Part shown: positions 1 to 64,000 of the stretch, piece after piece
How the letters are laid out: each line of letters opens with the position of its first letter
How positions within the stretch are numbered: position 1 is the first letter of the stretch
Assembly (NCBI GenBank): GCA_002070355.1
Contig: MWDC01000001.1
Location: 67,994-131,993 of the forward strand
Length of the DNA: 64,000 nt
Reading direction: 5' to 3'
Source: Parcubacteria group bacterium ADurb.Bin159
Lineage (GTDB): Bacteria; Patescibacteriota; Patescibacteriia; UBA2591; MWDC01
The notes under the pieces: model-generated
Told to the model about the DNA's origin: nothing
The model's database searches: none
The model's input: only the letters and a program-made list of their open reading frames with translations
Program-made: the position numbers and the translations under genes

Positions 1-1042
1 CTTTTTCGGTAATAAAACCACCAACTTTAGAAACCATCAAATAACCACCATTTTTTAATTCAATAATAGACTGAACATCTTCATCTCCAGTAGGAGATAA
101 AGGGGTATTACCAGGCCAATTTTTTGTTTTTAAAAATTTTAGCCATTCTATGTCAGCTGAAGAATTAAGTTTAGCCACAAAGCCGTCTGGCGGAACAAAC
201 ACAATATTAGGGTCAGTCATACCCGAAATAATATAACCACCATCTTTTGTTTGCCAAGCGCTTTTAATTCTCGTGAAAACTAAAAGTCGATACGATTTAG
301 CAAAAGTAGTATTAGCAAAATGTAAAACAGGCTCTACGGGTATATTCAAAATTAATTTTTCTTCCCCCGAAATTACCTTCTCTCCTGTTTCATAAATTTC
401 ATTAGGTTCAATCTCAATAACATTTTCCATGGCTAATCGATTATCATAAAAAGTATCAAGAGAAGGAATCGGTCTTTTCTTACCATTTTCTATTAAATAT
501 ATTCCCGCTTCTCCTTTGTATTTAACTAAAGTTCCATCAGGATGAATATCAGTTCTTTCTATCATCTCCCCCATAGGATAAGCAAATTTGTCTAAAAGGT
601 CATCGGGTATCCAAATAACTTTTTTCCATTGCGGGTCCTTAAAAAGGGACTGATAAACATCAGAAGATTTAATAGGTCTCAACTTTCCATTTTCTACATA
701 AAAAACCGCCGCTGCGGTTTTACCATATAAACTTGTAGTTGTGCCACGAAAAAGAGAGCCGTCACGAAAAGGTATCGGCTCTCCTTCTGTATAATTTGAT
801 AAATCTGAAACTATTTTAACGGTAGAAAAATCTCTGGGTAAACCCCAAGAAAGATAAACGCTAAGATGAGGGAAAACCCTCTTTTGCCCGTTCATAATAA
901 GATAAAGAGCGGGATTATCTTTAGTTCTTACCAAATCTCCTTCTTTAATATCTTGCGCTTTGACTAACCCACTGAAACATAAAACTGAAAAGAAAAATCC
1001 TATTAAAATTAGGCTGAAAGTTCTTAAATTTTTGTTAATCAT
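1..1042 (-). CDS. Secreted hypothetical protein, 5' end complete; gene runs off the window start. Omitted from the ORF track because it is truncated.
   Basis: Reverse-strand ATG at 1040-1042. Translation MINKNLRTFSLILIGFFFSVLCFSGLVKAQD... has a signal-peptide-like N-terminus. The frame is open to position 1 (I translated about 347 aa without a stop). Confidence 0.5.
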   Translation of the reverse strand, partial: MINKNLRTFSLILIGFFFSVLCFSGLVKAQDIKEGDLVRTKDNPALYLIMNGQKRVFPHLSVYLSWGLPRDFSTVKIVSDLSNYTEGEPIPFRDGSLFRGTTTSLYGKTAAAVFYVENGKLRPIKSSDVYQSLFKDPQWKKVIWIPDDLLDKFAYPMGEMIERTDIHPDGTLVKYKGEAGIYLIENGKKRPIPSLDTFYDNRLAMENVIEIEPNEIYETGEKVISGEEKLILNIPVEPVLHFANTTFAKSYRLLVFTRIKSAWQTKDGGYIISGMTDPNIVFVPPDGFVAKLNSSADIEWLKFLKTKNWPGNTPLSPTGDEDVQSIIELKNGGYLMVSKVGGFITEK

Positions 1043-1122
1043 AAATTATTTTTACTCTCTTTAAAATAATTAAAAACCGTCTCTCTGATAATAGCGGTAT
1101 ATCTTTTATGGGTAAAATCAAT

Positions 1123-1593
1123 TTATTGTCCTGTTAATTCGTCCATTCTTTCCACAATTCTTGGTATTAACTCTGCAGCTCGAGGCGAATTGGCAAAAGC
1201 GTTATATTCCTCCGCAGTTACTCCTTTTTCTTTAAGTAATCTTTCCAAACCGCCATCTTCTGCCAACCAATTAATATCTCCCTGAGATAAATGATAACCA
1301 TTTTGTGCGGTTATTTCCACATATAAGTCATCAGTCATTTCTGTTACAGGAACTTCTGCTGACTCTTCCGTAGGAACTCCTCCCATTCCTTCCGTTGGAA
1401 CTTCTCCTGTTTCTTCCATAGGAGCCTCTTCTATCCCTTCCATAGGAACTTCTCTCATTTCTCCCATAGGAATTTCCACTTCTTCTTCGGGGGTTATTTT
1501 TTTGGTAGAACTGCTGGCAATAGCCATTATTAAAATAATTACCAAAACTACCACTAAAATAATAATTAAAGTTTTTTTAGATTTTGAATCCAT
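1123..1593 (-). CDS. Membrane-anchored protein with acidic degenerate tandem repeats (EVPMEG/EAPMEE/EVPTEG)
   Basis: ORF-track protein with one N-terminal TM helix, then a Glu/Pro/Met-rich repeat region, then a non-repetitive C-terminal domain. Confidence 0.45.
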   Translation of the reverse strand: MDSKSKKTLIIILVVVLVIILIMAIASSSTKKITPEEEVEIPMGEMREVPMEGIEEAPMEETGEVPTEGMGGVPTEESAEVPVTEMTDDLYVEITAQNGYHLSQGDINWLAEDGGLERLLKEKGVTAEEYNAFANSPRAAELIPRIVERMDELTGQ

Positions 1594-1654
1594 ACAATTT
1601 TAATTAGATAAAAAATTAAATCTGATTTTTTCGACCTTTACACTTTACTGCTAA

Positions 1655-2053
1655 TTAAAACTTAAATTGTTCTCCTAATTTCCCTAGTATAGGCAATGGC
1701 TTTTGTAAACCTTTAGCTGCGTTCATAATTCCCAAAATCATTAAAACAAACACACCAATATCCAAAAGTGTGGCGATTATGCTCAATTGCCAAGGGAGAA
1801 TCCAACTGACAATACTTACCACTATCCAGGCTAAAAATATAACTAAACCTTGTTTAACATGATATTTAACAAATGGGTCTTTCTTGGCGTCGGTTAAAAG
1901 TGGAATAAAAAAAAGAATATAAGCAACAATGGCCATCCCCGTATTTTTCTCTTCTGTTTTAGTTTTTAATGGCTCACTTGGCTGACCAGGATTTTGAGAA
2001 GGAGTTTCTTCAAAAGAAGATTTCTCTTCAAATGATGGAGTTGTTTCTTCCAT
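1655..2053 (-). CDS. Small membrane protein, DUF4870-like
   Basis: Two predicted TM helices around the motif FVKYHVKQGLVIFLAWIVVS. Family assignment from memory. Confidence 0.45.
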   Translation of the reverse strand: MEETTPSFEEKSSFEETPSQNPGQPSEPLKTKTEEKNTGMAIVAYILFFIPLLTDAKKDPFVKYHVKQGLVIFLAWIVVSIVSWILPWQLSIIATLLDIGVFVLMILGIMNAAKGLQKPLPILGKLGEQFKF

Positions 2054-2139
2054 ATAATTTTGCTTAATTTTATAAATTATATTTCGACCTTATAAATATT
2101 ATAAAATTAAAATAAATAATGTAAAGGGGGATAATTTTA

Positions 2140-3687
2140 TTATTTAAAAATTAACCTTTTCTTGCATTCTTCTTCTCCTAAAATTTGCATAATTTGATAC
2201 AAATCAGGAGTTTTGGTTCTGCCGGTAATAGCAAACCTTATCACTTGGGCTATCTCCCCAATATGCCCTCGATATTTATCTTTATTGTTTTTATATGTTT
2301 TTATGTCCGGGGCAAAATTGAAATTAGCGGCAATTTGTTTGATTTTTTCTAACCATTTTTCTCGGGAATCATTAAAATCAAATATTTTTTTATATTGCCC
2401 AATAATCTCTTTTATCTCTTCCGATTGAAGCACGCTTTTGAAATTAGCCCAATCCTGAGGAACAAATTTTTCTTTTATAAAAAAAGCAAATGTATCTTTT
2501 ACTTCTGACCAATGGCTAATATCTTTTCTTGGTTTCTCCCCTCCCCGTTCAATAGAAAAAATAGCCAGCCAATATTTTTTATCTTTTTTTAAAATCCTTT
2601 TAAAATCATTATCGTATTTTGAAGCCCAAGCTAAAACTTCTTTATATACTTCTTCTGCCTTAATTTTTGAAATAATTTCTTTGGAAATATCATCTAATTT
2701 TATTTTATCAAAAAGCGGACCGTTGCTTGCTGATAAACCCTTTAAAGATAATTTAAATTCAGTATAGGGCTTATCTGGATTATTTTTTCTCCAATCCTCA
2801 AAGTCCGAATTTGCTAAATTCATTAAATATTCTATAACGGCAATTTTCGGATATCCTTCTTTGTCATAAAAAGAAATATTAGCTTCCGGATCTTTTCTTT
2901 TAGATAACTTTCTTTTGCCACCCGATTCATCTATTTTATTAATTGGAGCAATATGACCATAATTTGGACGCTCCAAATTTAACGCTTCAAACAATTCATA
3001 ATGTATCGGCACTGATGACAACCACTCGTCACCGCGAAAAATATGTGTTGTTCCCATAAGATAATCATCAATTACGTGGGCGAAATGATAGGTGGGCAAA
3101 CCATCAGATTTCATTATAACCACATCTAAATCGTTTTCCGGCAATTCTAGCCATCCTTTAATAAGGTCATTATGGATAAATTTATTTTTATTATTGCCCA
3201 ATGACTTAAATCTAATAACATACGGCTTATTTTTAACTAACATTTTTTTCACCATTTCTTCATCCGCCTCTCTCCATTTAGCCCACTTGCCATAATAGCC
3301 CGTTCTTACTTTTAATTTTTCTTGTTCTCTTCGCATTTCTTCTAACTCTTCCTCTGTGCAAAAACAAGGATAAGCCCGGCCAATTTCTATTAAATATTTT
3401 ATAAACGCTTTATAAATTTCTTTTCTTTTTGATTGCCGATAAGGACCATAATTTCCCTTTTCTTTTCCGTTAATATCTTCTCCCTCGTCTGGCGATAAAT
3501 TAAATTTGTCCAATGATTCAATAATAATTTTGTAAGCATCTTTAATTTCTCTTTTTTTGTCCGTATCTTCTATCCGCAAAAAATAAACTCCGTTTGTCTG
3601 ATGAGCAAAACGTTCGGATATAAGAGCGGTATAAATGCTCCCTATATGCATAAAACCAGTAGGACTCGGCGCTATTCTGGTCACCAT
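2140..3687 (-). CDS. gltX: Glutamate--tRNA ligase (class I). The true start is probably Met61 of the track ORF, at 3687.
   Basis: RIAPSPTGFMHIGS (HIGH motif) and KLSKRK (KMSKS motif). AAGGGG lies 4 nt upstream of the internal ATG. The 180 nt upstream of that ATG carries an inverted copy of repeat family A, so the 575-aa track ORF is over-extended. Confidence 0.85.
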   Translation of the reverse strand: MVTRIAPSPTGFMHIGSIYTALISERFAHQTNGVYFLRIEDTDKKREIKDAYKIIIESLDKFNLSPDEGEDINGKEKGNYGPYRQSKRKEIYKAFIKYLIEIGRAYPCFCTEEELEEMRREQEKLKVRTGYYGKWAKWREADEEMVKKMLVKNKPYVIRFKSLGNNKNKFIHNDLIKGWLELPENDLDVVIMKSDGLPTYHFAHVIDDYLMGTTHIFRGDEWLSSVPIHYELFEALNLERPNYGHIAPINKIDESGGKRKLSKRKDPEANISFYDKEGYPKIAVIEYLMNLANSDFEDWRKNNPDKPYTEFKLSLKGLSASNGPLFDKIKLDDISKEIISKIKAEEVYKEVLAWASKYDNDFKRILKKDKKYWLAIFSIERGGEKPRKDISHWSEVKDTFAFFIKEKFVPQDWANFKSVLQSEEIKEIIGQYKKIFDFNDSREKWLEKIKQIAANFNFAPDIKTYKNNKDKYRGHIGEIAQVIRFAITGRTKTPDLYQIMQILGEEECKKRLIFK

Positions 3688-3740
3688 TGCCCCTTGAGGC
3701 AATTTTCTTTTTGGATATCGCTTAAAAATCTCTTCTCGAT

Positions 3741-3834
3741 GGGGACAGTCCCCAAAAAACGACCCCAAAAAGCTCGCATCAATATTAGCTTTTCTAGAAG
3801 AACTTTTGAATTTAGGGCTGTGAACCCTAAATTT
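3741..3834 (-). repeat. Repeat family A, copy 0 (inverted orientation, divergent)
   Basis: Contains ggggacagtcccc and aatttagggctgtgaaccctaaattt. Aligns with the reverse complement of the other A copies. Confidence 0.6.
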
Positions 3835-4043
3835 ATTTCTTTTAATATTTTTTATTATTTTTGCCATAATTTATTATTTATCCTAAAGTAAAAATGTTTT
3901 TTAACCCTAAAACTTTATTTTACACATTTACATATTCAATTTGCCTTATTTTCAAGATACTCTGTTTTCGAGATTTGTCAATTTATATTTGAGATACAAC
4001 AAAAACAGGGCTTTCCTTGTTTTTACTAATTTTAAAAGGCGCC

Positions 4044-4424
4044 TTAAAAGACGCCTTTGGCTCTAACTATTATGTGTATGCTCGATATTATTGTGAACAT
4101 TAGAGCAGTAACAAAGTAGCTCCAATAGAGAATTCCCACGGGCCAAGACCAAGGAATACCTGTTAACAACAAAAGTTTGGGAAGGAGAAATTTTAGTCCT
4201 CCCCAATATATTCCCACTCCCACAAACGGGATAATCCCTATAAAAGAAATCAAATACAGGATTATCCCTACTAACAGCATTCCTAAAAGATGATCAAACG
4301 TCTTTCCATAAACGAAATAGCCTACCAAGGACATTATTACAACCAATAATCTAGGGAATGACATTATCACCTTTATTTTCCCTATTTTCCCGAGCATACT
4401 GCTGCTACTTTCTTTGCTTTCCAT
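4044..4424 (-). CDS. Hypothetical integral membrane protein
   Basis: 126 aa with multiple hydrophobic helices. Confidence 0.4.
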   Translation of the reverse strand: MESKESSSSMLGKIGKIKVIMSFPRLLVVIMSLVGYFVYGKTFDHLLGMLLVGIILYLISFIGIIPFVGVGIYWGGLKFLLPKLLLLTGIPWSWPVGILYWSYFVTALMFTIISSIHIIVRAKGVF

Positions 4425-4507
4425 GAATACCTCCTTTTTTTTGTTTTTTTTTAATTTTAAAATTTACTTTAATTTTTTAAAAATATTAATATTCCAACCC
4501 CCCATCT

Positions 4508-4714
4508 TCACTTACAACATTTATTTTGATTTTTAATAAAATTTTTTATAGAGCGATTGTATGTTTTCTCTATCTCGGGCGAAAAATAACAAGCAGGCAA
4601 TTCATCGCTTTTTCGATGGTATCTTATGCAATCACAGCATATTCCTTTTCTCGGACATCCAGGATAAGTACAAGGACAATTTTTTGAATTTATTTCTTTT
4701 TTACACTCTGCCAT
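4508..4714 (-). CDS. Small cysteine-rich protein, possibly DUF6485-like
   Basis: CPCTYPGCPRKGICCDCIRYHRKSDELPACYF, nine Cys in 68 aa. Confidence 0.4.
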   Translation of the reverse strand: MAECKKEINSKNCPCTYPGCPRKGICCDCIRYHRKSDELPACYFSPEIEKTYNRSIKNFIKNQNKCCK

Positions 4715-4743
4715 ATTTTTTGCGAATTAAAATATACAAATTA

Positions 4744-5085
4744 CTAACAAGTTAAATGGAAAAAGCCGGTAATTCTTTTCCCTTCTTCTTGTAATTTATT
4801 ATATTTTTTTATTGCTTTACCCGTCTTATCCACGATTAGGTTAATTTGCTTTTCTTTTGCTTTATTCTTAATCTCAGGAGAAACTTTAGCTACACCCCAA
4901 GCTCCTGTGCCGATAATAATTGCCTGCGGGTTCTCTTTAAAAGCGTTTTCTATATCATTCTCATCAATAAAATGAGATTCTTTCCTCCACCAAGAACGTA
5001 TTTCTCCTTTCCCATCAATCTCTACATCTTCTTTGTATATTTTTCCATCAATTTTTATTTGCCCAAAAGAATAATCTTCTATCAT
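4744..5085 (-). CDS. Mth938-like (DUF498) domain protein
   Basis: IIIGTGAWGVAKVSPEI...LIVDKTGKAIKKYN pattern typical of the Mth938 fold. From memory. Confidence 0.4.
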   Translation of the reverse strand: MIEDYSFGQIKIDGKIYKEDVEIDGKGEIRSWWRKESHFIDENDIENAFKENPQAIIIGTGAWGVAKVSPEIKNKAKEKQINLIVDKTGKAIKKYNKLQEEGKRITGFFHLTC

Positions 5086-5115
5086 ATTTAATATGGAAAA
5101 TTTCGCTCTTTTAAA

Positions 5116-5457
5116 TTATAAAAACTTTACAAATTTATTATTTTTATCAACTAAAATAATCTTCGGCTTGATTCGTTTACCGGTAAGTTCAAATCCCATA
5201 ATAATAATTTCATCGCCTTTCTTAATCAAATGGCAAGCCGAACCATAAATAATTATTTTCCCGCTATTTTTTGCTTCTTCTATCACATAAGTTTCCAATC
5301 TCGCGCCGTTGGTATTATCAACTACTAAAACCTTTTCTCCGGCCAATATACCTACTTTTTTTATTAAATCTTTATCTATACCTATGCTTCCCACATAATT
5401 TAAATTTTCTCCGGTCACTATTGCTTTATGAATTTTAGATCTTAATATCCACCTCAT
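5116..5457 (-). CDS. panD: Aspartate 1-decarboxylase proenzyme
   Basis: KIHKAIVTG, the self-cleavage site LNYVG-SIGID, the ETYVI tyrosine, and length 113 aa. Confidence 0.8.
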   Translation of the reverse strand: MRWILRSKIHKAIVTGENLNYVGSIGIDKDLIKKVGILAGEKVLVVDNTNGARLETYVIEEAKNSGKIIIYGSACHLIKKGDEIIIMGFELTGKRIKPKIILVDKNNKFVKFL

Positions 5458-5525
5458 ATTATTAAAAATTGAGAATTTTCTACTTTTAGTTTACTCTTTT
5501 TTTTTAATTTTGTCAATTTAATTTA

Positions 5526-5552
5526 AAAAGGTGTTTCACCAACACCTTTTTG
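5526..5552. terminator. Bidirectional hairpin terminator
   Basis: aaaggtgtt-tcacc-aacaccttt flanked by A/T runs; overlaps the stop of the DUF218 gene. Confidence 0.5.
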
Positions 5553-6123
5553 AAAACTCCCTCCTGCTTCTTTTCTCCCTTTCTTTTCGGGGGATCAATG
5601 ATTCTCCGCGAGAATCGAGAATGGTTAAAATGTTTTTTAAAAATTCAGAGACATATGTTTTCCAGCCCACTGGATACATCAGGGGATGTTTTTTAATCTT
5701 TTTAAACCCATAAGATTTTAAAATAACCGATAGCCTGATCGTGTGCGTCCAATGAGAAATAATGACTATCTCTACCTTATCAATCTTTATCCCTTTTTCT
5801 TGCAGAACCCTCTTCATTTCTTTTACGTTCTGCCATGAATCCAATGACCTGTCTTCAATCCAAATTTTCTCTGGCTGAATTCCATAATTGTCAATTAGAT
5901 AATCCTTCATCAATTTTGAGGCGGGTTCTGTCTGCAAAAAAGAAGGTAAAAATATTCCACCAGTGCAAAAAAGTACATCTACTTTGTTGTTCAAAAACAA
6001 TCTTGCTCCTTCGTCGCACCGAATCTTTGTATCCACGGTGGTCAACATATTTTGCCTTATCACCCTCACCCCATTTACTACTTCATATCCAATTCCGCAC
6101 GAAGGGACAAATCCTATTTTCAT
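5536..6123 (-). CDS. DUF218 (YdcF/ElyC/SanA-like) protein
   Basis: VDVLFCTGG...ISHWTHTIRL core typical of DUF218. Confidence 0.55.
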   Translation of the reverse strand: MKIGFVPSCGIGYEVVNGVRVIRQNMLTTVDTKIRCDEGARLFLNNKVDVLFCTGGIFLPSFLQTEPASKLMKDYLIDNYGIQPEKIWIEDRSLDSWQNVKEMKRVLQEKGIKIDKVEIVIISHWTHTIRLSVILKSYGFKKIKKHPLMYPVGWKTYVSEFLKNILTILDSRGESLIPRKEREKRSRREFSKRCW

Positions 6124-6205
6124 CTAATCCTCCTTTTGTTGTTTAAGTTTTAATTGTTTTTTGATTTAATTATTTGATAATATAACAAAAATTGGAAAAA
6201 AGTCA

Positions 6206-6309
6206 AGCTAAATAAAAATTTAGGGTTCACAACCCTAAATTTGAAAATTCGTCCTAAAAGCCAATGTTTATGCGGGTTTGCGGAGGTCGATTTTTGGGGA
6301 CTATCCCCC
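6206..6309 (+). repeat. Repeat family A, copy 1
   Basis: aaatttagggttcacaaccctaaattt (10-bp stem hairpin) ...ccaatgtttatgcgg... ggggactatcccc palindrome. Confidence 0.7.
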
Positions 6310-6317
6310 GTTTAAAT

Positions 6318-6836
6318 TTATTCCTTGCAACAATCTAAAATTTTTTGGACAACTTTGCCTAATTTAGAAAAAATTGAAACTTTTTCGTTTTCATCTAAAT
6401 TTATTTCCCCATCACTATTTATTGCCTTTACATCTTTAACATCAATTAAATTTAAATTAATCCCCCAAAAAATATTCCACAAATCATAACTTTTTTTAAA
6501 CAATTCTTCTGCTTCCTCTTTTCGCCCTTCATTTAATTTTTTAGTGCCCACTTCCATAAACCTCATAGAAGCACTGAGTAAATGTTTAGATATACACCAT
6601 ATTTCTCCTTCGGGATTTTTAACAATTTGGGCTAAATATTTTTTTCTTAATTCTCTTGTCTCATTTAAAATTTCTAAATATTTTTTATCGTTTGTTTTAT
6701 TATATGTAAAAAATAAATGCTCTTCAAGGCTAATTAAATTCATAATCGCTACTGCCAAATCTTCTTTAGAAGAAAGATCTATTTTGTCGCTTTCTTTAAA
6801 ATCTTTAATTTTTTTAAATAATTCTTCTAATTCCAT
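6318..6836 (-). CDS. Hypothetical protein
   Basis: 172-aa ORF with no recognisable motifs. Confidence 0.4.
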   Translation of the reverse strand: MELEELFKKIKDFKESDKIDLSSKEDLAVAIMNLISLEEHLFFTYNKTNDKKYLEILNETRELRKKYLAQIVKNPEGEIWCISKHLLSASMRFMEVGTKKLNEGRKEEAEELFKKSYDLWNIFWGINLNLIDVKDVKAINSDGEINLDENEKVSIFSKLGKVVQKILDCCKE

Positions 6837-6839
6837 ATA

Positions 6840-7277
6840 TTAATAACAAATTAAAGCCATAATAAGGCTGCCCAAAATTAATAAAGACAAGGGTAAAATA
6901 ACTTTTTGATAAGGAAAAGCCGCTTTGCCCCCTCTTTTAGACCTTAAATATTTATCCCATAAAATCCCCATAGCGGCTATTATAACACCAACAATGGAAC
7001 CAAAAATTAAACGATTTATTCCTAATATAGTCATACATCCTTCCAGTAAACCGATATAATGAAATGGGATAAAAACCAAAAGCCACCATGCCAAAGTTAA
7101 AAGTGCTAATCCTATTAATGGTTTTTTTGTCTTTTTTTTATATAGCCAACGCCAAGTCCAAATAGCTAAAGCTAAAATCAGGGCTCCAATCCAAATACCG
7201 GAAATAACATCATCAACTTTAAGCCACCGTGACAGGCCTACGCCAGCGGCTATACCTATAGTGCAAACAGGACACAT
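6840..7277 (-). CDS. Hypothetical membrane protein
   Basis: 145 aa, four hydrophobic segments; abuts the previous gene. Confidence 0.4.
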   Translation of the reverse strand: MCPVCTIGIAAGVGLSRWLKVDDVISGIWIGALILALAIWTWRWLYKKKTKKPLIGLALLTLAWWLLVFIPFHYIGLLEGCMTILGINRLIFGSIVGVIIAAMGILWDKYLRSKRGGKAAFPYQKVILPLSLLILGSLIMALICY

Positions 7278-7321
7278 AATTTAAATAATTTTTCAATTTT
7301 ACTACAAGGGGGGTCAACAAA

Positions 7322-7543
7322 TTAAAGCTCTTCTTTCTGGAATTTTATTTCCTGCGTTTCATCTAATTTTCTAAGAAGTTTAGTTAATTCTGCCACATGC
7401 TCTTTTTCGTCATTTCTAATATGACTTAAAATTTTTTTGATTTCTTCTTCACTCGCTTCATCTATATGCTCTTGATATTGATTAATGGCTCCCAATTCTC
7501 CTATTAAATCCTCTCTTAAATTTTTTAAATCTCTATTGTTCAT
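7322..7543 (-). CDS. Small ferritin-like/rubrerythrin-like two-helix protein (tentative)
   Basis: Paired ELGAINQYQEH and EKEHVAEL motifs (E..E..H-type half-sites). Confidence 0.3.
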   Translation of the reverse strand: MNNRDLKNLREDLIGELGAINQYQEHIDEASEEEIKKILSHIRNDEKEHVAELTKLLRKLDETQEIKFQKEEL

Positions 7544-7625
7544 ATAATATATGTTTTATATTTTAACGACCTTTTATTTATTTTATATTATAACAAATTT
7601 TAATAATTAGCAAAATAAAAACCAA

Positions 7626-9113
7626 TTAATATGCTTTGGCGAAAATAACTTTTTTTGATGCTCTTTTCCCACAAACAACACACTTGCTCTCTTCGCTTTT
7701 TTCTTTCTCATCTAATATGCATCTAATGGTGGCGGTAGTTTCTTCTTTTACTTTGTCCTCGCATTTTGAATCACCACACCAATAAGCATTTATAAAACCA
7801 TCTTGTTCGCTTTTAGTAAATCTGTTTTTTAAATCTTTATAAGAATTTACCTGAACAGTTAATTCTTGGCTATATTGTTTAGCGCGATTATAAAGATTTA
7901 ATTGTATATCATCTAATAAAATCTTAATCTCTTTAATTAAAGTGTTTATGTGAATTTCTGTTTTTACTCCTGTATCACGCCTTACTGCTACCACAGTATT
8001 ATTTTTAACATCACGAGGGCCAATCTCAATCCGCAAAGGCGTGCCTTTCCTCTCCCATTCATAAAATTTTGAACCCGGCCGTTTATCTCTCTCATCAATA
8101 TAAACATTATAATTTGTTTCTGAAATTATTTTGTCGGCTGTTTCCTTGGCTTTAGCCACAATAGGTTCTTTCTCGTAATTCTTATCCCAAATAGGCACTA
8201 TAACTATAGGAGTAGAAGCAATTTTAGGCGGCAAAATTAATCCTTTATCATCACTATGTGTCATTATTAATGCTCCAATAACCCTTGTGCTCATTCCCCA
8301 GCTTGTTTGCCAAACATATTGCTCTAACCCCTTTTCGTCGGCAAATTTAATATTAAAAGCTTTAGCAAAATTTTGACCAAGCATATGAGAAGTGGCTAAT
8401 TGCAATGCTTTGCCGTCCTGCATCATTCCTTCTATGGTGGCGGTATAAACCGCCCCGGCAAATTTTTCATTTTCAGTTTTTATCCCCGTAATTGCCGGAA
8501 TGGCCAAATAATCCTCCACAAAATTATGATAAAGTTCTAATATATCTCTGGTCATTTCGTCTGCTTCTTTTTTTGTAGAATGAGCAGTGTGCCCTTCTTG
8601 CCATAAAAATTCTGTAGTTCTTAAAAATGGTCTTGTTCTTAATTCCCAACGCATTACATTAGCCCATTGATTTAATATCAAAGGAAGATCTCGATAAGAT
8701 TGTATCCATTTGGCATAGGTGTGATAAATTATCGTTTCCGAAGTTGGTCTAATAATATACGGTTCCTCTAACAATCCAGCGGGAATTAGTTTTTTATCCT
8801 TTGCCACTAAACGATGATGTGTAACCACAGCGCATTCTTTGGCAAATCCCTTTACATGTTCAGCCTCTTTTTCAAAAAAACTTTTGGGAATAAGAAGGGG
8901 GAAATAAGCGTTTCTTACCCCTTTTGATTTAAGCATAGCGTCTAAAATTTTTTGCACATTCTCCCATATAGCATAACCGTTTGGTTTAAAGACAATGCAA
9001 CCCTTTACCGGTGAATTCTCGGCAAGTTCAGCTGCTTCTATTATGTCCAAATACCACTCTGAATAATTTTTAGACCGCGGAGTAATTTTGTATTGACATT
9101 CTTCTTGTTCCAT
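7626..9113 (-). CDS. proS: Proline--tRNA ligase, archaeal/eukaryotic-type class II
   Basis: The YSEWY N-terminus, class II motifs, and the C-terminal zinc-binding ...CVVCGK... end characteristic of the short ProRS type. Confidence 0.85.
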   Translation of the reverse strand: MEQEECQYKITPRSKNYSEWYLDIIEAAELAENSPVKGCIVFKPNGYAIWENVQKILDAMLKSKGVRNAYFPLLIPKSFFEKEAEHVKGFAKECAVVTHHRLVAKDKKLIPAGLLEEPYIIRPTSETIIYHTYAKWIQSYRDLPLILNQWANVMRWELRTRPFLRTTEFLWQEGHTAHSTKKEADEMTRDILELYHNFVEDYLAIPAITGIKTENEKFAGAVYTATIEGMMQDGKALQLATSHMLGQNFAKAFNIKFADEKGLEQYVWQTSWGMSTRVIGALIMTHSDDKGLILPPKIASTPIVIVPIWDKNYEKEPIVAKAKETADKIISETNYNVYIDERDKRPGSKFYEWERKGTPLRIEIGPRDVKNNTVVAVRRDTGVKTEIHINTLIKEIKILLDDIQLNLYNRAKQYSQELTVQVNSYKDLKNRFTKSEQDGFINAYWCGDSKCEDKVKEETTATIRCILDEKEKSEESKCVVCGKRASKKVIFAKAY

Positions 9114-9153
9114 TTAATAAATATTAATTATCTAAATTAAAACTTTTGACATC

Positions 9154-10299
9154 CTATTCCTCTTCAGCGGAAACACATTTATGGGCTAGGCATTGAACAG
9201 CAGGGGCAGGAACGCAGAGGTCAATCATTTCGCTGCATTGCTTGCTGTAAATATCCATTTTTTTGTAAAACTGGTCCTTGTCAACTGCTTTGTTTATAAA
9301 ATGATAACAACCCCAATCAATATACTCTCCTCCTAATATTAAAATATCACAATCAGAATCGGTTTCGCAATAATTGGCATTTTTAATATCGTTCTCAATA
9401 TTATTATACATTTCTTTACAAGATAAATTTTCAAAAAATGATAGTTGCTGAACGGTTAAGGAATGTTTAATTTTATCAAATTGTTTTATTAAAGACGCAC
9501 GGTCAAATTCTGAAATAGTGCCTTCCGGATAATTAGCAATATTAGTGGAATGAATAAAATAACGCACCGCAAGACATGGATGAGTCCCCGGCAATGCCCA
9601 AACTTTTTCTTCATAAAAATTGCCTGCTGCTCCTTCGTTTGTTGAAGCGAAAGAATAATAAATGCCATTTTCATTTATAGTTTGAACATCGGTATTACCA
9701 TAAATAAACAATCCAGCATTGCAATTTCTAACTGCTGGAATTATTTCTACTGAAACTCCGGTATCATAGCTTGATAAATTAGTGCCAAGAGCAAGGGTTT
9801 CCGGAATAGTAAATTTGACACCTGATATATTTTTATCCGGCCCAAGCCCTTGATATTTATAAGAAGTATCTACTAAATAATCAGCTGGATAGCGAATAGT
9901 AAAACCTGCTGCTTCGTCTAAATAACTATTAGGTAAGTCATTTACATACTCAATTCGACTGTAACAATTTTCTTGACTATTAGCTTCATCAAATCCTTGA
10001 ATATTTTCGCAGGCTTCTTTAGCTTTTTCTTTATCATAAGTAGAAACAACCTCTGCGATATATTCAAAACAACTATCTTTCTTGGGAACATTTTCCATTT
10101 CTGCGCATAATTGCATAGCCTTTTTGAAATCGGATTTTTCTGAATCGGAATTTATTGTCTCCATCATTTCATAAAAATTACAGATATTTTTTCCGTAAAT
10201 CAATTTACATTTAAGACGAGAATTTAACAACAGCCAAACGCCCCCTATTAAAAACAGCGCGATAAATAAAATAATAATAATTTTTTTATTCTTGCTCAT
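9154..10299 (-). CDS. Membrane-anchored/secreted Cys-rich hypothetical protein
   Basis: N-terminal TM (IIIILFIALFLIGGVWLLL) followed by a Cys-rich extracytoplasmic region. Confidence 0.45.
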   Translation of the reverse strand: MSKNKKIIIILFIALFLIGGVWLLLNSRLKCKLIYGKNICNFYEMMETINSDSEKSDFKKAMQLCAEMENVPKKDSCFEYIAEVVSTYDKEKAKEACENIQGFDEANSQENCYSRIEYVNDLPNSYLDEAAGFTIRYPADYLVDTSYKYQGLGPDKNISGVKFTIPETLALGTNLSSYDTGVSVEIIPAVRNCNAGLFIYGNTDVQTINENGIYYSFASTNEGAAGNFYEEKVWALPGTHPCLAVRYFIHSTNIANYPEGTISEFDRASLIKQFDKIKHSLTVQQLSFFENLSCKEMYNNIENDIKNANYCETDSDCDILILGGEYIDWGCYHFINKAVDKDQFYKKMDIYSKQCSEMIDLCVPAPAVQCLAHKCVSAEEE

Positions 10300-10380
10300 T
10301 TTTCAAATTTATTTAATTTTTGTTTTTAAATCTTTTAAATATTACTTTTAACTTTTCGGCGATGGCTGTATAACTTTATA

Positions 10381-10407
10381 TTATAAAATTTTATAAAGTT
10401 CGTCAAC
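10381..10407 (-). promoter_or_regulatory. Candidate sigma-70 promoter (minus strand TTGACG-N15-TATAAT) inside the extended repeat
   Basis: Reverse complement reads TTGACGaactttataaaatttTATAAT, about 85 bp upstream of the 9154..10299 start. The same motif recurs at 22699-22725. Confidence 0.4.
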
Positions 10408-10429
10408 ATCTAATAATGTATAAAAAGAA

Positions 10430-10522
10430 AAATTTAGGGTCCACAACCCTAAATTTAAAAATTCGTCCTGAAAGCCAATGTTAATGCAATGTTTCTGTGG
10501 TCTCTTTCTGGGGACTGTCCCC
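10430..10522 (+). repeat. Repeat family A, copy 2. An ~90-bp extension upstream (10340-10429) is shared with copy 5.
   Basis: Near-identical to copy 3 (12098-12201). Confidence 0.75.
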
Positions 10523-10580
10523 AAATAGTGTGCCTCTTGATAGTGTCCTGTTTAGCGCCCCCATTCGTTTATTTCTTTTT

Positions 10581-11729
10581 TTAGGAAAATTTCAATGCTT
10601 CTAAAATTACAGAGGCAACTTTATGAGGTTTAATTAGTTTCAAGCAGGTCAATTCTTTACAACTTTTCTTCTGACAATTTTTACAAGGCAAACTACAGTA
10701 AAAGAGATGTAGCCTTTTTGTGAACGGTCGCCAGCGAACAGGATCATTGGCAGCCGAAAAGATAGAAACAACCGGTATATTTAAGGCTGCAGCTAAATGC
10801 CCGGGACCAGAATTTACACCAATAAAAATTTTAGCCCAGGCAATTAAAGCGGCTAAATCAGATAGATTGGGATTAATAACCTGAATTACATTAGAATCAT
10901 TAATACCTTTGGTTATTTGCTTAATCAAGTTTTCCTCACCTTTACCAACAACCAAAATAATCTTTACTGGGGCAGAATTGAGTAATTCCTTTATTAATTT
11001 ATGCCAATGGGCAACAGGCCACATTCTAGAAGGATCCCTGCTGCCGGGATGCATTATAATTAACACATCATTTTTGCGAACACCCTTTCTAAATAAAAAA
11101 TTATTAGCCCATTGCCTTTCTTCGGCTAAAAGGGGCCAATTTAATTTAATATTTTCTTTCTCTATTTCAATGCCTAATAGCTCCAGAAGATCCAAATAGA
11201 TAAAAATTTGATGCTGCTTTTCGTTCAAAACAGGCACATCTGTTAAAAAGTTACCTAAACCTCCGTGATCATAGCCAATTCTTCTTTTTATTCTAGCCAA
11301 AAAAAGTAAAAGAATAACTAAAGGATCGCCCTTCGTATCAAAGGATAGATCATATTTTCTTTTCTTTAAGGTTTGAATTAATATAAAAAAAGAGATAAAA
11401 CTCTTAAAAAAATCTCCCTTTTTTCTCTTTTGGTTTCCCCAAAAAGGCAAAAAGCTAATAACCCTGTTTACGCTTTTTATTCTTTTAAAAACATTTTCTG
11501 AATATGGATTAGTTAAAACATCTATTTCCGCTTTTTCAAAACGACTTTTTAAAATACTTAAAAAAGGAGATAGCAATATAGCATCTCCTATATGACCAAA
11601 ATTAACTATTAAAATTTTTGAATAATAATTTTTGTTAACAACTTTTCTTTTGGGAAGCCATTTTAGAAACCAATCAATAATTGAAAAAAGAATGGTCAAC
11701 CCTCGTTTTTTGTAGACGTATTTTACCAT
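10581..11729 (-). CDS. Glycosyltransferase family 9 (heptosyltransferase-like)
   Basis: GHIGDAILLSP, GVNSGPGHLAAALNIPVVSIF, and a Cys-rich C-terminal tail. Confidence 0.65.
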   Translation of the reverse strand: MVKYVYKKRGLTILFSIIDWFLKWLPKRKVVNKNYYSKILIVNFGHIGDAILLSPFLSILKSRFEKAEIDVLTNPYSENVFKRIKSVNRVISFLPFWGNQKRKKGDFFKSFISFFILIQTLKKRKYDLSFDTKGDPLVILLLFLARIKRRIGYDHGGLGNFLTDVPVLNEKQHQIFIYLDLLELLGIEIEKENIKLNWPLLAEERQWANNFLFRKGVRKNDVLIIMHPGSRDPSRMWPVAHWHKLIKELLNSAPVKIILVVGKGEENLIKQITKGINDSNVIQVINPNLSDLAALIAWAKIFIGVNSGPGHLAAALNIPVVSIFSAANDPVRWRPFTKRLHLFYCSLPCKNCQKKSCKELTCLKLIKPHKVASVILEALKFS

Positions 11730-12097
11730 CTTATAATTCTTACAAAGTAAAATTACAATGTCCTATGAAGCGTCACTAAGCAAGTCTTAAATTTCGAACA
11801 AAGCGAGAAATTAAGGTTCTGCCAAGTAAAGCGAAGTGCGGCACTTATTCAATTATCTCTAATCGGTTAGGAAAATTTGTTAATATCCTAAACAATATTT
11901 ACCTGCTCTCTAAAGATAAATCAATGCCAACTGCTCCTTTTATTTTATTTAGGCCGCAGTCTACATCTAAAATTTTTAATTTTGAATTTTGTCTAATTAT
12001 AAACAACAATCTCAATTGACAAAATTCAAATAATCTTGGCGAAGTTTTTCCACTGGTCCATCGCCACCTATTATTTTACTATTCATCGCAAAATTGT

Positions 12098-12201
12098 AAA
12101 GATTTTAAAAATTTAGGGTCCACAACCCTAAATTTAAAAATTCGTCCTGAAAGCCAATGTTAATGCAATGTTTCTGTGGTCTCTTTCTGGGGACTGTCTC
12201 C
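12098..12201 (+). repeat. Repeat family A, copy 3
   Basis: About 90 nt identical to copy 2. Confidence 0.75.
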
Positions 12202-12225
12202 GACTCCTTATATGTCCCCGACTCC

Positions 12226-14124
12226 TTATACAACAAATTGACTATTATATAAAGAAGCATAAAAGCCATTTCTGGAAATCAGTTCTTCATGTGTCCCCTG
12301 CTCAACAATACTGCCATCACGAATTGCTAAAATTAAATCAGCATTTCGAATAGTGGAAAGCCTGTGAGCAATAATAAAACTTGTTCTACCTTTCATCATT
12401 TTATCCATTGCTGCCTGAATAATTATTTCTGTACGGGTATCAACAGAGCTTGTTGCTTCATCTAAAATTAACATTGGAGCATTAGCCAGCATTGCCCGAG
12501 CTATAGTTAAAAGTTGTTTTTCACCCTGAGAAATATTATCGGCTTCCTCGCTAATTTGCATTTGATAACCTCCTGGCAGAGTACGAATAAAATGATCGGC
12601 ATAAGCTGCCTCTGCGGCTTTAACTACTTCTTCATGAGAGACGTTTTCCTTGCTATAAGCAATATTCTCTTCAATTGTGCCATTAAATAGCCAAGTATCC
12701 TGCAATACCATACCAAAAAGTTTTCTTACATCAGACCGCTTCATTTTTCTAATATCTATCCCATCAATTTTAATAGCTTCGCTATTAACATCATAAAAAC
12801 GCATCAAGAGATTGACTATAGTTGTTTTGCCTGCTCCAGTTGGTCCTACAATAGCAACTTTTTGGCCGGGCTTAATAGTAACGTTAAAATCTTTAATAAT
12901 CATTTTCTCGGGCGTATAACCAAAAAACAAATGGATAAAATCTACTGCGCCCTTTACTTCTTTTAAAATAACAGGATTAGGAGTTTCTGGCGCTTCATCT
13001 GCTTCTTCTAAAAACTCGAATACTCTTTCTGCAGCAGCTGCTGTAGATTGAAGCACATTAGCAATGCTAGCAGTTTGGGTAATAGGGCGAGTAAATTGAG
13101 TCATATATTGTATAAAGGCCTGAATACTACCAATGCTCATCCTCCCCTGAATAGCCAACCATCCTCCCAGTACTGAAATAGCAACAAATCCACAATTCTC
13201 AATAAAATTTATTATAGGATGAAGAAGACTTGAAAAAAAGTGAGATTTCCAAGCGTTCTCATAAAGTTTATTGTTAATTCTATGAAAAATAGAGATTGAC
13301 CTCTGCTCGCCATTAAAAGCTTTCACTATTGTATGACCGGAAAACATCTCTTCAATGTGGCCATCAATTTTCCCTAATGAAACTTGGTGATTAAAAAAAT
13401 ATTTTTGCGATTTTTTAACAACAAAACTTGTTAAAAAGAAACTAAGAGGCAAAATTACGACTGCCACTAATGTTAGCTGCCAACTTATTATAACCATCAT
13501 AACAAGAATACCGATAATAGTAGTAGTGGCACTAACAATTTGAATTAAACTCTGGTTAAAGCTTTGGCTTACTGTATCTACATCGTTTGTTACACGACTC
13601 AAAATATCACCATGGCTTCCTTGGTCGAAATAACGCAATGGTAATTGATTTATTTTTTGAGAAATATTCTTTCTTAAATTAAATGCTACTTTTTGAGTAA
13701 CCCCTGCCATAATCCACCCCTGAAGATAGCTAAACAAGACGTTTAATAAATAAATTCCAATTAGTATTTCTATTAAACGAATAATTGCCGCAAAATCGAT
13801 ACCACTCCTTTGAGAAAAATTGGAACCTCCTGTCTGTATGCCCGCAACAATTTTATTAGTAATGTCCCCTAATATTTTAGGAGTAATAACGCTAAAAATA
13901 GTACTAAGTATTGCAAACACTAAAACTAAAATAATTGAAACATGGTATGGCTTTAAATATTTTATAAGTTTACGCATCGTGCCTTTAAAATCTTTGGGCT
14001 TTTCAACTGCTCCACGCATTCCTCTACCACGACCTCTGCCCATACCAAAACCACCTGGCCTTGGCCTTTTAGGAGGTAAATTAGTTGGAAAATTATTTGG
14101 TTTTGAAACAGATTCTTTAGACAT
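12226..14124 (-). CDS. ABC transporter permease/ATPase (exporter half-transporter) with an N-terminal Gly/Arg-rich tail
   Basis: Six TM helices followed by an ABC NBD (GPTGAGKTT, LSGGQ-like signature, Walker B). N-terminus is GGFGMGRGRGRGMRG. Confidence 0.8.
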   Translation of the reverse strand: MSKESVSKPNNFPTNLPPKRPRPGGFGMGRGRGRGMRGAVEKPKDFKGTMRKLIKYLKPYHVSIILVLVFAILSTIFSVITPKILGDITNKIVAGIQTGGSNFSQRSGIDFAAIIRLIEILIGIYLLNVLFSYLQGWIMAGVTQKVAFNLRKNISQKINQLPLRYFDQGSHGDILSRVTNDVDTVSQSFNQSLIQIVSATTTIIGILVMMVIISWQLTLVAVVILPLSFFLTSFVVKKSQKYFFNHQVSLGKIDGHIEEMFSGHTIVKAFNGEQRSISIFHRINNKLYENAWKSHFFSSLLHPIINFIENCGFVAISVLGGWLAIQGRMSIGSIQAFIQYMTQFTRPITQTASIANVLQSTAAAAERVFEFLEEADEAPETPNPVILKEVKGAVDFIHLFFGYTPEKMIIKDFNVTIKPGQKVAIVGPTGAGKTTIVNLLMRFYDVNSEAIKIDGIDIRKMKRSDVRKLFGMVLQDTWLFNGTIEENIAYSKENVSHEEVVKAAEAAYADHFIRTLPGGYQMQISEEADNISQGEKQLLTIARAMLANAPMLILDEATSSVDTRTEIIIQAAMDKMMKGRTSFIIAHRLSTIRNADLILAIRDGSIVEQGTHEELISRNGFYASLYNSQFVV

Positions 14125-14127
14125 ATT

Positions 14128-15873
14128 TTAAGCTAAACCTTCTTCTAATTTTTCTGGGGGAAGTTGAGAAAAGGCAATTTCTCTGTACACAGCACAATTA
14201 CGAAGAAGTTCTTTATGGGTTCCTTGCCCCACTATTTTTTTATCATCTATCACAATTATCTTGTCAGCGTCCATTATAGTACCAACTCTTTGGGTAACAA
14301 TAAGAATCGTCTTACCTTTTGCTTCTCGCCGAAGAGCACTTCTTAAAGCAGCATCTGTTTTAAAATCCAAGGCAGAGAAACTGTCATCAAAAAGATAAAG
14401 TTCAGGATTTTTTGCCAAGGCTCGAGCAATTGCCAAACGTTGCTTTTGCCCTCCAGAAAGATTAGCACCAGCCTGAGCAACAGAACTTTCAAATTTCTGA
14501 TCTAATTCTTTTATAAACTCAAAGGCCTGAGCCGTAGCCGCAGCCCGAAAAATTTCTTCTTGAGTAGCATTTGGAGTGCCATAGGCAATATTTTCTTTAA
14601 TTGTGCCAGAAAAAAGCATGGCTTTTTGAGAAACATAACCAATGCGTGCCCGTAAATCTTCTTGTTTCATATCGCGTATATCTACATCATCAACTAAAAT
14701 CTGCCCCTCTGTTACATCATAAAAACGAGGAATAAGATTAATAATAGTAGATTTACCGCTTCCCGTGCTGCCAATAAAAGCAGTGGTTTGGCCGGGAAGA
14801 GCAACAAAAGAAATATTATGTAAAACTGGTTCAACGGCTCCTGGATAGGCAAAAGTAACATTTCTAAATTCAACTTTTCCGCCTCGCTTAGGAGCTTTAA
14901 CGGGATTCACCGGGTCTTTTATTTGAACATCTGTTTCTAAAACTTCAACAATTCTATTAGCCGAAACAGAGGCTCTCGGAATAGCAATAAAAATAATTGA
15001 AATCATTAAAAAAGCGAATACTGCCTGCATTGAATATTGTAAAAACGCAAGCATGCTTCCAATTTGAAGAGTACCTAATTCAATTTGATGAGCGCCAAAC
15101 CAGACAATGGCTATCATCATAAAATTCATAATAAGCATCATCGCTGGTTGAAGTATTATCATTAAACGATTAACAAAAAGATTAAGCTGAGTAAGATCTT
15201 TATTCACTTTATTAAATCTTTCTTCTTCGTGCTTTTCTTTATTAAAAGCCCTTATTACTCTTAAACCGTTAAGGATTTCTCGGGTCACTAAATTTAATTT
15301 ATCTATTAATTTCTGAATCAGGCTAAATTTTGGGATAATTATTTTAAAAAGCAAGGCAATTACAAAAATTAAAGCAACAACGGCAACTGCCATAATCCAA
15401 GTCATCGAAGGAGCTAAGCGATAAGCCTTAATAGTAGCGAGAATACCTATTAGTGGAGCCATTATGGCTAACCGAAAAAACATTGTAAGTACCATCTGGA
15501 TTTGTTGCACATCATTGGTAGTACGAGTGATAAGAGAGGATGTTGAAAATTTATTAAATTCAACAAGAGAAAAACTTTCTACCTTAGTAAATACTGCATT
15601 TCGCAAGTTTTTAGCGAACCCCGCACCAATCCTTGAAGATAAATAATTCACGCCAACCGTCGCCAACCCACCACCGATGGCAACTAATATCATAATTAAA
15701 CCTGTTTGAAAAATTACTCCTGTATTCTTGCCCAGTATTCCTTGATTAATAATTTTTGCCATAAAATCGGGCAAGGCAAGACTTGCTGAAGCTTGGCAAT
15801 ATATAAAAATGGCCATTAAAATTAATTGCCAAATATATGGAGAAAGATATTTTAGAATTTTTGTTCCTGACAT
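14128..15873 (-). CDS. ABC transporter permease/ATPase, heterodimeric partner
   Basis: TMD plus NBD (GSTGSGKST, LSGGQKQRLAIARAL, LYLFDDSFSALD). Confidence 0.8.
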   Translation of the reverse strand: MSGTKILKYLSPYIWQLILMAIFIYCQASASLALPDFMAKIINQGILGKNTGVIFQTGLIMILVAIGGGLATVGVNYLSSRIGAGFAKNLRNAVFTKVESFSLVEFNKFSTSSLITRTTNDVQQIQMVLTMFFRLAIMAPLIGILATIKAYRLAPSMTWIMAVAVVALIFVIALLFKIIIPKFSLIQKLIDKLNLVTREILNGLRVIRAFNKEKHEEERFNKVNKDLTQLNLFVNRLMIILQPAMMLIMNFMMIAIVWFGAHQIELGTLQIGSMLAFLQYSMQAVFAFLMISIIFIAIPRASVSANRIVEVLETDVQIKDPVNPVKAPKRGGKVEFRNVTFAYPGAVEPVLHNISFVALPGQTTAFIGSTGSGKSTIINLIPRFYDVTEGQILVDDVDIRDMKQEDLRARIGYVSQKAMLFSGTIKENIAYGTPNATQEEIFRAAATAQAFEFIKELDQKFESSVAQAGANLSGGQKQRLAIARALAKNPELYLFDDSFSALDFKTDAALRSALRREAKGKTILIVTQRVGTIMDADKIIVIDDKKIVGQGTHKELLRNCAVYREIAFSQLPPEKLEEGLA

Positions 15874-16144
15874 TACAATAAATTAATCTATTAGTTTAAT
15901 AAAAATTTCTTTCTTCGTCAACAATGTTTATAGTAAAAAAATAACTCCACAAATAGTTCAGCGGTAGGCAAAAATTCGAAAAGTTATCCAAAAAGATTGC
16001 CTCGCTTCGCTTGGGCTCGGCAGAAGTAAATTCTCACCGCCTCAAATAAAACAAAAACAAAACCCTTGCCAAAATATGGTAAGGGGTCAATTTTCTCCGA
16101 ATTGTGAACAATATTAGAACAACTATTTCTTCTACTAATAATAA

Positions 16145-16237
16145 AAATTTAGGATCCACAACTCTAAATTAAAAAATTCGCCCTAAAAGCCAATGTTAAT
16201 GCGGTATTCTCGTAGTCTCTTTCTGTAAACTGTCTCC
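16145..16237 (+). repeat. Repeat family A, copy 4 (left flank of the defence island)
   Basis: aaatttaggatccacaactctaaatt...ccaatgttaatgcggtattctcgtagtctctttctgtaaactgtctcc. Confidence 0.7.
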
Positions 16238-16431
16238 AAATGCGTCCCCGAATGCAAAATTATAAAATTATTCTTCTGTTTTTTGTAAAATCAATCTCAT
16301 AATTAAACCTGATAAATATAAAAACGCTTCCGTATCTTCCAATTAAAAAGACAAAAGCAATGATAACAAAGATTTTCAAACCCCACTTAAAAGCTAATGT
16401 CTCAACAAAACCTTCTAAACCATAAAAACAA

Positions 16432-17124
16432 TTATTTCTTTTGATTAGTTGTATAATCACATTTCGGGTAATTAGAGCATCCGTAAAATTCTCCAAATTT
16501 GCCAGTTTTTTTCACTAAATTTCCGCCACAGCATGGGCAAATTCGAGACGCTTCTCTTGCCTTATCTTTATCCTTTTTAGCCATTTTGATATACCGAATA
16601 AGTTTGTATCCATCTATAAGTTCAATTGGCTTATCTTCAGCAAATTTCTCAGCTTCAAGTGTAAATTTATTTGTGGTAATAAAATATGCCTTTCCATTAG
16701 CAATATGGTCAGCCAAAGCACCATAGAAATCTCTGACATCGCCAACCGTTACCTCTGAGGTTATAAACTTTTTGCATTGAATGTAGCTTTTTACTCCGTC
16801 TTTTTCAATAATAACGTCAATGCCTCCGTCGTGCGATCCGCCGACTGCTTTAGATTTGTAGCCAAGCCGCGAAAACAAATCGGCAATATAATCCTCAAAT
16901 TCCGATGGCTTCATGCCACGAAGCCATTGCAATAGATCACGATCCGAACGCCATTTTTCTCCTTTTCTGAATTTTCGGCGAATATGCCAATTATCAATTT
17001 CCAAATTAAGCCAATAAAAGAATAATTTCATAACAACAATCGCCAATAAAACTGCCCAAAGCGGCCATAGCTTCCATAAAATCGGTAGTAAATTTTTAAT
17101 TATTTCCCAGAAATTAATTTGCAT
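16432..17124 (-). CDS. Membrane-anchored Mrr-cat (PD-(D/E)XK) restriction-endonuclease-like protein with a C-terminal topoisomerase-type C4 zinc ribbon
   Basis: N-terminal TM helices, then DLFSRLGYKSKAVGGSHDGGIDVIIEKDGVKSYIQCKKF (Mrr_cat signature D..D..QCK), then CPCCGG...CSNYPKC. Confidence 0.65.
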   Translation of the reverse strand: MQINFWEIIKNLLPILWKLWPLWAVLLAIVVMKLFFYWLNLEIDNWHIRRKFRKGEKWRSDRDLLQWLRGMKPSEFEDYIADLFSRLGYKSKAVGGSHDGGIDVIIEKDGVKSYIQCKKFITSEVTVGDVRDFYGALADHIANGKAYFITTNKFTLEAEKFAEDKPIELIDGYKLIRYIKMAKKDKDKAREASRICPCCGGNLVKKTGKFGEFYGCSNYPKCDYTTNQKK

Positions 17125-17130
17125 ATAATT

Positions 17131-20100
17131 TTAGTTTATAATCTCCTCCAATCTCCAAAAAGTGCTTCCACCTTCACGAATCAAATCGTCGATAAGTTTA
17201 TAAGTATCACCTTTTGTTTCGGCATTTTCATAGAGAGTCTTAATTGCCCCAAACCATTCCTCGTCATACATAAATGGCATGCGCATTTTACCACCTCGCA
17301 CATCACCTTCAAGTAAAGAAAGACGGGCAATCTCCAACGTATCTTTAGGTGCAGCTTTAGCCAATTCATTGATAGACTTAGTGAGAGCGTAATCCCATTC
17401 CAAAACACCCTTAGTTTTTTCTAAGGTCGCTTTTATTTGTCCAGCTAACCAGGCTGGTTCAAAGATTTTTTTCTCAAGATTCATCCAAAATCCAAACGCA
17501 ACAAATAGCTTCGGGTCGTCATAATTCTTAAGCAACCATTCCCAAAATTCAGTTAATCTTTTTTTAATTGCTGGGTCTTTTTTCAACTGCTCATTTACAC
17601 GATCATCATCGCCAGAAATGAACATCCGCCCGATAAAACTGATAAACTTGCTTTGCCGTTCAACATCTCGCTTCCAGAATTTCTTGAAAAGAGAATGATC
17701 AAACCCGAATTTTTCATGATAGACAACAAACGCCAACGCCAAATGAACAGCTATTCCTTCCTTTAGTTCTTTGAAATATTTGCGTTTTGAGTCCTCGTTG
17801 CCAGTCAAACTTAAGCCACGCTCATATAATTTTTGGAATTCTTGATCAAAGAATATTTCCTCATAAAGATTATTAGCAAGATATCCTTCCCAAGCAGCAA
17901 GATAAAGGTGTTTTTTAGTCGCTTCTTCTGGAAAAATTTGAGTCAAAAGCCCATGTATCCAATCTCTGTCACGGAAGTAGAAAGATGGTAGATAATATCC
18001 AAACATAAACATTAAGGCACGAGTATCTTCTTTTTTTAAGACTCTCTCATAGAGCTCCTTAATGTCTACGCTAATTTTAATCTTATCATCTTTTGAAAAT
18101 TGCTTTCCGTCTTGGTAAACAAACAACACAAAAGCCTGAAACGCCCGACCACGCACCGAATTAATCGCCATCGTAAACGGATCACTAACATAATTTTCTT
18201 CCTTATCGCCAGGGGAATGGGTCTTTATCGTCGCTGTTCCTAGCTCTTCGTCTTGTGGTTCTGGATCGGGGTATACTAAAAGATAGCTGAGAATCTCGAA
18301 AAGCTGACTGCGGTATTTGGAGAAATCTATAAGAATTTTACCGTCGTTTTCACTCAATAATTCTTGCAGGACATCCGTCATCACCGAGTGCACTCCAGTC
18401 CAACTCAAAAGCCATGCGTCAAACTTCTCTCGTTCCCTGATTTTATGGTTAAAGGCTTTTGCAATACCCGAATCCTTAATAGCAATAAAAACTTCTATCA
18501 GTTTATCCCACTGGATATCTGCCGCCTTTGTTTTGTCAGCACGTATAGCTTCTTGAATGCCTCGAAAAAACGAGTAAGTATAATGCTCGTCGAGAACATC
18601 CCTCTCAAAAAATAAACTGGCGTTCTGGATATAATCCTGTAATCGCTTAGCAATATCAACACGCAATTGTTCCTCTACGCCTTTAGCATTTAAGGGATTC
18701 AAAAAATCATCACTTGTGTTCTCTTTGCTCAAAGCTTCTGGCTTCCAGTCATTTCTTAATTTTTTGGCAATGTCAGCAATGGAAAGTTTACTAAATTCCT
18801 CTTGTGAAACTGCAGCTCTTGGTTTTACAAAACCGCTCACTATTTTTCCAATGGACGGTTCGGGTTCAAAAGTAGGATCACATTTTTTACCGAATATTTT
18901 TTCACAATCTTCTTTTTCTTCTGAAGTCAAAGAGTCATAAATACTGGAAAGAATCTGCCAGCCATCGCGCCTATACCATTGTTCTTCTTTTTTATCTTCA
19001 CGACTTTGTCCAAAATGCTTAAAGACATTCGATACATATTCACGCTGATAATCGAAATTGAGGACATTAAAGCTCTGTTTAAGGGCTTTCTTGTACTCTG
19101 TTCCAGATTCAATCTCATAATAATGTTTACCATCCTCCATCACCTCAAATAATTTAAAAAAGGACGCCTGTAATTCTGCCTGAAAAGCAACGGGACACAA
19201 ACTCAAAACAAAAAGACGCAGTCGCCACATCAACCTGCTTTCTGGTAAGGTTTGAATATATTTCTTATAAACCTCTCTGACCAATTCTGATTTGTCACAA
19301 TTATTGCCAATTAGTCTTTGACTGAGTGCTTTAATGGTCACTACTAAATCTTTGACGTTTTCTTGATCTGAATAATGTTTTTCATCGCCCAATTCCAAAG
19401 AAAAAAAATCAACATCAAAAAGATAAAAAGGGTCATGAATCGGAAATACTTCATTCTTCTCGGCGTCTTCGCCCAAACGCACGATTGCCGCCATCGTTCT
19501 TGTTGTAATCTCTAATGCTTTTTCAAGATATTGATCGCCTACAGCCACTAAATACTCAAAGACTTTCGTGTAAGAAAGGTCTGTGAAATAAAAAGGATTA
19601 TCCGATGGATAATCACGAGAAGTTGGTTTTGTTTCTTCTTTTGCTCTCACAGTAAGCACTGCTTCGGCAAGGACCAAGATATTCTCATAATCCTTAGCAG
19701 CGGCAAGTGTTTGGAATATTTTTTTATAATCAAATCCCCATTGATTAAATACGCTCATCAACCGCACCCAACCATCATCACGAATTTTCGGCACTATTCT
19801 CGCTAACTGCTCCGCTGGCAGAGAACTGCAAATTCTCAAAAATTGATCGACAATTTCGGGATTAAAATTATCTTTTGGGATAGAAACCGAAAGCATAATA
19901 TCTACCACTTCTTTCGCTTTTTTCTCCGCTATTCTTACAAGATAATTCAGTTCTGGGGTTGTTCGATATCCATATCTCGTTGGATCGTCGACTTTCTGTT
20001 TAATCACATCTAAGAGCCCATTATTCCAAAGCCAATCAAGCCAATTCTCATCTGCTTTTGTAAAAAAATATTGTCGTGCATCAAGATTTAAACCAATAAG

Positions 20101-20145
20101 TTCTCGAATTTTCTCTGGATCAAATTTTGCTGATTGTTTATCCAT
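17131..20145 (-). CDS. Large (1004 aa) hypothetical protein; no ATPase, nuclease or other recognisable motif
   Basis: Long uninterrupted ORF packed 5-6 bp from its neighbours in the R-M/Mrr operon. Predicted mostly alpha-helical. No Walker A. Confidence 0.6.
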   Translation of the reverse strand: MDKQSAKFDPEKIRELIGLNLDARQYFFTKADENWLDWLWNNGLLDVIKQKVDDPTRYGYRTTPELNYLVRIAEKKAKEVVDIMLSVSIPKDNFNPEIVDQFLRICSSLPAEQLARIVPKIRDDGWVRLMSVFNQWGFDYKKIFQTLAAAKDYENILVLAEAVLTVRAKEETKPTSRDYPSDNPFYFTDLSYTKVFEYLVAVGDQYLEKALEITTRTMAAIVRLGEDAEKNEVFPIHDPFYLFDVDFFSLELGDEKHYSDQENVKDLVVTIKALSQRLIGNNCDKSELVREVYKKYIQTLPESRLMWRLRLFVLSLCPVAFQAELQASFFKLFEVMEDGKHYYEIESGTEYKKALKQSFNVLNFDYQREYVSNVFKHFGQSREDKKEEQWYRRDGWQILSSIYDSLTSEEKEDCEKIFGKKCDPTFEPEPSIGKIVSGFVKPRAAVSQEEFSKLSIADIAKKLRNDWKPEALSKENTSDDFLNPLNAKGVEEQLRVDIAKRLQDYIQNASLFFERDVLDEHYTYSFFRGIQEAIRADKTKAADIQWDKLIEVFIAIKDSGIAKAFNHKIREREKFDAWLLSWTGVHSVMTDVLQELLSENDGKILIDFSKYRSQLFEILSYLLVYPDPEPQDEELGTATIKTHSPGDKEENYVSDPFTMAINSVRGRAFQAFVLFVYQDGKQFSKDDKIKISVDIKELYERVLKKEDTRALMFMFGYYLPSFYFRDRDWIHGLLTQIFPEEATKKHLYLAAWEGYLANNLYEEIFFDQEFQKLYERGLSLTGNEDSKRKYFKELKEGIAVHLALAFVVYHEKFGFDHSLFKKFWKRDVERQSKFISFIGRMFISGDDDRVNEQLKKDPAIKKRLTEFWEWLLKNYDDPKLFVAFGFWMNLEKKIFEPAWLAGQIKATLEKTKGVLEWDYALTKSINELAKAAPKDTLEIARLSLLEGDVRGGKMRMPFMYDEEWFGAIKTLYENAETKGDTYKLIDDLIREGGSTFWRLEEIIN

Positions 20146-20150
20146 ATTAC

Positions 20151-20756
20151 TTATTTACCTCCATTTATATCTTCTATTAGCTGAGGATTTATTCTCAAAA
20201 CCTCATCAAGCATTTGATGCACATCAAGCTGCCTTGTCAATGCCTTATTCATAATTTTTTCAAACTCCACTAAAAGTTTTTCAAACTCAACCTTATTAAA
20301 AGAAGAAAAATCAAAATTTTTATCCCATTGAGGATCAACTCCATGATGCGTTATATCATTAAGTTTTTTCCACAGAGGTTCTACTTTACTGCTATAGAAA
20401 TTTTTATCAAAACTTTCATTAGAACTTTCATCAAAATTTTTATCAACCGTTACAGAGCCAAAATTTTTAAACGCATCCATTCTCTTACTTGAAACTTGTT
20501 TCACCTGAATACTTAAGAATGGATAAAGAATCTCTCGTAAGGAGTTTGCCGCTTGGGCAATACGATCGGGATTACTTTTACATTCTTCCCTAATAGCAAA
20601 AACGGCACCTCGAAACATATCTGAAGGCTTTATTTTTAGTCCTCCTCGCTCATGCCACTCATCTAGGCGTCTACATAAATTTTCTTGTCCATCGGTTAAA
20701 CGCACGGGTGGGAGAGCATTATTTCCTATAGATTGTAGTGATGCATCACCGCCCAT
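20151..20756 (-). CDS. Hypothetical 201-aa protein with a DKNF(D/Y)xSS triple repeat
   Basis: ORF-track protein with 3-5 bp spacing to the restriction endonuclease upstream and the 1004-aa ORF downstream. Confidence 0.5.
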   Translation of the reverse strand: MGGDASLQSIGNNALPPVRLTDGQENLCRRLDEWHERGGLKIKPSDMFRGAVFAIREECKSNPDRIAQAANSLREILYPFLSIQVKQVSSKRMDAFKNFGSVTVDKNFDESSNESFDKNFYSSKVEPLWKKLNDITHHGVDPQWDKNFDFSSFNKVEFEKLLVEFEKIMNKALTRQLDVHQMLDEVLRINPQLIEDINGGK

Positions 20757-20759
20757 AAA

Positions 20760-21665
20760 TTATATATCTCTCAAGATATTCCTTAAAAAACCTTTTTTGA
20801 TGAAATTAATATTTAAGACATAATCCATTTGTTCAATTGCCTTCCTGATTTGATTTTGTCCTTGTCGCCAGCCATTTCCATCGGTAATCCAAACAAATTG
20901 CCAGCCACTATTTTGGAGCTCTCTTTGCCGATTTATGTAGGCATCAACAATCTCTTGAGGTTTTGAACCCTGCCCGCTGTAAAAATTAACTTCCATTGAT
21001 AGAAGTTTTGTTCCTTTTTTGATCGCAAAATCGGGAGTTCTATACCGGAGTTTCTTCGGGATTTTTACACCGCGTTCTTCGAATTTACTGAACTTCCCCT
21101 TAGGGAATATCTCAATATTCTTAAATTCTTTGGTGATATTTTGAAGTTCTTCCTCTACCACTTTTTCCATAAAACTACCACTTCGATTCTTACGTGCATT
21201 GCTATCCAAACCTACTTCAACCCCTAAGAGATAATCGTTAAGAACTCGAATGATTTTGAATAACTCTTGGATACCACTTTTTTTTACAAATTGAATAAAT
21301 TTCTTGATGTCACTTGGGGTTAAATCTTTTGAACAATCAAAACAACATACTTGATTTTTGCTTATATCCTCTAGTACATCAAATTTCTCATCACGCATTG
21401 CAACAAGAAGTGGTAAAACCCTTGCTGTCTTAGGGTATTCTGTTAAAATTTTCTCTAAATCTTTATCAAAATTTTTGGATTGAGTAAGTGTTCCCAAAAT
21501 TCCAATTTCAACTTTGTATTTCTCTACATTTGATTTAACCTTTTTCCAATTTACAAAAAAATCGTAAGTGCGATTAGTAGATAATAGTGAGCCAATAAAT
21601 GCTTCGTTAATCTGCTCAATATTAGTAAAACCAAAAAATGATTTATATGTTTGTATTTTTGCCAT
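20760..21665 (-). CDS. Type II restriction endonuclease, DpnII/MboI family (predicted GATC specificity)
   Basis: GVEVGLDSNARKNRSG and EVNFYSGQGSKP...WITDGNGW...LNINF align with R.DpnII motifs recalled from memory. Confidence 0.7.
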   Translation of the reverse strand: MAKIQTYKSFFGFTNIEQINEAFIGSLLSTNRTYDFFVNWKKVKSNVEKYKVEIGILGTLTQSKNFDKDLEKILTEYPKTARVLPLLVAMRDEKFDVLEDISKNQVCCFDCSKDLTPSDIKKFIQFVKKSGIQELFKIIRVLNDYLLGVEVGLDSNARKNRSGSFMEKVVEEELQNITKEFKNIEIFPKGKFSKFEERGVKIPKKLRYRTPDFAIKKGTKLLSMEVNFYSGQGSKPQEIVDAYINRQRELQNSGWQFVWITDGNGWRQGQNQIRKAIEQMDYVLNINFIKKGFLRNILRDI

Positions 21666-21670
21666 ATTGC

Positions 21671-22513
21671 TTAAATTAATTTAATAAACATTTGCTTGCG
21701 CTTAATTAAGTCTTTGAGTCGCTTTTTTGAAAGTTCAAGATATTTTTTCTCATTATCAATCCCTATAAATTTTCTATCGTATAGAATAGCAACTAAACCA
21801 GTAGTAGAGCTCCCTGCGAAAGGATCGAGTATTATGTCGCCAGGATTTGTGCTTGACAGAATAATTCTTTTCAAAAGCTCCATTGGCTTTTGTGTGGGGT
21901 GTTTACCAAATATTTTTTCTTCTGGCTTGGGAGTCCCTATTGCCCACACCGAACGCATTTGTTTATTTTGCCGATGGATAAGGTCGTTTCTAAACGCACG
22001 CATCTGCTCGTAATTGAACACGTGCTTTGCTTTCTTTTCTTTACGTGCCCACAATAATGTTTCGTGGCTGGCAGTAAAATAACGGCAACTTAAATTGGGA
22101 GAAGCATTGGGTTTATACCAGGAGATATCATTTAAGATATGATAACCGCTTAATTGAAGTGCGTAACCACATTGATAAATTGAGTGATAAGTCCCACTAA
22201 TCCAAATTGTACCGTAAGGTTTAAGAACTCGACGGCAAGCTTGAACCCAAGTAATATGAAAATCTAAATCCTTTTGAAAACCTTTGCTTTTGTCCCAATC
22301 TCCCTTATTAACACTTACACGTCTGCCAGCGTGAACGCTAAAACCACCATTAGAAAGATTATACGGTGGATCAGCAAAAATCATATCAATCGAATTGTCT
22401 GGAAGCTGTTTCAAAATCGACAGATAATCTGAACAGTATAAAACAAAATTACCTTCAGAAAAATAAGGTTTTTTCTTGATAGAAGATAGAACTTTTTGAG
22501 AATTAGTTTCCAT
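21671..22513 (-). CDS. Beta-class N6-adenine DNA methyltransferase, M.DpnA (DpnIIB)-like
   Basis: Motif IV IFADPPYNLSNGG precedes motif I DPFAGSSTTG. Strong similarity to M.DpnA through ...NLSCRYFT...KHPTQKP.... Confidence 0.8.
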   Translation of the reverse strand: METNSQKVLSSIKKKPYFSEGNFVLYCSDYLSILKQLPDNSIDMIFADPPYNLSNGGFSVHAGRRVSVNKGDWDKSKGFQKDLDFHITWVQACRRVLKPYGTIWISGTYHSIYQCGYALQLSGYHILNDISWYKPNASPNLSCRYFTASHETLLWARKEKKAKHVFNYEQMRAFRNDLIHRQNKQMRSVWAIGTPKPEEKIFGKHPTQKPMELLKRIILSSTNPGDIILDPFAGSSTTGLVAILYDRKFIGIDNEKKYLELSKKRLKDLIKRKQMFIKLI

Positions 22514-22698
22514 AAATATGTCTTTTTTTCAACTTGGATTTATTAGTTTATTTTTTCCTGTCTACTGTTTATTATAACAAATAATTCCTAAAAATATAAT
22601 TAAAGAGGCCTTAATTTTTGAAAAATTATTGAATTGTCTTACTGATTAATTTCATTTATATTGCTTTTAACTTTTCCGTGGTGGTCGTATAACTTTAT

Positions 22699-22725
22699 AT
22701 TATAGAACTTCATAAAGTTCGTCAA
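22699..22725 (-). promoter_or_regulatory. Candidate promoter of the defence operon (minus strand TTGACG-N15-TATAAT)
   Basis: Same promoter-like sequence as 10381-10407; lies in the extended copy of repeat A upstream of the MTase gene. Confidence 0.35.
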
Positions 22726-22751
22726 TATCTAATAATGCATAAAAAATAAAA

Positions 22752-22843
22752 AAATAGGGCTCACAACCCTAAATTAAAAAATTCGTCTTAACAGCCAATG
22801 TTAATGCGGTATTCTCGTAATCTCTTTTTGAGGACTGTCCCCA
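22752..22843 (+). repeat. Repeat family A, copy 5 (right flank of the defence island); the extension at 22660-22751 is shared with copy 2.
   Basis: aaatagggctcacaaccctaaatt...ccaatgttaatgcggtattctcgtaatctctttttgaggactgtcccc. Confidence 0.7.
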
Positions 22844-22919
22844 AATGCCAAATCTAAGCCCAATCATTTCAGCTTTGATTGGGCTTTATTTTTTGGCTCT
22901 AAAATGATAAAATTAATTT

Positions 22920-23684
22920 ATGAATATGCCGAAAGTAAAATTTACTGACATTCCATTATCCAAAGAAACTGATTGGATGTATGGTTTTTTGTTCAAAAAT
23001 GAATGGGATTGGGGAAGATATATTTTAAAAAAACATCCTAAAATTAAAAAAGTTTTTTCTTATAAGACGGAAGCAGAACGAGTTAATTTTTTAAGAAATT
23101 ATATAATTCAATTTAAAAAAGATAATCAAGAACTAATAGAAAAAAGTAAAACGGAATACCAAGAAGTATGGAAGGAAATGGAAAAAGATTTTTTTATTAT
23201 TCTGTCAGAAATTTTAAAAATTGACTGGCCTCAAAATAGAAAAGTGATAAAAGCAATGCTCTCGATTAATCCAATTTGCCCTCGTTTTTTAAACGATTGG
23301 AGTTTTTCTATTTTCTATAATTATAAAAAGATAAGTTATGCAATGGAAGTAATTATGCATGAATGCTGTCATTTTTTATATTTTGAAAAATGGAAAAAAG
23401 TTTTTCCAAAAACAAACCCAAAAAAGTTTGAGGCACCATGCTTGGAATGGCATTTAAGTGAAATTTTAGCACCAATTATTTTAAATGACCTTAGGATTAA
23501 AAAATTATTGGGACGAAAAGCAGATTTTTACGAAGAACATAAAAAAATAAAAATTGGGAATAAAACCGTTCCTGAATATTTTAACGATTTATACAAAAAA
23601 AATAATATAGATAAAAATTTTGACGAATTCCTAAAAGAATCTTATAAGGCAATCAAAAAGAATAAGGTGCTATTTGAAATATAA
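22920..23684 (+). CDS. Hypothetical protein with an HExxH-like motif (MHECCH)
   Basis: 254-aa ORF; possible metallopeptidase-like zinc site. Otherwise uncharacterised. Confidence 0.4.
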   Translation: MNMPKVKFTDIPLSKETDWMYGFLFKNEWDWGRYILKKHPKIKKVFSYKTEAERVNFLRNYIIQFKKDNQELIEKSKTEYQEVWKEMEKDFFIILSEILKIDWPQNRKVIKAMLSINPICPRFLNDWSFSIFYNYKKISYAMEVIMHECCHFLYFEKWKKVFPKTNPKKFEAPCLEWHLSEILAPIILNDLRIKKLLGRKADFYEEHKKIKIGNKTVPEYFNDLYKKNNIDKNFDEFLKESYKAIKKNKVLFEI

Positions 23685-23750
23685 CAGAAGTATAGAAAAA
23701 GATAAAAATTTAATAAATATTTCAATCCGAAATTTGGCAAAATAAATCGT

Positions 23751-23785
23751 TGTTTACACTTTTTATAGGTGATAAAGTGTAAACA
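23751..23785. promoter_or_regulatory. Perfect 12-bp inverted repeat (tgtttacacttt-N11-aaagtgtaaaca), operator-like
   Basis: Seen directly in the sequence, in a 550-bp non-coding stretch. Confidence 0.35.
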
Positions 23786-24008
23786 TTTATACGAAAACAA
23801 ATTTCTGCCAAACAATTGCTTGTGTCTAGAAAAGCAATAAAAGGGAAGTAAAATTTTTAACAATAAAAACAAAGGAGTAAACAAAATGGGCAAAAAATCT
23901 TATTGAAAAGCTTATAATGAACTTACAACAGAAAGCCGAGGAAGTGCAAAGGTCGTTTTGAATTAGCGAAAGAGGATTACTAATAAAGGGCGAAAATCTA
24001 ATGTTTAA

Positions 24009-24052
24009 AATGAAAACACCGTTTGATACGGTGTTTTAAACTTCAAAGTGTT
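24009..24052. repeat. Hairpin repeat C, copy 1
   Basis: aatgaaaacaccgtttgatacggtgttttaaacttcaaagtgtt (10-bp stem). The second copy is at 24959-25002. Confidence 0.6.
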
Positions 24053-24229
24053 CTAATTTACTCCCCATACCGGATGCATTTAAAATGGTTAACTGGGAAA
24101 AAACAAGAAAAAAATTAGGACTTTTTGAGACAGAATCTTGGACATGGGAACCAACCAAAGCTTCAAAAGAACTTATTATGTCTGGTTGTGAAGTATCTAT
24201 AAATAACCTACTACCGCTTTTGAAATATA

Positions 24230-24733
24230 TTAATTGATTAGGAATTTTAAGAATTTCGGTTTAATCTCTTCTTTCGGTTTAGTCTCTCCTGGCTTTATTC
24301 TTTGGGCTTCTGCTATCCTATTATTTGAAATGCCTTCGCCTTCTTGAACTTTTCCAGAAAATCGTCCTTCGTAATCTCTGATGATTCTTTGGAAGGCGCT
24401 TTTTCCTTCAATTCTGGTTTCTCCGCCGACGAATTCTCCTTTTCCTTTTGTTGATTTAATGATTGTTGTTTCATACTTTTGTTTTAATTTATTTATATTT
24501 TCAGCGAGATTCGACCCTGAGTCAAAAATGACTGCCTTATTCTCGCTAACAATTGTTCTATATTGTAAACCAACATCATCAAGTGCTTTTCTTAAATTTT
24601 CCATTGTCTTTATTTCAGAAATTTCTATTGCATAAAGAGTATCAATCCCGGCTCCATCTACTATAAATGGAATAACAGATTTTTGATATGAAACTAACCC
24701 CTCCTTGCTGCAGAATATTTTAATGTCTCCCAA
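24230..24733 (-). CDS. Hypothetical protein
   Basis: 167-aa ORF between the two copies of hairpin repeat C. No recognisable motif. Confidence 0.35.
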   Translation of the reverse strand: MGDIKIFCSKEGLVSYQKSVIPFIVDGAGIDTLYAIEISEIKTMENLRKALDDVGLQYRTIVSENKAVIFDSGSNLAENINKLKQKYETTIIKSTKGKGEFVGGETRIEGKSAFQRIIRDYEGRFSGKVQEGEGISNNRIAEAQRIKPGETKPKEEIKPKFLKFLIN

Positions 24734-24958
24734 TCTATCTTCTTATCATAGATTGTCATTAAAGAATTTTCTGCTCCGAATTGTGAACAACGTTATAAGG
24801 ATAATTCAACAGCAAGCTGAGTATATTTATATACTAGATTTAAATTCACAGGCTCAATAATATGTTATCACCTTTTACCCCACCCTGCTACTCATTATAT
24901 TATTATAACACAAAACTCCCAGAAATGGAAGTTTTGTGCCAAAGTGGCAATCTACAGA

Positions 24959-25002
24959 AATGAAAACACCGTTTGATACGGTGTTTTAAACTTCAAAGTG
25001 TT
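24959..25002. repeat. Hairpin repeat C, copy 2
   Basis: A 44-bp repeat matching 24009-24052 except for the final base; sits immediately next to the tRNA-Asn 3' end. Confidence 0.6.
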
Positions 25003-25008
25003 TAAAGT

Positions 25009-25084
25009 TGGCTCCGGGGGTGGGACTCGAACCCACGACAGGCTGCTTAACAGGCAGCTGCTCTAACCACTGAGCTACCCCGGA
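25009..25084 (-). tRNA. tRNA-Asn (GTT), CCA encoded
   Basis: Manual cloverleaf: acceptor UCCGGGG/CCCCGGA, D-arm GCUC-AGUGGUUA-GAGC, anticodon loop CU-GUU-AA, T-arm GUGGG-UUCGAGU-CCCAC, discriminator G plus CCA. Confidence 0.85.
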
Positions 25085-25139
25085 ATAATAAAAATTCAAA
25101 ATTGGGATAATTCCGCTTTGCGGAATTTTTTATTTATTT

Positions 25140-26375
25140 TTAAAGATTATCAAAATCTTGCTCCTTTTCACCTTCTTCCCCTATTTCTTTAAGTTCTCCA
25201 TCTTTTTGAACGGTTTTTTGAAAATAATCTTCAATTTTCTTTAATTTTTCCAATGTACGAATGCGTTCTAACGCCTTAGCCTCAATTTGGCGAATCCTTT
25301 CTCGAGTTACATGGAAAACTGCTCCCACTTCTTCTAAAGTATGGGAAACGCTGTCAGTCAAACCAAAACGCATATCTAAAATTTTTCTTTCCCTTTCCGG
25401 CAAGTCAACTACTATTTCTTTAACATAATCTCTTAATAATCTTAAAGCGGCAACGCGGTCCGGGCTTATTTGTTTAACATCTTCCACTAAATCCCCTAAT
25501 TCTGTTTCTTTGTCATCATCTTTACCTACATTCATTTCCAAAGACATTGTGCTTTGCGATGCCTTAAGCAAACGCTCTGTTTCGTCTATAGGAAGACCAA
25601 CTTCAGAAGCTATCTCTTCAGAAAAGGGCTGTCTGCCAAGTTGCTGAGTCAGCCAACGTTCAATCTGATAAATCTTTCCCAAAATTTCCACAATATGAAC
25701 AGGGATTCTAATGGTTCTTGATTGGTCGGCTAAAGAACGAGTAATCGCTTGTTTAATCCACCAAGTGGCATAAGTGGAAAATTTATAACCTTTTTTCCAA
25801 TCATATTTTTCTACCGCTCGAAACAAGCCAACATTCCCCTCCTGAATTAAATCTAAAAAACTTAAGCCGTAACCGGTAAATTTTTTAGCAATACTTACTA
25901 CTAAACGGAGATTCGCTTCAACTAATTTTTGAGTCGCTTCTTTGTCCCCTTTGTCTTTTCTTTTGGCTAATTCAACTTCTTCTTGCGGCGTTAAAAGAGG
26001 GACGCGGCCAATTTCTTTCAAATACATTTGAATAGAATCTGCTGATAATTGAGTTAAGTCAAAAAAAATCTCTTCTCCTTTAATTTTTTCTTTTTTTGAA
26101 GAAACAAGCATTTCGTCCTCCGTTTCTTCTGTGGAAATTCCCATTGAATCCACTTTGTCTAAAAATTCTTCAAATTTATCTAAATATTTTTCTATTTTAG
26201 GAAAAGCATAAAAAAATTCTTCGGTAGTTAAAAAACCTCTTTGTCTCCCTTTGGTTAATAGCTTTTCCGCTTCTTCTTCTGGCCATTTTGCCGAAGAACC
26301 TCTTTTTTTTACTTGTTTAATATTTTTTTTCTTAAAAGATTTTTTTGTTTTTTTCTTTTTTAAAACTTTAGTCAT
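25140..26375 (-). CDS. rpoD: RNA polymerase sigma-70 factor
   Basis: [26 protein letters not shown] (region 2.4/3) and region 4 ([24 protein letters not shown]). Confidence 0.85.
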
Positions 26376-28158
26376 TTTTTATTTTTTTAGAATTTTTAAT
26401 TAACTCGAAAATTTGACGGCTTAAAATTTCTATTTTTTCTTTATCATTATTTTTTTCCGCATCTTTAAGTTGTAATTCTTTCTCTTCTATATTTGTCTCA
26501 AAATAGCGTTTTTTTAAATAATTGACCAAGCGTCCGTATTCTTTTTCTAAATCCGAAAATTCAAAATTTTCATATTCTTTTTCCACTGACAAAAGAGCAA
26601 TTTGAATAAGATTTATTAATCTTTCTTCTTGGATTTGCTTTGAAATTGTTTTAAAATTAAATTTTTTCTCTTTTTCCCAAACATCTTTTAGAACTCTGGC
26701 TATTTTTCTTAAATCAGTAGTTGGCAAAATGTCTAAAGATAAAGAAACAATTTTAGGAGCGATTTTGGGCTCTTTTATTAGCAGAGCTAAAATCTTTTTA
26801 GCCACCTCTTCTTCAAGAGATGATTCTTCTTTAATTTCTTCTTCCTCGTCTTCCTTTTTTCTTTCTTTTTGACTCTTCATAATCTCGGTTAATCTTTCTC
26901 GCAAAGAATCAACAGAAACTCCCAAATTGTCAGCTAATTTATTAAGCCATAAGTCCCTTTCAAAAGAGTTTTTTATTTTAGAAATAAGAACAAGTATTTT
27001 TTCTCCTGCTTTCTTTTTTGAAGAGAGCGTAGCTATTTTTTTCCCTTTTAAAATTAAAGAAAAATAATATTCTATAAATTCTATAGATTCGGATACTGCT
27101 TTTTTCCAAAGAGAAGGATTCTCTTTTATACATTCATCCGGATCCTTTCCCTTAGGAAGGCGAATAATTTTAAGGTTTATACCGTAGGCTAACATTAAAT
27201 CAATACTGCGAGCAGTAGCCGAAACCCCGGCCGGGTCAACATCAAAAGCCAAAATAACATTATGCGTATAACGCGATAAAAGTTTAATTTGCTCTTCAGT
27301 CAATGCCGTGCCAGAAGAACAAACGACATTTTTAACTCCTGCTTGATAAGAAGAGATAACGTCCATATTGCCCTCAACCAAAACAACACTATCGGCTTGG
27401 CGAATAAACGATTTGGCTAAATTAATCCCGTAAAGAACAGTACTTTTATTATAAATTAAAGTTTGAGGAGTGTTAATATATTTTCCTTGTTCCGCAGATT
27501 TCTTTTCGGCTCCGGGTAAAATACGACCAGTAAAACCAATAACCTCCCCATAAACATTGTAAATAGGAAAAATAATTCGTCCTCTAAAACGGTCATAATA
27601 TTGACCTTGTTTTTTCCCGGGAATAATCAACCCTGCCGCCTCTATGTCAGAAGGGCTATATTTTCTTTTTATTAAAAATTTAAAAAGAGTATCCCATTTG
27701 TCTGGCGCAAATCCCAAACAAAATTCTTTAATGGTTGATTCTTTAAGACCTCTTTTCTCCAAATAAGAACGAGCTTCTTCGGCTATTGGCGATTTTAAAA
27801 AAATCTGATGATAAAAAGCAGCGCTTAAACGACAAATTTCTATTAGTGTAGAACGTTTATCAAAGGTTGACTTGTCAAATTTCTGAAGATTCACTCCGGC
27901 TCGTTTTGCCAAAATTCTTAAAGCTTCAGGGAAATCTATTCCTTCTAATTCTTGTAAAAAGGAAAAAATGTCTCCAGCTCGATTACAGCCAAAACATTTC
28001 CAAACTTGACGGTCGGGAGATACATAAAAAGAAGGATGTGTGTCTTTATGAAAAGGACAAAGGCCTTGATAATTTTTTCCTACTGGCCTTAATTTGATAT
28101 ATTCACCAATAAAATCAACAATATCTATTTTGGATTTAATTTCGGCAATCGAGTCCAT
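26368..28158 (-). CDS. dnaG: DNA primase
   Basis: Zinc-binding [15 protein letters not shown]...CFGC, a TOPRIM domain, and adjacency to rpoD. Confidence 0.85.
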
Positions 28159-28195
28159 AATAAAAAATCAAATAACAATTCTCTAACAAAATTTT

Positions 28196-29518
28196 TTATT
28201 TTTTAATAGTGATAAATATTTTTTTGCCGATTTTGAAAGATAAACCATCTTGAGATACCTTATATTTTGGATCTTTAATAATTTCTTGGCTTCCATCTTC
28301 TTTAATCATTTTTATAGCACTTTGACTGAATAATCTTCTTCCTTCCATTTTAGTTTTAATAAATTTATATTCATAAAGAATATCTAAAAAATTTTGGGGC
28401 AATACTGTTTTAATCGTTTCAAATTTTTGGCCAGTAATTTTACGTTGACTAAATAATTGAACAAATCTTTCTCTTTCTTTTTCGGCAATTTTAGGATTAT
28501 ATATTTGAGCGGTAATCACTTCAGCTAATACTTTTTTAACCTCCATTGGGTTTAATCCTTGTCTCATAGCCTTTTCTATTGAATGCCATTCATCTAATTT
28601 GATATCGGTTAAAAGTAAAAAATATTCTTTCATTAAATTATCCGGTAAAGACATAATTTTCCCGTAAATATCTTGAGGTTTATCAGTCAAAGAGATGTAA
28701 TTTTTAAGAGTTTTACTCATCTTTTGCCCATTAATTCCTAAAAGCAAGGGAAAGGTTAAAACTACTTGCGGCTCTTGATTATAAAAACGTTTTTGTAAAT
28801 CTCTGCCCACCAACATATTAAAAGTTTGATCTCTGCCACCAATCTCTACATCCGCCTTAAGAGCCACAGAATCATAACCTTGAAGCAAAGGATATAAAAA
28901 TTCATTAACGCCAATAGGTTTGTTGTCCTTAAATCTTCGGCTAAAACAATCTCGCTCAAGCATTTGGGAAACAGTTAAAGTAGAAGTAAGAGGAAAAAAT
29001 TTTTCTAAATTTAATTTAGAAAGCCATCGGCTGTTATAGGCTAATTTTGCTTTTTTCCCGTCTTCGCCAAATTTAATATAACGGGAAACAATAGAAAAAT
29101 AATTCTTCATATTTTGTTCCACCTGTGCCTTAGTAAGGGGCTGACGAGCTGCTTTTTTATCCGAAGGATCACCAATTCTCGCTGTAAAATCACCAATTAA
29201 AAAAATAATTTGATGCCCCAAATCCTGTATTTTTTTTAATTGCCTTAAAAAGACAAAATGCCCCAAATGAAAACCGGAAGAAGTTGGATCAATGCCGTAT
29301 TTAATAATGAGCGGTTTTTTTGTTTGTTTAGATTTTTTTAGTTTTTTCCATAAATCATGTTCCGTATAAACTTCAGCGGTTTTTTCTAAAATTATTTTTT
29401 TTTCTTCTTCAATGGTAATATCCGCCTTTATTTTAGGCGGGTTTATTAAATTTTCTTTAAGTTGCTTTATCCATTCTTCTTTTTTCTCTTCTTTTTCCAT
29501 ACTAATTATTTTAACCAA
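28196..29518 (-). CDS. tyrS: Tyrosine--tRNA ligase with a ~60-aa N-terminal extension
   Basis: GIDPTSSGFHLGHFVFL...LIGDFTARIGDPS (TyrRS HIGH region) and KMSKT. Confidence 0.8.
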   Translation of the reverse strand: MVKIISMEKEEKKEEWIKQLKENLINPPKIKADITIEEEKKIILEKTAEVYTEHDLWKKLKKSKQTKKPLIIKYGIDPTSSGFHLGHFVFLRQLKKIQDLGHQIIFLIGDFTARIGDPSDKKAARQPLTKAQVEQNMKNYFSIVSRYIKFGEDGKKAKLAYNSRWLSKLNLEKFFPLTSTLTVSQMLERDCFSRRFKDNKPIGVNEFLYPLLQGYDSVALKADVEIGGRDQTFNMLVGRDLQKRFYNQEPQVVLTFPLLLGINGQKMSKTLKNYISLTDKPQDIYGKIMSLPDNLMKEYFLLLTDIKLDEWHSIEKAMRQGLNPMEVKKVLAEVITAQIYNPKIAEKERERFVQLFSQRKITGQKFETIKTVLPQNFLDILYEYKFIKTKMEGRRLFSQSAIKMIKEDGSQEIIKDPKYKVSQDGLSFKIGKKIFITIKK

Positions 29519-29533
29519 AAAACGAAAAAAAAC

Positions 29534-29585
29534 AAGAGGGGCGTTTATTTATATTCGCCCCTCTATATTTTTTTATATTTTTTAC
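29534..29585. terminator. Rho-independent (bidirectional) terminator
   Basis: agaggggcg-N21-cgcccctct followed by a T-run; an A-run precedes it. Confidence 0.55.
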
Positions 29586-30412
29586 CTCCTTCTTAACAGC
29601 TTCCAAGGATGCTCTTTAATATCCTTGGTTAGTTCTTCCAAATCAGAAACTATTTCTTGTACCTTATTATCTCCAAAAATCTGATTTATATTGTCTGCTG
29701 TTGTTTCTATTTTTTCACTTGCTTGATCAAGTTTGATTGATGCATTTTTCAAGTTAGTTATAGTTGCTTTAAGATTACTCTTTAGTAGAGAATCCCCCAC
29801 AATTTCATTCAGGTTATCAACCAATACTCTTGCACTTACCATAACCCCCTGGATTTCGTCTTCTATCTCGCCTATTTTATAGGCGTTTCTTTTAATTTCT
29901 TCGTCCCCTATAATTTTATTTAGAGAGACGAGAAATTCTTGAACTTGGCGAAGAGCGATTCTCATTTCTTCTAAACTAATCTCTCCTTTTTCCCCGAGAT
30001 CGGTTAAACTAACCGTAGTTTTACCGGGTAAAACACTTTTTTGTTTTAAAATATCTCCGGAATTGAAATTCGGGGGGATTATCTCAAGATATTTCTCCCC
30101 GAATAGTCCTTGAGCACTAATAGTGGCTATTGAGCCCTTAGGGACTTTTATTCCTGATTCTATCAAAAAAATTACCTCTATCTCATCAGATGAAGAGATA
30201 ATTTCTTTAACATAGCCGACCTCCTCACCTCTAAACCAAACCGGGGATTTTTTTTTCAACCCAGAAATATTCTCAAAAGTCGCTTTTAATTCGTAATAAT
30301 GTGACTTTTCATCAAAAAATCCCATCTTCCAAGAAACCAGTAAAAACAAAAGGAAGACAGCGAAAAGGATAATTAGCGCTATTATGCTAATCTTGAATTT
30401 TTTTCTTCTCAT
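29582..30412 (-). CDS. MlaD-like MCE-domain protein
   Basis: N-terminal TM followed by an MCE domain (YELKATFENISGLKKKSPVWFRGEEVGYV). Confidence 0.6.
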   Translation of the reverse strand: MRRKKFKISIIALIILFAVFLLFLLVSWKMGFFDEKSHYYELKATFENISGLKKKSPVWFRGEEVGYVKEIISSSDEIEVIFLIESGIKVPKGSIATISAQGLFGEKYLEIIPPNFNSGDILKQKSVLPGKTTVSLTDLGEKGEISLEEMRIALRQVQEFLVSLNKIIGDEEIKRNAYKIGEIEDEIQGVMVSARVLVDNLNEIVGDSLLKSNLKATITNLKNASIKLDQASEKIETTADNINQIFGDNKVQEIVSDLEELTKDIKEHPWKLLRRR

Positions 30413-31151
30413 CTTTTACCTCCGTATTAAATAATTCGGGGAAAATGTCCAAAGATTGAAGTACTCTATCTTTCCAAGAGTTATCCAATTCTTTGATTTT
30501 TCCCTCTTTTAGAAGAATAAATCTCTGACCCAAAGAAAGAATATTTCTTAAATCATGACTAACGATAATCGAAGTTGTCCCTTCGTCTTTATGGGCATAT
30601 TTTATAAGCTCAATTATATTGTTTAGAGAAATAAGATCTAAACCAACGGTCGGCTCATCATAAAGAAGAATCTGGGGGGAATAAATTAACGCCCTTGCAA
30701 TTGCCACCCTCTTCTTCATCCCTTCGGAAAGTTGGGAGGGAAATAAATCTTCTGTTCGCGCCAATCCAACCCTTTCCAATATTCGCTCAACCCTCTTTCT
30801 TGTTTCACCACCTGAAAGGTTAGCATGTTCTCTCAAAAAGAATTCCACATTTTCTTTCACGGTCAAAGAATCAAAAAGGGCTGAGGTTTGGAAAACCATT
30901 CCCAAATTAGCCCTCATTTTGTTTAATTCAAAGGGGTCCAAATCGGAAATGTTTTTTCCTAAAACTATTATCTCTCCTTTATCAGGAAAGAGTAGTCCCG
31001 CTATTAACTTCAAAAGCGTGGTTTTCCCACAACCAGAAGGGCCCACAACAACCAAGCATTCACCTTCTTTAATCGACAAATCAAGATTCTCAAAAATTGT
31101 TTTTTCTCCAAAGCTTTTTGACACTCTTTTAATTTCAATTATATTTTCCAT
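30387..31151 (-). CDS. ABC transporter ATP-binding protein, MlaF-like
   Basis: GPSGCGKTT (Walker A), LSEGMKKRVAIARAL (signature), ILLYDEPT (Walker B). Confidence 0.75.
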   Translation of the reverse strand: MENIIEIKRVSKSFGEKTIFENLDLSIKEGECLVVVGPSGCGKTTLLKLIAGLLFPDKGEIIVLGKNISDLDPFELNKMRANLGMVFQTSALFDSLTVKENVEFFLREHANLSGGETRKRVERILERVGLARTEDLFPSQLSEGMKKRVAIARALIYSPQILLYDEPTVGLDLISLNNIIELIKYAHKDEGTTSIIVSHDLRNILSLGQRFILLKEGKIKELDNSWKDRVLQSLDIFPELFNTEVKDEKKKIQD

Positions 31152-31164
31152 TTATTCCTCCCTT

Positions 31165-31863
31165 CTAAAATGAAAAAGCAAAGCAAAAATTAATCAAAAA
31201 AATCGCCACAAAAGAAAAAATTACTGTTTTTTCCACGGCCCTTCCCACACCCCAAGCGCTTTCTTGCTCTTTCTCAAGATTAAGGCCACAAGAACAGGAA
31301 ATAAGAGCAATAACTCCGCCGAAAACAATGGCTTTTAACATTCCTTTTATTAAATAAGAAAAGTTAAAAGCGGATTTAGCTAAATTAAGAAAAGTCTCCA
31401 TATTCACGCCCATTGATTGGGCAACCAAATATTCGCCAAAAAAACAAGCAAACACAGCGAAAATGGTCAAGCCCGGCATCATGATAAGGCAGGCAATAAA
31501 TTTGGGGAAAACCAAATATTGCCAAGGAGTCACGGCTAAAGTTTTTAGGGCGTCAATTTGTTGGCCAACTTTCATGGAAGCCAATTCTGCAGCGTAGGCA
31601 ACCCCAATACGGCCTACTGCTATTAAGGCAGTGATTAAAGGCATAAGTTCCCAACTTACACCCATGGCTACCGCTCCCGTAAGCGCGGATAGACCATATC
31701 GTATAAAATAGACATTAACCTCAAATCCGTATCCCATACCAATCAAAAACCCGACAATTGAATTAAGTAAAAATGTTTTATCTATTCTATACAATTCATC
31801 CAAAAGTTCTCGCCGGAAAATCATTCTCACGATCTTAACCACGATCCTCCACATTTTTTTCAT
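31165..31863 (-). CDS. ABC transporter permease, MlaE-like
   Basis: Multi-TM protein with a ...GVAYAAELASMKVGQQIDALKTLAV... segment. Confidence 0.65.
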   Translation of the reverse strand: MKKMWRIVVKIVRMIFRRELLDELYRIDKTFLLNSIVGFLIGMGYGFEVNVYFIRYGLSALTGAVAMGVSWELMPLITALIAVGRIGVAYAAELASMKVGQQIDALKTLAVTPWQYLVFPKFIACLIMMPGLTIFAVFACFFGEYLVAQSMGVNMETFLNLAKSAFNFSYLIKGMLKAIVFGGVIALISCSCGLNLEKEQESAWGVGRAVEKTVIFSFVAIFLINFCFAFSF

Positions 31864-32382
31864 AGCATCCTCCTTTATTTTATTTTTTTTTTAATTTTAA
31901 AGAACATCTGTTTGAGCGTTAACGCCCAATTATAATAAAATTTTATTTTAAAAAAGAGGGTTGGATTTATGTCCCCCTCCCGCATTCTATCTCTGTAAAA
32001 CAGGCCTCTTTTTTTATTTTAATTTTAATTTAACTTTTGATTAAAGTATAAAAAAATTTCGTATTTTGTCAATAAAAAAAATTTTAATGGGGTCAGACCC
32101 CCAAAATGGATCGCTTGAAACCCTTTATTTAAGCGGGTTCCCAAGGGAAAATTTAAATTTGGCACGATTTTGATTGATTTGAAAAATGGCAAAGCATTGT
32201 GGATAACATTAGAATATACTAGATGACCACAAGAGAATTAATTGCGATGCCAATCTATGTTTAATATCCCACTACGCTACTTATAAGTCTTTAAATTTAG
32301 CTTTATTATATCAGATTTTACCCCCCTTGTCACTCACTATTATTTTAAATAATAAAACATTAATTCTTCCATAAAAGAAATG

Positions 32383-32416
32383 GCCCTCGCTCGGAATTGT
32401 ATCCAAGCGAGAGCTC
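32383..32416 (-). terminator. Terminator hairpin for the GC-rich ORF
   Basis: ctcgctcgg-N13-ccaagcgag hairpin followed, on the minus strand, by a T-rich tract. Confidence 0.45.
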
Positions 32417-32482
32417 TGGTGTTGAAAGAACGTGTTGCTTCAGCTGATGCTGAGTAAAGCAGGATTTAGTACGCCGCCGCTT

Positions 32483-33085
32483 TCATTTGGCTTCCTCTCC
32501 CTCATTCCCGATCTGGGTTTTGAGATTGTGCCAGCGACGGAGTTGCTCTCCGTGAATCCATACCTGCGAAAGGATGGACACAGCACAGCTATACACGAAT
32601 CCTGTGATGCCTTCGTTATCGGCAAGCTGAGACGCTTCTTCAGCGCATCCTTCGACCGTATCGCCGTTTGCGATCCGACCTTCCATTAAGCGAGCCCACC
32701 GCTCAGCGAAGCGAATAACTGCACTTCCGTATCCGTCGGTGTTGGCAGCCACAATTTTCTTCCAGCCTTCCTCGTCCCGAAGCGTCATCTTCTCGGGAGC
32801 AGTCATGAGAGCTCCTTCGAGTATGAGATTGTGGCGTCGCTGAGCTTCGTCAGCTTTGCGTTGCCGTTCCTTATACTCTGGAGAATTGACATACTCCTCG
32901 TGACGACGATTGGACTCAGCGCTGTAATACTTCACGATCGCATCGGCGTTATCGCCAGGGTTGGCTGTGAGTTCGATGTCATTAAACTTCGCCCTCACAA
33001 TTCCCTTCGTCTTCTTGGCCATCGCAACTATTGTGCGAGCGGTTTCGCTGATGTTTTCACCAGCAAGAGGTTTATACGTCTTCAT
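32483..33085 (-). CDS. Hypothetical 200-aa protein encoded in a GC-rich (~50%) foreign segment
   Basis: Clean ORF with a strong SD (AAAGGAGAAAT) 7 nt upstream of the ATG. Its composition differs markedly from the flanks. Confidence 0.5.
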   Translation of the reverse strand: MKTYKPLAGENISETARTIVAMAKKTKGIVRAKFNDIELTANPGDNADAIVKYYSAESNRRHEEYVNSPEYKERQRKADEAQRRHNLILEGALMTAPEKMTLRDEEGWKKIVAANTDGYGSAVIRFAERWARLMEGRIANGDTVEGCAEEASQLADNEGITGFVYSCAVSILSQVWIHGEQLRRWHNLKTQIGNEGEEAK

Positions 33086-33835
33086 TATATTTCTCCTTTC
33101 GTTTAATTTCGGTTGATAATTCGTTATTTGCGGTTCGTGGCTTACTCAGTCATAGCACCCAGAAACTTCTCACCATCGAAACCATCAAGGTGATTTGAAG
33201 TGTCCTTCCTTAATAAATAATAGCATATTCCCCCTTTCAGAAACTGCTAATTTCTTAGTAATCTCTGGAAGGGAATAAGATTAGAAGTTTAAGATATTCC
33301 AACCTCCCTTATTGCTAAATTGGATCTCCGCGAGGATGATATTTCCTCTTTTTTGGCGGTGGCGAACCGATCGCGAGAGGCTTACGCCTCGGCTAATTTC
33401 TATTTATTTCTCCTTTATATCTTTATTTTATTTATCTTAAGAACTTTCTTTGGAGAGAGTTCATAATACTGGAATTTTATGGCATTTGATCTCTCTCCGA
33501 ACCAATGCCAATTCTGTTTTCTTTACTACCATAATTATAGCATATATACATAATTTGTCAAGGGCAGAAACGGCTAAAGTAGAGGCTTACCAAACCGATA
33601 AAATCTGACAAAATAAAGAAGTAGATGAAAATTTTATGAAAAAAGCGAAAAAAACCGCACTTTTGGTTCGAATATAAAAATAATTAATAGAAAACTTCGA
33701 ATTGAACCGCCAGAATCTTTTGAAATAATCGAAGAGGGACTAAAAGCGGTTCCCGAAGAAGGGCTACGTTTGAGCCCATAAAAATGGGCATAAATAAAAG
33801 GAAAAAGAGCGGTTTCTCCCGCTCTTAATCCACGA

Positions 33836-33925
33836 TGGCGGTGGGGCAGGGATTCGAACCCTGGGTGCTCTTGCGAACACACTTGCTCTCCAAGCAAGCG
33901 CTTTCGTCCACTCAGCCACCCCACC
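33836..33925 (-). tRNA. tRNA-Ser (GGA), long variable arm, CCA encoded
   Basis: Manual fold: acceptor GGUGGGG/CCCCACC, anticodon loop UU-GGA-GA, variable arm UGUGUUCGCAAGAGCAC, T-arm CCAGG-GUUCGAAU-CCCUG, discriminator G plus CCA. Confidence 0.85.
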
Positions 33926-33927
33926 AT

Positions 33928-34524
33928 CTACATTACATCTTCTTCTGTTCGTTTGTAATTATGAATTTCTTCCGGAGAAAACCAAAAATTGATTTCGTGT
34001 TTAGCTTCTTCCTCATTGCCTGAAGCATGAATGATATTACGAACCGAACGTTTTTCCCGATTAGCCATAGTAGAATCATCAACAGAAAAATCACCTCTAA
34101 TTGTGCCCATCTCTGCTTGAGAAGGCATTGTGCTTCCAACAATTTTTCTTACCATATTAATAGCATGTAAACCACTTATCACCATTTTAACTATTGGACC
34201 AGCAGTTAAATAATCAATTAACCATCCCCTAACGATTTCTCCTATTTTGATGGGGTCGTCTGTTCCTAATTCTTTTTTCGCATCAAGATGATATTCCTTG
34301 TAATTAGCCAATGTCTTTTCTCCTAAATTTTTAATGTATTCTTTGTCTTTAGGATAATGCCTATCAATTTGGTCTTTTGTCGCCCAAATCATCTCCAAGG
34401 CAATAATTTTCAACCCCCTTTGTTCAATTCGTTTAATAATTTCACCAATTAATCCCCGTTTTACTCCATCGGGTTTAATTAAAACACAGGTTTTTTCTTC
34501 TTTTAAATAATTATTAGAAGGCAT
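33928..34524 (-). CDS. ndk: Nucleoside diphosphate kinase (with an insertion)
   Basis: VLIKPDGVKRGLIGEIIKRIEQRG, NIIHASG and EINFWF motifs. Confidence 0.8.
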   Translation of the reverse strand: MPSNNYLKEEKTCVLIKPDGVKRGLIGEIIKRIEQRGLKIIALEMIWATKDQIDRHYPKDKEYIKNLGEKTLANYKEYHLDAKKELGTDDPIKIGEIVRGWLIDYLTAGPIVKMVISGLHAINMVRKIVGSTMPSQAEMGTIRGDFSVDDSTMANREKRSVRNIIHASGNEEEAKHEINFWFSPEEIHNYKRTEEDVM

Positions 34525-34673
34525 AATTAAAAAATCAAAATGTAAAATGATAAAAATAAATTAAATTTTATATTCTAAGTTCTATATTTTATATTCTCTT
34601 TTTCTCGAAGTTTCTGCTAAAAGCGGAATCCTAAAATACAAAATAATAAATCAAAAAACAAAACAACTTTACT

Positions 34674-34895
34674 TCATTTAATATTTTCTTTATCTAATTC
34701 TTTCTTTACTTCTTCAAACTCATTTTTCACTTCGGCTAATCGGGAACGGCAATATTTAATTAATTCTACCCCTTGTTTTACTTTTTCTAATCCATCTTCC
34801 ACGTCCACTTCCTTCTGCTCTTCAAACCAATTAACAATTTCCTCTAATTTTTTAAGAGATGAACCTAAATTTTTATTTTCTTTTTTCGCAGGCAT
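34674..34895 (-). CDS. xseB: Exodeoxyribonuclease VII small subunit
   Basis: 73 aa (LEEIVNWFEEQ...DVEDGLEKVKQGVELIKYCRSRL); immediately downstream of xseA. Confidence 0.7.
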   Translation of the reverse strand: MPAKKENKNLGSSLKKLEEIVNWFEEQKEVDVEDGLEKVKQGVELIKYCRSRLAEVKNEFEEVKKELDKENIK

Positions 34896-34896
34896 A

Positions 34897-36135
34897 TTAT
34901 TTTTTTATTTTTTTTATTTGTGAATCAGCGGAACCTTTATAAAATTGCAATTTAATAAGTTGACCAACAGACAATTGCGCCGCGTCTTTAATAATCTTCT
35001 CCCCATCAAAAACAAGGCTATATCCTAAACGCAATTGTTTTTTAGGATCCTGAATTTTTATTTTTTCTTCGCAATTTTTAATTTGTTGATTAGCTGTATC
35101 TATAGCCATAGTAAATTTTTCTTTTAGTGTCTTTGTTGATTTGGCTAAATTCTCTTTTTGATTATTTATGGTTTGCCCAATAATGGAAAAAATTCTTTTA
35201 AACCCTTCTATTAATAAGGGGAATTTGTGATAAATGGATGAAAACTGGTTTTTTATCTCTTCGGAATTTTGAGTCAATTTTGATTCTTGATAAAAAAGCA
35301 ATTCTTCAAATGAATTTAATAATTTTGCTTGTAAATTATAAATATATTGTTTCGTTTCTCGCCAAGAATGTGAAATAAATTGGGCAGCAGCAGTAGGAGT
35401 GGAAACAGATTTATCAGCGGCTAACGTGGCTAGAGGGATATCTCTTTCATGCCCAATGCCGCATAAAACAGGGATTTTCGAACCGGCAATAGCTCTAACA
35501 ACAGCTTCATTATTAAATGCCTGTAAACTTTCCCAACTCCCCCCTCCTCTAATGACAACTAAAACCTCACAATCTGATTTTTTATTAAACCAATCAATAG
35601 CTTTAATTAAATCCGGCACTGCTTCTTGTCCTTCTACTCGTGAATCAAAAAATTTTATTTTAAAACCGATATTTTCCAAATTAGCATTAAAATCATGAAT
35701 AGCTTCTCCGTAACGAGAACTAATTAAACCTATTTTAGTGGGAAAAACAGGAATCTTCTTTTTTCTTTCTGGGGCAAATAATCCCTCTTTCTCTAATTTT
35801 TTCTTTAAAAACTCATAGGCTTTTTGTAAAACCCCCTCTCCCACCAATTCTACTGATTCTACTTTTATAGACAATCTACCTATTGGCTTCCAAATATTTG
35901 GCTCTCCTCCAATAATAACTTCCATTCCTTCCTGAAATTCAATGCCCATCATCTTATAAACTGAACGAAAAATTAAGCAATTTAAAACAGCCGGCTCTCC
36001 ATCAGAATCTTTTAAATCAAAATAAATTGTTTTTTCTCTTTTTTCAATCCTGCTTATTTCGCCCTTAATTTTCGCTTTTTCTCCTTCTAAAACAATATTT
36101 AATTTGTCTAAATAATTACTAACGCTATAAACCAT
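34897..36135 (-). CDS. xseA: Exodeoxyribonuclease VII large subunit
   Basis: N-terminal OB fold (KIKGEISRIEKREKTIYFDLKD) and a catalytic core (VIRGGGSWESLQAFN). Confidence 0.8.
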   Translation of the reverse strand: MVYSVSNYLDKLNIVLEGEKAKIKGEISRIEKREKTIYFDLKDSDGEPAVLNCLIFRSVYKMMGIEFQEGMEVIIGGEPNIWKPIGRLSIKVESVELVGEGVLQKAYEFLKKKLEKEGLFAPERKKKIPVFPTKIGLISSRYGEAIHDFNANLENIGFKIKFFDSRVEGQEAVPDLIKAIDWFNKKSDCEVLVVIRGGGSWESLQAFNNEAVVRAIAGSKIPVLCGIGHERDIPLATLAADKSVSTPTAAAQFISHSWRETKQYIYNLQAKLLNSFEELLFYQESKLTQNSEEIKNQFSSIYHKFPLLIEGFKRIFSIIGQTINNQKENLAKSTKTLKEKFTMAIDTANQQIKNCEEKIKIQDPKKQLRLGYSLVFDGEKIIKDAAQLSVGQLIKLQFYKGSADSQIKKIKK

Positions 36136-36142
36136 ATTTTAA

Positions 36143-36212
36143 GAGGGGACTGTCCCCTTTTTTAACCATATTTTAAGGGGGGACTTATTTTAAGGGGGGA
36201 CTGTCCCCTTTT
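36143..36212. repeat. Cluster of three GGGGACTGTCCCC palindromes with local tandem duplication
   Basis: Copies at 36145-36157, 36177-36190 (degenerate) and 36196-36208, each followed by a T-run. Confidence 0.6.
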
Positions 36213-36343
36213 TTAGGCTCTCTACAAGTCTTTATTTATGCGGCTTTCCGAGCAAATTTTTCTGTTTTGACATTTTTTTTACCTATTTTTGAAATTAAAA
36301 AATGAAAGCCAAAAAAATTTTTTATAAAAGAAAAAATAATTTT

Positions 36344-36435
36344 GGTAAAAAAAGTGTCAAATTTGATTTTTTGAGGAGATAACCCTTTATTGATGCGGGT
36401 TTGCGAAGGTCGGAAAAAGGGGACTGTCCCCTTTT
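36344..36435 (+). repeat. Repeat family B, copy 1
   Basis: ggtaaaaaaagtgtcaaatttgattttttgaggagataaccctttattgatgcgggtttgcgaaggtcggaaaaaggggactgtcccctttt. Near-identical copy at 45021-45112. Confidence 0.7.
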
Positions 36436-37747
36436 AGAGAGTGAGATCTTGCTCTTCACCGCGACGCAAAATTGTTAAATGGATTGCCTCCCCTTTTGAT
36501 TTTTGAGAAACAAGATAAGTTAAATTATTTTTTTTATTTATATTTTGCCCATCAAATTTTATGATTACATCGGCATTGCGAATTCCCGCTTTATAAGCGG
36601 CTAATCCCGGCGTAGGATTACCATAAACAATAGCTCCTTCTTTAAGATCGTGGAAAAGAGCGCTGGAAAGACCCGGCGCTTCTTCAATTAAAAGATAGTC
36701 AATTCCCAAAGAGGGATAAAAAATTTCTTTGTTTTCTTTTAGATAAGAAATAGCTTTTAGAAATTGCCAAGAGGGAATATATTTTTTATTATCTGAACTC
36801 GATGAACCAACTAATTGTCCTTTTAAATTAAAAATAAAACTTCCTCCTAGAGTATTCGGCGAGATATTATTTAAGAGAAGTGATTCGGAAAAATAATCTG
36901 TAGAACGAACCAAATCTTCAGTTTTAGTAATGTCTCGCCAATCTGACCGAACGATTGCAGAAACATACCATCTTAAAAATTTATCTGCCACTAATACCGT
37001 TTGCCCTTGATTGATTGAAGAAAACGGAGCTAATTCTAAAAATGGCAAATCATTGCCATTAATTTTAATAAAAGTTAATCCTGTCCGTTTATCTCTTATA
37101 ACTTTATCTAAATCGTAGATTTCTCCCCCATTTATTATAACTTCCCATTTTTTATTTTCTGTTTCTTCTACAGCATTTTCTTCTATGTCTATTTCTTCAA
37201 AAGGATAAGGGGTTAAAATCCACCCATCAGAACTAATAATTAACCCCATTGATTTTATTTGCCAAGGAGCGTAAATTTGGTCTAAAAAAGAAGGATTATC
37301 TTTTAATTCTTTTTTAGGGAAAATGCTTACTAAACTTTTTTCAATGTCTCCCGTCAATTCATTTATTCTTATATCACTACTCACGGTAATATTTTTTTCT
37401 GTAATTTCAGTAACATGTTTTTCTGGAAAATATTTAGTTAAATTAAATTCTTTCCCCCAGGGAAAAACAATTTTGTCACGGGAAAAAATAAACATCGAAC
37501 CTAACGCTCCAGCAATAAAACCAATAATTAAGGTTAAAATAATTAAGCCAAAAATAGACCTACCCCCTAAAGAAGCGGGTTTCTCTAAATGGTCAAATGG
37601 CTTATGATAAAAACGCCCCACATCTTCCCTGATTTCTTCTTTATTTCTTTGAGGAACTCTTTCTTTTTTGATTTTAATTGATGACGATTTATCAACAATA
37701 CCATCGTTTACTGTTATTTTTTGATGACTTGATTTTTCTCTACTCAT
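36434..37747 (-). CDS. Trypsin-like (HtrA/S1C-like) domain protein with a C-terminal PDZ domain, possibly catalytically divergent
   Basis: N-terminal TM, a GGSFIF (GxSGG-like) segment and a PDZ-like C-terminus. No obvious catalytic His. Confidence 0.45.
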   Translation of the reverse strand: MSREKSSHQKITVNDGIVDKSSSIKIKKERVPQRNKEEIREDVGRFYHKPFDHLEKPASLGGRSIFGLIILTLIIGFIAGALGSMFIFSRDKIVFPWGKEFNLTKYFPEKHVTEITEKNITVSSDIRINELTGDIEKSLVSIFPKKELKDNPSFLDQIYAPWQIKSMGLIISSDGWILTPYPFEEIDIEENAVEETENKKWEVIINGGEIYDLDKVIRDKRTGLTFIKINGNDLPFLELAPFSSINQGQTVLVADKFLRWYVSAIVRSDWRDITKTEDLVRSTDYFSESLLLNNISPNTLGGSFIFNLKGQLVGSSSSDNKKYIPSWQFLKAISYLKENKEIFYPSLGIDYLLIEEAPGLSSALFHDLKEGAIVYGNPTPGLAAYKAGIRNADVIIKFDGQNINKKNNLTYLVSQKSKGEAIHLTILRRGEEQDLTL

Positions 37748-38088
37748 AAAAATTCTTCACTATTAATTTCTTCCCAATCGGAAAAATTTTTATTCCATTG
37801 GTAAATTTTATATATTTCAACTTTTTCGTCTTTAGAATAAACAAAATCTTCCGCTACTTTTCCTCCAACACGTCGAGCTGAAATGACTTTTTTATCAATA
37901 ACTCGCGGCTTAACAATTCTCTCAACTTTCATTTTTCCTCGCGGACCCTTAAACTCAATAATTTCTTTTATTCCTTTAATAACTTCACCGTTAGATAAAG
38001 TGTCAACGTCAAACTCTTCTGTTTTTGAGTCAATAATTTTAGCCCTTTTTTCAATTTGATAAATAATTTTTTCCCACTTGCTGTTCAT
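37744..38088 (-). CDS. Hypothetical protein
   Basis: 114-aa ORF, translationally coupled to its neighbours. Confidence 0.35.
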   Translation of the reverse strand: MNSKWEKIIYQIEKRAKIIDSKTEEFDVDTLSNGEVIKGIKEIIEFKGPRGKMKVERIVKPRVIDKKVISARRVGGKVAEDFVYSKDEKVEIYKIYQWNKNFSDWEEINSEEFL

Positions 38089-38767
38089 AAAGCGATTTTA
38101 ATTTATTAAAATTTATAAAACTAATAGAAAAAAATACACTGGACAAAAAAGCATTAAAATAAAAACTAATCGGTAAAAAAGTTAAAACGAAATAACATTC
38201 TATAGCCAATAAAGCAAAAACATAAATAAAGGGAGAAAACTTTTTTTGCCCCTCAAACCAAATAATATAAAAAACAAGCCATGCCAAAATAGGAAAAAGG
38301 GGAATTATTACTTTAAACTGCGGAACATTAAAAAAATAATTTAAAGCGCCAACACTTGTAAAAAAATAAAAAGAGATTAAAAAAGTAGAAAAAACAACGC
38401 TCTTGCTAAACCCATCGGATTGGAATAAACGAGGACGGCGAATCAAATTGTAAAGATTATAAGAGAGATAAATAGCCCAAAGAAAAGAAATAAACAAAAA
38501 AATAAATTTTAGCCAAATACTGCTAGTAATCAACCAAAAAATACTTAAACCAGTAATCAAGAATATCGCCTCTATAATAATTGGCCAATAAATAGAAAGC
38601 TTAAAGCGAACCAAATAAAAAAATAAAAGGGTAATTAGAAGAAAATTAAATACTAAAGTAAAAATTATTGTTGTCTGATTTAAGAAAAAAGTAACAATTA
38701 AAAAAGAAACAAACAATAAAATAAATATGACTCCAATAAATATTTGATATTGTTTACTGGTCAACAT
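38051..38767 (-). CDS. Hypothetical polytopic membrane protein
   Basis: 238 aa, highly hydrophobic. Confidence 0.4.
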   Translation of the reverse strand: MLTSKQYQIFIGVIFILLFVSFLIVTFFLNQTTIIFTLVFNFLLITLLFFYLVRFKLSIYWPIIIEAIFLITGLSIFWLITSSIWLKFIFLFISFLWAIYLSYNLYNLIRRPRLFQSDGFSKSVVFSTFLISFYFFTSVGALNYFFNVPQFKVIIPLFPILAWLVFYIIWFEGQKKFSPFIYVFALLAIECYFVLTFLPISFYFNAFLSSVFFSISFINFNKLKSLYEQQVGKNYLSN

Positions 38768-39530
38768 ATTTTACCATTTTATCAGCTATAGCTAAAAATT
38801 TTTCTGCTTTTAACGAAGCGCCACCAACTAAAAATCCGTCAATTGTCTTCTTGCCCAAAAATTCATCTACATTATTTTCATCGATGCTTCCCCCATAAAT
38901 AAATTTCATATTATTTAAAACAAAATTTGACGGCAAACAATCAACAGCCGCTTGGCGAATAATTTGATTAGTATATTCTGCTTCATCGGAATTAACCGCT
39001 TGACCACTGCCAATAACCCAAACCGGCTCATAGGCAATCACTATTTTATCTTGTTCTTTGGGCATTAAACCGCTTAAAGCTTTAAATACTTGTTGAATGA
39101 TTACATAATCTTTTCTCTTCTCCTGCCTTTCTTCAAATGTTTCTCCTACACAAATAATCGGGCAAAGTTCATTGTCAAGAACTGCTTTAACTTTTTTGTG
39201 TACCATTTCATCAAGTTCTTTTAAGTGTTCTCTTCTTTCTGAATGACCAACAATCACAAATTTAATTCCTATTTTTTTTAAATAAAGAGGAGAAATTTCA
39301 CCGGTAAAGCTTCCTTTATCTTCCCAAAAACAATTTTGAGCTCCCAAAATTAATGAACTTTCTTTTGCCATTTCGCTTATTCTGTCTAAAGATAAAAAAG
39401 AAGGGCACAAAACAATTTCTAAATTTTTAAAATCCCCTCCCTTAACTAATCTTTCCGTAGAATTAAAAAGTTGAATTTCTTCATTTAAATTTAAATTCAT
39501 CTTCCAATTGGCTATTAAAAGTTTTTTCAT
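38754..39530 (-). CDS. tpiA: Triosephosphate isomerase
   Basis: IANWKMN, VIVGHSERR and AYEPVWVIGSG. Confidence 0.85.
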   Translation of the reverse strand: MKKLLIANWKMNLNLNEEIQLFNSTERLVKGGDFKNLEIVLCPSFLSLDRISEMAKESSLILGAQNCFWEDKGSFTGEISPLYLKKIGIKFVIVGHSERREHLKELDEMVHKKVKAVLDNELCPIICVGETFEERQEKRKDYVIIQQVFKALSGLMPKEQDKIVIAYEPVWVIGSGQAVNSDEAEYTNQIIRQAAVDCLPSNFVLNNMKFIYGGSIDENNVDEFLGKKTIDGFLVGGASLKAEKFLAIADKMVKYVDQ

Positions 39531-39537
39531 AAAAATT

Positions 39538-40404
39538 TTATTTAAATTTTTGCTCCAATTTATCTAAAAATTTATACAGATCTTCTTCGGTTTTAATTTC
39601 AAAAACTAAATTGCCTCCTTTTGCCTTTTTACAAAATCGCATTTTAACACCTAATATGTCACTTATTTTTTGTACCTTCATCGCTATCATCGGATCAGTT
39701 TCCGCTACTCTTCTTCCTCTTTTTTTAATCATTTTTTCCGTTTCTTTAACGCTCAAATCTAAACCCAAAATTCGTTTAAGATATTGGCTCTGTTTTTCCG
39801 GGTCATCTATTCCGGCTAATACTTTACCATGCGCTTCACTGATTTTTTCATCTCTTATAGCTTCTTGCACTTCGGAAGGCAAAGAAAGCAATCTTAATGT
39901 ATTAGCCACAGAAGAGCGAGATTTACCCAAACGATTAGCTATTTCTTCTTGGGTTAAATTAAATTCTTCGCTTAATCTAAAATAAGCCTCTGCTCTTTCA
40001 ATAGGATTTAAGTCTTTGCGTTGTATATTTTCCAAAAGAGCAATTTCTAATTTTTGCTGTTTATTTGCTTCCCGAATAATTGCCGGAACAGTTTCTAACT
40101 CTAAAAATTTTGCCGCTCTAAATCTTCTTTCCCCGGCAATAATTTGATAACGCCCCTCTCTTATAGGGCAAAGTATAAGAGGCTGAATAATACCGTAAAT
40201 TCGGATAGAATTAATCAATTCCTCTAATTCGCTATAAGAGAAACTTTTCCTTGGCTGGTTTGGATCTGATTCGATTTTTTCTAAAGGCACTTTAATAATT
40301 TCCTCCCCTTCTCTTTTTATATCTTGTTTTATCTCGGAAATAGCGTGCGAAGAAACATCGCCCTTTGAGGTGGGAATTAATGCCTCTAATCCACGACCTA
40401 ACAT
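39538..40404 (-). CDS. parB: ParB/Spo0J partition protein
   Basis: IQPLIL...YQIIAGERRFRAAK plus an HTH segment. Confidence 0.8.
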   Translation of the reverse strand: MLGRGLEALIPTSKGDVSSHAISEIKQDIKREGEEIIKVPLEKIESDPNQPRKSFSYSELEELINSIRIYGIIQPLILCPIREGRYQIIAGERRFRAAKFLELETVPAIIREANKQQKLEIALLENIQRKDLNPIERAEAYFRLSEEFNLTQEEIANRLGKSRSSVANTLRLLSLPSEVQEAIRDEKISEAHGKVLAGIDDPEKQSQYLKRILGLDLSVKETEKMIKKRGRRVAETDPMIAMKVQKISDILGVKMRFCKKAKGGNLVFEIKTEEDLYKFLDKLEQKFK

Positions 40405-40492
40405 AATAATATGTCAAATATTAAAATTTTTAATTTTTAAAAACGAAATTCTCATCTTTAATTTTGACACCTGGTATTTGGTATTTAACGTT

Positions 40493-40855
40493 TTATGGTT
40501 GATATCTTTTATCTGTTATGCGAAAGAAGAATTCTAACAATCCTAAAATTATCAAAAAAAGAACTCCATTTAAGGGAGATAAAATATTAAATTTTTGAAA
40601 AAGCGAAAATCCCACTACCAAAAAAGAGAACCATAAAGAATGGCGAAAAGCGATGGAGCTTTGCAAAAATAGGGGCTGTTTTTTCCGCCGAGTTCGCCAA
40701 ATAAATTCTAAAAAGCTCCAAGTACTTGATAATCCTAAAAATAAAGCAAAATAGTGAAGATAAAATGGCGTTTCTACAAAAAATAAGAGAGCAAAAATAA
40801 CCCAAGAAATAATTAAACAAATAATTAATGTCTTTAAATATGTTTTTAATTTCAT
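40493..40855 (-). CDS. Hypothetical small membrane protein
   Basis: 120 aa with three hydrophobic helices. Confidence 0.35.
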   Translation of the reverse strand: MKLKTYLKTLIICLIISWVIFALLFFVETPFYLHYFALFLGLSSTWSFLEFIWRTRRKKQPLFLQSSIAFRHSLWFSFLVVGFSLFQKFNILSPLNGVLFLIILGLLEFFFRITDKRYQP

Positions 40856-40919
40856 AAAGCGTTTTGTTGAAAATTTTAATTCTTCTATTGTTTATATTTT
40901 ATCAATTTAAAATATTTAT

Positions 40920-43910
40920 TCAAGCTTTTTCCCGATAGGGGCAAATATGGTTATAATCGCAAAATTGACATTGATAACCGGGGGTAGCGGAAAAATCGCT
41001 TTTTAAAAGCTCTTTTATTCGACCAATAATCTTTTCTTTAAAGGGGTTAATTTCTTCTTCTTTTATTTCAAAAGAAACCTTTTCTCCTCCATCTAAATAA
41101 TAACAGGTTAATTTTTTAATTGGTTTAAAATGGGAAAGTGGAGAAGAAAGGGCTAAATAATAAATTAACAATTGTTCTTTTACTGAAGTCAAATTGGATT
41201 CTTTTCTCTTACTTGTCTTGTAATCGATAATTTCAAAACCATCTTTTATTTTATCAATTCGGTCAATTCGCCCCTTAAAAATAAATTCTTCTAAGGGAAA
41301 GGTAAATGTCTGCTCAACAGCCATAATCTCTGAAGGATTTTTAGCAAAATCTTTATAAAATTTAGATAAAATTTCTTTACCTTTTTCTCTATAAGCTTCT
41401 TTTTGCTCTGGTGAATCATACCATTCGTCAACCCATGATTCTTTGTAAAAACGAAATAAATCTTCTAATTTAATGGGCATTTTCTTTTCTTTCTTATTCT
41501 GAGGGAAAAGAGAAGATTGCTTTTCAAAAGAACGCAAATATAAATTGCCAAATTTTGCCAAAGTGTCGTGAATACTTCGCCCAAAACTATAATTAGGCCT
41601 GCCAGCAGTGGGAATAGTTAAAATATATTTATATTTATATTGGAGCGGGCAAAAATCAAAATCTGCAAGTTGCGTAAAGCTAATTTTTTTATTTAGGAAT
41701 AAATTTTGATTTTTCTGTTTTTTAACTGGAAATATGTTAACTGAACTAGGAATAATTATTTTGGGGGATTCTTTTTTTAATGATGTTTTTTCTTTTGTTT
41801 CTAATCCTAATTCGTAAAGAAAGCGAGACGGTTTTTTTAAACTCTTCGTCCCATAATCTTCAGCCCAGCAAAGAAATAAACCATCTTTAGCCCGCGTTAA
41901 AGCAACATAAAAAAGCCGTCTTTCTTCTTCTAAATGAGTATCCCCTTCCGGAACAATTCCTTTAATTAAAGCATCAGGCAAAGGAATAATATCGCCTCTT
42001 TCTGGAGTAGGGAACCTACGGTCAACAAGGTCAACAATAAAAACATATTTAAACTCTAAACCCTTTGCCCCGTGAACAGTTAAAAGTTTTACTGATTCTG
42101 GACCCTCTATCTCTGTGCTTATTGCTCCAAAATCTCCCGCTTGCTCAATTTGGTTTATAGATTCAATAAAACTTTTAATAGTGCAATCGGGATTTTCTTT
42201 CTCAAATTGCATCACTCTTCTTAAAAATTGATTAGCATAATTTATATCTTCTTGAGCGCGAATATTTCCTCCGTCTGATTCTTTCGTTAAAAAAGAGGCA
42301 TATCCGCTCTCCTTCAAAAATTGATAAATAATTTTGCTTACCGGCTCCCGGCGAGATTGAGTAGAATGTTTTTCTATCCAAGATAAAAATTTATTAATTG
42401 CCAATAATCCCTTTTGGGAGATAGCACCCAGAGAAGCAGCTTGAGTTAAAGTTTGATAAAACGACCAAGCTCTTTTGCGGGATTCATGAGTCAAAAGAAC
42501 TAAATCGTCATTAGTCAAAGCGTCTTTAAATATTGGAGAAATTAAAAGCCGATAAACACTGGAAGATTCGTGATAATCATCTAAAAGTTTTAAATAAGAC
42601 AATATATCTAAAATTATTGATTTGGAAAAAAGGCCACTATGAGCCAAAAATTGATAAGGGATAGAGGCGTATTCCAATGTTTTGGAAAACGGCTCTAAAG
42701 ATTTATTAGCTCTAGCTAAAATGGCGAAATCGTTCCAAGTCAAACTTTTATCTTTATTTTTGATTTCAGCTATTTTTTTTACTATTGTTTCAACTTCTTC
42801 TTCGTGAGTATTGGCTTTAATCACTTCAATTATCCCCTCACCTGTCCTAACTGACCTTAAATGTTTAGAAATAATTTTTTCCAAAGAAGATCCGTTTTTC
42901 ATTTTTGGAATTTGTACTTCTAAACGATTGGGATTATTCTGCTTTATAAATTTATAAGAAAGGTCTAAAATATTTTGGTAAGAACGATAATTTTTAGTTA
43001 AAGCGACAATTTTTGCCGTGGGATAATCTTCGCTAAATTGAAAAACGTTATTATAAGAAGCTCCTCTCCATAAAAAAACTGCTTGATCATCGTCAGCTAC
43101 CACCGTTAAATTGTTTTTTGGCTTAGCTAATATTTTTAGAAGTTCATATTGAGCTAAATTAGTATCCTGAAATTCGTCTACCAAAATATATTTAAATTGA
43201 TTTTGATATTTTTTTAAAATAGCCGGTCTCTCTTTAAATAATTTAATGGTGTAGTTGATTAAATCACCAAAATCTAACGCCCCCTCTTCTTCAAGAAGCT
43301 TTTGATAAATATTATAAGCGCCTGCCACTTCTTTTAATTTTCTTATTTCATCATTGACCAATTCGTCACTTAAGGCGGAATCTTTATTAAGCTCTAAATT
43401 TTTAACATAATCCAAATATTCTTCCGGCGAAACCAATTCGTCTTTTGCACGAGAAAAATGTTTCACCAAAGAACCAATAAATCTAAAAGGATTGCCCAAA
43501 GGGCGATAATAGTCAAGATTAAATCGAGAAAAATTACGGCGGATAAAAAGGGATTGTCCCGCTTCATCTAAAAGTTTAAAATCAGTAGATAACCCTATAT
43601 CTAAAGCGTTTTCTCTTAATACCCTTTCACAAAAAGAATGAAAAGTGGAAACCCAAAGGTCTAAATAACCATAAGGGAGAAGTTGATCAACTCTTCCCTC
43701 CATTTCTCTGGCAGCTTTTTCGGTAAAAGTTACCGCCAAAATTTCATCTGGCTTAACTTTTTTCTCTAAAATTAACCATACCAAACGACGAGTAATAACC
43801 GTTGTCTTCCCTGTACCAGCTCCGGCAATAATTAAAAATGGTCCATCGCCATAAGTAACCGCTTCTTTTTGTTCAGGATTTAAATTGGCTAAAATTTTAT
43901 CATTGTTCAT
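40920..43910 (-). CDS. UvrD/PcrA-like helicase fused to a C-terminal RecB-family PD-(D/E)XK nuclease domain with a Cys cluster (AddA/AddB-like)
   Basis: N-terminal AGAGTGKTT (Walker A) and UvrD motifs. C-terminus has CPLQY...GYQCQFCDYNHICPY. Confidence 0.7.
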   Translation of the reverse strand: MNNDKILANLNPEQKEAVTYGDGPFLIIAGAGTGKTTVITRRLVWLILEKKVKPDEILAVTFTEKAAREMEGRVDQLLPYGYLDLWVSTFHSFCERVLRENALDIGLSTDFKLLDEAGQSLFIRRNFSRFNLDYYRPLGNPFRFIGSLVKHFSRAKDELVSPEEYLDYVKNLELNKDSALSDELVNDEIRKLKEVAGAYNIYQKLLEEEGALDFGDLINYTIKLFKERPAILKKYQNQFKYILVDEFQDTNLAQYELLKILAKPKNNLTVVADDDQAVFLWRGASYNNVFQFSEDYPTAKIVALTKNYRSYQNILDLSYKFIKQNNPNRLEVQIPKMKNGSSLEKIISKHLRSVRTGEGIIEVIKANTHEEEVETIVKKIAEIKNKDKSLTWNDFAILARANKSLEPFSKTLEYASIPYQFLAHSGLFSKSIILDILSYLKLLDDYHESSSVYRLLISPIFKDALTNDDLVLLTHESRKRAWSFYQTLTQAASLGAISQKGLLAINKFLSWIEKHSTQSRREPVSKIIYQFLKESGYASFLTKESDGGNIRAQEDINYANQFLRRVMQFEKENPDCTIKSFIESINQIEQAGDFGAISTEIEGPESVKLLTVHGAKGLEFKYVFIVDLVDRRFPTPERGDIIPLPDALIKGIVPEGDTHLEEERRLFYVALTRAKDGLFLCWAEDYGTKSLKKPSRFLYELGLETKEKTSLKKESPKIIIPSSVNIFPVKKQKNQNLFLNKKISFTQLADFDFCPLQYKYKYILTIPTAGRPNYSFGRSIHDTLAKFGNLYLRSFEKQSSLFPQNKKEKKMPIKLEDLFRFYKESWVDEWYDSPEQKEAYREKGKEILSKFYKDFAKNPSEIMAVEQTFTFPLEEFIFKGRIDRIDKIKDGFEIIDYKTSKRKESNLTSVKEQLLIYYLALSSPLSHFKPIKKLTCYYLDGGEKVSFEIKEEEINPFKEKIIGRIKELLKSDFSATPGYQCQFCDYNHICPYREKA

Positions 43911-45016
43911 ATACTCTTTCTAATTTTTTTGAATAAATCAAAATAAAAATGAAGATTATGTAAAACCGCCAATCTCTGACCAAGTGGATCGGAAATTCTA
44001 AAAAGATGATGTAAATAAGAACGGGAATAATTTTGGCAAGTTGGACAAAGACAATTTTTATCTATTGGCTTTTGGTCAAATTTAAAAATAGAATTTTTAA
44101 TGGATATGGTTTGATAAAAATTGCTTTCTAATAATTTTTTCAAAGAAAATTTCTCTTTTGAATTTTTGAAAACATAAAAAAATCCATGCCTGCCATTTCT
44201 TGTGGGAAGGACACAGTCAAAAATATCGAATCCCCGAGATATAGCCCAAACTAATTGTGAAGGATTACCTAACCCCATTAAATAATGAGGTGCTGTTTCC
44301 GGTAAAATAGATAAAATAGGAGGAAGAACTTTTTTCATTTCTAATGGCGACATCATCCCCCCAATAGCATAACCGTCAAAACCAATATCCACTATACTTT
44401 GAGCGCTAATTTTACGCAAATCAGAATAAGCACCCCCCTGAATAATTCCAAATAAAAGAGAACGCCTTTCTTTTTTCTCCTCTTTCCTAAATGCCTTTTT
44501 AGCCCGAATAGCCCAATCGGTTGTCCTTATCACTGCTCTCTTAGTAGACAAGTAATCCGATGCATAGGGAGTACATTCATCTAAAACCATTATAATATCT
44601 GAACCGATATTTTTTTGAAATTCAACAATGTTTTCCGGGGTTAAAAAAATTTCTTGGCCACTATTTATATCGCGAAATTTTACCCCTTCTTTACTAATCT
44701 GTCTCCATTTACTTAAAGAAAAAACCTGATATCCTCCACTATCAGTTAAAATCGCTCTTGGCCAATTCATAAAATTATGAAGGCCTTTTGCTTTTTTTAA
44801 AACCTTAATTCCGGGAGACAAAAACAAATGATAAGCATTAGCTAAAATTATTTGCGCTCCGGAATTTTTTAATTCTTTATTAGTTAAAAGCTTAACTGCT
44901 CCTCGGCTGCCAATAGGCATAAAATTTGGCGTGTCAACTGCTCCGTGAAGAGTAGAAATTTTTCCTAAACGAGCTAAACTATTTTTGGATTTTTTAATAA
45001 TTTTGAAATAATTCAT
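43907..45016 (-). CDS. tgt: Queuine tRNA-ribosyltransferase. Probable true start is the ATG at 45016; the track used TTG at 45037, which lies inside repeat B.
   Basis: TPNFMPIGSRGAVK, LGLGNP and the zinc site CLCPTCQNYSRSYLHHL. Confidence 0.8.
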   Translation of the reverse strand: MNYFKIIKKSKNSLARLGKISTLHGAVDTPNFMPIGSRGAVKLLTNKELKNSGAQIILANAYHLFLSPGIKVLKKAKGLHNFMNWPRAILTDSGGYQVFSLSKWRQISKEGVKFRDINSGQEIFLTPENIVEFQKNIGSDIIMVLDECTPYASDYLSTKRAVIRTTDWAIRAKKAFRKEEKKERRSLLFGIIQGGAYSDLRKISAQSIVDIGFDGYAIGGMMSPLEMKKVLPPILSILPETAPHYLMGLGNPSQLVWAISRGFDIFDCVLPTRNGRHGFFYVFKNSKEKFSLKKLLESNFYQTISIKNSIFKFDQKPIDKNCLCPTCQNYSRSYLHHLFRISDPLGQRLAVLHNLHFYFDLFKKIRKSI

Positions 45017-45020
45017 TTTT

Positions 45021-45112
45021 GGTAAAAAAAGTGTCAAATTTGATTTTTTGGCGAGATAACCCTTTATTGATGCGGATTTGCCGAGGTCGGAAAAAGGGGA
45101 CTGTCCCCTTTT
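45021..45112 (+). repeat. Repeat family B, copy 2
   Basis: Near-identical to 36344-36435. Overlaps the annotated tgt start and the murG C-terminus. Confidence 0.7.
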
Positions 45113-46077
45113 AGGAGATGGCGAATTTCTTTTAAAAGATTTTCTTTGGTTTGCTCTTCTCTAAAAAGAGCGCGAACAGCTTTTTTTTCTAAAAAATAAT
45201 AAGCATTGGCTTCTTGATGAGTGTGGGGAATAGGCAAAACAATGGCCGGCTTGCCTAAAAAAGATAATTCAGATAAAGTGCCCATACCAGCGCGGCAAAT
45301 AACTATATCTGCCACCTTATAAGCCAAAGACATTTCTTTGTCTAAAAATTCAAATTGATGATAATTTTCATTTTGAAAAACTCGAGATTTTCCTTTGCCG
45401 GTTAAATGAATAATTTGAGAAAAAGAAGTAAGTTCAGGCAATAAATCAAAAATTAACTGGTTAATAAAAGCAGCGCCTTTCCCTCCCCCTAAAACTAAAA
45501 TAACTGGCAAATTTGGCTTTAAGGAAAAAAATTTTTTTGCTTCTTCTTCCGACGCGTTTAATAACTCTTGCCTTACCGGATTACCCGTCAAAATAGTTTT
45601 TTTAGCCGGAAAATCTTTTAACGAAGGAGGCAAACTTACGGTAATTTTATAAGCGAAAGGAGTAAGAAGGCGGTTAGTCAAACTGGGAATTATATCTTGC
45701 TGATGAATAAAAAGAGGAACCCTTAAAAACCAAGCAGCTATCCCCACAGGCACAGAAGTGAAACTACCTGCTGATAAAACCATATCTGGCTTAAAATTTT
45801 TAATTATTTTTAAGGATTGAAAAAAACCAAAAATAGTTAAAAATGGGGAGATTAAATTTTTAAGAGAAAAATAGCGGCGCCATTTTCCAGCATAAATACT
45901 TTGATAAGAAATACCCTCTTTTCTAACTAATTCTTCTGCCACATCATCATTTTTAGGCCCAATAAAAAGAAACTCTGTTTCAGGTTCTTTCTTTTTAATT
46001 TCCGATCGCATAGCTAAAAGTGGAGTTATAGAACCGCCTGTACCTCCGCCAACTAATAAAATTTTTCTCATAATCAA
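45064..46077 (-). CDS. murG: Undecaprenyldiphospho-muramoylpentapeptide beta-N-acetylglucosaminyltransferase
   Basis: LLVGGGTGGSITPLLAM (G-loop) and C-terminal GT28 motifs. The last ~15 codons read through the repeat-B palindrome. Confidence 0.8.
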   Translation of the reverse strand: MIMRKILLVGGGTGGSITPLLAMRSEIKKKEPETEFLFIGPKNDDVAEELVRKEGISYQSIYAGKWRRYFSLKNLISPFLTIFGFFQSLKIIKNFKPDMVLSAGSFTSVPVGIAAWFLRVPLFIHQQDIIPSLTNRLLTPFAYKITVSLPPSLKDFPAKKTILTGNPVRQELLNASEEEAKKFFSLKPNLPVILVLGGGKGAAFINQLIFDLLPELTSFSQIIHLTGKGKSRVFQNENYHQFEFLDKEMSLAYKVADIVICRAGMGTLSELSFLGKPAIVLPIPHTHQEANAYYFLEKKAVRALFREEQTKENLLKEIRHLLKGDSPLFPTSANPHQ

Positions 46078-46141
46078 TTATTTTAACAGGTTTAAAGAAT
46101 AAAAAAAGGGATGCCTTAGCATCTAGCACCCCTATGTTTTT

Positions 46142-46423
46142 TTATGGTCTGACCCAAAGATCCCTTTTAGTTAAACCATACTTTTTACAAGCTTCTCTCA
46201 GTGCCCGGGAAAAACACTTTTCAGGAACGTTATCTATGACAACCGGTGCAACTTTTACTTCCCATACTTTTTCTCCCCCCGGGAGATTTTTGTATAAAAC
46301 AACCTCTTCCACTCTGCTCCATCCAGGACAATCCCGATCTATTTTGCCCTGAACTTTTTGCCGAGCTTCCTCGGCATTCCGAGCCTTTTCGTAAACAGAT
46401 TCTATCTGTAATAGAATCTTCAT
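46142..46423 (-). CDS. Hypothetical 93-aa protein
   Basis: ORF in a locally GC-richer patch. No recognisable motif. Confidence 0.35.
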   Translation of the reverse strand: MKILLQIESVYEKARNAEEARQKVQGKIDRDCPGWSRVEEVVLYKNLPGGEKVWEVKVAPVVIDNVPEKCFSRALREACKKYGLTKRDLWVRP

Positions 46424-46517
46424 AATGCGCCTCCTTTTTGTTTTAAAATTAAAGATTGATTGAAACTGCTTGTTTTTAAATATTAAAGCAGATTTTTAAA
46501 ATTTGTCAAGTTTAATT

Positions 46518-47684
46518 TTAATTAGTTATTGTTTGACGCGAGATGTTGGCTAAAATACCAAAAGAAGCTAAAGTAATTGCCATACTTGTTCCTCCATAAC
46601 TCATTAGAGGTAAAGGAATCCCGGTTAAAGGCAAAAGACCGGTCATTGCTCCTAAATTTATAATCACACTAATAATAAAAGAAAAGCCTATGCCACTGGC
46701 TAATAAATAACCAAATTTATCTGGCGCTTTGCGAGCAATATAAAAACAACGCCAAAATAAGAAAAAATAAAAGAAAATTATAATAACTCCGCCAATAAAA
46801 CCTAATCCCTCGGCAGCTAAAACAAAAATAGAATCACTAAGCACTTCTGGTAAAAATCGGGCTGAAGATTGAGATAACCCTTTGCCTAAAAACCCCCCTG
46901 AACTAAGAGCTTCTAACGCCTCTATGGCGTGGTAATTAATTCCTTGCGGATCTATTTGGGGATGTAAAAAACTTATAACGCGGCTCAATCGATAAGGGGA
47001 TAATTTAATAAAAATTAAGGAAGCGCTAATTAAACTGATAAAACTAATAAATAAAAAATACCAAGGAACATTGGCTAAAAAATAAATAGCCACCATTGTA
47101 AAGCCAACAACTAAAAGGGTGCTCATATCCGGTTCTGCAATAAGCAAAATAAAAACTAAGAATAAAAGCAAAATAAATGGCAAAAAAACATTTTTCCAAC
47201 TTTTTAAGAGATTTTCTTTTCCGTTTTCATAAGATAACCAAGCGCTCAAATAGATAATAACAGCAATTTTTATTATTTCGCTCGGTTGTAAATTAACAAT
47301 GCCGAGATTAATCCAACGCGACGCTCCTTTATAAGAAACGCCAAAAGGAGGAACAAAAACTAAAACTAAAAGAATAAAAGAAATGATTAAAAAAGGAACA
47401 GCGATTTTTTTAAGTTTATGATAATCAAAAAAATAAAAAACAAAAAACAAAACTAATCCGGGTAAAAATCCAAAAATAAGCTGATGGTGAAGATAAAAAT
47501 AACAATCACCTAAAGAGCAACCTTTAGAAAAACTAGCGGGAATTAAAACCCAAAAACCAAAAAAGATAATAATTAAAAGGGAAATTAAAAAAAGGAAATC
47601 CGGGGAATGAAAAAATATTTCCTCGCCAATATGCCGATTCTTGATGAAACGACCCCCTTGAGATTTACGAATATTTTTTTTCAT
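46518..47684 (-). CDS. ftsW: SEDS-family peptidoglycan glycosyltransferase (FtsW/RodA)
   Basis: Ten or more TM segments; C-terminus ...SYGGTSMAITLASFGIL. Confidence 0.75.
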   Translation of the reverse strand: MKKNIRKSQGGRFIKNRHIGEEIFFHSPDFLFLISLLIIIFFGFWVLIPASFSKGCSLGDCYFYLHHQLIFGFLPGLVLFFVFYFFDYHKLKKIAVPFLIISFILLVLVFVPPFGVSYKGASRWINLGIVNLQPSEIIKIAVIIYLSAWLSYENGKENLLKSWKNVFLPFILLLFLVFILLIAEPDMSTLLVVGFTMVAIYFLANVPWYFLFISFISLISASLIFIKLSPYRLSRVISFLHPQIDPQGINYHAIEALEALSSGGFLGKGLSQSSARFLPEVLSDSIFVLAAEGLGFIGGVIIIFFYFFLFWRCFYIARKAPDKFGYLLASGIGFSFIISVIINLGAMTGLLPLTGIPLPLMSYGGTSMAITLASFGILANISRQTITN

Positions 47685-48730
47685 CCCACGATTGATTCAG
47701 TTAAAAATATAATTAATCCGATAAGAGCAGTAATTCCTGAAATTAGCCAAAATCTCATTACAATTTTTGGCTCTGGCCAGCCGATAGCTTCTAAATGATG
47801 GTGAATTGGAGATGAAAGAAAAACTTTTTTCTTTCTAATCTTTTTAGACGCAACTTGAATAATAACCGAAAGGGATTCTATAACAAGAATAGAGCCAATG
47901 ATAGGTAAGAGCAAAAATGTGTTAGTCAGCATAGCAATAATTGCCAATGTAATACCTAAAGACATTGTCCCTGTATCGCCCATAAAAAAACGAGCCGGAT
48001 AAATATTAAACCAAAGAAAAGCGGCTAATGACCCACCTATTACACCGCATAAACAAGCCAAATCAAATCTCCCTTGTATAAAAGCAATAACCCCAAAAGC
48101 AGCAAAAGCAATTAATAATACTCCACCGGCTAAACCATCTAAGCCATCTGTTTCATTCACCGAAAAAGATGTAGCCACTAAAACAAAAATAAAAAGAGGA
48201 ACATACCAAAATCCTATATTAAAATCGCCCAAAAATGGAATATGAATTAAATCCCATTCTAATTTGGAATAAAACCACCAAGCTCCGACAACAGCGATCA
48301 AAGTATAAAGAAATAATCTATGTTTTACTGATAATCCCCCGCCATTAGGACCTATCTTTTTAACATTCAATAAATCATCAACAAACCCAACAATAGCCGA
48401 AGCAACTAACACTCCTAAGGGCAAATATGTTTGTTCTCGTGAAAGTAAATTTAATCCCTCCCAAAGTGGAGAATGGGTAATTTTTGCCAAAAAAGCAATA
48501 ACTAAAACTAATATTGCTGTTGTCACCCAAACCAGAATTCCTCCCATAGTGGGCGTACCTGCCTTTGATTTATGAAGACGAGAAAAAATTGGCGTTGATC
48601 CAGAATCACGAATTGTCTTGCTTAAATGATTTTTATAAAGCCAATCAGTTAAAAGTGGCGCCCAAACAAACGCCACTAAAAAAGCAATAGTAGAAAGAGC
48701 AAAAATGCGAATAATTTGATAGGTTAACAT
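47681..48730 (-). CDS. mraY: Phospho-N-acetylmuramoyl-pentapeptide transferase
   Basis: NETDGLDGLAGG, MGDTGTMSLG and HHHLE. Confidence 0.85.
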   Translation of the reverse strand: MLTYQIIRIFALSTIAFLVAFVWAPLLTDWLYKNHLSKTIRDSGSTPIFSRLHKSKAGTPTMGGILVWVTTAILVLVIAFLAKITHSPLWEGLNLLSREQTYLPLGVLVASAIVGFVDDLLNVKKIGPNGGGLSVKHRLFLYTLIAVVGAWWFYSKLEWDLIHIPFLGDFNIGFWYVPLFIFVLVATSFSVNETDGLDGLAGGVLLIAFAAFGVIAFIQGRFDLACLCGVIGGSLAAFLWFNIYPARFFMGDTGTMSLGITLAIIAMLTNTFLLLPIIGSILVIESLSVIIQVASKKIRKKKVFLSSPIHHHLEAIGWPEPKIVMRFWLISGITALIGLIIFLTESIVG

Positions 48731-48798
48731 AATAAAAATATCAAATATAAAATCTATGGCAGTTTTTTCATAAAAGTTTTTTTATTGAAATGCACGTA

Positions 48799-49086
48799 TT
48801 ATGCTACAATAATCGCTATTAATAAAATAATTTCAAAAAAAAGAGTGGAAGCTAAAATAATTTGAGAAGTCCTTTTAAAATTTTCTAACCACAACAAAAA
48901 AGCAATAATTAAATTTCCCAAAAATAAAATCATCGCCAAGGAATGGATTTCTGCCATCTCCGAAATTCCTGATTTAATCCAATTTATCAAACAAAAAATA
49001 AAACAAAATCCAATAACCAATATATTAAAGGGCTCCTTTATAAATTGTCTTGTTCTTGCTTTAAAAAGAACCGCTTGGAAAGACAC
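48799..49086 (-). CDS. Hypothetical small membrane protein
   Basis: 95 aa with three hydrophobic segments. Confidence 0.3.
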   Translation of the reverse strand: MSFQAVLFKARTRQFIKEPFNILVIGFCFIFCLINWIKSGISEMAEIHSLAMILFLGNLIIAFLLWLENFKRTSQIILASTLFFEIILLIAIIVA

Positions 49087-49273
49087 TTTAAAAATGTTAA
49101 ATATAAAAAATTCAATAAATTACAATTTGAGATTATTTACATTTTATTTATATGTGTTATGATTTATAAAAAAGATTACTGTCTGCTTACTACTTTCCTT
49201 TAAAAAAATAAGCAGGTATTAACATAATGTTAATTTAAATTCTAAATTTTATTCTATATTATTCTATTTTATT

Positions 49274-49567
49274 ATGGCTCATAAAAAAGCAGGTGGTTCA
49301 GCCACATCAGGGAAAACATCTCAATCAAAAAGATTGGGTGTTAAATTATTCGACGGACAAATTGTTAAGCCGGGAATGATTATTGTTAGACAAAAATCAT
49401 CTATGTTTTATCCCGGGGAAGGAGTGCTTCAAGGAAAAGACAAAACTCTTTTTGCTGTTAAAAATGGTTATATCCATTTTTCTTCTAAAAAAGTAAAAAA
49501 TTTCACCGGCAAATTAAAAAAACGACAATTTATCACTATTATTCCTGAAAAGAAAAAATCTAAATAG
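49274..49567 (+). CDS. rpmA: 50S ribosomal protein L27 with a C-terminal extension
   Basis: MAHKKAGGSATSGKTSQSKRLGVK...GMIIVRQ... Confidence 0.8.
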   Translation: MAHKKAGGSATSGKTSQSKRLGVKLFDGQIVKPGMIIVRQKSSMFYPGEGVLQGKDKTLFAVKNGYIHFSSKKVKNFTGKLKKRQFITIIPEKKKSK

Positions 49568-50768
49568 CCCCTTCTAAAATTTCCATTGCCTTTTCTAACT
49601 GGGGGTCTTTTTCTTTTAAGTAATCTTCTTCGGTAAATTCAATTTTTATATCCGGCTCAATGCCCATTTTTTCAATTGACCTATCTTTCGGTGTATACCA
49701 ATAAGCTGCAGTCAGTTTTAAGGCAGAGCCATCAGCCATAGGAATCAAAACTTGAACCGAACCTTTGCCAAAAGTAGTTTCCCCTACAAGAGTAGCTTTT
49801 CCCCAATCCTGCAAAGCGCCAGCTAAAATTTCTGCCCCCGAAGCTGAACCGTTGTTAATCAAAACAACGGTTTTTAAATTGGCAAAATTCCCTCTGCTCT
49901 TAGTTTTATAAGATTGAATTTGATGAATATTATTTTTTGAAGAAACAACAATCTCTTCTTTATTTTCTTCTACCCACCAACCGGCAATATCTACAGCTGT
50001 ATCCAAATATCCACCAGGATTATTTCGTAAATCCAAAATAATTCCTTTTAAAGAAGCAGGATTAAGTGCTTCAACTGCTTCTTCAAATTCCTCTAAAGTA
50101 TTTTCTGAAAAATGAACAATTCGAAGATAAGCAATAGTCGGCGTTTTCTTCTCCCATTTTACACTTTGAATTTTAATAGTATCTCTTATTATTTCAATAT
50201 CTTTTAATGTTTCCCACCCCTCTCTCCAAATAGTTAAAGTAACTGGCGTACCCTTTTTCCCTCGTATAAGCAAAGTCGCCATATCAATAGATAATCCTGC
50301 TGTTGCTTCTCCGTCAATAGCATAAATTTCATCCCCTGTCCGCAAACCCGCTCTTTCCGCCGGAGTTCCAGGCAAAGGAGCAATAACAGTTAATTGATTA
50401 TTTTTTATGCCTATTTCCATACCCACTCCCTCAAAATTTCCGCTTATATCTTCTTCAAACATTTTAGCCAAATCAGGTTTTAAAAAAACAGAATAAGGAT
50501 CTTCTAAACCATTAACCATTCCCTCTAATGCTCCGTAATATAATGTATCGTCGTCAACCGAGGGTACAATATATTGAGTTTTAATCGCAGAATAAACTTC
50601 TTCAAATAAAGTTTGATATTTTAGAGGAGCCCCTAAACTAACGAATGGGTTGAAAACTGATTTTGTCTCTACTCCTACTCCGTAAAAAATACTGCCCAAA
50701 ATAATTCCTAACCCTAAAGCAATAAAAAAAATGATAACTAATGATAAAATAAATGATTTTTTATTCAT
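49560..50768 (-). CDS. ctpA: Carboxyl-terminal processing peptidase (S41) with a PDZ domain
   Basis: GLRTGDEIYAIDG (PDZ) and VVLINNGSASGAEILAGALQD (S41 Ser site). Confidence 0.8.
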   Translation of the reverse strand: MNKKSFILSLVIIFFIALGLGIILGSIFYGVGVETKSVFNPFVSLGAPLKYQTLFEEVYSAIKTQYIVPSVDDDTLYYGALEGMVNGLEDPYSVFLKPDLAKMFEEDISGNFEGVGMEIGIKNNQLTVIAPLPGTPAERAGLRTGDEIYAIDGEATAGLSIDMATLLIRGKKGTPVTLTIWREGWETLKDIEIIRDTIKIQSVKWEKKTPTIAYLRIVHFSENTLEEFEEAVEALNPASLKGIILDLRNNPGGYLDTAVDIAGWWVEENKEEIVVSSKNNIHQIQSYKTKSRGNFANLKTVVLINNGSASGAEILAGALQDWGKATLVGETTFGKGSVQVLIPMADGSALKLTAAYWYTPKDRSIEKMGIEPDIKIEFTEEDYLKEKDPQLEKAMEILEGAI

Positions 50769-50771
50769 ATT

Positions 50772-51866
50772 TTAATCGGAAAAAGATATTTTATTTTGAT
50801 AAAATTCTTCTTCGCTTATATCAAAAATGTGTTTAGCTAAATAAGAGAGCTCTTTAAAATCTCCTGTTCTGGGACGAAGAATGTAGGCGCCATTTGATGC
50901 TACAGCTGGTTTTAACAAATTTTTATCCGAAAGAACAAATGTTCTAACGTTCCAAGAACTTGTATCTTGAAACAATTTTGCTAAACGGGTTGCTTCTTTC
51001 AAAGTTAAATTAGTTTTAATTTTTGAAGTGAAAAAATTATAAAAATAAAAAATTTGCTTTGTGTCTAAAATATCAATTTGTTTTATCTTTTCTTTTAAGG
51101 CTAATAAAACTTGCTGTTGCCTAGCCGAACGGTTAAAATCTGAACCGCTTTCACCATTACCATGTCGAGACCTTACGTATTCTAAAACCCTTTCTCCGTC
51201 CATTAGTTGAAGCCCGGGAGAAAATTTTACTGTTCGATAAGAATAATTTGGTCCGGGAAAAGAATAATCAATGAAGCCTTCTTTAACATCAATAGTCACT
51301 CCCCCAAACCAATCTATCAATTCTATAAAACTATTAAAATCAATTGCCGCCCAATATTTAACAGGAATATCAAACACGTCTTCTATTACTGAACAAATTG
51401 CTTTTCCTCCATCTTTTTTTTGAAAAGTGCTTAAAGCATAAACAGCATTAATTTTATTCCACCCACCATCAATGGGTATATAAAGATCGCGAGGGACGGA
51501 AAGTAAGGATACAGTATGAGATGATGGTTCAATACTTAAAAGAATTATAGTGTCTGTTAAATACGGTCCCTCGTGCCCTTCTCCCCCCATACCTAAAAGT
51601 AAAATATTTATTCTATCGGAATATTCACCAGCTAATACTCCACTGCGGCCAAAAATAATATTTAACGTCCCTTCCCAAAAAGAAAGATGACCAAATCCAT
51701 CTAAAGTACTTTGTTCTAAAACAATAGTTCCTAAACAAAAAAATGCCACGATTAATAAGCAAAAAAGAATTAAAAAGGGTATTTTCCTTTTTGGTTTTTT
51801 TTTCTCTTGTTTTTTCTCCTCCTCTTTAGGAACTGCTTCGGCGAAATTTAACTTGATATTATCCAT
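50772..51866 (-). CDS. LytR-CpsA-Psr (LCP) family protein
   Basis: N-terminal TM followed by NILLLGMGGEGHEGPYLTDTIILLSIEP...VPRDL. Confidence 0.75.
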   Translation of the reverse strand: MDNIKLNFAEAVPKEEEKKQEKKKPKRKIPFLILFCLLIVAFFCLGTIVLEQSTLDGFGHLSFWEGTLNIIFGRSGVLAGEYSDRINILLLGMGGEGHEGPYLTDTIILLSIEPSSHTVSLLSVPRDLYIPIDGGWNKINAVYALSTFQKKDGGKAICSVIEDVFDIPVKYWAAIDFNSFIELIDWFGGVTIDVKEGFIDYSFPGPNYSYRTVKFSPGLQLMDGERVLEYVRSRHGNGESGSDFNRSARQQQVLLALKEKIKQIDILDTKQIFYFYNFFTSKIKTNLTLKEATRLAKLFQDTSSWNVRTFVLSDKNLLKPAVASNGAYILRPRTGDFKELSYLAKHIFDISEEEFYQNKISFSD

Positions 51867-51905
51867 ATTTATGCTACAATTTTATCTATTAATAACAAAC
51901 AACAA

Positions 51906-51976
51906 GCGGGATTAGTTGAGCGGCTCAACATCACTCTTCCAAGGTGAAAAGACGGGTTCGACTCCCGTATCCCGCT
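51906..51976 (+). tRNA. tRNA-Gly (TCC), no encoded CCA
   Basis: Manual fold: acceptor GCGGGAU/AUCCCGC, D-arm GUUG-AGCGGCU-CAAC, anticodon loop CU-UCC-AA, T-arm ACGGG-UUCGACU-CCCGU, discriminator U73 (typical for Gly). Confidence 0.75.
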
Positions 51977-52430
51977 TCTTTACTTTGTAATAACTCCTTA
52001 CAAGACAAAATAATTCTACTTAAATAGAAGTATGTCGAACCCGAGGAAAGGGGTCGGGAAAACCTGGGTTTTCCCGTGGCGGAAGTACTGAAACCGAAGG
52101 GTTTCAGGGAGCGAAGCGACGGGGCGACTCCCGTATCCCGCTTTTTAATTTGCTCTTTCTTTAGGGTAATAAATTTTAAAAATTGGTCAAGCCCCAAATC
52201 ATTCAAATTCAAAATTTAAAGTCATTTATTATGACTTTTTTATATTGAATTTAATCATTTTTTTGCTAAAATTAAATTATAAAATTTTTATTTCAAGGAT
52301 TTTTACTCTGTCTTTCTGTAGGGTTGATTGACTTACCGGAAATTAAAGGAAAAAAATATTCTGTTTAAAAAATAAATTTAAAAAACGAAGAATACCTTAA
52401 TAGGCAAATTTTACCCGAAATATAGAAATT

Positions 52431-53918
52431 ATGAAAAAAAATTTAATTTTTTATATTATTATTATTATTTTAGTTATTTTATTTTGTTTAATTATTTTTC
52501 TTATGACCTCTAAAAATACTTCTCTAATTAGACAACCGGCTGTAACTGGAATTTTTTATCCAAAAGATAAAGAAAAACTATCTCGTATGATTGATAGTTT
52601 TTTAGCTAAAGCTGATACTATTTCCTTAAAGGGAAAACCGCAGATTATAATTGTGCCTCATGCGGGTTATGAGTTTTCTGGCAGCGTGGCTGCTTATGGA
52701 TTTAAAACCTTAGAAAATAAAAATTATAAAAGAGCCATTATTATTGGCCCGTCTCATCAAAGTTATTTTTCCGGCTTTGCCATTAGCCAAGCTGATTTTT
52801 GGCAAACCCCTTTAGGAAAAATAAAAATTGATAAAAATCTGCGAGAAAAAATATCCAAAAATAATAATTTGATTTTTATTTCTGATAATGCTCATTTAAA
52901 TGAACATTGTTTAGAAGTGGAAGTCCCCTTTTTACAAAAAATCAATCCTCAAATAAAAATTTTACCTATTATTATTGGACCGTATAATCCCCAACCAGAA
53001 GTATTGGCAAGTGTTTTAGAAGAATATTTGGATTCTTCCACTATTCTTATTATTTCTTCTGATTTATCTCATTATCCTCCCTATGAAATAGCCAAAGAAA
53101 GAGATGGGGAAGTTATAAAAGCAATTTTAGAATTAGATAAAGAAAAATTTTCTACTATAGTGAAAGATTTAGATGAAGCTAATAATTTAGTTACCCGCGC
53201 TTGCGGAGAAGAAGCCATAAAAATCGGATTTATTTTAGCTGAAAAATTAAAATTAAAACCCTATCTTCTAAAATACGCTAATTCCGGCGATACAAATGGG
53301 GATATTAATCAAGTTGTTGGTTATGCCTCTATTGCTTTTTTAACTGAAAATAAAAATGATATAAGCGCTCTTAGTCAAAAAGATAAACAAGAACTTTTAT
53401 CTATTGCCCGTGATTCTATTGACTACTATTTAAAAACAGGGAAAATCCTTGAAGTTCAAACTAAAAATCCATCTCTTTTAAAACCGCAGGGAGCTTTTGT
53501 TACTTTAAAAGAAAATGGGGAATTGCGGGGATGTATAGGAAATTTAACAGCAAATAAGCCATTGGCGGAAACTGTAGCTTATATGGCAGTAGAAGCTGCT
53601 TTTGGCGACCCAAGATTTTTATCCTTAGAGAAAGAAGAATTATCTAAAATTAAAATTGAAATTTCTGTTCTTTCTCCCTTAAAAAAAATAAATGACCCTT
53701 TTACAGAAATAGAAATAGGCAAACACGGAGTACTTATAGAACAAGGAAATCGTTCCGGCGTATTTCTCCCCCAAGTGGCTACAGAAAATAATTGGAGTTT
53801 AGAAACTTTTATGGATGAGCTTTGTCTTTATAAAGCTGGTATTTCCCCTGACGCCTGGAAAACTGGCCAAGCTGATATTTATGTTTTCACTGCCGAAGTA
53901 TTTAGCGAAAAAGAATAA
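52431..53918 (+). CDS. Memo1-like (DUF52) and AMMECR1 domain fusion protein
   Basis: N-terminal IIVPHAGYEFSG (Memo/extradiol-dioxygenase-like fold). C-terminal GAFVTLKENGELRGCIGN (AMMECR1 signature). Confidence 0.7.
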   Translation: MKKNLIFYIIIIILVILFCLIIFLMTSKNTSLIRQPAVTGIFYPKDKEKLSRMIDSFLAKADTISLKGKPQIIIVPHAGYEFSGSVAAYGFKTLENKNYKRAIIIGPSHQSYFSGFAISQADFWQTPLGKIKIDKNLREKISKNNNLIFISDNAHLNEHCLEVEVPFLQKINPQIKILPIIIGPYNPQPEVLASVLEEYLDSSTILIISSDLSHYPPYEIAKERDGEVIKAILELDKEKFSTIVKDLDEANNLVTRACGEEAIKIGFILAEKLKLKPYLLKYANSGDTNGDINQVVGYASIAFLTENKNDISALSQKDKQELLSIARDSIDYYLKTGKILEVQTKNPSLLKPQGAFVTLKENGELRGCIGNLTANKPLAETVAYMAVEAAFGDPRFLSLEKEELSKIKIEISVLSPLKKINDPFTEIEIGKHGVLIEQGNRSGVFLPQVATENNWSLETFMDELCLYKAGISPDAWKTGQADIYVFTAEVFSEKE

Positions 53919-53933
53919 AAAATTTTAAAAAAT

Positions 53934-53962
53934 AAAAAACGGGTTTTTTAGACCCGTTTTTA
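53934..53962. terminator. Bidirectional terminator between convergent genes
   Basis: aaaacgggt-ttttta-gacccgtttt. Confidence 0.6.
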
Positions 53963-53983
53963 ATGTTTTTAATTAATTTTATT

Positions 53984-54631
53984 TTACTTTTTTTGCTCCC
54001 ATTTTTTCCGTTTCTTTAAAGCCACATAATTCGGCTTTAATTCTTTCTTCCGTTTATCTCTATATTTTCTCCTTTTTTTTCTCAATCGCCTAAGATAAGC
54101 TTTTGCTTTAGGCGACAGATTAAAATCCCAATCCCGACAAACTGATTTTCCTGTTTTGTGATCCCGATAATTGGAACATTTCCAATACCGGGACTTCATT
54201 CCTTTGCCCCGAGCGATTACCATAAACTTCCCGCATTCTGGACAATGCGGCCGATGCTGAATTCTCCATTGGGCTATCCATGCCTGGGACAAAAGATTTT
54301 TAGCAAAATTTTTCGTCCTATGTAATGGATGAGATGAATACAGAATATTCTTTCTTATTGCGTCTCGGATGATTACCCAGCCCGAATCTGACTCTCGGGC
54401 CTTATTTTCCTTTAAAAGCCAAGTTGTCCACACGACAACTTCTAAACCGTTAACCGTATATCGAAAACCGACCTCTCTTCCTTTTGTTGATCGAGGACTC
54501 TTTAAATTCTCAATCTCCTTTTGTATTTCTTTGGGACTTATTTTCTCAAAACCCCATTGGAAGACGAGGGTGTCCTCAATATAATAAAAATCTTCTCTCT
54601 TAATTTTTTCCTTGAATGAATTCTCAGACAA
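53984..54631 (-). CDS. Hypothetical protein with a Cys4 zinc ribbon and a highly basic C-terminal tail
   Basis: CPECGKF...CSNYRDHKTGKSVC, then a K/R-rich ~45-aa tail. Confidence 0.4.
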   Translation of the reverse strand: MSENSFKEKIKREDFYYIEDTLVFQWGFEKISPKEIQKEIENLKSPRSTKGREVGFRYTVNGLEVVVWTTWLLKENKARESDSGWVIIRDAIRKNILYSSHPLHRTKNFAKNLLSQAWIAQWRIQHRPHCPECGKFMVIARGKGMKSRYWKCSNYRDHKTGKSVCRDWDFNLSPKAKAYLRRLRKKRRKYRDKRKKELKPNYVALKKRKKWEQKK

Positions 54632-54800
54632 TTTTTCCTCCTTTTGTTTTGAATTTTAAATTTAACAAAATAAATTGAAAAGAACTTATTTATATTAAAA
54701 CTTTTTTCCAAATTTGTCAAATGAAATTATTGGGTTTTTAATGAAAAATAAAAAATCATTAAATTAAAGACGATAAAAAACTTTAAAGCAGAAAAAACGC

Positions 54801-56204
54801 TCAAAAAGAACCGCCGCCAATGGGCTGTCCCCAATGGACTTCTTTTATTTGCTTTTCAGGCAATTCATCCGGCGCTCCCAGCATCAAATCTTTAGCATCA
54901 GTTGTTTTGGGGAAGGCAATTACTTCTCTAATATTTGGCTCATTTCTTAAAAGCATTATTAAACGGTCAAACCCAAAGGCAATACCCCCGTGAGGAGGAG
55001 CCCCATATTCAAAAGCTTTTAAAAATTTTCCGAATTTTCTTTCTATCTCTTTTTTATTTACTTCTAAAAGGCGAAATATTTTATATTGAAGATTTGGATC
55101 ATATATTCTTAAGGCTCCTCCGGCTATCTCACAACCATTACAAACTAAATCATATTGATGAGCCCTTACTTTTAGCGGCTCTTTATCTAAAAGAGGGATA
55201 TCTTCTTCATAAGGAAGAGTAAAAGGATTATGAGTAGAAACTATTTTTTTCTCAGTTTCGCTATATTCAAATAAAGAAAAATCTCTAATCCAAACAAAAG
55301 CGAGCTCGTCTTTATCATCTTTATTTTCCCGCAAATCAGGTTTGTCGGTTTTATATTTTTCTAAAACATCTTGGGCTTTTAAATGAGGAAAAGGATATTT
55401 AATCTTTTTTTCAGGGAAATTTTCCTTAATTGTCTTAATTACCATTTCTTCCACTAAAGCTAAAATTTCTTCTTCTGTCATAAAACTCATTTCCATATCT
55501 AGTTGAGTAAATTCCGGCTGTCTATCGCCACGACTGTCTTCATCGCGAAAACAACGAGCGAATTGAAAATATCTTTCCATGCCAGCAATCATTAATAATT
55601 GTTTAAATTGCTGTGGCGCTTGAGGCAAAACATAAAACTTTCCCGGATAAAGACGTGAGGGCACAATATATTCTCTTGAGCCCTCCGGAGTTCCCTTAGT
55701 CAAATAAGGGGTTTCTATCTCTATAAAGCCCTTTTCATCCAAAAAATCTCTCATACTTTTAATCAAACGATAGCGGAAAGTTAGATTATCTTTCATTCGC
55801 TTATGACGCAAATCCAAATAACGGTAAGTAAGACGCGTTTCTTCTGTTGCTCTAATAATTTCATTATCAATAGTAAAAGGAGGAGTAAGGGAAGAAGAAA
55901 TAATTTTACCTCTTTTTATCTCTACTTCAATTTCTCCGGTTAATAAATCGGAATTTATTTGATTTTCTGGTCTTTTAACCACTTTGCCGATAATTTCCAC
56001 CACGTATTCCGGTTTAATTGCTTCGGCAATTTTTTTCAATTCTTCATTAATCCCTGAGGGAAAAACTATTTGAACTAACCCCGAATAGTCGCGCAAATCA
56101 GCAAAAATAATTTTACCCATTTTCCGTTTAGTGTTTATCCAACCGCATAAACGAACATCCTCTCCCTGTTTTTTTATTGTATCTTTAGCCAAAGTTCTTT
56201 CCAT
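54801..56204 (-). CDS. aspS: Aspartate--tRNA ligase (short form without a GAD insertion)
   Basis: N-terminal OB (VRLCGWINTKRKMGKIIFADLRD), FRDEDSRGDRQPEFTQLDME and GGIAFGFDRL. Confidence 0.8.
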   Translation of the reverse strand: MERTLAKDTIKKQGEDVRLCGWINTKRKMGKIIFADLRDYSGLVQIVFPSGINEELKKIAEAIKPEYVVEIIGKVVKRPENQINSDLLTGEIEVEIKRGKIISSSLTPPFTIDNEIIRATEETRLTYRYLDLRHKRMKDNLTFRYRLIKSMRDFLDEKGFIEIETPYLTKGTPEGSREYIVPSRLYPGKFYVLPQAPQQFKQLLMIAGMERYFQFARCFRDEDSRGDRQPEFTQLDMEMSFMTEEEILALVEEMVIKTIKENFPEKKIKYPFPHLKAQDVLEKYKTDKPDLRENKDDKDELAFVWIRDFSLFEYSETEKKIVSTHNPFTLPYEEDIPLLDKEPLKVRAHQYDLVCNGCEIAGGALRIYDPNLQYKIFRLLEVNKKEIERKFGKFLKAFEYGAPPHGGIAFGFDRLIMLLRNEPNIREVIAFPKTTDAKDLMLGAPDELPEKQIKEVHWGQPIGGGSF

Positions 56205-56294
56205 AATTTAGATTATAACAAAAAAGAAAAAAAGAAAAAGGGCAACTTAATGTTGCTCTTATTAAATACAATGTTTCCCCTCTTTTTTGTTTAG

Positions 56295-56367
56295 AGGGGT
56301 TGGCTGGAATCGAACCAGCATGAGCAGGCTTTCGCGCCTACTGCGTTGACCACTCCGCCACAACCCC
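56295..56367 (-). tRNA. tRNA-like gene with canonical acceptor, D and T arms but a non-canonical (6-nt) anticodon loop; isotype undetermined
   Basis: Acceptor GGGGUUG/CAACCCC, T-arm GCUGG-UUCGAUU-CCAGC. The central hairpin UAGGC-GCGAAA-GCCUG does not give a standard 7-nt loop. Confidence 0.5.
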
Positions 56368-56378
56368 ATTTTTTTTAT

Positions 56379-56606
56379 CTAATATTTTTCTATTATTTCT
56401 AAAATTTTATGTTTTTCTCTACTCCCCTTAATTATTTTTATATTTTTTTCAGAAATATTTAAGTAATTAGCTAATATCTTTTTTACTCTTTCGTTAGCCA
56501 TACCCCTTTCTGGCTTTTCTTTTGTTTTAATTTCAAATTTATCATTTGCTTTTTTTATAATCTCCTCTTCTTTTGATTTTGAGAAAACCGTAACTTTAAT
56601 TAACAT
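56379..56606 (-). CDS. DUF167 (YggU-like) family protein
   Basis: IKVTVFSKSK...KEKPERGMANERVKKILANYLNISEKNIKIIKGSREKHKIL matches the DUF167 pattern recalled from memory. Confidence 0.5.
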   Translation of the reverse strand: MLIKVTVFSKSKEEEIIKKANDKFEIKTKEKPERGMANERVKKILANYLNISEKNIKIIKGSREKHKILEIIEKY

Positions 56607-57001
56607 AAAATAATTTTTACTATTATTGTTCTTGTTCTTGGCCCATCAAATTCTGCCAAAAAAATCTGCTGCCATGTTCCTTGAACCAATGAACCGTCTT
56701 CAATTAATAAAATTTTTTCTTGACCAATTATACCGGATAAAATATGTGAATCAGCATTGTCGTCAATTTTATTATGGTTAAAATCAAAATTTGAAACAAT
56801 CTTCTCTAAAAATTTAAGCCAATCCTTTTTTAATCCCTCTTCATTTTCTGTCAAAATAATTCCTGCCGTAGAATGAGGAACAAAAATAATTGCCAAACCG
56901 TTTTGAATTTTACTTTGTTTTATTATCTCTTTTATCTTTCCCGTAATATCAACTAATTCGTACCTATCTTTTGTAAAAATATCAATTTTTTCTAATTGCA
57001 T
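56600..57001 (-). CDS. YjbQ/UPF0047 family protein
   Basis: VPHSTAGIILTENEEG...GTWQQIFLAEFDGPRTR matches the YjbQ core. Confidence 0.6.
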   Translation of the reverse strand: MQLEKIDIFTKDRYELVDITGKIKEIIKQSKIQNGLAIIFVPHSTAGIILTENEEGLKKDWLKFLEKIVSNFDFNHNKIDDNADSHILSGIIGQEKILLIEDGSLVQGTWQQIFLAEFDGPRTRTIIVKIILC

Positions 57002-57016
57002 AAATTTTTAAAAAAA

Positions 57017-57469
57017 TTAAATAATTCTTTTAATCACAACTATATCTTGCCGATTTAGTATCTCTGAAGCTGGAGTTATTTGCACTTTTCCTATGGCTTT
57101 GCCATTTTTATCTTTTTCTAATTTTGCCTCAATCATTTTTTTATCTCCTATATACATTAAAACATGGCCAATGCCTTGAGGAAATTCTGGATTATAATGT
57201 CCCCATTTTCCTTTAATAAAGATCAAATCACCTATTTCCAACTCCTCCTTTTTATAATCTATTGTTTTACCAAAATGCGCTTGTGCTAAAGCTGTTCTGG
57301 GTAAATTAATGCCTATTTTTTTATAAAGATATTGAACAAAGCTTGAACAATCAAAGCATTTCGGCGCTTCGCTTGCTTTAGCCCCATATTTATAAGGTTT
57401 GCCTATATTTTTTAAAGCAAAATGGACTAATCTTTTTTGTTGTTTGATTTTTTTCTCATTAATTTTCAT
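57017..57469 (-). CDS. NlpC/P60 (C40) family peptidase
   Basis: YKYGAKASEAPKCFDCSSFV (catalytic Cys) and GHVLMYIG (His). Confidence 0.6.
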   Translation of the reverse strand: MKINEKKIKQQKRLVHFALKNIGKPYKYGAKASEAPKCFDCSSFVQYLYKKIGINLPRTALAQAHFGKTIDYKKEELEIGDLIFIKGKWGHYNPEFPQGIGHVLMYIGDKKMIEAKLEKDKNGKAIGKVQITPASEILNRQDIVVIKRII

Positions 57470-57474
57470 ATTTT

Positions 57475-58299
57475 TTATGCCCTCAAATTAAATAATCGCT
57501 TAGCATTGTCATCAATATTTTTTTCTGTATTTCTAAAAGATAAATTTTTAATTTGGGAAATTTTTTCTACTACCAACCGTACATAATGCGGTTCATTGCG
57601 TTTTCCCCGATAAGGTTCTGGAGTCAAAAATGGACAATCTGTTTCCGCTAAAATTTTAGATAAAGGCATCTTTTTTATTGTTTCTAAAACATCTTTATCG
57701 GCATTTTCAAAAGTAATAACGCCGGTAAAGCCAATATAAAAACCTAAATTAAGAAATTCTTGGGCAATATCAAAATCAGCAGAAAAACAATGAATTTCTC
57801 CTTGGGGCAAATTTTTGTATTTCTTTAATATTTCAAGTATTTTCAAATAAGCGTCTTTTGGTTTATCCTTACTACCGCGACAATGCAGAATAACGGGCAA
57901 ATTGAATTTTTTAGCCATATCAAGATGCGCCAAAAAAACTTCTTTTTGATATTTTATGTCCTCATTTTTTGAATGATAAAAATCCAATCCTGTTTCTCCA
58001 ATGGCTTTAATGTATTTTTTGTTTTTTTCAATCAGTAAATAATATTTTGGGGAATAAAAGTTAGATGATTGTTTGTGAGAATGGATATGAATGGGATGAA
58101 GACCAACGGCTGCCCAACAATTTTTATATCTTTGGGCGATATTAATAGCTTTTTGGCTCGTGGCAAAATTAGAACCAATATTAATGATTCCGGAAAGACC
58201 TTCTCCAAAACTCCGTCTTATAACTTCTTCCTCATCTTGCTCAAAAGCCTTAAAATTTAAATGTGAATGAACATCAAACATAAAAAATTTAAATCCCAA
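57475..58299 (-). CDS. tatD: TatD-family metal-dependent hydrolase
   Basis: MFDVHSHL, IGETGLDFY and the HCRG motif. Confidence 0.8.
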   Translation of the reverse strand: MGFKFFMFDVHSHLNFKAFEQDEEEVIRRSFGEGLSGIINIGSNFATSQKAINIAQRYKNCWAAVGLHPIHIHSHKQSSNFYSPKYYLLIEKNKKYIKAIGETGLDFYHSKNEDIKYQKEVFLAHLDMAKKFNLPVILHCRGSKDKPKDAYLKILEILKKYKNLPQGEIHCFSADFDIAQEFLNLGFYIGFTGVITFENADKDVLETIKKMPLSKILAETDCPFLTPEPYRGKRNEPHYVRLVVEKISQIKNLSFRNTEKNIDDNAKRLFNLRA

Positions 58300-58318
58300 A
58301 AATCAAATACGCCAAAGG

Positions 58319-59524
58319 TCAAATGTATTTTCTTCCTTTTAATTTATCGGGCAGGTATTCTTGTTTTTCTTTATAATTATAATTTGGACTATATTTATAT
58401 CCTTTGCCATATCCTAAATCTTTCATCAATTTTGTCGGAGCATTACGGATGTGTAAAGGCACGAGTAAATTGCCATATTTTCTGACATCTTCTGCTGCTT
58501 TCGTATAAGCTGCATATATTTTATTTGATTTTTTACATTTAGCCAAATAAACAACTGCTTGTGCTAAAATAACATCGCTTTCCGGCATACCCAAAAAATA
58601 ACATGCCTGATAAGCAGCGACTGATTGTTCTAAAGCGCGAGAATTAGCCAATCCCACATCTTCGCAAGCAAAACGAATTAAACGGCGAGCAATATATAAA
58701 GGGTCTTCTCCTGCTTCTATCATTCGAGCTAACCAATATAAGGCAGCATTAGCGTCAGAACCACGCAAGGATTTATGCAAAGCAGAAATTATATTGTAAT
58801 GTTCTTCTCCATTTTTATCGTAGAATAAATAAGATTTTTGCAAAGCATCTTTTATAACATCTAAAGTAATATTTTCTGATACTGAAACAGCATATTCAAG
58901 AATATTTAAAGCCACTCTAGCATCGCCATTGCTTACCTCGGCAATGGTTTCTATTATTTTATCATTTATTTTAATATTCAAATTACCTAAACCATTTTCT
59001 TTGTCCTTTATGGCTCTTTTTATAATTTTTATAAGATGGGATTTAGCCAACGGTTTTAAGACAAAAATATGGCAACGGGAAAGTAAAGGACTAACGACTT
59101 CAAAACTGGGATTTTCTGTAGTCGCCCCAATAAGTGTAATCACCCCTTCTTCAATTAAGGGCAATAAGGCATCTTGTTGCGATTTATTCCAACGATGAAT
59201 TTCGTCAATAAAAAGTATAGTTTTTTTATTTTTCTCTTTTGCTTCTTTGGCTTTTTTAATAATAGCCCGCAAATCTTTTAAACCGCTAGAAACAGCGCTT
59301 ATTTGCTCAAATTCCGATTTAGTTTGTTGGGCAATAATATAAGCCAAAGTAGTTTTTCCGCTTCCCGGCGGTCCCCAAAAAATCATTGAAGGGACCTCAT
59401 CTTTTTCAATGGCTTTTCTCAATAATTTTTCCGGTCCAACAATTTCTTCTTGACCAAAAAAATCCAAAAGAGATTTTGGCCTCATTCTATCGGCTAATGG
59501 CCTAATTTTATCTTTTAAAATCAT
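58319..59524 (-). CDS. rarA: Replication-associated recombination protein A (AAA+ ATPase)
   Basis: FWGPPGSGKTT (Walker A), ILFIDEIHRWNKSQQD, and the MgsA C-terminal domain. Confidence 0.85.
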   Translation of the reverse strand: MILKDKIRPLADRMRPKSLLDFFGQEEIVGPEKLLRKAIEKDEVPSMIFWGPPGSGKTTLAYIIAQQTKSEFEQISAVSSGLKDLRAIIKKAKEAKEKNKKTILFIDEIHRWNKSQQDALLPLIEEGVITLIGATTENPSFEVVSPLLSRCHIFVLKPLAKSHLIKIIKRAIKDKENGLGNLNIKINDKIIETIAEVSNGDARVALNILEYAVSVSENITLDVIKDALQKSYLFYDKNGEEHYNIISALHKSLRGSDANAALYWLARMIEAGEDPLYIARRLIRFACEDVGLANSRALEQSVAAYQACYFLGMPESDVILAQAVVYLAKCKKSNKIYAAYTKAAEDVRKYGNLLVPLHIRNAPTKLMKDLGYGKGYKYSPNYNYKEKQEYLPDKLKGRKYI

Positions 59525-59591
59525 AAAACTTATTCTTTTATTGTAATAAATTGTTAAATTTTAGCAAGATAATCTTTAAATTCTAAATTTA

Positions 59592-59628
59592 AAAGAGAGT
59601 GTCGCAAACCAACACTCTCTTTGTTTTA
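59592..59628. terminator. Hairpin terminator
   Basis: agagagtgt-N9-acactctct followed by ttgtttt. Confidence 0.55.
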
Positions 59629-60342
59629 TAAAATTTTCAATATATCTTTTATATTCTCGATTTCACTGACATATTTATTATATAAGCCAGTGTCTAATTC
59701 CGCATTTCCCCAATCCCATCCCTGACTAAAAGAAGAGATATAAATCGCCTTAATGGGTACTTTAAGGGCTTCTCCAATATCTATTTTCAGAGAATCTCCA
59801 ACCATCCATATTTCTTTAAATATTTTAGCCAGATCACTCAGTTTTTTCCCTTTATCACTAACAGACGAAACTATCTCGATAGCATCAAAATATCCTTCTA
59901 ATTTCGTGTAATTTATTTTTTGCCTTTGGAGTTTTTCGTCTCCTAAAGTTAGAAGGACTAAATGGTGCCCTTTTTGGCGAAGCACTTTTAGCACTTGTTT
60001 CGCTCCTTTTACAGGGATAAAAGGTGGGTCAGCAAATTGCTTGGCGGCTTTAAATACTTTTTTTTCCACCATTTTATCTGGTCTTAAACCGCATTGCCTA
60101 CAAATTTCCTGATAAGTTTCTACCCAACTCTTTGGAAAACGGTCAACCGAAAAACCATATTTTTCTATATTCAATTTATCCAGGGCATTATATCTTTTCA
60201 ATATTTCAGATGGATACGGACACCTGATTCCCAAATTTGACGAAATAACTTCTAAACACCGCACTATAGCGAGATGATACTTGTACTGATTATACCAAAG
60301 AGTATCATCACCGTCAAAAGCTACACAACTCTGCTTGCTCAT
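59626..60342 (-). CDS. HAD-superfamily hydrolase
   Basis: N-terminal VAFDGDDTLW (the DxDxT motif I) and C-terminal VGDS. Confidence 0.55.
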   Translation of the reverse strand: MSKQSCVAFDGDDTLWYNQYKYHLAIVRCLEVISSNLGIRCPYPSEILKRYNALDKLNIEKYGFSVDRFPKSWVETYQEICRQCGLRPDKMVEKKVFKAAKQFADPPFIPVKGAKQVLKVLRQKGHHLVLLTLGDEKLQRQKINYTKLEGYFDAIEIVSSVSDKGKKLSDLAKIFKEIWMVGDSLKIDIGEALKVPIKAIYISSFSQGWDWGNAELDTGLYNKYVSEIENIKDILKIL

Positions 60343-60645
60343 TCGATTCCTCCTTTTTTGCTTTTTTTAAATTTTAAATTTTAAATAATTATTTTTATTT
60401 AATAATAACTAAAAATTGAATTTTGTCAAATGAAATTTCATCTTATTTCTAATACGAAAGTGCATTTAATGAAATATATATTGGAGCTTCTAGATTTAAT
60501 AAAACATAAAAAAAGTGTTAGCCCAGCGTCTTTCGAGTGTAGAGGGTTGACAAATTAAATTTTTATGAAATAATAAAAACATTAATATACATTAATATAT
60601 ATCTATTTCTTTACAATTAAACAAATTAACAAAAGGAGGAAAAAA

Positions 60646-61377
60646 ATGAATCTTCTAAAATTGTTGATTATACTTTGGTTAATCGAAATAATCCTGTTAA
60701 TAGTAGCTATTTTGATTTATGAATTAATTCGTTGGTATAAAAGATCTAGATTGAAAAAAATGCTTCTCAAAATTCTCAATGGGGAAATTCTTCTGAAATA
60801 CGCTAAAAAAATGAATTTTTATTGGCGTCGAACCCTTCAATTAAAAAAATTGAAAAAAATGCTTCTCGAAATTCCCGGCGGGGAGATTATTCTGAAATAC
60901 GCCAATACATTAAAGATAAAAATGGAAATAAATAATGAGAATGAGAAGATATGGGAAATTGGAATAAAAAGAAAAGTTGTTTTTGCTCCTCTTAAAGCAG
61001 TAGAAAAAAATAAGAGGAGTGACGTAAATAATCCCTTATTTGGTTTGGTCCATGAAATAGGTCATCTGGAATACTCTTTTTTTCCTATTGATATTGCCAA
61101 TCCGTTTATTTGTCCTAAGTTTCAAGGAAAATGTATTATCGAGGAGTGGGAAGCATGGCTGCGGGGATGGAATATAATCCGCCGCCTGCAAATTCCCGCT
61201 GAACCTAAAAAATATTGGAGGTACGTTGTAAAACAATTAAGTAGCTATTATCAAGATAAGACGCTTCTTGATTGTTTTGAATTCTGCATATTAACAAAAA
61301 ATTATGCTCAAACAATGATTTCTATGGGGGTTCATCCACCGGTGATTCATCCGTCAAATAAAAATATTAACAATTAA
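60646..61377 (+). CDS. Hypothetical protein with an N-terminal TM, an internal ~27-aa tandem repeat and an HExxH motif (VHEIGH)
   Basis: ORF-track protein with repeat units KKMLLKILNGEILLKYAKK and KKMLLEIPGGEIILKYANT. Confidence 0.4.
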   Translation: MNLLKLLIILWLIEIILLIVAILIYELIRWYKRSRLKKMLLKILNGEILLKYAKKMNFYWRRTLQLKKLKKMLLEIPGGEIILKYANTLKIKMEINNENEKIWEIGIKRKVVFAPLKAVEKNKRSDVNNPLFGLVHEIGHLEYSFFPIDIANPFICPKFQGKCIIEEWEAWLRGWNIIRRLQIPAEPKKYWRYVVKQLSSYYQDKTLLDCFEFCILTKNYAQTMISMGVHPPVIHPSNKNINN

Positions 61378-61401
61378 CGTGGCGCTAAACGCCACGTTTT
61401 T
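61378..61401 (+). terminator. Rho-independent terminator
   Basis: cgtggcg-ctaaa-cgccacg followed by ttttt. Confidence 0.65.
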
Positions 61402-61530
61402 ATATGTAAAAATTCATTACCATATAATTTTTATTTGACAAAATTTATTATTTTCTTAAAATTAAAATACTCTCAAAATAACGTTCTTTCAATTATAATA
61501 ATTAACCAATAATTTTTAAGGAGGTAAAAA

Positions 61531-62508
61531 ATGGCAGATTTATTATTTAAGAAAGGAAGTTTTAAAATTTTGTCTGACGACCTTTCTAAATTGTCAGCCA
61601 AAGAAATGAACGCTCTTATTAAAGAAATAGCTGCTTTGTCTCATGATCCATCTGAAATGACCAATTCAAGACATAATTGGTATACGTATCGTCTTGGGGG
61701 GCTACAAACAAATCTTCCTGAATACGTGGGATTTTTACTCTTAAAGGCTAATCAGTTATTTATGATCACCCCCAAGGCGCATAGTTTACTAATTTCGGGT
61801 AATGCTGAAATCTTTAATAAAGGGTACTCAAAAGCACATTCCCAATGTCTTCCTGCCTTCTGTATACTGGACCCTATAATGAAAGACTTACACAAAGATA
61901 ATCCGATTCTTTTCCCTCTTAAAGAAAAGAAAAAAAGTAATGTTCTTCCAATTTTTCCCTACCACTTCAAGTTAGAGAGAAATCCTAGATTGAACCACAA
62001 AGAAATGGTAATCCACAGAGCGATGACTGTAATGTTTGAAAATGTTTCTCTCGGATTTATCTACGAAAGTCTCGGGGGAGGAAATGGGGATGAAAAAATT
62101 AGTTATTGTACGCAACAATCAACGCGCTATGTTGATTATTGCTACACTCCCCTGCGGTTTATTCCCCCTTATAACGATGATTTTGATTTCCATCAAAAAA
62201 TCAAATTTAATATTAAGGGGAAAGAAGAGGCTTTAACGCCTCAAGAATTCACTGATGCTCTGGAAGCCTGGTATCAAGCCCTACGTCAGCAAGGCCTTAC
62301 TCCTCAAGAAGTAAGGCAATGGCTCCCTTTGGGTCTCGAAGCGCCAGCGCCAGTTATTCAAACTTCTAATTTAGCAGAATGGCACCATTGGTTCTGTTTA
62401 CACACTAGTAAAGCAACACACCCCGAAATAAGGTTTGTCGCTAATTCCCTCTTGAAAGAGGTTCAAAAAAGGATACCGGTTATATTCGACAATTGCCATT
62501 TAATTTAA
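61531..62508 (+). CDS. Divergent ThyX-like (flavin-dependent thymidylate synthase family) protein
   Basis: C-terminal LPLGLEAPAPVIQTSNLAEWHHWFCLHTSKATHPEIRFVANSLL aligns with the ThyX C-terminal block. The RHRxxSxNExS signature is degenerate (IHRAMTVMFENVS). Confidence 0.45.
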   Translation: MADLLFKKGSFKILSDDLSKLSAKEMNALIKEIAALSHDPSEMTNSRHNWYTYRLGGLQTNLPEYVGFLLLKANQLFMITPKAHSLLISGNAEIFNKGYSKAHSQCLPAFCILDPIMKDLHKDNPILFPLKEKKKSNVLPIFPYHFKLERNPRLNHKEMVIHRAMTVMFENVSLGFIYESLGGGNGDEKISYCTQQSTRYVDYCYTPLRFIPPYNDDFDFHQKIKFNIKGKEEALTPQEFTDALEAWYQALRQQGLTPQEVRQWLPLGLEAPAPVIQTSNLAEWHHWFCLHTSKATHPEIRFVANSLLKEVQKRIPVIFDNCHLI

Positions 62509-62513
62509 AAAAT

Positions 62514-62549
62514 AATCCCTTCTTGCTTCAACAAGAAGGGATTTTTTAT
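62514..62549. terminator. Bidirectional terminator
   Basis: aatcccttcttg-N6-caagaagggatt followed by a T-run. Confidence 0.6.
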
Positions 62550-62575
62550 TATTTTATCACGTTTATAAATTTTAA

Positions 62576-63115
62576 TTATTTATTTTTTGCCTGTTTAATA
62601 AATTCAACAATAAACCAAATCACCAAAATTACAAAAACAAAAGAACCAAAAATAATCAGCGAATTAGGAGGCAAACTAATCCCTCCTGACTTTTTTAATT
62701 GGTTATCTTCTACTAATGTTTTTTCTAAGGGAGACGGACAACCGATTCGCGCGCAATGACTCAATTCATTTTTGAGCTGCGTTTTTACAAGTTCACTTGA
62801 ACCGAGAAAATATTTATCCCCAATAAAAACAATCGGCACAGGAAAATCGTCTGCTCCTTCTACTGAATAAACTTTAGCCAAAGCTGAATATAAAATTACG
62901 CTCGATTCTTGAGTAATACTTAACTCAAAAATTTCTAAATTCTGGTTTTTGTCCTTATACGATGACAAAAAAAATTTCATATCTTGGCAATAAGGACAAG
63001 AGGGGGAATAAAAAAAATAAATTGTTGTTTTTGGGGCAGATGAAACAACTATAGGAATTAAAATTAAAATTCCTAAAATGAAAAATATTCTATAATTATT
63101 TATTCGCTTTTTCAT
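62576..63115 (-). CDS. Membrane-anchored thioredoxin/glutaredoxin-like thiol-disulfide oxidoreductase
   Basis: N-terminal TM, a CPYC active-site motif, and a second hydrophobic C-terminal segment. Confidence 0.5.
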   Translation of the reverse strand: MKKRINNYRIFFILGILILIPIVVSSAPKTTIYFFYSPSCPYCQDMKFFLSSYKDKNQNLEIFELSITQESSVILYSALAKVYSVEGADDFPVPIVFIGDKYFLGSSELVKTQLKNELSHCARIGCPSPLEKTLVEDNQLKKSGGISLPPNSLIIFGSFVFVILVIWFIVEFIKQAKNK

Positions 63116-63196
63116 ATTTTAATTATAAAACAAAAGAAAAAAAATAAAAAGGGCCTTTTCTATAAATGGCTCTTTTATTTATCTCTATGGTTTTTG

Positions 63197-63271
63197 TGGT
63201 GCCGAGGGGCAGAATCGAACTGCCAACGCAAGGATTTTCAGTCCTTCGCTCTACCACTGAGCTACCTCGGC
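63197..63271 (-). tRNA. tRNA-Phe (GAA), CCA encoded
   Basis: Manual fold: acceptor GCCGAGG/CCUCGGC, D-arm GCUC-AGUGGUA-GAGC, anticodon loop CU-GAA-AA, T-arm GGCAG-UUCGAUU-CUGCC, discriminator A plus CCA. Confidence 0.85.
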
Positions 63272-63318
63272 ATTGAAATAAATTTTATTTTTTATAATAA
63301 CAAATTAATTAAATTAAG

Positions 63319-64000
63319 TCAAGAAAAAAATTTAAATACTGCTTGATTAAATTTCTCCCCTCGCTCAAATTCATGAGCAAATAAACCAAAACTTGCCGCT
63401 CCCGGTGAAAGTAAAACAATATCCCCTTTTTGGGCAACTGATTTAGCTTGTTTCACGGCTTTTTCCATTGAGTTTGTTTCTTTTATAAAATCTAATTTTG
63501 AATTATATTTAGATATTTCTGCTTTTATTTTTTCCGTAGCCGTCCCTGTTAAAAGAATCACTTTTTTAATTTCATTTGCTTCCGCTTTTTGAATAATAAA
63601 TTCCGCAAATTTTTTAAAATCCAAATTTTTATCTGCGCCTCCGGCTATTAAAATAATTTTAGCGGTTGAATTTTTATTGTTGATTAAACTGCTTAATCCC
63701 GCTATAGCTGCTTCGGGAATAGTAGCCGTAGTATCATTAATAAAAGTGATCCCTTTTATTTTAGCCACCACCTCCATCCTCCCTTCTAAATTTTTGAACC
63801 TTTTAAGAGAATTTTTAATTTTCTTCTCTGGAATTTTAAATAACTTAGCTACTTCTAACGCCGCAGCCAAATTGTCTAAATTATGTTCTCCGTAAAAAAA
63901 CGTTTTCCAACCTTCCACTTTTTGACGATTAAAAAAAACAACTTTTGATTTTGCTTGTGGCGATATTTGTTTTAATAGAGAATCGTTATTATTAACAATA
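63319..64000 (-). CDS. murD: UDP-N-acetylmuramoylalanine--D-glutamate ligase, C-terminal part; gene continues beyond the window end
   Basis: Mur ligase C-terminal domain (FINDTTATIPEAAIAGL, IILIAGGADK). The frame stays open upstream of the track start at 63918. Confidence 0.7.
   Translation of the reverse strand, partial: IVNNNDSLLKQISPQAKSKVVFFNRQKVEGWKTFFYGEHNLDNLAAALEVAKLFKIPEKKIKNSLKRFKNLEGRMEVVAKIKGITFINDTTATIPEAAIAGLSSLINNKNSTAKIILIAGGADKNLDFKKFAEFIIQKAEANEIKKVILLTGTATEKIKAEISKYNSKLDFIKETNSMEKAVKQAKSVAQKGDIVLLSPGAASFGLFAHEFERGEKFNQAVFKFFS

Follow-up and report, generated by a model that had tools for sequence, protein, structure and literature searches.

What kind of element is the ~95-nt intergenic repeat, here termed repeat A, that recurs in a 64-kb stretch of DNA (the window) from Parcubacteria group bacterium ADurb.Bin159? 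A preliminary description had listed six intergenic copies with two palindromes and had left the choice between a MITE/REP-like element and a small structured RNA. The evidence presented here indicates that repeat A is probably a REP/BIME-like dispersed intergenic repeat family associated with RAYT transposases in Parcubacteria (Patescibacteria). A new RNA gene is less likely than a miniature mobile DNA belonging to a generally known type.

A profile built from the copies was searched against the window with nhmmer and retrieved six copies of ~95 nt (E 7e-27 to 6e-32), which is far beyond chance. They lie within 10 nt of the positions first given for them (Table 1). Pairwise identities range from 70 to 86%, except for c3 and c4 (99%). 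The orientation relative to genes is not fixed, as had been noted, with five copies pointing one way and c1 the other. The six full copies are intergenic throughout, in line with the preliminary description, and so are two half copies. A 575-aa ORF that overlaps c1 represents an over-extended gltX: its GluRS domain starts at residue 61 and a canonical MVTRIAPSPTGFMHIG start is located at 3684, 56 nt from hairpin D of c1, which lies upstream. Hairpin D of c2 is positioned 9 nt off the stop codon of a convergent gene (6318-6836), and c6 occupies the divergent region between a methyltransferase gene (start 22513) and the gene at 22920-23684. Both hairpins are degraded in c5 (GGATCC..ACTCT; GTAAACTGTCTCC), and c6 has degraded hairpins as well. 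The full copies are confined to 19 kb, and none occurs across the other 41 kb of the window. Such clustering is not what uniform dispersal would give and was counted against the REP/BIME-like reading.

The half-copies D2a and D2b, which were absent from the preliminary description like the weak relic and the isolated D hairpins, have the 3' ~50 nt of repeat A in common. In D2a, which directly follows the stop of the gene at 36434-37747, the 3' module is preceded by a different, weak 5' palindrome. Near-identical units of the D2a type are present in the Patescibacteria MAG UR.bin241. The last 16 codons of a MurG-like ORF (45064-46077) extend into D2b.

Repeat A is a composite, and both palindromes described earlier are present. 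The inner part is hairpin A (AAATTTAGGGTYCACAACCCTAAATTT), a long A/T-rich palindrome of 27 nt with arms of 11-12 bp. The outer part is a 3' unit of ~75 nt formed by the 11-nt motif WWTRTTNATGC (AATGTTAATGC at 10477-10487 in c3), a linker of ~22 nt and hairpin D (GGGGACNGTCCCC; GGGGAC-N-GTCCCC, 13 nt, short GC stem of 5-6 bp). Hairpin D was counted ten times in the window at up to 2 mismatches versus 0.44 expected from shuffles, and its flanks are T-rich on the 5' side and A-rich on the 3' side in all six full copies. No conserved GTAG-type tetranucleotide was found beside hairpin A or D: GTAG/CTAC is not conserved in the window copies, with GTAG in c5 alone through a private substitution, and the 5 nt preceding hairpin D are unconserved across 27 family members. 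The sole conserved short motif, (T)ATGC, is 22 nt distant from hairpin D.

Beyond the unit itself, c3 is extended on its hairpin A side by a segment that recurs beside c6. On the minus strand this extension harbors a promoter-like TTGACG-17 nt-TAATAT ahead of the gene at 9154-10299, and the copy at c6 has a promoter-like site at 22725-22697. At the opposite border, 9 of 98 distinct D flanks contain a tandem duplication of the 3' arm of hairpin D and adjoining flank, versus 0.7% of control positions. Such duplications are consistent with repeated cut-and-rejoin or repair at the D border. In the 18-nt duplication the second unit includes the stop codon of an ABC-transporter gene, and a related three-unit version of the 12-nt duplication is present on contig L003.

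Table 1. Repeat A copies and associated features in the window.
Feature	Position	Strand	Details
Copy c1	3741-3836	-	E 7e-27; hairpin D 3741-3753, hairpin A 3808-3834
Copy c2	6214-6308	+	E 3e-30; hairpin A 6216-6242, hairpin D 6296-6308 (GGGGACTATCCCC)
Extension of c3, hairpin A side	10339-10427	+	matches c6 side 22658-22747, 86% identity
Copy c3	10428-10522	+	E 6e-32; hairpin A 10430-10456, hairpin D 10510-10522
Module c3-c4	10523-12106	-	GT9 glycosyltransferase gene 10581-11729 plus upstream region
Copy c4	12107-12201	+	E 2e-31; hairpin A 12109-12135, hairpin D 12189-12201
Tandem 18-nt duplication, 3' arm of D plus flank	12196-12231	+	GTCTCCGACTCCTTATAT / GTCCCCGACTCCTTATAC; 16/18
Copy c5	16143-16237	+	E 2e-27; left border of defence island
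Tandem 12-nt duplication, 3' arm of D plus flank	16232-16255	+	GTCTCCAAATGC / GTCCCCGAATGC, read from sequence
Module c5-c6, defence island	16238-22747	-	bordered by c5 and c6
Copy c6	22748-22842	+	E 2e-28; right border of defence island
Weak degenerate relic	32088-32161	-	E 0.02; GGGGTCAGACCCC plus CCCTTTATTTAAGCGGG; uncertain
Two isolated GGGGACTGTCCCC hairpins	36145-36157 and 36196-36208	.	within a 51-nt tandem duplication
Half-copy D2a	36340-36437	+	E 0.003; 3' module CCCTTTATTGATGCGGGTTTGCGAAGGTCGGAAAAA + GGGGACTGTCCCC
Half-copy D2b	45017-45114	+	E 2e-4; 95% identity to D2a

The 3' ~75 nt of repeat A are homologous to units that flank genes of ~200-aa RAYT-like Y1/HUH transposases in related Patescibacteria. 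On contig L028, the gene of a Y1_Tnp protein of 200 aa (Pfam E 3e-14) lies between two inverted copies of the unit (nhmmer E 6e-10 and 4e-8). Among 11 distinct loci of this RAYT clade, 9 have inverted units on both sides of the gene; hairpin D is the outermost part and is 68-110 nt away from the gene. Hairpin D shows compensatory variants according to RAYT lineage, namely GGGGAC/GTCCCC, GGTGAC/GTCACC (L032) and GGTGCC/GGCACT (L047). In this small sample of three lineages with three palindrome-keeping variants, the repeat appears to co-evolve with its cognate transposase.

The RAYT-like proteins share an invariant NHxHL (HUH motif), and in seven of eight a tyrosine aligns with Y115 of E. coli TnpA-REP (4ER8), which we take to be the catalytic residue; in P0001 a histidine replaces this putative catalytic tyrosine. 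The only significant PDB match of a profile of these proteins was 4ER8 (E 2e-5), and no IS200/IS605 TnpA structure was matched. REP_Tyr_transpos (NF047646) was the best NCBIfam model, with the whole 146-position profile covered; the four proteins tested scored 59-72 bits, under the equivalog cut-off of 80 bits. The NCBIfam IS200 model matched marginally. Judged from these profile matches, the proteins appear to have a Y1 fold and to be nearer to TnpA-REP than to IS200/IS605 TnpA. Several of them are named RayT in the JGI annotation.

Gene neighborhoods around the RAYT-like gene are conserved on L031, L032 and L033, as expected of a vertically inherited RAYT. The ProRS encoded in the window is 100% identical to the ADurb.Bin159 protein. 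Parcubacteria Athens1014_10 is related to the source organism (ProRS identity 70%), and its ProRS contig also harbors a RAYT of this clade. UR.bin241 harbors a 35-aa C-terminal RAYT remnant ~45 nt upstream of a D2-type unit, which shows the decay of a RAYT that left its unit behind. No RAYT gene was present in the window or in the same-species contigs examined, and none of the named RAYT matches came from ADurb.Bin159. Thus, the source genome may lack an active enzyme.

REPtrons, comprising REP/BIME, REPINs and RAYT/TnpA-REP, are described from E. coli, Pseudomonas, Stenotrophomonas and Marinomonas (PMC8266576, PMC3116915, PMC5581495), and cleavage and strand transfer of single-stranded REP by the cognate enzyme were assayed in vitro in PMC8266576. 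Repeat A resembles them as a short, multi-copy, palindrome-bearing intergenic repeat whose copies often lie on the 3' side of genes and resemble terminators, which co-varies with the transposase lineage, forms inverted doublets and mosaic arrays (L010, L013 and L015) and, in relatives, flanks a ~200-aa HUH/Tyr transposase gene in inverted orientation. It differs in several respects. A conserved GTAG-type tetranucleotide beside the hairpin is missing, the unit of ~75-95 nt exceeds classical REPs in length, an unpaired motif of 11 nt is conserved at 22 nt from a GC hairpin of 5-6 bp, and there is an additional A/T-rich palindrome of 27 nt. Moreover, the hosts are Patescibacteria and not Proteobacteria, the RAYT-like proteins of relatives score under the NCBIfam equivalog cut-off, and a RAYT was not found in the source genome (window and same-species contigs).

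IS200/IS605 elements have no classical terminal inverted repeats and no fixed target-site duplication, and their transposase-less derivatives are PATEs. The complete IS200/IS605 elements encode a transposase of the Y1 HUH type, and each of their ends has a subterminal hairpin (also introduction of PMC8266576). Repeat A and its associated genes share with them the Y1 HUH enzyme, the hairpins and the lack of classical inverted termini and fixed duplications. An insertion signature of the IS200/IS605 type is also present: the DNA that the window has in excess of strain contig L014 begins immediately after a specific sequence, hairpin D + 2 nt, and finishes with the same sequence. However, the RAYT-like profile matches TnpA-REP rather than an IS200/IS605 TnpA structure, the gene lies between inverted copies of one unit instead of distinct LE and RE, and the contigs from which it is known give no sign of a multi-copy gene.

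Classical MITEs include Correia/NEMIS of Neisseria, RUP and BOX of Streptococcus, and ERIC. Like repeat A, these are structured intergenic repeats of ~100 nt that are strain-polymorphic and in some cases contain promoters or terminators. In repeat A, however, the ends do not match, hairpins A and D differ in sequence, and there is neither a constant target-site duplication nor a link to a DDE transposase. No direct repeats flank the copies; the duplications seen are tandem, one-sided and 12 to 18 nt long. A classical MITE was rejected, as repeat A has neither terminal inverted repeats nor a target-site duplication of fixed length.

The further copies that the preliminary description had proposed to look for are present at unrelated housekeeping loci. 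On related metagenome contigs of the same samples, repeat A occupies at least five other loci: it follows rpoC, topA and def, precedes rpmE and lies near pheT. Modules are shuffled on related contigs, and the inverted doublets have hairpin A in common. In another strain (L017), the c2 orthologue has its 3' half swapped for that of another subtype. Since no empty site, i.e. an orthologous locus that lacks the repeat, could be identified, transposition of repeat A is put forward as a proposal.

Directly established are the homology to RAYT flanks, a REPtron-like arrangement in relatives, the covariation of the hairpin, the dispersal of the copies and the differences between strains. That a RAYT acts on the copies in this genome, and in which manner it does so, we infer. 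The RAYT-like enzyme would recognize the folded single-stranded unit, with hairpin D as structural determinant, and would cut and rejoin DNA beside it, which would seed new copies. Doublets and single units without a RAYT would then remain as non-autonomous elements. Hairpin A followed by a T-run might serve as intrinsic terminator for the upstream minus-strand gene. Near-identical direct copies might provide homology or cleavage sites for the gain, loss or swapping of modules such as the GT9 gene and the defence island.

The latter is indeed bracketed by two copies, c5 and c6, as first described, and harbors genes for an Mrr-like type IV REase, a Dsr1-like 1004-aa protein, a 201-aa unknown protein and a DpnII-type REase with methyltransferase. 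On strain contig L003 other defence genes occupy its place, and c5 and c6 have in common the variable segment GCGGTATTCTCGTA and 6 nt after hairpin D (AAATGC). The GT9 module between c3 and c4 is absent from L014, where the junction lies 2 nt past hairpin D, and present in L007 and L049. These short contigs suggest that both modules may have been gained or swapped at the repeats. In a rather unlikely extension of this idea, the two copies of a direct pair would serve as the ends of an IS200/IS605-type element do, and RAYT or cleavage-primed recombination would move the modules between them. The cleavage site would be just 3' of hairpin D, with defence islands and cell-envelope genes among the cargo. 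If true, this would represent a transposase-domesticated cassette-exchange system in ultra-small CPR genomes, the units would be more than selfish passengers, and the tandem 'GTCCCC + flank' duplications would be scars of cassette exchange.

The same observations might indicate that the region from 3.7 to 22.8 kb is a cassette array, in which the copies are boundaries and recombination sites analogous to integron attC/pdif, where gene modules would be inserted and excised. As in attC, CALIN and pdif systems, cargo that varies between strains, defence genes included, is bordered by direct repeats located 3' of gene blocks: six copies, five of them co-oriented, follow such blocks within 19 kb, and the 99% identical c3/c4 pair and the c5/c6 pair with its common segments enclose the modules that are missing in L014 and replaced in L003. 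This origin is nevertheless unlikely. Pfam scans of all window genes revealed no integrase or recombinase, and the divergent gene beside c6 encodes an HExxH-type protein without recombinase features. One 'cassette' would contain the essential ProRS gene, and the repeat is scattered singly beside rpoC, topA, def and pheT. The R''-L''...L'-R' organization of attC is absent, as the structure consists of separate local hairpins. Furthermore, L014 and L003 are short metagenome contigs crossing a repeat and could be misjoined, and homologous recombination between 95-nt direct repeats yields identical products. With neither an adjacent integrase nor an attC-type imperfect palindrome spanning the site, repeat A does not qualify as an integron cassette array.

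Alternatively, repeat A could be a host regulatory module without a transposase, i.e. a terminator plus 3'-UTR/5'-UTR element spread by recombination or gene conversion and kept by selection. On the gene-sense strand, hairpin A with its T-run was classed as terminator-like in c2, c3 and c6, hairpin D is located 9-58 nt past a stop codon in c2-c4, c3 and c6 are extended by the common promoter-like segment, and the swapped 3' half of the L017 orthologue is as expected from gene conversion. However, in the inverted c1 the terminator-like strand is not directed at a gene, c6 is located in a region of divergent promoters, and the flanks of hairpin D are reversed for a terminator in all six full copies. 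This quite improbable explanation also leaves the inverted unit pairs around RAYT genes and the covariation of hairpin D with RAYT lineage unaccounted for.

A family of small structured or cis-acting RNAs is highly improbable. Single copies show a modest folding advantage over shuffles (z -1.5 to -3.0), and D2a and D2b finish in hairpin D + TTTT like a terminated small RNA. However, the folding signal is due to the two palindromes, and the middle stem that was proposed pairs in only 68% of cells and no better than shuffles. RNAalifold retains hairpin D alone, and observed covariation equals that of shuffled data. None of the promoter candidates was convincing, the copies differ in orientation, and it is the sequence of the unpaired 11-nt motif that is conserved. 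The Rfam search and covariance analysis recommended earlier revealed no match on the copies at the gathering threshold or E<=10 (the window at gathering threshold yielded five tRNAs only) and nothing significant apart from the two palindromes. Thus, the REP-like half of the original proposal is supported by the homology to RAYT flanks, and Rfam, covariation and orientation argue against the RNA half.

The isolated D hairpins of the window lie within a 51-nt tandem duplication that also copies the start region of xseA. One MAG bearing the repeat family carries a Gammaproteobacteria label, a point that was counted against the REP/BIME-like reading.

A repeat finder detected five direct 95-nt copies of repeat A and one inverted copy in the window, and a profile derived from these six copies recovers each of them from the 64-kb window at E-values between 7e-27 and 6e-32. 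Their places agree to within 10 nt with those in the preliminary description. The copies are 70-86% identical to each other, except c3 and c4, which share 99% identity, and the sequence GGGGACNGTCCCC occurs 10 times in the window at up to two mismatches, compared to 0.44 expected occurrences. All six full copies are located within 19 kb and none in the window's other 41 kb. They had been described as intergenic, and this holds for all six, including c1, as the 575-aa gltX call that covers it (2140-3867) is over-extended. About 61 spurious N-terminal residues of this call are read through c1; the GluRS domain starts at residue 61, and 3684 is the position of the canonical start MVTRIAPSPTGFMHIG. 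The same over-extended gltX call is found in GCA_022705795.1. The last 16 codons of a MurG-like ORF (45064-46077) come from the half-copy D2b. The repeat explains both the over-extended gltX and the C-terminal tail of murG, which is of practical use for annotation.

Full and partial copies of repeat A in the window
Feature	Position	Orientation	Remark
c1	3741-3836	reverse	
c2	6214-6308		
c3	10428-10522		
c4	12107-12201		
c5	16143-16237		
c6	22748-22842		
Half-copy D2a	36340-36437		3' half alone common to repeat A; missed by the preliminary description
Half-copy D2b	45017-45114		3' half alone common to repeat A; missed by the preliminary description
Weak relic	32088-32161		missed by the preliminary description
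Isolated hairpins	36145 and 36196		missed by the preliminary description

Four parts make up the element, in order from the hairpin-A end to the hairpin-D end. Hairpin A is a palindrome (AAATTTAGGGTYCACAACCCTAAATTT) with arms of 11-12 bp and is followed by the A-rich stretch AAAAATTCGTCC. Then come the 11-nt motif WWTRTTNATGC, which is the best conserved unpaired segment of the element, and a subtype-variable linker of ~22 nt leading to hairpin D (GGGGAC-N-GTCCCC). In type-1 copies, the linker duplicates in degenerate form 13 nt comprising the 5' arm of hairpin D and its upstream bases. Outside hairpin D, the 3' arm together with 6-12 nt of flank is often in tandem duplication, with a duplicated unit of 18 nt after c4 and 12 nt after c5, and similar duplications occur in the related contigs L003, L015, L028 and L030. 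They were found in 9 of 98 distinct hairpin-D flanks versus 0.7% of control positions (at least 80% identity). Copies c3 and c6 have a common extension of ~90-135 nt on the side of hairpin A, which holds a promoter-like TTGACG-17-TAATAT facing the downstream gene. A sigma-70 promoter within the element was rejected, as the hexamers in its 95 nt are weak and inconsistent and the convincing promoter-like site belongs to this extension instead. A short peptide or uORF in the variable part was likewise rejected, as the translations of the copies are not conserved.

The window has a G+C content of 29-41% (2-kb windows) and a GC skew that is negative throughout, and nearly all of its genes are on the minus strand. 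It harbors housekeeping genes including those for GluRS, ProRS, a TyrRS/TrpRS-type protein, RpoD, DnaG, MurG, MraY and FtsW, and no transposase or recombinase genes. The ProRS matches the enzyme of 'Parcubacteria group bacterium ADurb.Bin159' at 100% identity, and contigs 98-99.9% identical to the window were found in several digester metagenomes and in GCA_022705795.1. Read in gene sense, c2 to c5 follow the order stop codon, hairpin D, linker, motif, hairpin A with a T-run and next gene, whereas c1 is inverted and c6 is positioned between divergent genes. A terminator scan scored hairpin A as terminator-like on the gene-sense strand. Hairpin D is preceded by a T-rich and followed by an A-rich flank in all six full copies, which indicates that it is not a terminator there.

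As an alternative to a mobile element, the preliminary description had proposed a family of structured RNA genes. Single copies fold modestly better than shuffled sequences, which is attributable to the two palindromes, and Rfam returned nothing for the copies at either the gathering threshold or a permissive E-value. Across 27 family members, hairpin D is paired in 99% of cells with one compensatory change. By eye, a middle hairpin with the stem AAAGCY/RGNTTT, enclosing the 11-nt motif, was a promising candidate and seemed to show a few compensatory changes. This stem is paired in 68% of cells without excess over shuffles, and RNAalifold drops it and retains hairpin D alone. A protein-recognised DNA site accounts better than an RNA for the combination of a conserved unpaired motif with palindromes that hardly vary. 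Repeat A also fails the tests for a classical MITE, an attC site and a known RNA family. An integron analogy with the gene at 22920-23684 as integrase was dismissed, since the 254-aa product of this gene, which is divergent from the defence island, has a HECCH (HExxH-like) motif and no Pfam match.

The hairpin-A pattern was absent from 185,579 GTDB species representatives and from viral contigs, phage records and plasmids. Metagenome contigs gave 17 matches, 11 of them strain variants of the window and six at other loci. The family is dispersed to unrelated loci, with copies after rpoC, beside pheT, after topA, before rpmE/prfA and after def. Its modules are shuffled at these places: hairpin A occurs with different linkers or with hairpin D directly beside it, and inverted doublets have hairpin A in the center and hairpin D at each outer end. 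A second GTDB scan with a pattern of hairpin D and the 11-nt motif resulted in 12 matches, including family members in three MAGs. The units of the Patescibacteria MAG UR.bin241 are almost identical to the half-copies of the window, a Ca. Kuenenbacteria MAG carries a family member, and a low-GC MAG labelled Gammaproteobacteria has members on three contigs. Six of the 12 matches (Firmicutes, Deltaproteobacteria, Phycisphaerae, Bacillus, Acidaminococcales and Telluria) show little similarity beyond the pattern and are probably due to chance. The low-GC MAG (CAZVCF01, binchicken_co38_723, 'uncultured Gammaproteobacteria', 37-40% G+C; unit-bearing contigs L027, L028 and L029) also harbors a gene for a REP-associated tyrosine transposase (RAYT), whose product has a histidine where the catalytic tyrosine of TnpA-REP aligns. 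The occurrence of the unit in a MAG of this label could be due to horizontal transfer, to an error in binning or to a wrong taxonomic label.

On contig L028 a 200-aa Y1_Tnp ORF is located between two inverted unit copies. The homologues of this protein are likewise ~200 aa long and make up a large clade, with 347 clusters at E≤1e-5; a second query detected 1470 RAYT-like clusters at E≤1e-20. Several clade members bear the JGI label 'REP element-mobilizing transposase RayT', and those with NCBI names are Patescibacteria or Parcubacteria proteins. The RAYT-like proteins retain NHxHL, and seven of eight harbor a tyrosine aligning with Y115 of E. coli TnpA-REP, which we take to be the catalytic residue. 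TnpA-REP (4ER8) is their sole significant solved relative (E 2e-5), and the best NCBIfam model, REP_Tyr_transpos, scores 59-72 bits, below its cut-off of 80. These proteins form a distant RAYT clade.

Eleven distinct RAYT loci were compared; several contigs with a RAYT gene stem from other samples. Nine loci show a REPtron-like arrangement, with inverted units on both sides of the gene. Hairpin D is the outermost part of these units, at a distance of 68-110 nt from the gene; the remaining two loci have a unit on one side. These flanks are homologous to repeat A, as they match the window profile at positions ~22-98 with E-values of 6e-10 to 3e-6. Hairpin D co-varies with the RAYT lineage yet remains a palindrome: GGGGAC/GTCCCC is present at most RAYT loci, GGTGAC/GTCACC in L032/L033 and GGTGCC/GGCACT in L047, which derives from a relative of the source organism. 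The RAYT gene of L047 is positioned 10 kb from ProRS, and no further unit copies were found in the surrounding 20 kb, which indicates that the repeat has not spread there as in the genome of the window. The downstream RAYT flank of this Parcubacteria Athens1014_10-like contig contains a 42-nt tandem duplication (10679-10761, 98% identity) of linker and hairpin (GGTGCCTGGCACT). In UR.bin241 RAYT decay has left a unit behind, as a unit resembling the window half-copies is preceded, at a distance of ~45 nt, by the remnant of a RAYT C-terminus (35 aa, 57% identity, E 9e-10). No RAYT was detected by tblastn against all same-species loci, and neither homologue match list contains a RAYT named ADurb.Bin159. 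Towards the gene, the RAYT flanks end in sequences (TTTTTAAAAATGGGACGATTTT / AAAATCGTCCCAAATTTTAAAAA) similar to the two hairpin-A arms. The doublets thus appear to be REPtrons after loss of the gene, and the 95-nt copies of the window would be halves of such doublets. The proposed MITE/REP-like nature of the repeat is supported by its homology to the units flanking RAYT genes in relatives.

The RAYT would bind the folded single strand of a unit, might cut near the outer border of hairpin D and could thereby copy or move units, like TnpA-REP and IS200/IS605 enzymes. Single-stranded hairpins are the substrates of the latter two (PMC8266576). With respect to the inferred direction of replication, seven of the eight orientable copies point the same way, which fits a strand-specific mechanism but is confounded with gene orientation. 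The system would resemble REP/BIME-RAYT in the way it works. It differs from classical REPs in size and in lacking an adjacent conserved tetranucleotide. It is plausible that the copies act secondarily as terminators and as breakpoints at which modules are exchanged. Patescibacteria (candidate phyla radiation) have tiny, streamlined genomes that are usually considered repeat-poor. No publication on REP/RAYT in Patescibacteria was found in the literature, the sole co-mention being an archaeal K07491 gene. A previously unrecognised repeat is now tied to a large RAYT-like gene clade. REP dissemination is still unsolved, and repeat A would offer a second, very different substrate that lacks GTAG, has a short hairpin and carries its conserved motif at a distance.

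Strain variants differ at the repeats. In L014 (3.3 kb, ~98% identical) the left flank of c3 is joined via one repeat to the right flank of c4, and 1679 nt comprising the glycosyltransferase (GT9) gene and one repeat copy are missing. The junction, GTCCCCAA|CTCC, is located 2 nt after hairpin D. The form with GT9 is present in L007 and L049; an exact look-up of the GT9 protein returned no record. L003, with an ABC gene 95% identical to that of the window, harbors a type I-like methylase-specificity fusion and a PDC-S02 nuclease in place of the Mrr-like, Dsr1-like and DpnII R-M genes of the window's defence island, and its similarity to the window ends just after tandem GTCYCC-AAATGC units. In L017, the orthologue of c2 has its 3' half swapped for another subtype between flanks of 98% identity. 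The repeats are thus candidate breakpoints of strain-level variation in gene content, defence islands included. A site-specific event and homologous recombination between copies would be indistinguishable by their products, and such short contigs crossing a repeat may be misassembled. At the end of contig JAKJDU010000003.1 of the same-species MAG GCA_022705795.1 (L050 1-346), the GT9 gene breaks off at window position 10976. It continues into a fragment with 78% identity to the window's RarA/MgsA-like gene (58684-58930), owing to either a rearrangement or chimerism of the contig end.

Within the defence island, a 1004-aa protein without Pfam domains (17131-20145) has a match to the PADLOC Dsr1 model that covers the model's C-terminal two-thirds (E 8e-19) and is accompanied by a Mrr-like/Zn-ribbon nuclease, a 201-aa protein of no assigned function and a DpnII-type R-M pair. 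A 52-nt direct repeat with a terminator-like hairpin (24008-24059 and 24958-25009, 94% identical) encloses a ~900-bp segment with one 167-aa gene of no assigned function (24230-24733), directly 3' of tRNA-Asn (25009-25084). This segment resembles a small element, or the remains of one, inserted at a tRNA, and strain contig L005 contains ~700 bp extra at this place. A 200-aa protein encoded on the bacterial chromosome at 32483-33085 matches Pfam Tad4, a type I Thoeris inhibitor (E 3e-29). Its gene adjoins a 600-nt gene-free, relatively GC-rich spacer (31864-32482), and Rfam returned nothing for the region of 31.8-32.5 kb. The start codon region of xseA and the GGGGACTGTCCCC hairpin are duplicated in tandem at 36133-36215, as a unit of 51 nt with a truncated third unit in the middle. 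The hairpin is located 9 nt upstream of the xseA ATG, at the expected position of the ribosome-binding site. The tRNA that ARAGORN predicts at 56294-56367 on the minus strand (Rfam tRNA at 51 bits) has a four-base anticodon (cgaa) and is assigned no amino acid; its anticodon loop may be unusual, or the prediction may be a miscall. The 66-nt segment repeated at 99-nt spacing (60750-60914, 82% identity) in an ORF without Pfam match (60646-61377) is an internal protein repeat.

Follow-up and report, generated by a model that had tools for sequence, protein, structure and literature searches.

A probable sigma-70-type promoter in a duplicated intergenic module of a Parcubacteria genome

Intergenic repeats bearing promoters or terminators, such as the Correia elements and SPRITE, are well known (PMC10969869), and the Correia repeat-enclosed elements of Neisseria, like certain other MITEs, carry outward-reading sigma-70-like promoters (PMC10969869). 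The module described here is located in a 64,000-nucleotide stretch of contig MWDC01000001.1 of Parcubacteria group bacterium ADurb.Bin159 (hereafter the window). It resembles the Correia elements and MITEs in being a short intergenic repeat with a near-consensus candidate promoter facing the downstream gene, and in that its copies coincide with strain differences in gene content. It differs from them in that it has no terminal inverted repeats and no obvious target-site duplication, in the position of the candidate promoter outside the core repeat (in two of the six copies), and in the low copy number seen.

The core repeat, here called repeat A, is similar to known intergenic repeat families in its length of about 95 nt, a terminator-like hairpin at one end, a recurrent 13-nt palindrome (GGGGACNGTCCCC) and its mosaic modules, but it comes from a member of Parcubacteria, does not resemble those families in sequence, and was not seen to be accompanied by a RAYT or transposase in the window. 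The module is also comparable to a sigma-70 promoter following a Rho-independent terminator, with which it shares the two boxes, an A/T-rich upstream region, a stem-loop with a U-tract and a primary sigma factor encoded nearby, while it differs from sigma-70 inter-operon promoters in its spacer of 15 nt instead of 16–17 nt and in the existence of two copies of a 228-bp unit. At most, the module would be a new example of the known promoter- or terminator-bearing intergenic repeats, in an under-studied phylum.

The promoter itself would be ordinary biology. To our knowledge, the promoters of bacteria of the candidate phyla radiation (CPR) are almost entirely unmapped, and a duplicated TTGACG-N15-TATAAT sequence beside a strong terminator provides a test case for E. 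coli-type promoter rules in the CPR. The candidate promoter could also become a part for future genetic tools.

Anatomy of the duplicated intergenic module

Nearly all genes of the window are located on the minus strand. The features of the two loci in which the module occurs, designated by the copies of repeat A that they contain (copies 2 and 5), are as follows:

9154–10299, minus strand: gene of a 381-aa membrane protein with partial similarity to CPR proteins annotated as MliC-family
10300–10374, minus strand: putative 5′ UTR of the 381-aa gene, A-rich, unstructured and without a Shine-Dalgarno sequence
10372–10400: inverted repeat AACTTTATA-N11-TATAAAGTT, spanning the -10 box; possible operator
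10380–10385, minus strand: candidate -10 box TATAAT, after a 15-nt spacer (10386–10400)
10401–10406, minus strand: candidate -35 box TTGACG
10428–10522, minus strand: repeat A, copy 2, consisting of GGGGACAGTCCCC, a conserved spacer of about 58 nt and the terminator hairpin
10430–10456, minus strand: terminator-like hairpin AAATTTAGGGTTGTGGACCCTAAATTT at the 3′ end of repeat A, with the tail TTCTTTTTAT at 10420–10429
10510–10522, minus strand: palindrome GGGGACAGTCCCC at the 5′ edge of repeat A, followed by AGAAAGAG
16260–22513, minus strand: tightly packed string of defence genes, bracketed by copies 4 and 5 of repeat A
22571–22579, minus strand: proximal extended -10 element TGTTATAAT, located about 58 nt before the ATG of the methyltransferase (MTase) gene, in unique DNA
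22614–22747, minus strand: copy-5 extension, homologous to 10300–10427, with the -35 box TTGACG at 22720–22725 and the -10 box TATAAT at 22699–22704
22745–22771, minus strand: terminator-like hairpin TAGGGTTGTGAGCCCTA of copy 5 with its T-tract (7 pairs, tail TTTTTTTATT)
22748–22842, minus strand: repeat A, copy 5, 81% identical to copy 2
22856–22895, plus strand: terminator-like hairpin (AAGCCCAATCA/TGATTGGGCTT) with a T-tract, between copy 5 and a divergent 254-aa gene

A repeat finder and reading of the sequence revealed a two-copy direct repeat of 94 nt with 86% identity (10339–10432 and 22658–22751), each copy of which adjoins a copy of repeat A (10428–10522 and 22748–22842, respectively); the extra segment that the first-pass annotation had noticed beside copies 2 and 5 is therefore real. 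The extension had been described as about 90 bp long, but the segment common to the two loci actually measures about 228 bp (10299–10526 versus 22614–22842). Comparison of the copy-2 locus, from 10526 to 10299, with L005, an orthologue of the copy-5 locus, gave 82.6% identity over 230 nt. The similarity begins at the 5′ edge of repeat A, extends to the first base of the start codon (ATG) of the 381-aa gene and ends there, which indicates that the duplicated unit is a complete intergenic region comprising repeat A, the terminator, the block with the candidate promoter, and the putative 5′ UTR. At the other locus the homology stops at about 22614, and the ATG of the MTase gene (22513) follows after another 100 nt of unique DNA. 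Only copies 2 and 5, out of six copies of repeat A, have the extension, and its best-conserved part, and that of the whole 228-bp unit, is the promoter block, with about 91% identity versus 81% for repeat A itself.

The hairpin AAATTTAGGGTTGTGGACCCTAAATTT has a 12-pair stem with a folding energy of -12.3 kcal/mol (z = -4.1) and directly precedes a T-tract; judged by its stem and U-tract, AAATTTAGGGTTGTGGACCCTAAATTT with TTCTTTTTAT is predicted to be a textbook intrinsic (Rho-independent) terminator. Termination had earlier been ascribed to the GGGGACTGTCCCC hairpin, but no T-tract follows GGGGACNGTCCCC, and the predicted terminator is the other hairpin (10430–10456 in copy 2 and 22755–22771 in copy 5), which has a TTTTT tail. 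The GGGGAC palindrome is followed by AGAAAGAG, without a U-tract, and is therefore not a terminator in these copies; on the plus strand, the GGGGACTGTCCCC hairpin is followed by AAATAG or AAATGC, so that a U-tract is found on neither strand. The copy-5 terminator has no minus-strand gene upstream to stop, and the presence of the module there therefore looks historical rather than functional.

In the alignment of 11 distinct copies of repeat A, the consensus fold contained only the two terminal hairpins, with essentially no covariation (one compensatory pair among 13 predicted pairs, covariation term 0.04), and comparison of repeat A and the leader with Rfam families yielded sub-threshold matches only. 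The G+C-rich 13-nt palindrome occurs 10 times in the 64 kb, compared with 0.44 expected occurrences; a literature search on it returned nothing relevant.

Three other functions were considered for this DNA and rejected. An independent sRNA gene was dismissed since, by eye, no consistent promoter is present 5′ of the GGGGAC hairpin across the copies (copy 4 has TTTACA-N19-TATAAT there), and peptide coding was dismissed since the plus-strand ATG...ATG frame, likewise inspected by eye, is not kept at the amino-acid level between copies. A riboswitch or another known RNA family was rejected on the basis of the noise-level Rfam matches, the missing covariation in repeat A and the unstructured leader.

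The sixth copy of repeat A is inverted (3741–3834, plus strand) and lies inside the ORF 2140..3867 (minus strand), where it overlaps the first 61 or so codons of a 575-aa GluRS-like ORF as annotated by gene callers. Since the class-I motif region (MVTRIAPSPTGFMHIG) begins with an internal Met near 3684, the N-terminus given in the annotation is probably repeat DNA read as protein. D2, a second family of repeats, is represented at 36340 and 45017 (95% identical; 36135–36440 and 45017–45114) and shares with repeat A only the 5′ module GGGGACAGTCCCC...GCAAACCCGCAT. Two further GGGGACTGTCCCC units stand in tandem at 36145 and 36196, and another D2-like copy is located outside the window, to its left (L030, 14006–14100).

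The candidate promoter and its conservation

On the minus strand, the extension reads TTGACG-N15-TATAAT. This pattern and the position of the second site (22699–22725) are as first annotated, while the first site is located at 10380–10406 and not at 10381–10407; the two candidate promoters indeed face the 9154..10299 gene and the 21671..22513 MTase gene. The motif TTGACR-N15-TATAAT has two exact matches in the 64-kb window, both on the minus strand and at these two positions, versus 0.04 expected from shuffled sequences, and the two matches, being paralogues, amount to one independent occurrence. In both copies the boxes agree with the sigma-70 consensus hexamers at 11 of 12 positions, a level of at least 11/12 that is reached by nine intergenic sites in the window, and the DNA upstream of the -35 box is A/T-rich. 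The boxes of copy 2, on the coding strand of the 381-aa gene, directly follow the strong terminator on its 3′ side and are about 75 nt away from the ATG, and no other minus-strand promoter-like site with at least 10/12 matches was found between the terminator and this ATG.

The optimal spacer of E. coli sigma-70 promoters is 17 nt. The 15-nt spacer falls at the short end of the functional range (about 15–19 nt) and below the mode of the window, where the spacers of intergenic sites with at least 10/12 matches cluster at 15–18 nt (mode 16, with 11 sites; six sites at 15). Intergenic DNA of the window contains many TTGACA/TATAAT-type sites facing downstream genes, including TTGACA-N15/16-TATAAT sites in other intergenic regions and a perfect TTGACA-N16-TGCTATAAT at 33534–33561. 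A primary sigma factor that could read such sites, SigA, is encoded at 25140..26375 (411 aa; Pfam regions 1.1, 1.2, 2, 3 and 4); it keeps the region 2.4 and 4.2 motifs, including WWIKQAITR, which read the -10 and -35 boxes in E. coli sigma-70.

The leader of the 381-aa gene has a minimum free energy of only -0.8 kcal/mol, and a more diverged version of it is found in copy 5. The absence of a Shine-Dalgarno sequence is normal here, a motif of this kind being present in only 13 of 52 genes. In several genes a -10-like box, for example TGTTATAAT, ends 6–9 nt before the ATG (for instance at 56212–56220, at 22907–22915 and upstream of 62576..63115), an observation suggesting frequent leaderless mRNAs in this organism.

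Orthologous loci were gathered from several samples by pattern scans and exact-protein look-ups, and four haplotypes were distinguished: c2 (the window, L006, L024 and L032) and c2b (L009, which is the same contig as L036, and L033–L035) for copy 2, and c5 (the window, L008 and L018–L025) and c5b (L005) for copy 5. Of 134 aligned columns, 39 are variable, while none of the 12 box positions varies (P = 0.013), and the spacer measures 15 nt in all four haplotypes despite three transitions within it. A 50-nt block around the boxes, chosen post hoc, has 4 variable columns out of 50 versus 35 out of 84 elsewhere (Fisher P = 2e-5). Conservation of the boxes in other copies of the extended repeat had been proposed as a check on the promoter; both hexamers and the spacer length proved invariant across the four haplotypes. 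This conservation has little depth, since it involves two paralogous genomic copies and strains that are 98–99% identical, and it may stem from a recent duplication or from gene conversion, so that it supports the promoter reading, short of proof. A 24-codon small ORF on the minus strand with seemingly synonymous changes was also considered and discarded, as codon 18 of c2b is an in-frame TGA and c5 has no ATG.

The genomic context of the module differs between strains. In four contigs lacking a segment with a GT9-family gene, described below, the module is still attached to the 381-aa gene and has an ABC transporter gene as its new upstream neighbour. The candidate promoter thus travels with the downstream gene, as the gene's own promoter should.

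We consider the module of copy 2 to contain, with fair probability, a sigma-70-type promoter of the 381-aa gene. The extension would provide the core of an ordinary promoter of the SigA/sigma-70 type, with TTGACG, a 15-nt spacer, TATAAT and the A/T-rich upstream DNA, and this core and the unstructured leader of about 75 nt would together form the control region of the 9154..10299 gene. Transcription arriving from upstream would stop at 10430–10456 and restart near 10373. This activity, the start site and the direction of the duplication are what we infer from the sequence.

It appears rather unlikely that the extension is neutral duplicated DNA in which the boxes match by chance, the 381-aa gene and the defence operon being transcribed by read-through or from TGTTATAAT. 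In this DNA, with about 70% A+T, promoter-like matches overall are barely more numerous than in shuffled sequences (87 versus 70 ± 8), which, together with the reduction of the two box matches to one independent occurrence, the closeness of the strains, too near for deep conservation, and a proximal extended -10 element of the MTase gene that may do all the work, would be consistent with neutral DNA. Arguing against it are a match of 11/12 on the correct strand, between a strong terminator and a gene, where it is the sole site with at least 10/12 matches, the absence of variable box positions compared with 39 of 134 columns, and the higher identity of the promoter block (about 91%) than of repeat A (81%).

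Two unusually long non-coding gaps, 33086–33633 and 31864–32482, in which no Rfam family reached the threshold, may correspond to undescribed RNAs or long leaders. The first of them opens with the perfect promoter-like sequence mentioned above, about 450 nt upstream of the next gene, and the second contains two more strong promoter-like sites (32045 and 32305).

Recombination at repeat A

Copies of repeat A coincide with strain-specific breakpoints. In the window, copies 2 and 3 are 99%-identical direct repeats flanking a 1,582-bp segment (10525–12106), which carries a GT9 heptosyltransferase-family gene with one copy of repeat A and is present or absent depending on the strain; it is absent in four contigs from different samples (L009/L036, L033, L034 and L035). 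Contig L003 (1–2463), from another strain, has different defence genes from the window (16246 onward), which according to the translated ORFs encode a type I R-M specificity subunit-like protein and an Mrr-like protein, and homology between the two sets in 9 nt 5′ of copy 4. The stretch from copy 4 to copy 5 has the look of a hotspot for defence islands.

The boundaries of the repeat are sharp: contig L007, representing another locus, matches 6216–6308 only, with 93.5% identity to copy 1 and unrelated flanks, and the six copies found in 64 kb include the extension at two loci. Tandem duplications were observed at the 5′ edge of repeat A at 12195–12230 (minus strand), at 16232–16255 (minus strand) and at about 2420–2485 of L003 (three units), the units consisting of a few flanking bases and the left half of the palindrome (TATAAGGAGTCGGGGACA/TATAAGGAGTCGGAGACA and GCATTCGGGGAC/GCATTTGGAGAC). 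At the position of copy 1 (6214–6308), contig L029 of another strain (1305–1399) is 92.6% identical to copy 2 of the window versus 88.4% to copy 1, a pattern which suggests gene conversion or replacement among the repeat copies.

The strain-specific breakpoints at the GT9 segment and in L003, the bracketing of the defence island by copies 4 and 5, the tandem duplications at the hairpin edge, the L007 copy with its unrelated flanks, and the precedent of sigma-70-like promoters on MITEs (PMC10969869) could be taken as signs of a mobile promoter-bearing repeat of the Correia or MITE kind, or of a repeat A that acts as a recombination site exchanging cassettes under this promoter. We regard such a reading as distinctly unlikely. 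Apart from copies 2 and 5, no copy of the extension was found with blastn and an nhmmer profile in the window, about 10 kb to its left, about 8.5 kb to its right and the related contigs. No terminal inverted repeats joining the ends of the 95-nt or the 228-nt unit and common to both copies were detected, and the window proteins that were scanned contained no transposase, integrase or recombinase domain. There was no obvious flanking target-site duplication either, only the short tandem duplications at the 5′ edge of repeat A. Essential genes (ProRS and ABC transporters) are located between the copies, and the polymorphisms associated with the repeat are all explained by ordinary homologous recombination between dispersed repeats.

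The proposal of the first-pass annotation that the repeat acts as a portable terminator-promoter cassette looks doubtful, given the extension in two of six copies, the lack of terminal inverted repeats and the lack of further copies in about 18 kb of flanking DNA. Since the DNA common to the two loci includes the complete putative 5′ UTR of the 381-aa gene, that is, of a gene other than the one next to copy 5, duplication of the whole intergenic region fits better than a cassette. The second copy most likely would have originated by duplication or recombination of the entire intergenic region at a copy of repeat A, and a self-contained mobile cassette is the less likely origin. After copies 1 and 3 come other promoter-like sites, with no homology to the one in the module (TTGACT-N16-TATATT at 6179–6206 and TTTACA-N16-TAAAAT at 12073–12100), which points to a terminator followed by a promoter as the general intergenic build here.

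One could further speculate that repeat A, through its GGGGACNGTCCCC edge, is a recombination site for swaps of gene cassettes such as the GT9 segment and the defence islands, in the manner of an integron without a recognisable integrase, and that the 228-bp form brings in a terminator and a promoter for insulation and expression. If this were true, the long form would insulate and express whatever lands beside repeat A; we hold the idea to be very unlikely. The likeness to integron attC cassettes lies in co-oriented genes separated by repeats of about 95 nt, in the presence or absence of the GT9 gene together with a repeat, and in the location of a candidate promoter at one end of a variable array. 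However, repeat A has only two local hairpins and not the end-to-end imperfect-palindrome fold of attC, no integrase turned up in the proteins of the window that were scanned, and housekeeping genes occur between the copies, in segments with promoter-like sites of their own.

More distant copies of the repeat were also sought. The scan of genome contigs gave chance matches only, in coding DNA of Winogradskyella, the metagenome scan gave near-identical strains and L004/L007 only, and scans of viral sequences gave nothing relevant. The loci of two homologues of the 381-aa protein (P0002 and P0004) were not syntenic and did not contain the repeat. Since members of the repeat A family border strain-variable genes, among them a defence island, they may help to explain accessory-gene exchange in these tiny genomes.

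The defence operon at copy 5 and other features of the window

Copy 5 is located at the head of the strain-variable defence island, whose genes encode a type II MTase, a DpnII-family REase, a 201-aa protein, a 1004-aa Dsr1-like protein, an Mrr-type nuclease and a small ORF product. The idea that the extension drives this operon held up in part: the boxes face the MTase gene, but they are 186 nt away from its ATG, and a closer alternative is available in TGTTATAAT at 22571–22579. This perfect extended -10 element is conserved in L005, and all eight TGnTATAAT sites of the window are on the gene strand; to judge from the motif, it is an equally good candidate, either as a rival or as a tandem promoter of the defence operon. 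In the arrangement that we propose, copy 5 and the proximal extended -10 element would form a tandem pair, copy 5 being the distal promoter and giving a leader of about 180 nt.

The 1004-aa protein (17131..20145, minus strand) is matched by the PADLOC Dsr1 model over its C-terminal 690 or so residues only (E = 7.7e-19). Its gene is placed between those of the DpnII-type R-M pair and the Mrr-type nuclease, apparently in one operon.

The plus-strand hairpin at 22856–22895 is highly stable (-24.5 kcal/mol, z = -6) and has no plus-strand gene upstream; a plus-strand transcript, either antisense or small, might terminate there. It is highly improbable that the conserved block is mainly an operator (AACTTTAT-N13-ATAAAGTT) or, alternatively, part of a plus-strand transcript, in which a weak TTYATA-N16-AATAAT would drive repeat A and transcription through copy 5 would end at 22856–22895. 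The inverted repeat of the operator is kept in both copies and spans the -10 box, but it arises in 7–20% of shuffled sequences and shows no covariation, and an operator would go together with the promoter rather than take its place. For AACTTTATA-N11-TATAAAGTT the result was similarly not significant alone, with inverted repeats of at least 9 nt in 7% of shuffles. A plus-strand transcript would agree with the promoter-like site at 10390–10417 (9/12) and with the strong plus-strand terminator past copy 5, yet its boxes reach only 8–9/12, copy 2 is without a matching plus-strand terminator, and repeat A has neither covarying internal structure on either strand nor an Rfam match.

Elsewhere in the window, an exact-protein look-up of the product of 63319..63777 returned no record. 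At 56294–56367 (minus strand), ARAGORN reported a tRNA with a four-base anticodon (cgaa) and gave no identity for it, and the Rfam tRNA model matched with 51 bits. A 200-aa protein encoded at 32483..33085 (minus strand), in a chromosomal housekeeping neighbourhood, matches the Pfam family Tad4 (type I Thoeris inhibitor) with E = 2.7e-29.

Follow-up and report, generated by a model that had tools for sequence, protein, structure and literature searches.

A five-gene block in a Parcubacteria genome places a putative split effector-sensor pair and an Mrr_cat nuclease behind a DpnII-family restriction-modification pair

Five minus-strand genes in the genome of Parcubacteria group bacterium ADurb.Bin159 lie only a few nucleotides apart and place a restriction-modification (R-M) pair in one row with two proteins of no Pfam family and a further nuclease. 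The window, i.e. the whole stretch of DNA that was analysed, is 64,000 nt long. From the first gene to the last, the block contains the genes for a methyltransferase (21671-22513, 280 aa), a DpnII-family endonuclease (20760-21665, 301 aa), a HEPN-like protein in the effector position (20151-20756, 201 aa), a HEAT-like alpha-solenoid putative sensor (17131-20145, 1004 aa) and an Mrr_cat/zinc-ribbon nuclease (16432-17124, 230 aa). Re-measurement of coordinates and gaps (5, 3, 5 and 6 nt from the methylase end to the Mrr end) bore out the five minus-strand ORFs with 3-6 nt spacing described in an earlier note on this DNA. Site prediction upstream of the operon gave one promoter-like site and one terminator. 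The promoter-like site, TTGACG-17-TAATAT at 22725-22697, lies about 185 nt before the methylase ATG and probably drives all five genes. Co-transcription is suggested because the gaps are only 3-6 nt, with a single promoter-like site and a single upstream terminator. On balance we favour a single operon of three separable modules, moved horizontally as a defence unit.

The first module was identified as an R-M pair. The 280-aa protein matched the N6_N4 DNA methylases (Pfam PF01555, 2e-59; PADLOC MTase_II, 2e-98) and by these matches is a beta-class N6-adenine methyltransferase, the modification half of the pair. It had earlier been described as M.DpnA-like; it is an N6_N4 methylase that does match DpnA among the solved structures (4e-33), but CcrM was nearer (6e-60). 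The 301-aa protein, encoded 5 nt downstream of the methylase gene, matched Pfam PF04556 at 4e-80 over 275 of the 278 profile positions, and PADLOC REase_II at 4e-70. DpnII/MboI-type systems resemble this pair in having a DpnII-family endonuclease beside an adenine methylase. The classic DpnII cassette carries the Dam-like DpnM and DpnA, whereas here there is a single beta-class (N6_N4) methylase with CcrM as its nearest match. The predicted specificity of the pair is probably GATC. The target of CcrM is GANTC, and the greater closeness of the methylase to CcrM than to DpnA points away from GATC. The observed/expected ratio of GATC was 0.52 in the window, which is uninformative because other 4-nt palindromes were similarly depleted.

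The 1004-aa protein matched no Pfam family. Its residues 290-975 matched the PADLOC Dsr1 model PDLC04166 (7.7e-19, profile positions 588-1197 of 1227), the match being confined to the C-terminal half of the model. The AF2 model of a fused relative with 79% identity was all helical (pLDDT 87), and fold searches in the PDB gave only generic HEAT-repeat folds. The protein was also found to align colinearly with the C-terminal part of a STAND NTPase protein; no NTPase family was matched, and the modelled fold was alpha-solenoid throughout. Domain search found no SIR2 domain in either the 1004-aa or the 201-aa protein. Judged from profile match and model, the 1004-aa protein is an alpha-solenoid of the HEAT-like kind, and its homologue in Dsr1 is the C-terminal sensor, the type shared by Avs7 and Dsr1. 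The link to the bilobed Avs7 sensor is indirect, via the Dsr1 homology and the colinear match to the STAND protein C-terminus. Given the distant homology, its ligand specificity may not be that of E. coli Dsr1.

Alignments show the 201-aa and 1004-aa proteins to be the two pieces of a split protein, the 201-aa protein being its detached N-terminal domain. Homologues of the 1004-aa protein that are 1160-1210 aa long carry an N-terminus to which the 201-aa protein aligns (E about 1e-26). Of the 44 non-redundant genome loci with the sensor, about 36 have a 201-aa homologue that is either fused to it or encoded immediately upstream (40 ORFs, four duplicate loci included, stand behind this figure).

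Like its partner, the 201-aa protein matched no Pfam family, and searches with the HEPN models of Pfam, NCBIfam and PADLOC gave no match. In a 64-sequence alignment of its family H137, H138, D178 and H180 were invariant, and R175 and Q176 were conserved in at least 90% of the sequences. The family pattern R175-Q-x-D178-x-H180 contains an Rx4H motif (R175-Q-L-D-V-H180 in the protein itself), which falls at helix 176-189 of a confident, all-helical structure model. The protein thus shows the features by which HEPN motifs are recognised, i.e. Rx4-6H in which a polar residue follows R and which is located close to the start of a C-terminal helix. Weak matches of the family to pP_pnuc_1 (34 of 64 members) and to Aga_Nuclease were also found, one relative reaching 26.6 bits for pP_pnuc_1 with the cut-off at 26.3. 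Because of the invariant H180, D178 and HH pair, the near-invariant R175 and Q176 and the all-helical model, the most likely identity of the 201-aa protein is that of a metal-independent RNase of the HEPN type. The effector is swappable, since other loci have a CHAT protease in its place, or a TM-helix protein. Both proteins had been listed earlier as uncharacterised partners. They still have no Pfam family, but can now be placed as a split HEPN-like effector and Dsr1/Avs7-type sensor.

The last gene encodes a 230-aa protein with an N-terminal hydrophobic anchor, an Mrr_cat domain (PF04471, 8e-29) and a C-terminal C4 zinc ribbon of the Topo-I type (Zn_ribbon_Top1, 2e-15), and with a PADLOC match to mREase_IV. 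With these Pfam matches and that to PF04556, the earlier identification of a DpnII endonuclease, an Mrr_cat domain and a zinc ribbon holds. D99, D103, Q116 and K118 of Mrr_cat (the last two in Q116-C-K118) were invariant in the alignment of 32 homologues, and the architecture is common to at least 919 homologous clusters. The likeness to Mrr and type IV enzymes lies in the Mrr_cat domain with its conserved D...QxK residues; the difference is that the N-terminal winged-helix DNA reader is replaced in the 230 aa by a hydrophobic anchor and a zinc ribbon. Pfam and sequence inspection found no modified-DNA reader domain in it. The nuclease probably belongs with the type IV or modification-dependent enzymes.

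The position of the Mrr gene, 6 nt after the sensor gene and transferred in one block with it, would suit one integrated five-gene system, with the Mrr_cat/Zn-ribbon nuclease as the effector that the sensor switches on and the 201-aa protein as an adaptor or regulator. Independent metagenome loci with other R-M types (L062/L083, L066, L068, L081) show the order of sensor and then Mrr again. However, Mrr adjoins the sensor pair in just one non-redundant locus of the 44 genome loci, and most Mrr homologues are located behind other genes, e.g. OLD-like ATPases, type I HsdR, GmrSD or PD-(D/E)XK nucleases. In addition, the fused one-gene forms hold solely the 201-aa-like domain and the solenoid, and strictly conserved polar residues such as those of the 201-aa family typify a catalytic site. 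We therefore regard an integrated system as very unlikely. The Mrr gene is a separable rider, a frequent last gene of such operons and not an obligate partner.

A survey of related loci related the sensor pair to the genes in front of it. In 17 of the 44 genome loci an R-M gene directly preceded the sensor pair on its strand, in most cases overlapping it or at a distance of at most 120 nt. These R-M systems were of the DpnII, HpaII, type IIG, type III and type ISP kinds. The same arrangement was found in three of four IMG/VR loci, the R-M genes of which were labelled through similarity to those of the genome loci. DNA-methylase families were matched by 20 per 81 upstream and 1 per 99 downstream proteins (Fisher p = 4e-7; the count sums Pfam families, so a few upstream proteins are possibly counted twice). 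The components are each of a known kind, and the recurrent position of the sensor pair behind many R-M types is the added observation. The main text of PMC13581612 says nothing of a link with R-M operons.

Two other explanations of this order were weighed. The first is that the block is only a defence-island neighbourhood, with independent systems side by side and an order of R-M and sensor genes that means nothing beyond shared mobility. Each module does also occur without the others, defence genes cluster generally, and GmrSD, DruA, TOTE and integrases are scattered around the related loci. A mere neighbourhood is nevertheless unlikely in view of the upstream/downstream asymmetry, the operon-like spacing and the recurrence of the order with five or more R-M types and in the independent IMG/VR collection. 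The second explanation follows PrrC, a HEPN RNase in the operon of the type Ic R-M system EcoprrI, for which there are at least 16 R-M-linked HEPN clades as company (PMC3710099). The pair would then be a latent RNase, kept inactive through direct contact with the neighbouring R-M enzyme and freed, in place of capsid sensing, once that enzyme is knocked out by an anti-restriction protein of the phage. The pair is tight and directional behind the R-M genes of the 17 loci, and stop and start codons often overlap, as such coupling would have it. The upstream R-M types are, however, unrelated and share no common subunit for binding, 27 of the 44 loci have no R-M system upstream at all, and the homologue of the large subunit is a sensor with an experimentally shown response to a phage capsid protein (PMC13581612). 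PrrC-like coupling is accordingly judged quite unlikely.

Our preferred reading is a layered cassette, to which we give a probability of roughly 0.6 on the combined sequence and locus comparisons: restriction first, then an RNase suicide triggered by capsid protein, plus a nuclease of the modification-dependent type. As a first layer the DpnII-family pair would cut incoming unmethylated DNA, probably at GATC. A phage that escapes restriction would go on to make its late proteins. The 1004-aa sensor would, by homology, bind a structural protein of the phage (the major capsid protein is the most likely one), and this binding would release the 201-aa RNase and abort the infection. The membrane-anchored Mrr_cat/Zn-ribbon nuclease would add a further DNA-targeting layer, probably type IV or modification-dependent.

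The proposed second layer can be compared with three known systems. Avs7 and Dsr1 have a common sensor type that is triggered by the phage major capsid protein, and a HEPN-like protein of Streptomyces sp. NBC_00271 bears the Avs7 sensor, split proteins also having been noted (PMC13581612). The block shares with Dsr1 the homologous large C-terminal helical sensor and the order of N-terminal effector and then sensor, with no NTPase. It differs in lacking SIR2, the effector position being taken by a HEPN-like helical domain of roughly 190 aa, which in the window is a separate gene. With Avs7 and the Streptomyces protein it would have in common the sensor type and the splitting, and its sensor family matches the STAND protein C-terminus, whereas the STAND NTPase of Avs7 is absent. 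The likeness to PrrC-EcoprrI would be a HEPN-type RNase in or beside an R-M operon as a second, suicidal line of defence. PrrC, however, has an ABC ATPase regulator and is restrained by its R-M partner, and here a HEAT-like putative sensor occurs with many unrelated R-M partners.

A wider proposal, which we hold only tentatively and rather doubt, is that sensors of phage late proteins (e.g. capsid) with HEPN-like, CHAT or membrane effectors are hard-wired 3' of R-M operons of any type as 'restriction-failure detectors', with the predicted membrane-anchored Mrr_cat/Zn-ribbon nuclease habitually last, the whole being a modular mobile cassette of three layers. If this is true, such a three-layer cassette is common in Patescibacteria and found in many other phyla.

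Comparison with a Ca. Paceibacter genome was informative on the origin of the block. The DNA alignment consisted of one segment of 6126 nt with 82.7% identity, which begins 4 nt before the methylase ATG and extends to the remnant of a sixth gene. This remnant (16341-16422, minus strand) has 88% nucleotide identity to L001 13842-13923; 27 aa of the ORF 16260-16496 match at 89%, and the counterpart in the Ca. Paceibacter block is 108 aa long. As judged by the alignment, the remnant is the downstream boundary of the transferred DNA. Protein identity to Ca. Paceibacter was 70-92% within the island, in contrast to 60% for the adjacent rpoD product and 36% for the dnaG product. In the Ca. Paceibacter locus an HTH_17 gene and a tRNA-Asn are located at the block borders, and in the window a domain search found no integrase adjoining the island. 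The sensor family is patchily distributed over Patescibacteria, Nitrospirota, Chloroflexota, Omnitrophota and Gammaproteobacteria.

The composition was assessed by windowed GC and tetranucleotide usage. The earlier note had set 40-50% GC inside the island against 15-35% outside; the actual values were 36.4% for the island genes and 32.8% for the remaining window, a difference of +3.6 points. In 1-kb windows GC was 0.33-0.39 within the island and 0.26-0.435 across the window. GC3 was 0.28-0.34 in four of the five genes and 0.24 in the 201-aa gene, with 0.24-0.25 in neighbouring genes. Tetranucleotide usage correlated with the whole window at 0.67-0.69 at 15-23 kb, compared with about 0.90-0.95 elsewhere, and the window minimum of 0.67 was located at the island. 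The island is thus compositionally distinct by its k-mers, whereas its GC contrast is small. The 82.7% DNA identity of the block as against 60% and 36% for the flanking proteins, the k-mer anomaly and the patchy sensor distribution make a gain of the block by horizontal transfer in the Parcubacteria genome well supported. The core of the earlier view holds: a defence block gained by horizontal transfer combines a DpnII-family R-M pair with further partners, and in this comparison the block is shared and the flanks diverge far more.

Finally, same-orientation copies of a repeat (repeat A) do lie at both island flanks, at 16143-16237 and 22748-22842 (minus strand; 84% identical), with a common 26-nt exact core absent from the rest of the window. 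That they bracket the island, as had been proposed, was not supported. Repeat search found five copies, all in one orientation, in the 6-23 kb part of the window (starts 6214, 10428, 12107, 16143 and 22748), so the repeat is not an island-specific bracket. The flanking copies are outside the shared block, and repeat A is absent from the Ca. Paceibacter locus; the same three findings disagree with an attachment-site reading. Four of the five copies are 3' of a minus-strand gene or operon, the exception being the 22748 copy, and by sequence repeat A is best described as a dispersed terminator(+promoter) element of the host genome. The double hairpin was seen in the right copy but not in the left. 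In the left copy, where site prediction found no terminator-like site, folding gave -10.9 kcal/mol, equal to or worse than shuffled sequence; with both hairpins degenerate, this copy could end transcription of the operon only weakly, if at all. The right copy, read on the minus strand, has a GGGGACAGTCC hairpin, then a TAGGGTTGTGAGCCCTA hairpin and then a T-run. It folds at -22.7 kcal/mol, contains a predicted terminator-like site at 22771-22755 (minus strand) and looks like an intrinsic terminator insulating the operon. The promoter-bearing segment next to it (22658-22751, minus strand; repeat family D3, promoter prediction) has a second copy at 10339-10432 with 86% identity.

The five minus-strand genes were found at the positions claimed in the earlier note, with intergenic gaps of 5, 3, 5 and 6 nt. 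Pfam, PADLOC and NCBIfam scans gave an N6_N4 DNA methylase, a DpnII-family endonuclease and a protein with Mrr_cat and Zn_ribbon_Top1 domains. The two partners described as uncharacterised, of 201 aa (20151-20756) and 1004 aa (17131-20145; 100% identical to OQB44548.1, BWY03_00070), were assigned no Pfam family in these scans, but they can now be placed in a putative split sensor pair of the Avs7/Dsr1 type. The single methylase is of the beta class and closest to CcrM, then DpnA, and the endonuclease is a clear DpnII-family member, a family from which GATC specificity of the restriction-modification (R-M) pair is likely. GATC depletion within the window was unremarkable. The island is a real, horizontally transferred, single-operon defence cassette made of three known kinds of module.

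The host is a Patescibacteria (CPR) metagenome-assembled genome, and the window has a GC content of about 33%. The GC contrast claimed for the island was not reproduced: its genes have 36.4% GC as compared to 32.8% in the remaining window, and several 1-kb windows elsewhere equal or exceed the island. As the difference was 3.6 points, GC content was dropped as an argument for foreign origin. The strand-symmetric tetranucleotide usage profile did single out the region at 15-23 kb, with correlations to the whole window of 0.67-0.69 compared to about 0.90-0.95 elsewhere, so that by this measure the island is compositionally distinct, as had been noted.

Horizontal acquisition of the island was borne out by comparing block and flanks with a Ca. 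Paceibacter genome, in which the same five genes are found in the same order. The window and this genome share one aligned block of 6126 nt with 82.7% identity, beginning 4 nt upstream of the methylase ATG and ending, past a short gap, in 82 nt left over from a sixth gene, of which Ca. Paceibacter has an intact copy (108 aa). Because the island proteins are 70-92% identical between the two genomes, in comparison to 60% for the neighbouring rpoD and 36% for the dnaG products, the block is far younger than the divergence of the genomes in at least one of them. In Ca. Paceibacter the block directly follows a tRNA-Asn and an HTH_17 (excisionase-type) gene, and in the window a tRNA-Asn lies 2.5 kb from the island. 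In same-species contigs of other samples the island is 99.5-99.9% identical. A search for an empty site found none, since every contig that has the neighbouring ABC-transporter protein and extends far enough has the island as well. Two independent short metagenome contigs (L057 and L058) stop at window position 16302, some 40 nt away from where the transferred block ends downstream (16341); this may be a presence/absence polymorphism between strains or a break that the repeat caused in the assembly.

Between the tRNA-Asn and the island are two ORFs, 22920-23684 (plus strand, 254 aa, one of the few plus-strand genes in that part of the window) and 24230-24733 (minus strand, 167 aa). Neither has a Pfam, NCBIfam or PADLOC match, and both are missing from the corresponding place in Ca. 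Paceibacter. The 167-aa ORF is flanked by a 52-nt direct repeat, 94% identical (24008-24059 and 24958-25009), the second copy abutting the 3' end of the tRNA-Asn (25009-25084, minus strand). The arrangement resembles a small element that inserted at tRNA-Asn and duplicated its att site.

The island had also been described as bracketed by a double-hairpin repeat, repeat A. Copies are indeed present on both sides (16143-16237 and 22748-22842; 84% identical, with a unique 26-nt core in common), but several operons in this region are bracketed likewise. In total five copies in the same orientation were found at 6-23 kb of the window, each directly 3' of a minus-strand gene or operon except for that at 22748. 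On the minus strand the element consists of a GGGGACAGTCCCC hairpin followed by a AAATTTAGGG...CCCTAAATTTTT hairpin with a T-run, the latter looking like an intrinsic terminator. The right copy runs on into a further 94 nt, duplicated at 10339-10432, in which TTGACG-17-TAATAT is found some 185 nt ahead of the methylase start. Since a terminator-like hairpin adjoins a promoter-like segment, the element is a terminator-plus-promoter punctuation module of the host genome. The left copy is degenerate, its fold being no more stable than that of shuffled sequence. That repeat A serves as an att site or marks the edge of the island was ruled out by the five copies and this anatomy, and also by its position outside the block shared with Ca. 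Paceibacter, the nearest relative, and its absence from all related loci. An Rfam scan returned tRNAs only. The GGGGACTGTCCCC hairpin of repeat A recurs in further intergenic repeats at 36135-36438 and 45017-45114 (98 nt, 95% identical; three 30-nt copies), suggesting that terminator-hairpin elements form a family spread over the whole genome.

Homologues of the 1004-aa protein are either about 1000 aa or about 1160-1210 aa long, and the longer ones have 170-200 additional N-terminal residues that are homologous to the 201-aa protein (BLASTP E about 1e-26). About 36 of 44 non-redundant genome loci, drawn from many phyla, have a 201-aa homologue either fused to the large protein or encoded just before it (40 ORFs were matched by an iterated profile, four duplicate loci included). 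The two unknowns are thus one split protein. The family comprises 2298 clusters at 50% identity with E <= 1e-3, 419 of them with E <= 1e-30.

The PADLOC model of Dsr1 (defence-associated sirtuin 1) matched the 1004-aa protein at 7.7e-19, with the match confined to profile positions 588-1197 of 1227, which lie C-terminal to the SIR2 domain. For a fused relative of 79% identity, AlphaFold2 gave a confident model (pLDDT 87) of an all-helical solenoid. The family profile is colinear with residues 597-1380 of a Halocatena plasmid protein, in which residues 180-340 form a STAND NTPase. PDB sequence searches with the sensor profile, the 201-aa profile and the DpnII and Mrr proteins gave no useful match. 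The sensor of Avs7, a STAND defence protein, was reported to be common to Dsr1 and a HEPN-like protein without NTPase, and split proteins occur in this group; phage major capsid protein is the trigger of both SeAvs7 and EcDsr1 (PMC13581612, 2026). The Dsr1 and STAND-protein matches fit this sensor. Unlike the Avs7/STAND-type proteins the pair has no NTPase, and we identified it, by homology, as a putative split, NTPase-free, HEPN-like member of the Avs7/Dsr1 sensor family in Patescibacteria. Sensor homologues are also encoded by four predicted viral or prophage contigs from IMG/VR (L144-L147).

In the 201-aa protein, G50, N62, D64, H137, H138, F165, D178 and H180 are invariant in 64 homologues, and R30, R74, R175 and Q176 are conserved in at least 90% of them. 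R175-Q-x-D-x-H180 forms an Rx4H motif in which the arginine is followed by a polar residue, and it lies where a C-terminal helix begins; this type of motif is a hallmark of HEPN RNases (PMC3710099). The AlphaFold2 model, a confident one (pLDDT 87), is all helical. No HEPN sequence model matched the protein. The only signal that recurred was with Pfam pP_pnuc_1 ("predicted pPIWI-associating nuclease"), which 34 of the 64 members matched weakly at the N-terminus, with one long relative just passing the cut-off. PADLOC Aga_Nuclease matched three of the 64, and no papers on pP_pnuc_1 (PF18165) were found. We give the 201-aa protein a chance of roughly two in three of being a HEPN-type RNase. Its effector role is independently supported because other proteins take the same gene position elsewhere: a CHAT protease (L034, 470-1537), a 205-240-aa family with an N-terminal transmembrane helix (L006 9315-9932, L014 9345-9959, L022 9246-9965, L024 9319-9960) and an FRG domain fused to a 201-aa-like domain (L027, 8725-9846). 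The position of the effector is swappable.

Pfam scans were made of three genes upstream and three downstream of the sensor pair in the 44 loci. Methylase families, with Pfam matches summed and a few upstream proteins possibly counted twice, gave 20 matches among 81 upstream proteins and 1 among 99 downstream proteins (Fisher p = 4e-7), and Res subunits and type IIG enzymes were also among the upstream genes. In 17 loci the gene immediately preceding the pair on its strand belongs to an R-M system, namely type IIG Eco57I/MmeI-like enzymes (eight), type III Res subunits (four), DpnII (two), HpaII with a C5 methylase, an EcoRI-type methylase with a GmrSD/HNH protein, and a type ISP enzyme (one each). 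The gaps to the sensor pair are mostly 0-120 nt, or the genes overlap. The same order was seen in three of the four IMG/VR contigs, where genes were called R-M from their resemblance to the R-M genes of the genome loci.

HEPN proteins linked to R-M systems have been described before, PrrC being the classic case (PMC3710099), and the sensor pair could likewise be held in physical control by its R-M partner. However, the partners here are of unrelated types without any common subunit, which argues against such control and favours a layered logic. In the layered arrangement a sensor of a late protein would fire only once restriction has failed, and capsid-triggered RNase suicide would serve as backup to restriction, a mechanism inferred by homology and context.

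In the Mrr_cat/Zn-ribbon protein (16432-17124) the catalytic residues D99, D103 and Q116-x-K118 and four zinc-ribbon cysteines are conserved, and the first 40 residues are hydrophobic on inspection. The architecture is common to at least 919 clusters. Its gene adjoins the sensor pair in only one of the 44 loci, and these neighbourhood counts dismissed it as an obligate partner. From its own side, among sampled homologues, the gene is often last in defence operons beginning with type I, II, IIG or III R-M genes (for example L061, L062, L063, L067, L076, L079, L089, L105 and L131). The middle is the sensor pair in L062/L083, L066, L068 and L081; elsewhere it is an OLD-like ATPase with DUF2130, HARE-HTH/PD-(D/E)XK, ABC/SMC-like ATPases or GmrSD with HEPN_Swt1. 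A profile search excluded that large genes upstream of Mrr elsewhere are hidden sensor homologues. Given the single sensor locus and the variable middles, the protein is a separable third module. The coupling of the sensor family to R-M operons is directional, and the Mrr_cat/Zn-ribbon gene habitually rides along as the last gene.

Phage defences of Patescibacteria are poorly known. Two proteins labelled hypothetical in thousands of metagenomic genomes now have a testable function, and the newly described Avs7/Dsr1 capsid-sensor family now also takes in a split form without NTPase, a HEPN-like effector and the small-genome Patescibacteria. The recurrent directional coupling to unrelated R-M types suggests a general design rule, in which a sensor of a late phage protein would be a natural backup to a first line acting on incoming DNA. 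Small, portable units of two or three genes make the rule directly testable. As a minor observation elsewhere in the window, the tRNA gene at 56294-56367 (minus strand) was given a four-base anticodon 'cgaa' and no amino acid by ARAGORN, with an Rfam tRNA score of 51 bits.

Follow-up and report, generated by a model that had tools for sequence, protein, structure and literature searches.

What does a small, membrane-anchored nuclease of the Mrr type do at the end of an array of defence genes that is led by a type II restriction-modification (R-M) pair? In the window, i.e., the 64,000-nucleotide stretch of contig MWDC01000001.1 of Parcubacteria group bacterium ADurb.Bin159 analysed here, such a gene is the last of five minus-strand genes separated by gaps of only 3 to 6 nt, in the order methyltransferase, DpnII endonuclease, 201-amino-acid (aa) gene, 1004-aa gene, and Mrr. 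An earlier note on this DNA had described it as the terminal gene of a defence operon, and its position behind four co-directional genes with a DpnII-type methyltransferase/endonuclease pair at the head agrees with that description. The note had also concluded from the co-operonic R-M system that the nuclease is either a type IV-like backup or an enzyme with a different target, such as invader DNA at the membrane. The answer depends on the architecture of the protein, on the genes between it and the R-M pair, and on the neighbours of its homologues in other genomes.

Architecture of the Mrr-type protein

The gene (16432..17124, minus strand) is an intact open reading frame (ORF) with an ATG start codon and encodes 230 aa; Pfam matches and an AlphaFold2 model identify it as a membrane-anchored Mrr-type nuclease with a C-terminal zinc ribbon. 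Its PD-(D/E)XK catalytic core (residues 68-178; 16591..16923, minus strand) matches Mrr_cat (PF04471) with an E value of 8.1e-29 and 100.5 bits versus a cut-off of 21, covering model positions 1-114/115, and Mrr_cat_2 and NA-iREase1 are weaker Pfam matches of the same protein. In an alignment of 20 family members with 59 to 91% identity to the window protein, the PD-(D/E)XK residues E77, D99, D103, Q116, C117, and K118 are invariant; the arrangement D...QxK is the signature of Mrr. The C terminus (residues 194-230; 16435..16545, minus strand) is a Cys4 zinc ribbon of the topoisomerase I type (Zn_ribbon_Top1, PF01396; E value of 1.8e-15, 56.9 bits versus a cut-off of 32). Three of its cysteines (C196, C216, and C222) are invariant in the same alignment and C199 is kept in at least 90% of the sequences, and the ribbon is absent from some homologues of 185 to 187 aa. 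Both the D..D..QCK core and the topoisomerase-type ribbon, which the earlier note had recognised, are thus intact, conserved, and matched far above the cut-offs of their families. An overlapping 78-aa ORF (16260-16496) was considered as a partner gene and rejected, since its conservation stops at the same species.

The AlphaFold2 model (mean pLDDT of 78.8) consists of two helices (residues 5-18 and 20-56), an alpha/beta core (61-170), a linker helix (172-189), and a ribbon of two beta-hairpins, and the order of strands and helices fits a restriction-endonuclease-like fold. In Foldseek comparisons of the core with the PDB, the best matches were MspJI (E value of 2e-6) and AF1548 (E value of 1e-5), followed by AspBHI, with further matches to NucS/EndoMS, Hjc, and the CARF nucleases Cdn1 and Can2. 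Profile searches of PDB sequences connected the core with AF1548 (1y88) and the ribbon with the zinc ribbons at the C terminus of topoisomerase I from E. coli (4rul).

The N terminus contains one hydrophobic stretch of about 27 residues (approximately 13-39; 17008..17088, minus strand), with a Kyte-Doolittle 19-mer maximum of 2.03. Of the N-terminal transmembrane (TM) helices proposed earlier, the membrane anchor as such was retained, but hydropathy gives a single segment instead of several. The anchor region forms part of helix 20-56 in the model, W20, P21, and W23 are conserved in the alignment, and residues 1-60 together represent a membrane helix and a basic linker. Eight lysine or arginine residues follow the anchor (residues 40-65) versus two that precede it, and this combination of one anchor and asymmetric charges recurs in 19 homologues. 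The positive-inside rule relates a flank rich in such residues to the cytoplasmic side, and the nuclease domain and the ribbon are therefore predicted to face the cytoplasm.

With respect to defence databases, the top PADLOC match of the protein is mREase_IV (E value of 1.8e-18), restricted to model positions 163-290, followed by ZorD (E value of 1.9e-11) and LmuA (E value of 1.3e-5). One explanation would be a modification-dependent (type IV) enzyme that backs up the DpnII-type R-M system by cutting foreign-modified invader DNA. It is in line with the Mrr/MspJI/AspBHI type of the catalytic domain as indicated by PADLOC and Foldseek, and no methyltransferase is constantly associated with the gene in 65 loci, as would be the case for a methyltransferase-free enzyme. 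Indeed, E. coli Mrr and the type IV/IIM enzymes MspJI and AspBHI share with the window protein the catalytic fold, the D...QxK signature, and the best structural and profile matches, as well as the absence of a cognate methyltransferase and the presence of R-M genes nearby; E. coli mrr likewise adjoins an R-M system. However, the match is limited to the catalytic domain. Neither an Mrr_N winged helix nor an SRA-like domain, i.e., no modification reader, was detected in the protein with Pfam, NCBIfam, PADLOC, or the AlphaFold2 model, and the remainder is a membrane helix and a generic ribbon of the Top1 type. Moreover, close homologues coexist with N6_N4, HsdM, Eco57I/MmeI, and EcoRI-type methyltransferases, which argues against broad m6A- or m4C-dependent cutting, and in ZorD of Zorya and LmuA of Lamassu this catalytic domain acts as an effector outside type IV restriction. 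We therefore regard a type IV function as rather unlikely, and the former statement that the architecture is typical of modification-dependent nucleases applies to the catalytic domain only.

The comparison with Zorya ZorD, Lamassu LmuA, and Avs/NLR-like systems illustrates the use of the homologous nuclease domain as a plug-in DNA-degrading defence effector. There, this domain shares a polypeptide with a helicase, SMC, or STAND partner or is strictly co-encoded with one, whereas the Mrr protein of the window is a free-standing small membrane protein that lacks a constant partner.

The R-M pair and the Dsr1/Avs7-like module

The array is composed of three separable modules, namely the DpnII-type R-M pair, a two-gene sensor system similar to Dsr1/Avs7, and the Mrr gene. 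The first gene (21671..22513, minus strand) encodes an N6_N4 (beta-class) DNA methyltransferase (Pfam N6_N4_Mtase, E value of 2.1e-59; PADLOC MTase_II, E value of 1.7e-98) and the second (20760..21665, minus strand) a type II restriction endonuclease of the DpnII family (Pfam DpnII, E value of 3.8e-80; PADLOC REase_II, E value of 4.3e-70); the two make up a type II R-M pair. The GATC motif is strongly depleted in the part of the window outside the array, with 61 sites observed versus 130 to 141 expected, but not within positions 16432-22513, where 19 sites were found versus 21 to 27 expected; these numbers stem from our own recount with Markov-based expectations. The contrast is consistent with a chromosome that has long been exposed to GATC restriction and with at least part of the array having arrived more recently. 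Double counting as an artefactual source of the halved GATC number was ruled out by the recount and the Markov expectations.

About 350 nt past the stop codon of the Mrr gene, the minus strand reads as a terminator-like hairpin (CCCUUACC...GGCAAGGG) with a U-rich tract (16045..16085), which possibly marks the end of the transcription unit. Its predicted fold of -13.6 kcal/mol has a z score of only -1.27 and is statistically not distinctive, and a terminator scan reported this stem on the plus strand only. A consensus scan of positions 15700-23200 yielded 31 promoters and 8 terminators versus 25.7 and 4.3, respectively, in the shuffled background, i.e., numbers that are not clearly higher.

Between the R-M pair and the Mrr gene lies the independent Dsr1-like module, a two-gene sensor system that the earlier note did not mention. 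The 1004-aa protein (17131..20145, minus strand) is a helical-repeat sensor of the Dsr1/Avs7 type without a SIR2 domain. It matches positions 588-1197 of the 1227 positions of the PADLOC Dsr1 model (E value of 7.7e-19), and its 84% identical orthologue in the related locus L013 matches positions 460-1207; the matched portion is the non-sirtuin sensor part of Dsr1. No Pfam family was found for the sensor, and searches of PDB sequences with profiles of the 1004-aa and the 201-aa proteins gave no match. The 386 homologues of the sensor fall into two length classes of about 1000 and about 1180 aa, and the N-terminal extension of the longer class is a homologue of the 201-aa protein (E values of 4e-26 and 5e-26 in BLASTP). 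In 80 metagenomic loci, nearly all unfused sensor genes are directly preceded by a small gene of 175 to 240 aa, which either belongs to the 201-aa family or is unrelated to it; the 205-aa upstream partner in L157 and L093, for example, had no detectable relation to this family (hhalign probability of 1%). The homology with the fused N-terminal segment and the regular presence of a preceding small gene identify the 201-aa and 1004-aa genes as one two-gene unit that is laid out like Dsr1, with the effector before the sensor.

The 201-aa protein (20151..20756, minus strand) is a candidate HEPN-like effector. Residues N62, D64, H137, H138, Q176, D178, and H180 are invariant in its family, R74 and R175 are kept in at least 90% of the members, and an R175-x4-H180 motif is located near the C terminus. 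Its model (pLDDT of 81.5) is all-helical with weak matches to HEPN-like folds, so that a HEPN-like function is plausible, albeit weakly supported. Pfam gave no family for this protein, nor for 45 small genes that precede sensor homologues; a match to pP_pnuc_1 in this search (E value of 0.006, below the cut-off) was disregarded as weak. The sensor of Avs7/Dsr1 has been described as a bilobed TPR array that recognises the phage major capsid protein and occurs together with numerous N-terminal effectors, among them a HEPN-like RNase (2026 preprint, PMC12803255). The module of the window resembles these systems in the match of the 1004-aa protein to the non-SIR2 part of the Dsr1 model and in its variable N-terminal or upstream effector, which corresponds to the modularity reported for the sensor family (PMC12803255). 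It differs from them by the absence of SIR2 and by an effector that is encoded by a separate 201-aa gene without a Pfam family. The effector slot of the sensor module is accordingly filled by the 201-aa protein, and the Mrr protein is not needed for it.

Neighbours and distribution of the Mrr family

The genomic context was compared on the basis of one genome per species, which returned 80 loci, nearly all of them from metagenome-assembled genomes (MAGs) of Patescibacteria. Genes in the Mrr and sensor loci were simple longest-ORF calls, and upstream genes were compared by neighbour clustering and Pfam/PADLOC scans in 65 species-level loci. In about 65 Patescibacteria genomes, Mrr homologues with 57 to 90% identity trail quite different defence genes, and the 65 loci contain no constant upstream partner. 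The commonest upstream genes are pairs of a MazG-like protein and a Schlafen-group-3 (SLFN-g3) helicase (6 to 9 loci), ResIII helicases (6 loci), and DUF2779/Cas4-like proteins (5 to 7 loci), followed by type I HsdR, Eco57I (PglX-like), NERD, PDDEXK_1, and TerB_N with two loci each, and a Dsr1-like sensor is located directly upstream in two or three. A few upstream genes are housekeeping genes (adh_short, amidohydrolase, transaldolase). Further defence contexts include type I, IIG, and III R-M systems and OLD. The closest homologue on a long contig (L007/P0007; 81% identity), some of whose downstream genes are housekeeping, comes after a serine recombinase and an HTH protein, the type III genes Mod and Res, an ATPase-TOPRIM protein of the OLD type, and DUF2130. 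In L009/P0043 (69% identity) the Mrr gene is preceded by PLD-SNF2, DUF3800, an MmeI/Eco57I-type enzyme, and a fused 1157-aa protein that combines the 201-aa and sensor parts, and in L011/P0030 (73% identity) the region contains an EcoRI-type methylase and GmrSD.

These contexts bear directly on the link to the R-M pair. Only two of the 80 genome loci have a match to the DpnII family near their Mrr homologue, namely L013, whose arrangement is the same as in the window, and L038. Among the roughly 70 loci in which an Mrr gene was called, N6_N4, HsdM, and Eco57I-type methyltransferases lie within six genes on either side of it in 11, 5, and 4, respectively, and no methyltransferase family is constantly linked to the Mrr gene. 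Together with the intervening Dsr1-like module, the rarity of DpnII and the varied contexts undermine the functional conclusion that had been drawn from the co-operonic R-M system. The terminal position itself is little more informative. The Mrr gene is co-directional with its upstream gene in 59 of 65 loci versus a background of 77% (p = 0.007), and a gap of at most 30 nt is present in 31 of these 59 co-directional pairs versus a background of 47%. With its spacing at background level, the position at the end of an operon thus barely exceeds what is common in compact genomes. A role of the Mrr gene as the fixed anchor of an integration hotspot was also considered and rejected, because the downstream genes vary like the upstream genes.

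Could the Mrr protein instead be the nuclease effector, and third gene, of the Dsr1-like system, activated when the sensor recognises a phage protein? The gap between both genes is only 6 nt, the 1004-aa sensor lacks the SIR2 effector of Dsr1, and nuclease effectors are among the established partners of Avs7/Dsr1-type sensors (PMC12803255). Mrr genes also follow sensor homologues of different relatedness, with sensor identities of 84% in L013, 78 to 79% in L094 and L157, 40% in L009 and L014, and 24% in L065. Nevertheless, the reading is contradicted by the neighbourhood counts. Mrr_cat is encoded by the next downstream gene in just 1 of 57 sensor homologues, and L157 has its Mrr homologue two genes on; no gene family occurs downstream of more than two of the 57. 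In tblastn searches, L094 and L157 were the only loci with a full-length Mrr homologue 3' of the sensor, the match in L165 being a 31-residue piece of the ribbon, and sensor homologues with 70 to 80% identity lack a downstream Mrr gene in L093 and L095-L098. Conversely, a sensor is found within two genes upstream in 3 of the 65 Mrr loci, and about 60 of the 65 have none nearby; the L007 homologue trails its type III R-M/OLD/DUF2130 cluster instead. In addition, the effector slot of the sensor family is N-terminal or upstream, and its occupant in the window is the 201-aa protein, which the homologues of about 1180 aa contain in fused form. A role as sensor effector is therefore largely refuted and, in our estimation, highly improbable.

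Three independent co-occurrences of Mrr and a Dsr1-like sensor were recorded, i.e., window/L013, L009 (equivalent to L014; 40% sensor identity), and L065 (24%). This number perhaps exceeds the expectation for wholly unrelated genes.

The family is large and widely distributed. A word-indexed search retrieved 928 clusters of Mrr homologues at an E value of at most 1e-3, many of them 60 to 90% identical, and an exhaustive search of representatives at 50% identity retrieved 21,562 clusters at this threshold and 3,949 at an E value of at most 1e-10. An N-terminal hydrophobic segment is present in 85 of the best 100 representatives of 190 to 320 aa, a C-terminal Cys4 motif in 78, and both features in 64; two or more hydrophobic segments were counted in 36 of the 100. 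Matches with 47 to 69% identity are attributed to MAGs of Saccharibacteria, Uhrbacteria, Omnitrophota, Desulfonatronospira, Pacearchaeota, Helarchaeota, and Micavibrio, a taxonomic spread that may be inflated by binning errors. The distribution is patchy and crosses phyla instead of being lineage-wide. Relatives with Mrr_cat and zinc ribbon were also found in 623 plasmid records (identity of at most 36%), where they are annotated as "restriction endonuclease." They include a V. cholerae plasmid homologue that is 34% identical to residues 24-227 of the window protein and contains Mrr_cat and a zinc ribbon as well as two hydrophobic segments, and a longer form of 340 to 360 aa on IncH-type enterobacterial plasmids, which is located in conserved backbone regions, in one case beside parB. 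The phage genomes yielded eight weak matches only, and the family is thus not noticeably phage-borne.

Plasmid backbones and housekeeping neighbours raise the question of a role outside defence, either in nucleotide salvage through the processing of DNA that is imported at the membrane or in the maintenance or entry exclusion of mobile elements. Patescibacteria lack nucleotide synthesis, and the protein combines a membrane anchor with a ribbon whose counterpart in topoisomerase I binds single-stranded DNA. Some neighbours are indeed housekeeping genes, both downstream in L007 and upstream elsewhere, and the relatives of IncH-type plasmids belong to the conserved backbone. Yet the nuclease domain is predicted to be cytoplasmic, the distribution is not that of a lineage-wide function, the commonest neighbours are defence genes, and no competence genes were seen in the Mrr neighbourhoods inspected. 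A non-defence role fits the gene contexts less well, and we consider it very unlikely.

Proposed role and implications

The heterogeneity of the upstream genes and the scarcity of Mrr behind the sensor indicate an autonomous gene. Our preferred reading, to which we assign a probability of about 60%, is that the Mrr gene represents a self-contained, horizontally mobile nuclease of defence islands that is independent of the R-M pair and of the Dsr1-like pair. The three modules of the array would then simply lie one behind the other in a single compact transcription unit, an arrangement that is usual for defence islands. According to this autonomous-nuclease model, one N-terminal helix would tether the protein to the cytoplasmic membrane, with the short N terminus outside and everything from the lysine- and arginine-rich linker onwards inside. 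The Mrr-type PD-(D/E)XK domain would cut DNA at the cytoplasmic face, and the Top1-type zinc ribbon would provide DNA binding. DNA as the substrate, the defence role, and the trigger are what we infer from domains and gene contexts.

In the absence of a modification reader and of a constant methyltransferase partner, control by location or activation is the most economical solution for the distinction between self and non-self, which would most likely depend on where or when the protein is active. It may act on DNA that enters at the membrane, as had been considered before for non-methylated invader DNA, or it may be activated by a perturbation of the membrane that is linked to infection. Activation by membrane perturbation has been proposed for other fusions of TM segments and nucleases. 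Patescibacteria are so small that their chromosome is always near the membrane, which would make spatial discrimination alone risky.

The closest validated analogue, likened here by description, is Epona, a single-gene cassette of the V. cholerae chromosomal integron that encodes Mrr_cat together with a two-TM "holin-like" part and conferred anti-phage activity in E. coli (10.1101/2024.07.02.601686). Like the window protein, Epona is one small protein with N-terminal TM segment(s) and Mrr_cat, encoded by a portable cassette among defence genes. The V. cholerae plasmid homologue of the window protein, with its two hydrophobic segments ahead of Mrr_cat and ribbon, is a further point of resemblance. 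In contrast to the one hydrophobic segment of the window protein it has two TM segments, its description mentions no zinc ribbon, and its host is Vibrio instead of a member of the Patescibacteria.

As such, the gene at the end of the array is an ordinary nuclease gene; thousands of genomes and plasmids already contain members of its family under the annotation "restriction endonuclease." More unusual within the locus is the split Dsr1/Avs7-like sensor with its unclassified, possibly HEPN-like 201-aa effector. The array also calls for caution, as a tight co-operonic placement in compact genomes does not equal a functional link. The family itself, with its combination of anchor, Mrr core, and ribbon, is abundant, portable, and uncharacterised, and has in Epona one validated analogue by description. 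More speculatively, and with a low likelihood in our own judgement, its members might constitute reader-less, membrane-tethered restriction nucleases that tell the invader by the place or moment of its entry or by the perturbation of the membrane, and that would also provide a portable "last gene," a second line of attack behind the defence cassettes of Patescibacteria.

The small gene upstream of the sensor

Some close homologues of the 1004-aa Dsr1/Avs7-like sensor (78 to 80% identity) are preceded by a gene for a 205-aa protein, at loci L157 (7318-7935) and L093 (7315-7932), and at L157 the gene order is type III Mod/Res, the 205-aa gene, sensor, and Mrr homologue. The 205-aa protein has no detectable similarity to the family of the 201-aa protein, the candidate effector encoded upstream of the sensor in the window, and no match was obtained in a Pfam search. 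The occurrence of an unrelated protein in the upstream position of such close sensor homologues suggests that the small gene represents an exchangeable effector slot.

Neighbours and plasmid-borne relatives of the Mrr protein

Directly upstream of Mrr homologues, a MazG-like pyrophosphatase (~115 aa) and, after it, a Schlafen-group-3-type helicase (~620 to 770 aa) form a recurrent pair in 6 to 9 genomes (L045, 178-2384, plus eight other Mrr loci, e.g., L016, L032, L049, and L056), and DUF2779/Cas4-like proteins of ~500 aa occupy the same position in 5 to 7 genomes. Both may be defence modules in their own right. Large MOBH enterobacterial plasmids encode a 340- to 360-aa protein with Mrr_cat and Top1 zinc-ribbon domains within a conserved backbone region, e.g., the IncH-type plasmids of Klebsiella and Citrobacter (L173, 5566-6588; L174, 5557-6636). 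The gene has lepB, ter-like, and tra genes in its vicinity, and parB adjoins it on the Klebsiella plasmid.

Additional features of the window

Between the defence array and tRNA-Asn/rpoD are located an ORF of 254 aa (22920-23684, plus strand) in a low-GC stretch (26%) and one of 167 aa (24230-24733, minus strand); neither has a Pfam family, and both may belong to the cargo of the island as well. At its 3' end, the Mrr gene overlaps a 78-aa ORF (16260-16496, minus strand) that contains a hydrophobic segment. One public assembly calls this ORF a gene; with its conservation limited to the same species, it is probably not a real one. ARAGORN also called a tRNA with a four-base anticodon (cgaa) and no assigned identity (56294-56367, minus strand).

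GATC content of the array and its surroundings

In the window (1-64000) outside the array, GATC is ~2.2-fold under-represented (61 observed versus 130 to 141 expected). Within the array (16432-22513) it is not under-represented (19 versus 21 to 27), and the sensor gene alone contains 11 sites versus 11.6 expected. The chromosome looks adapted to GATC restriction, whereas the array, and above all the sensor gene, does not.
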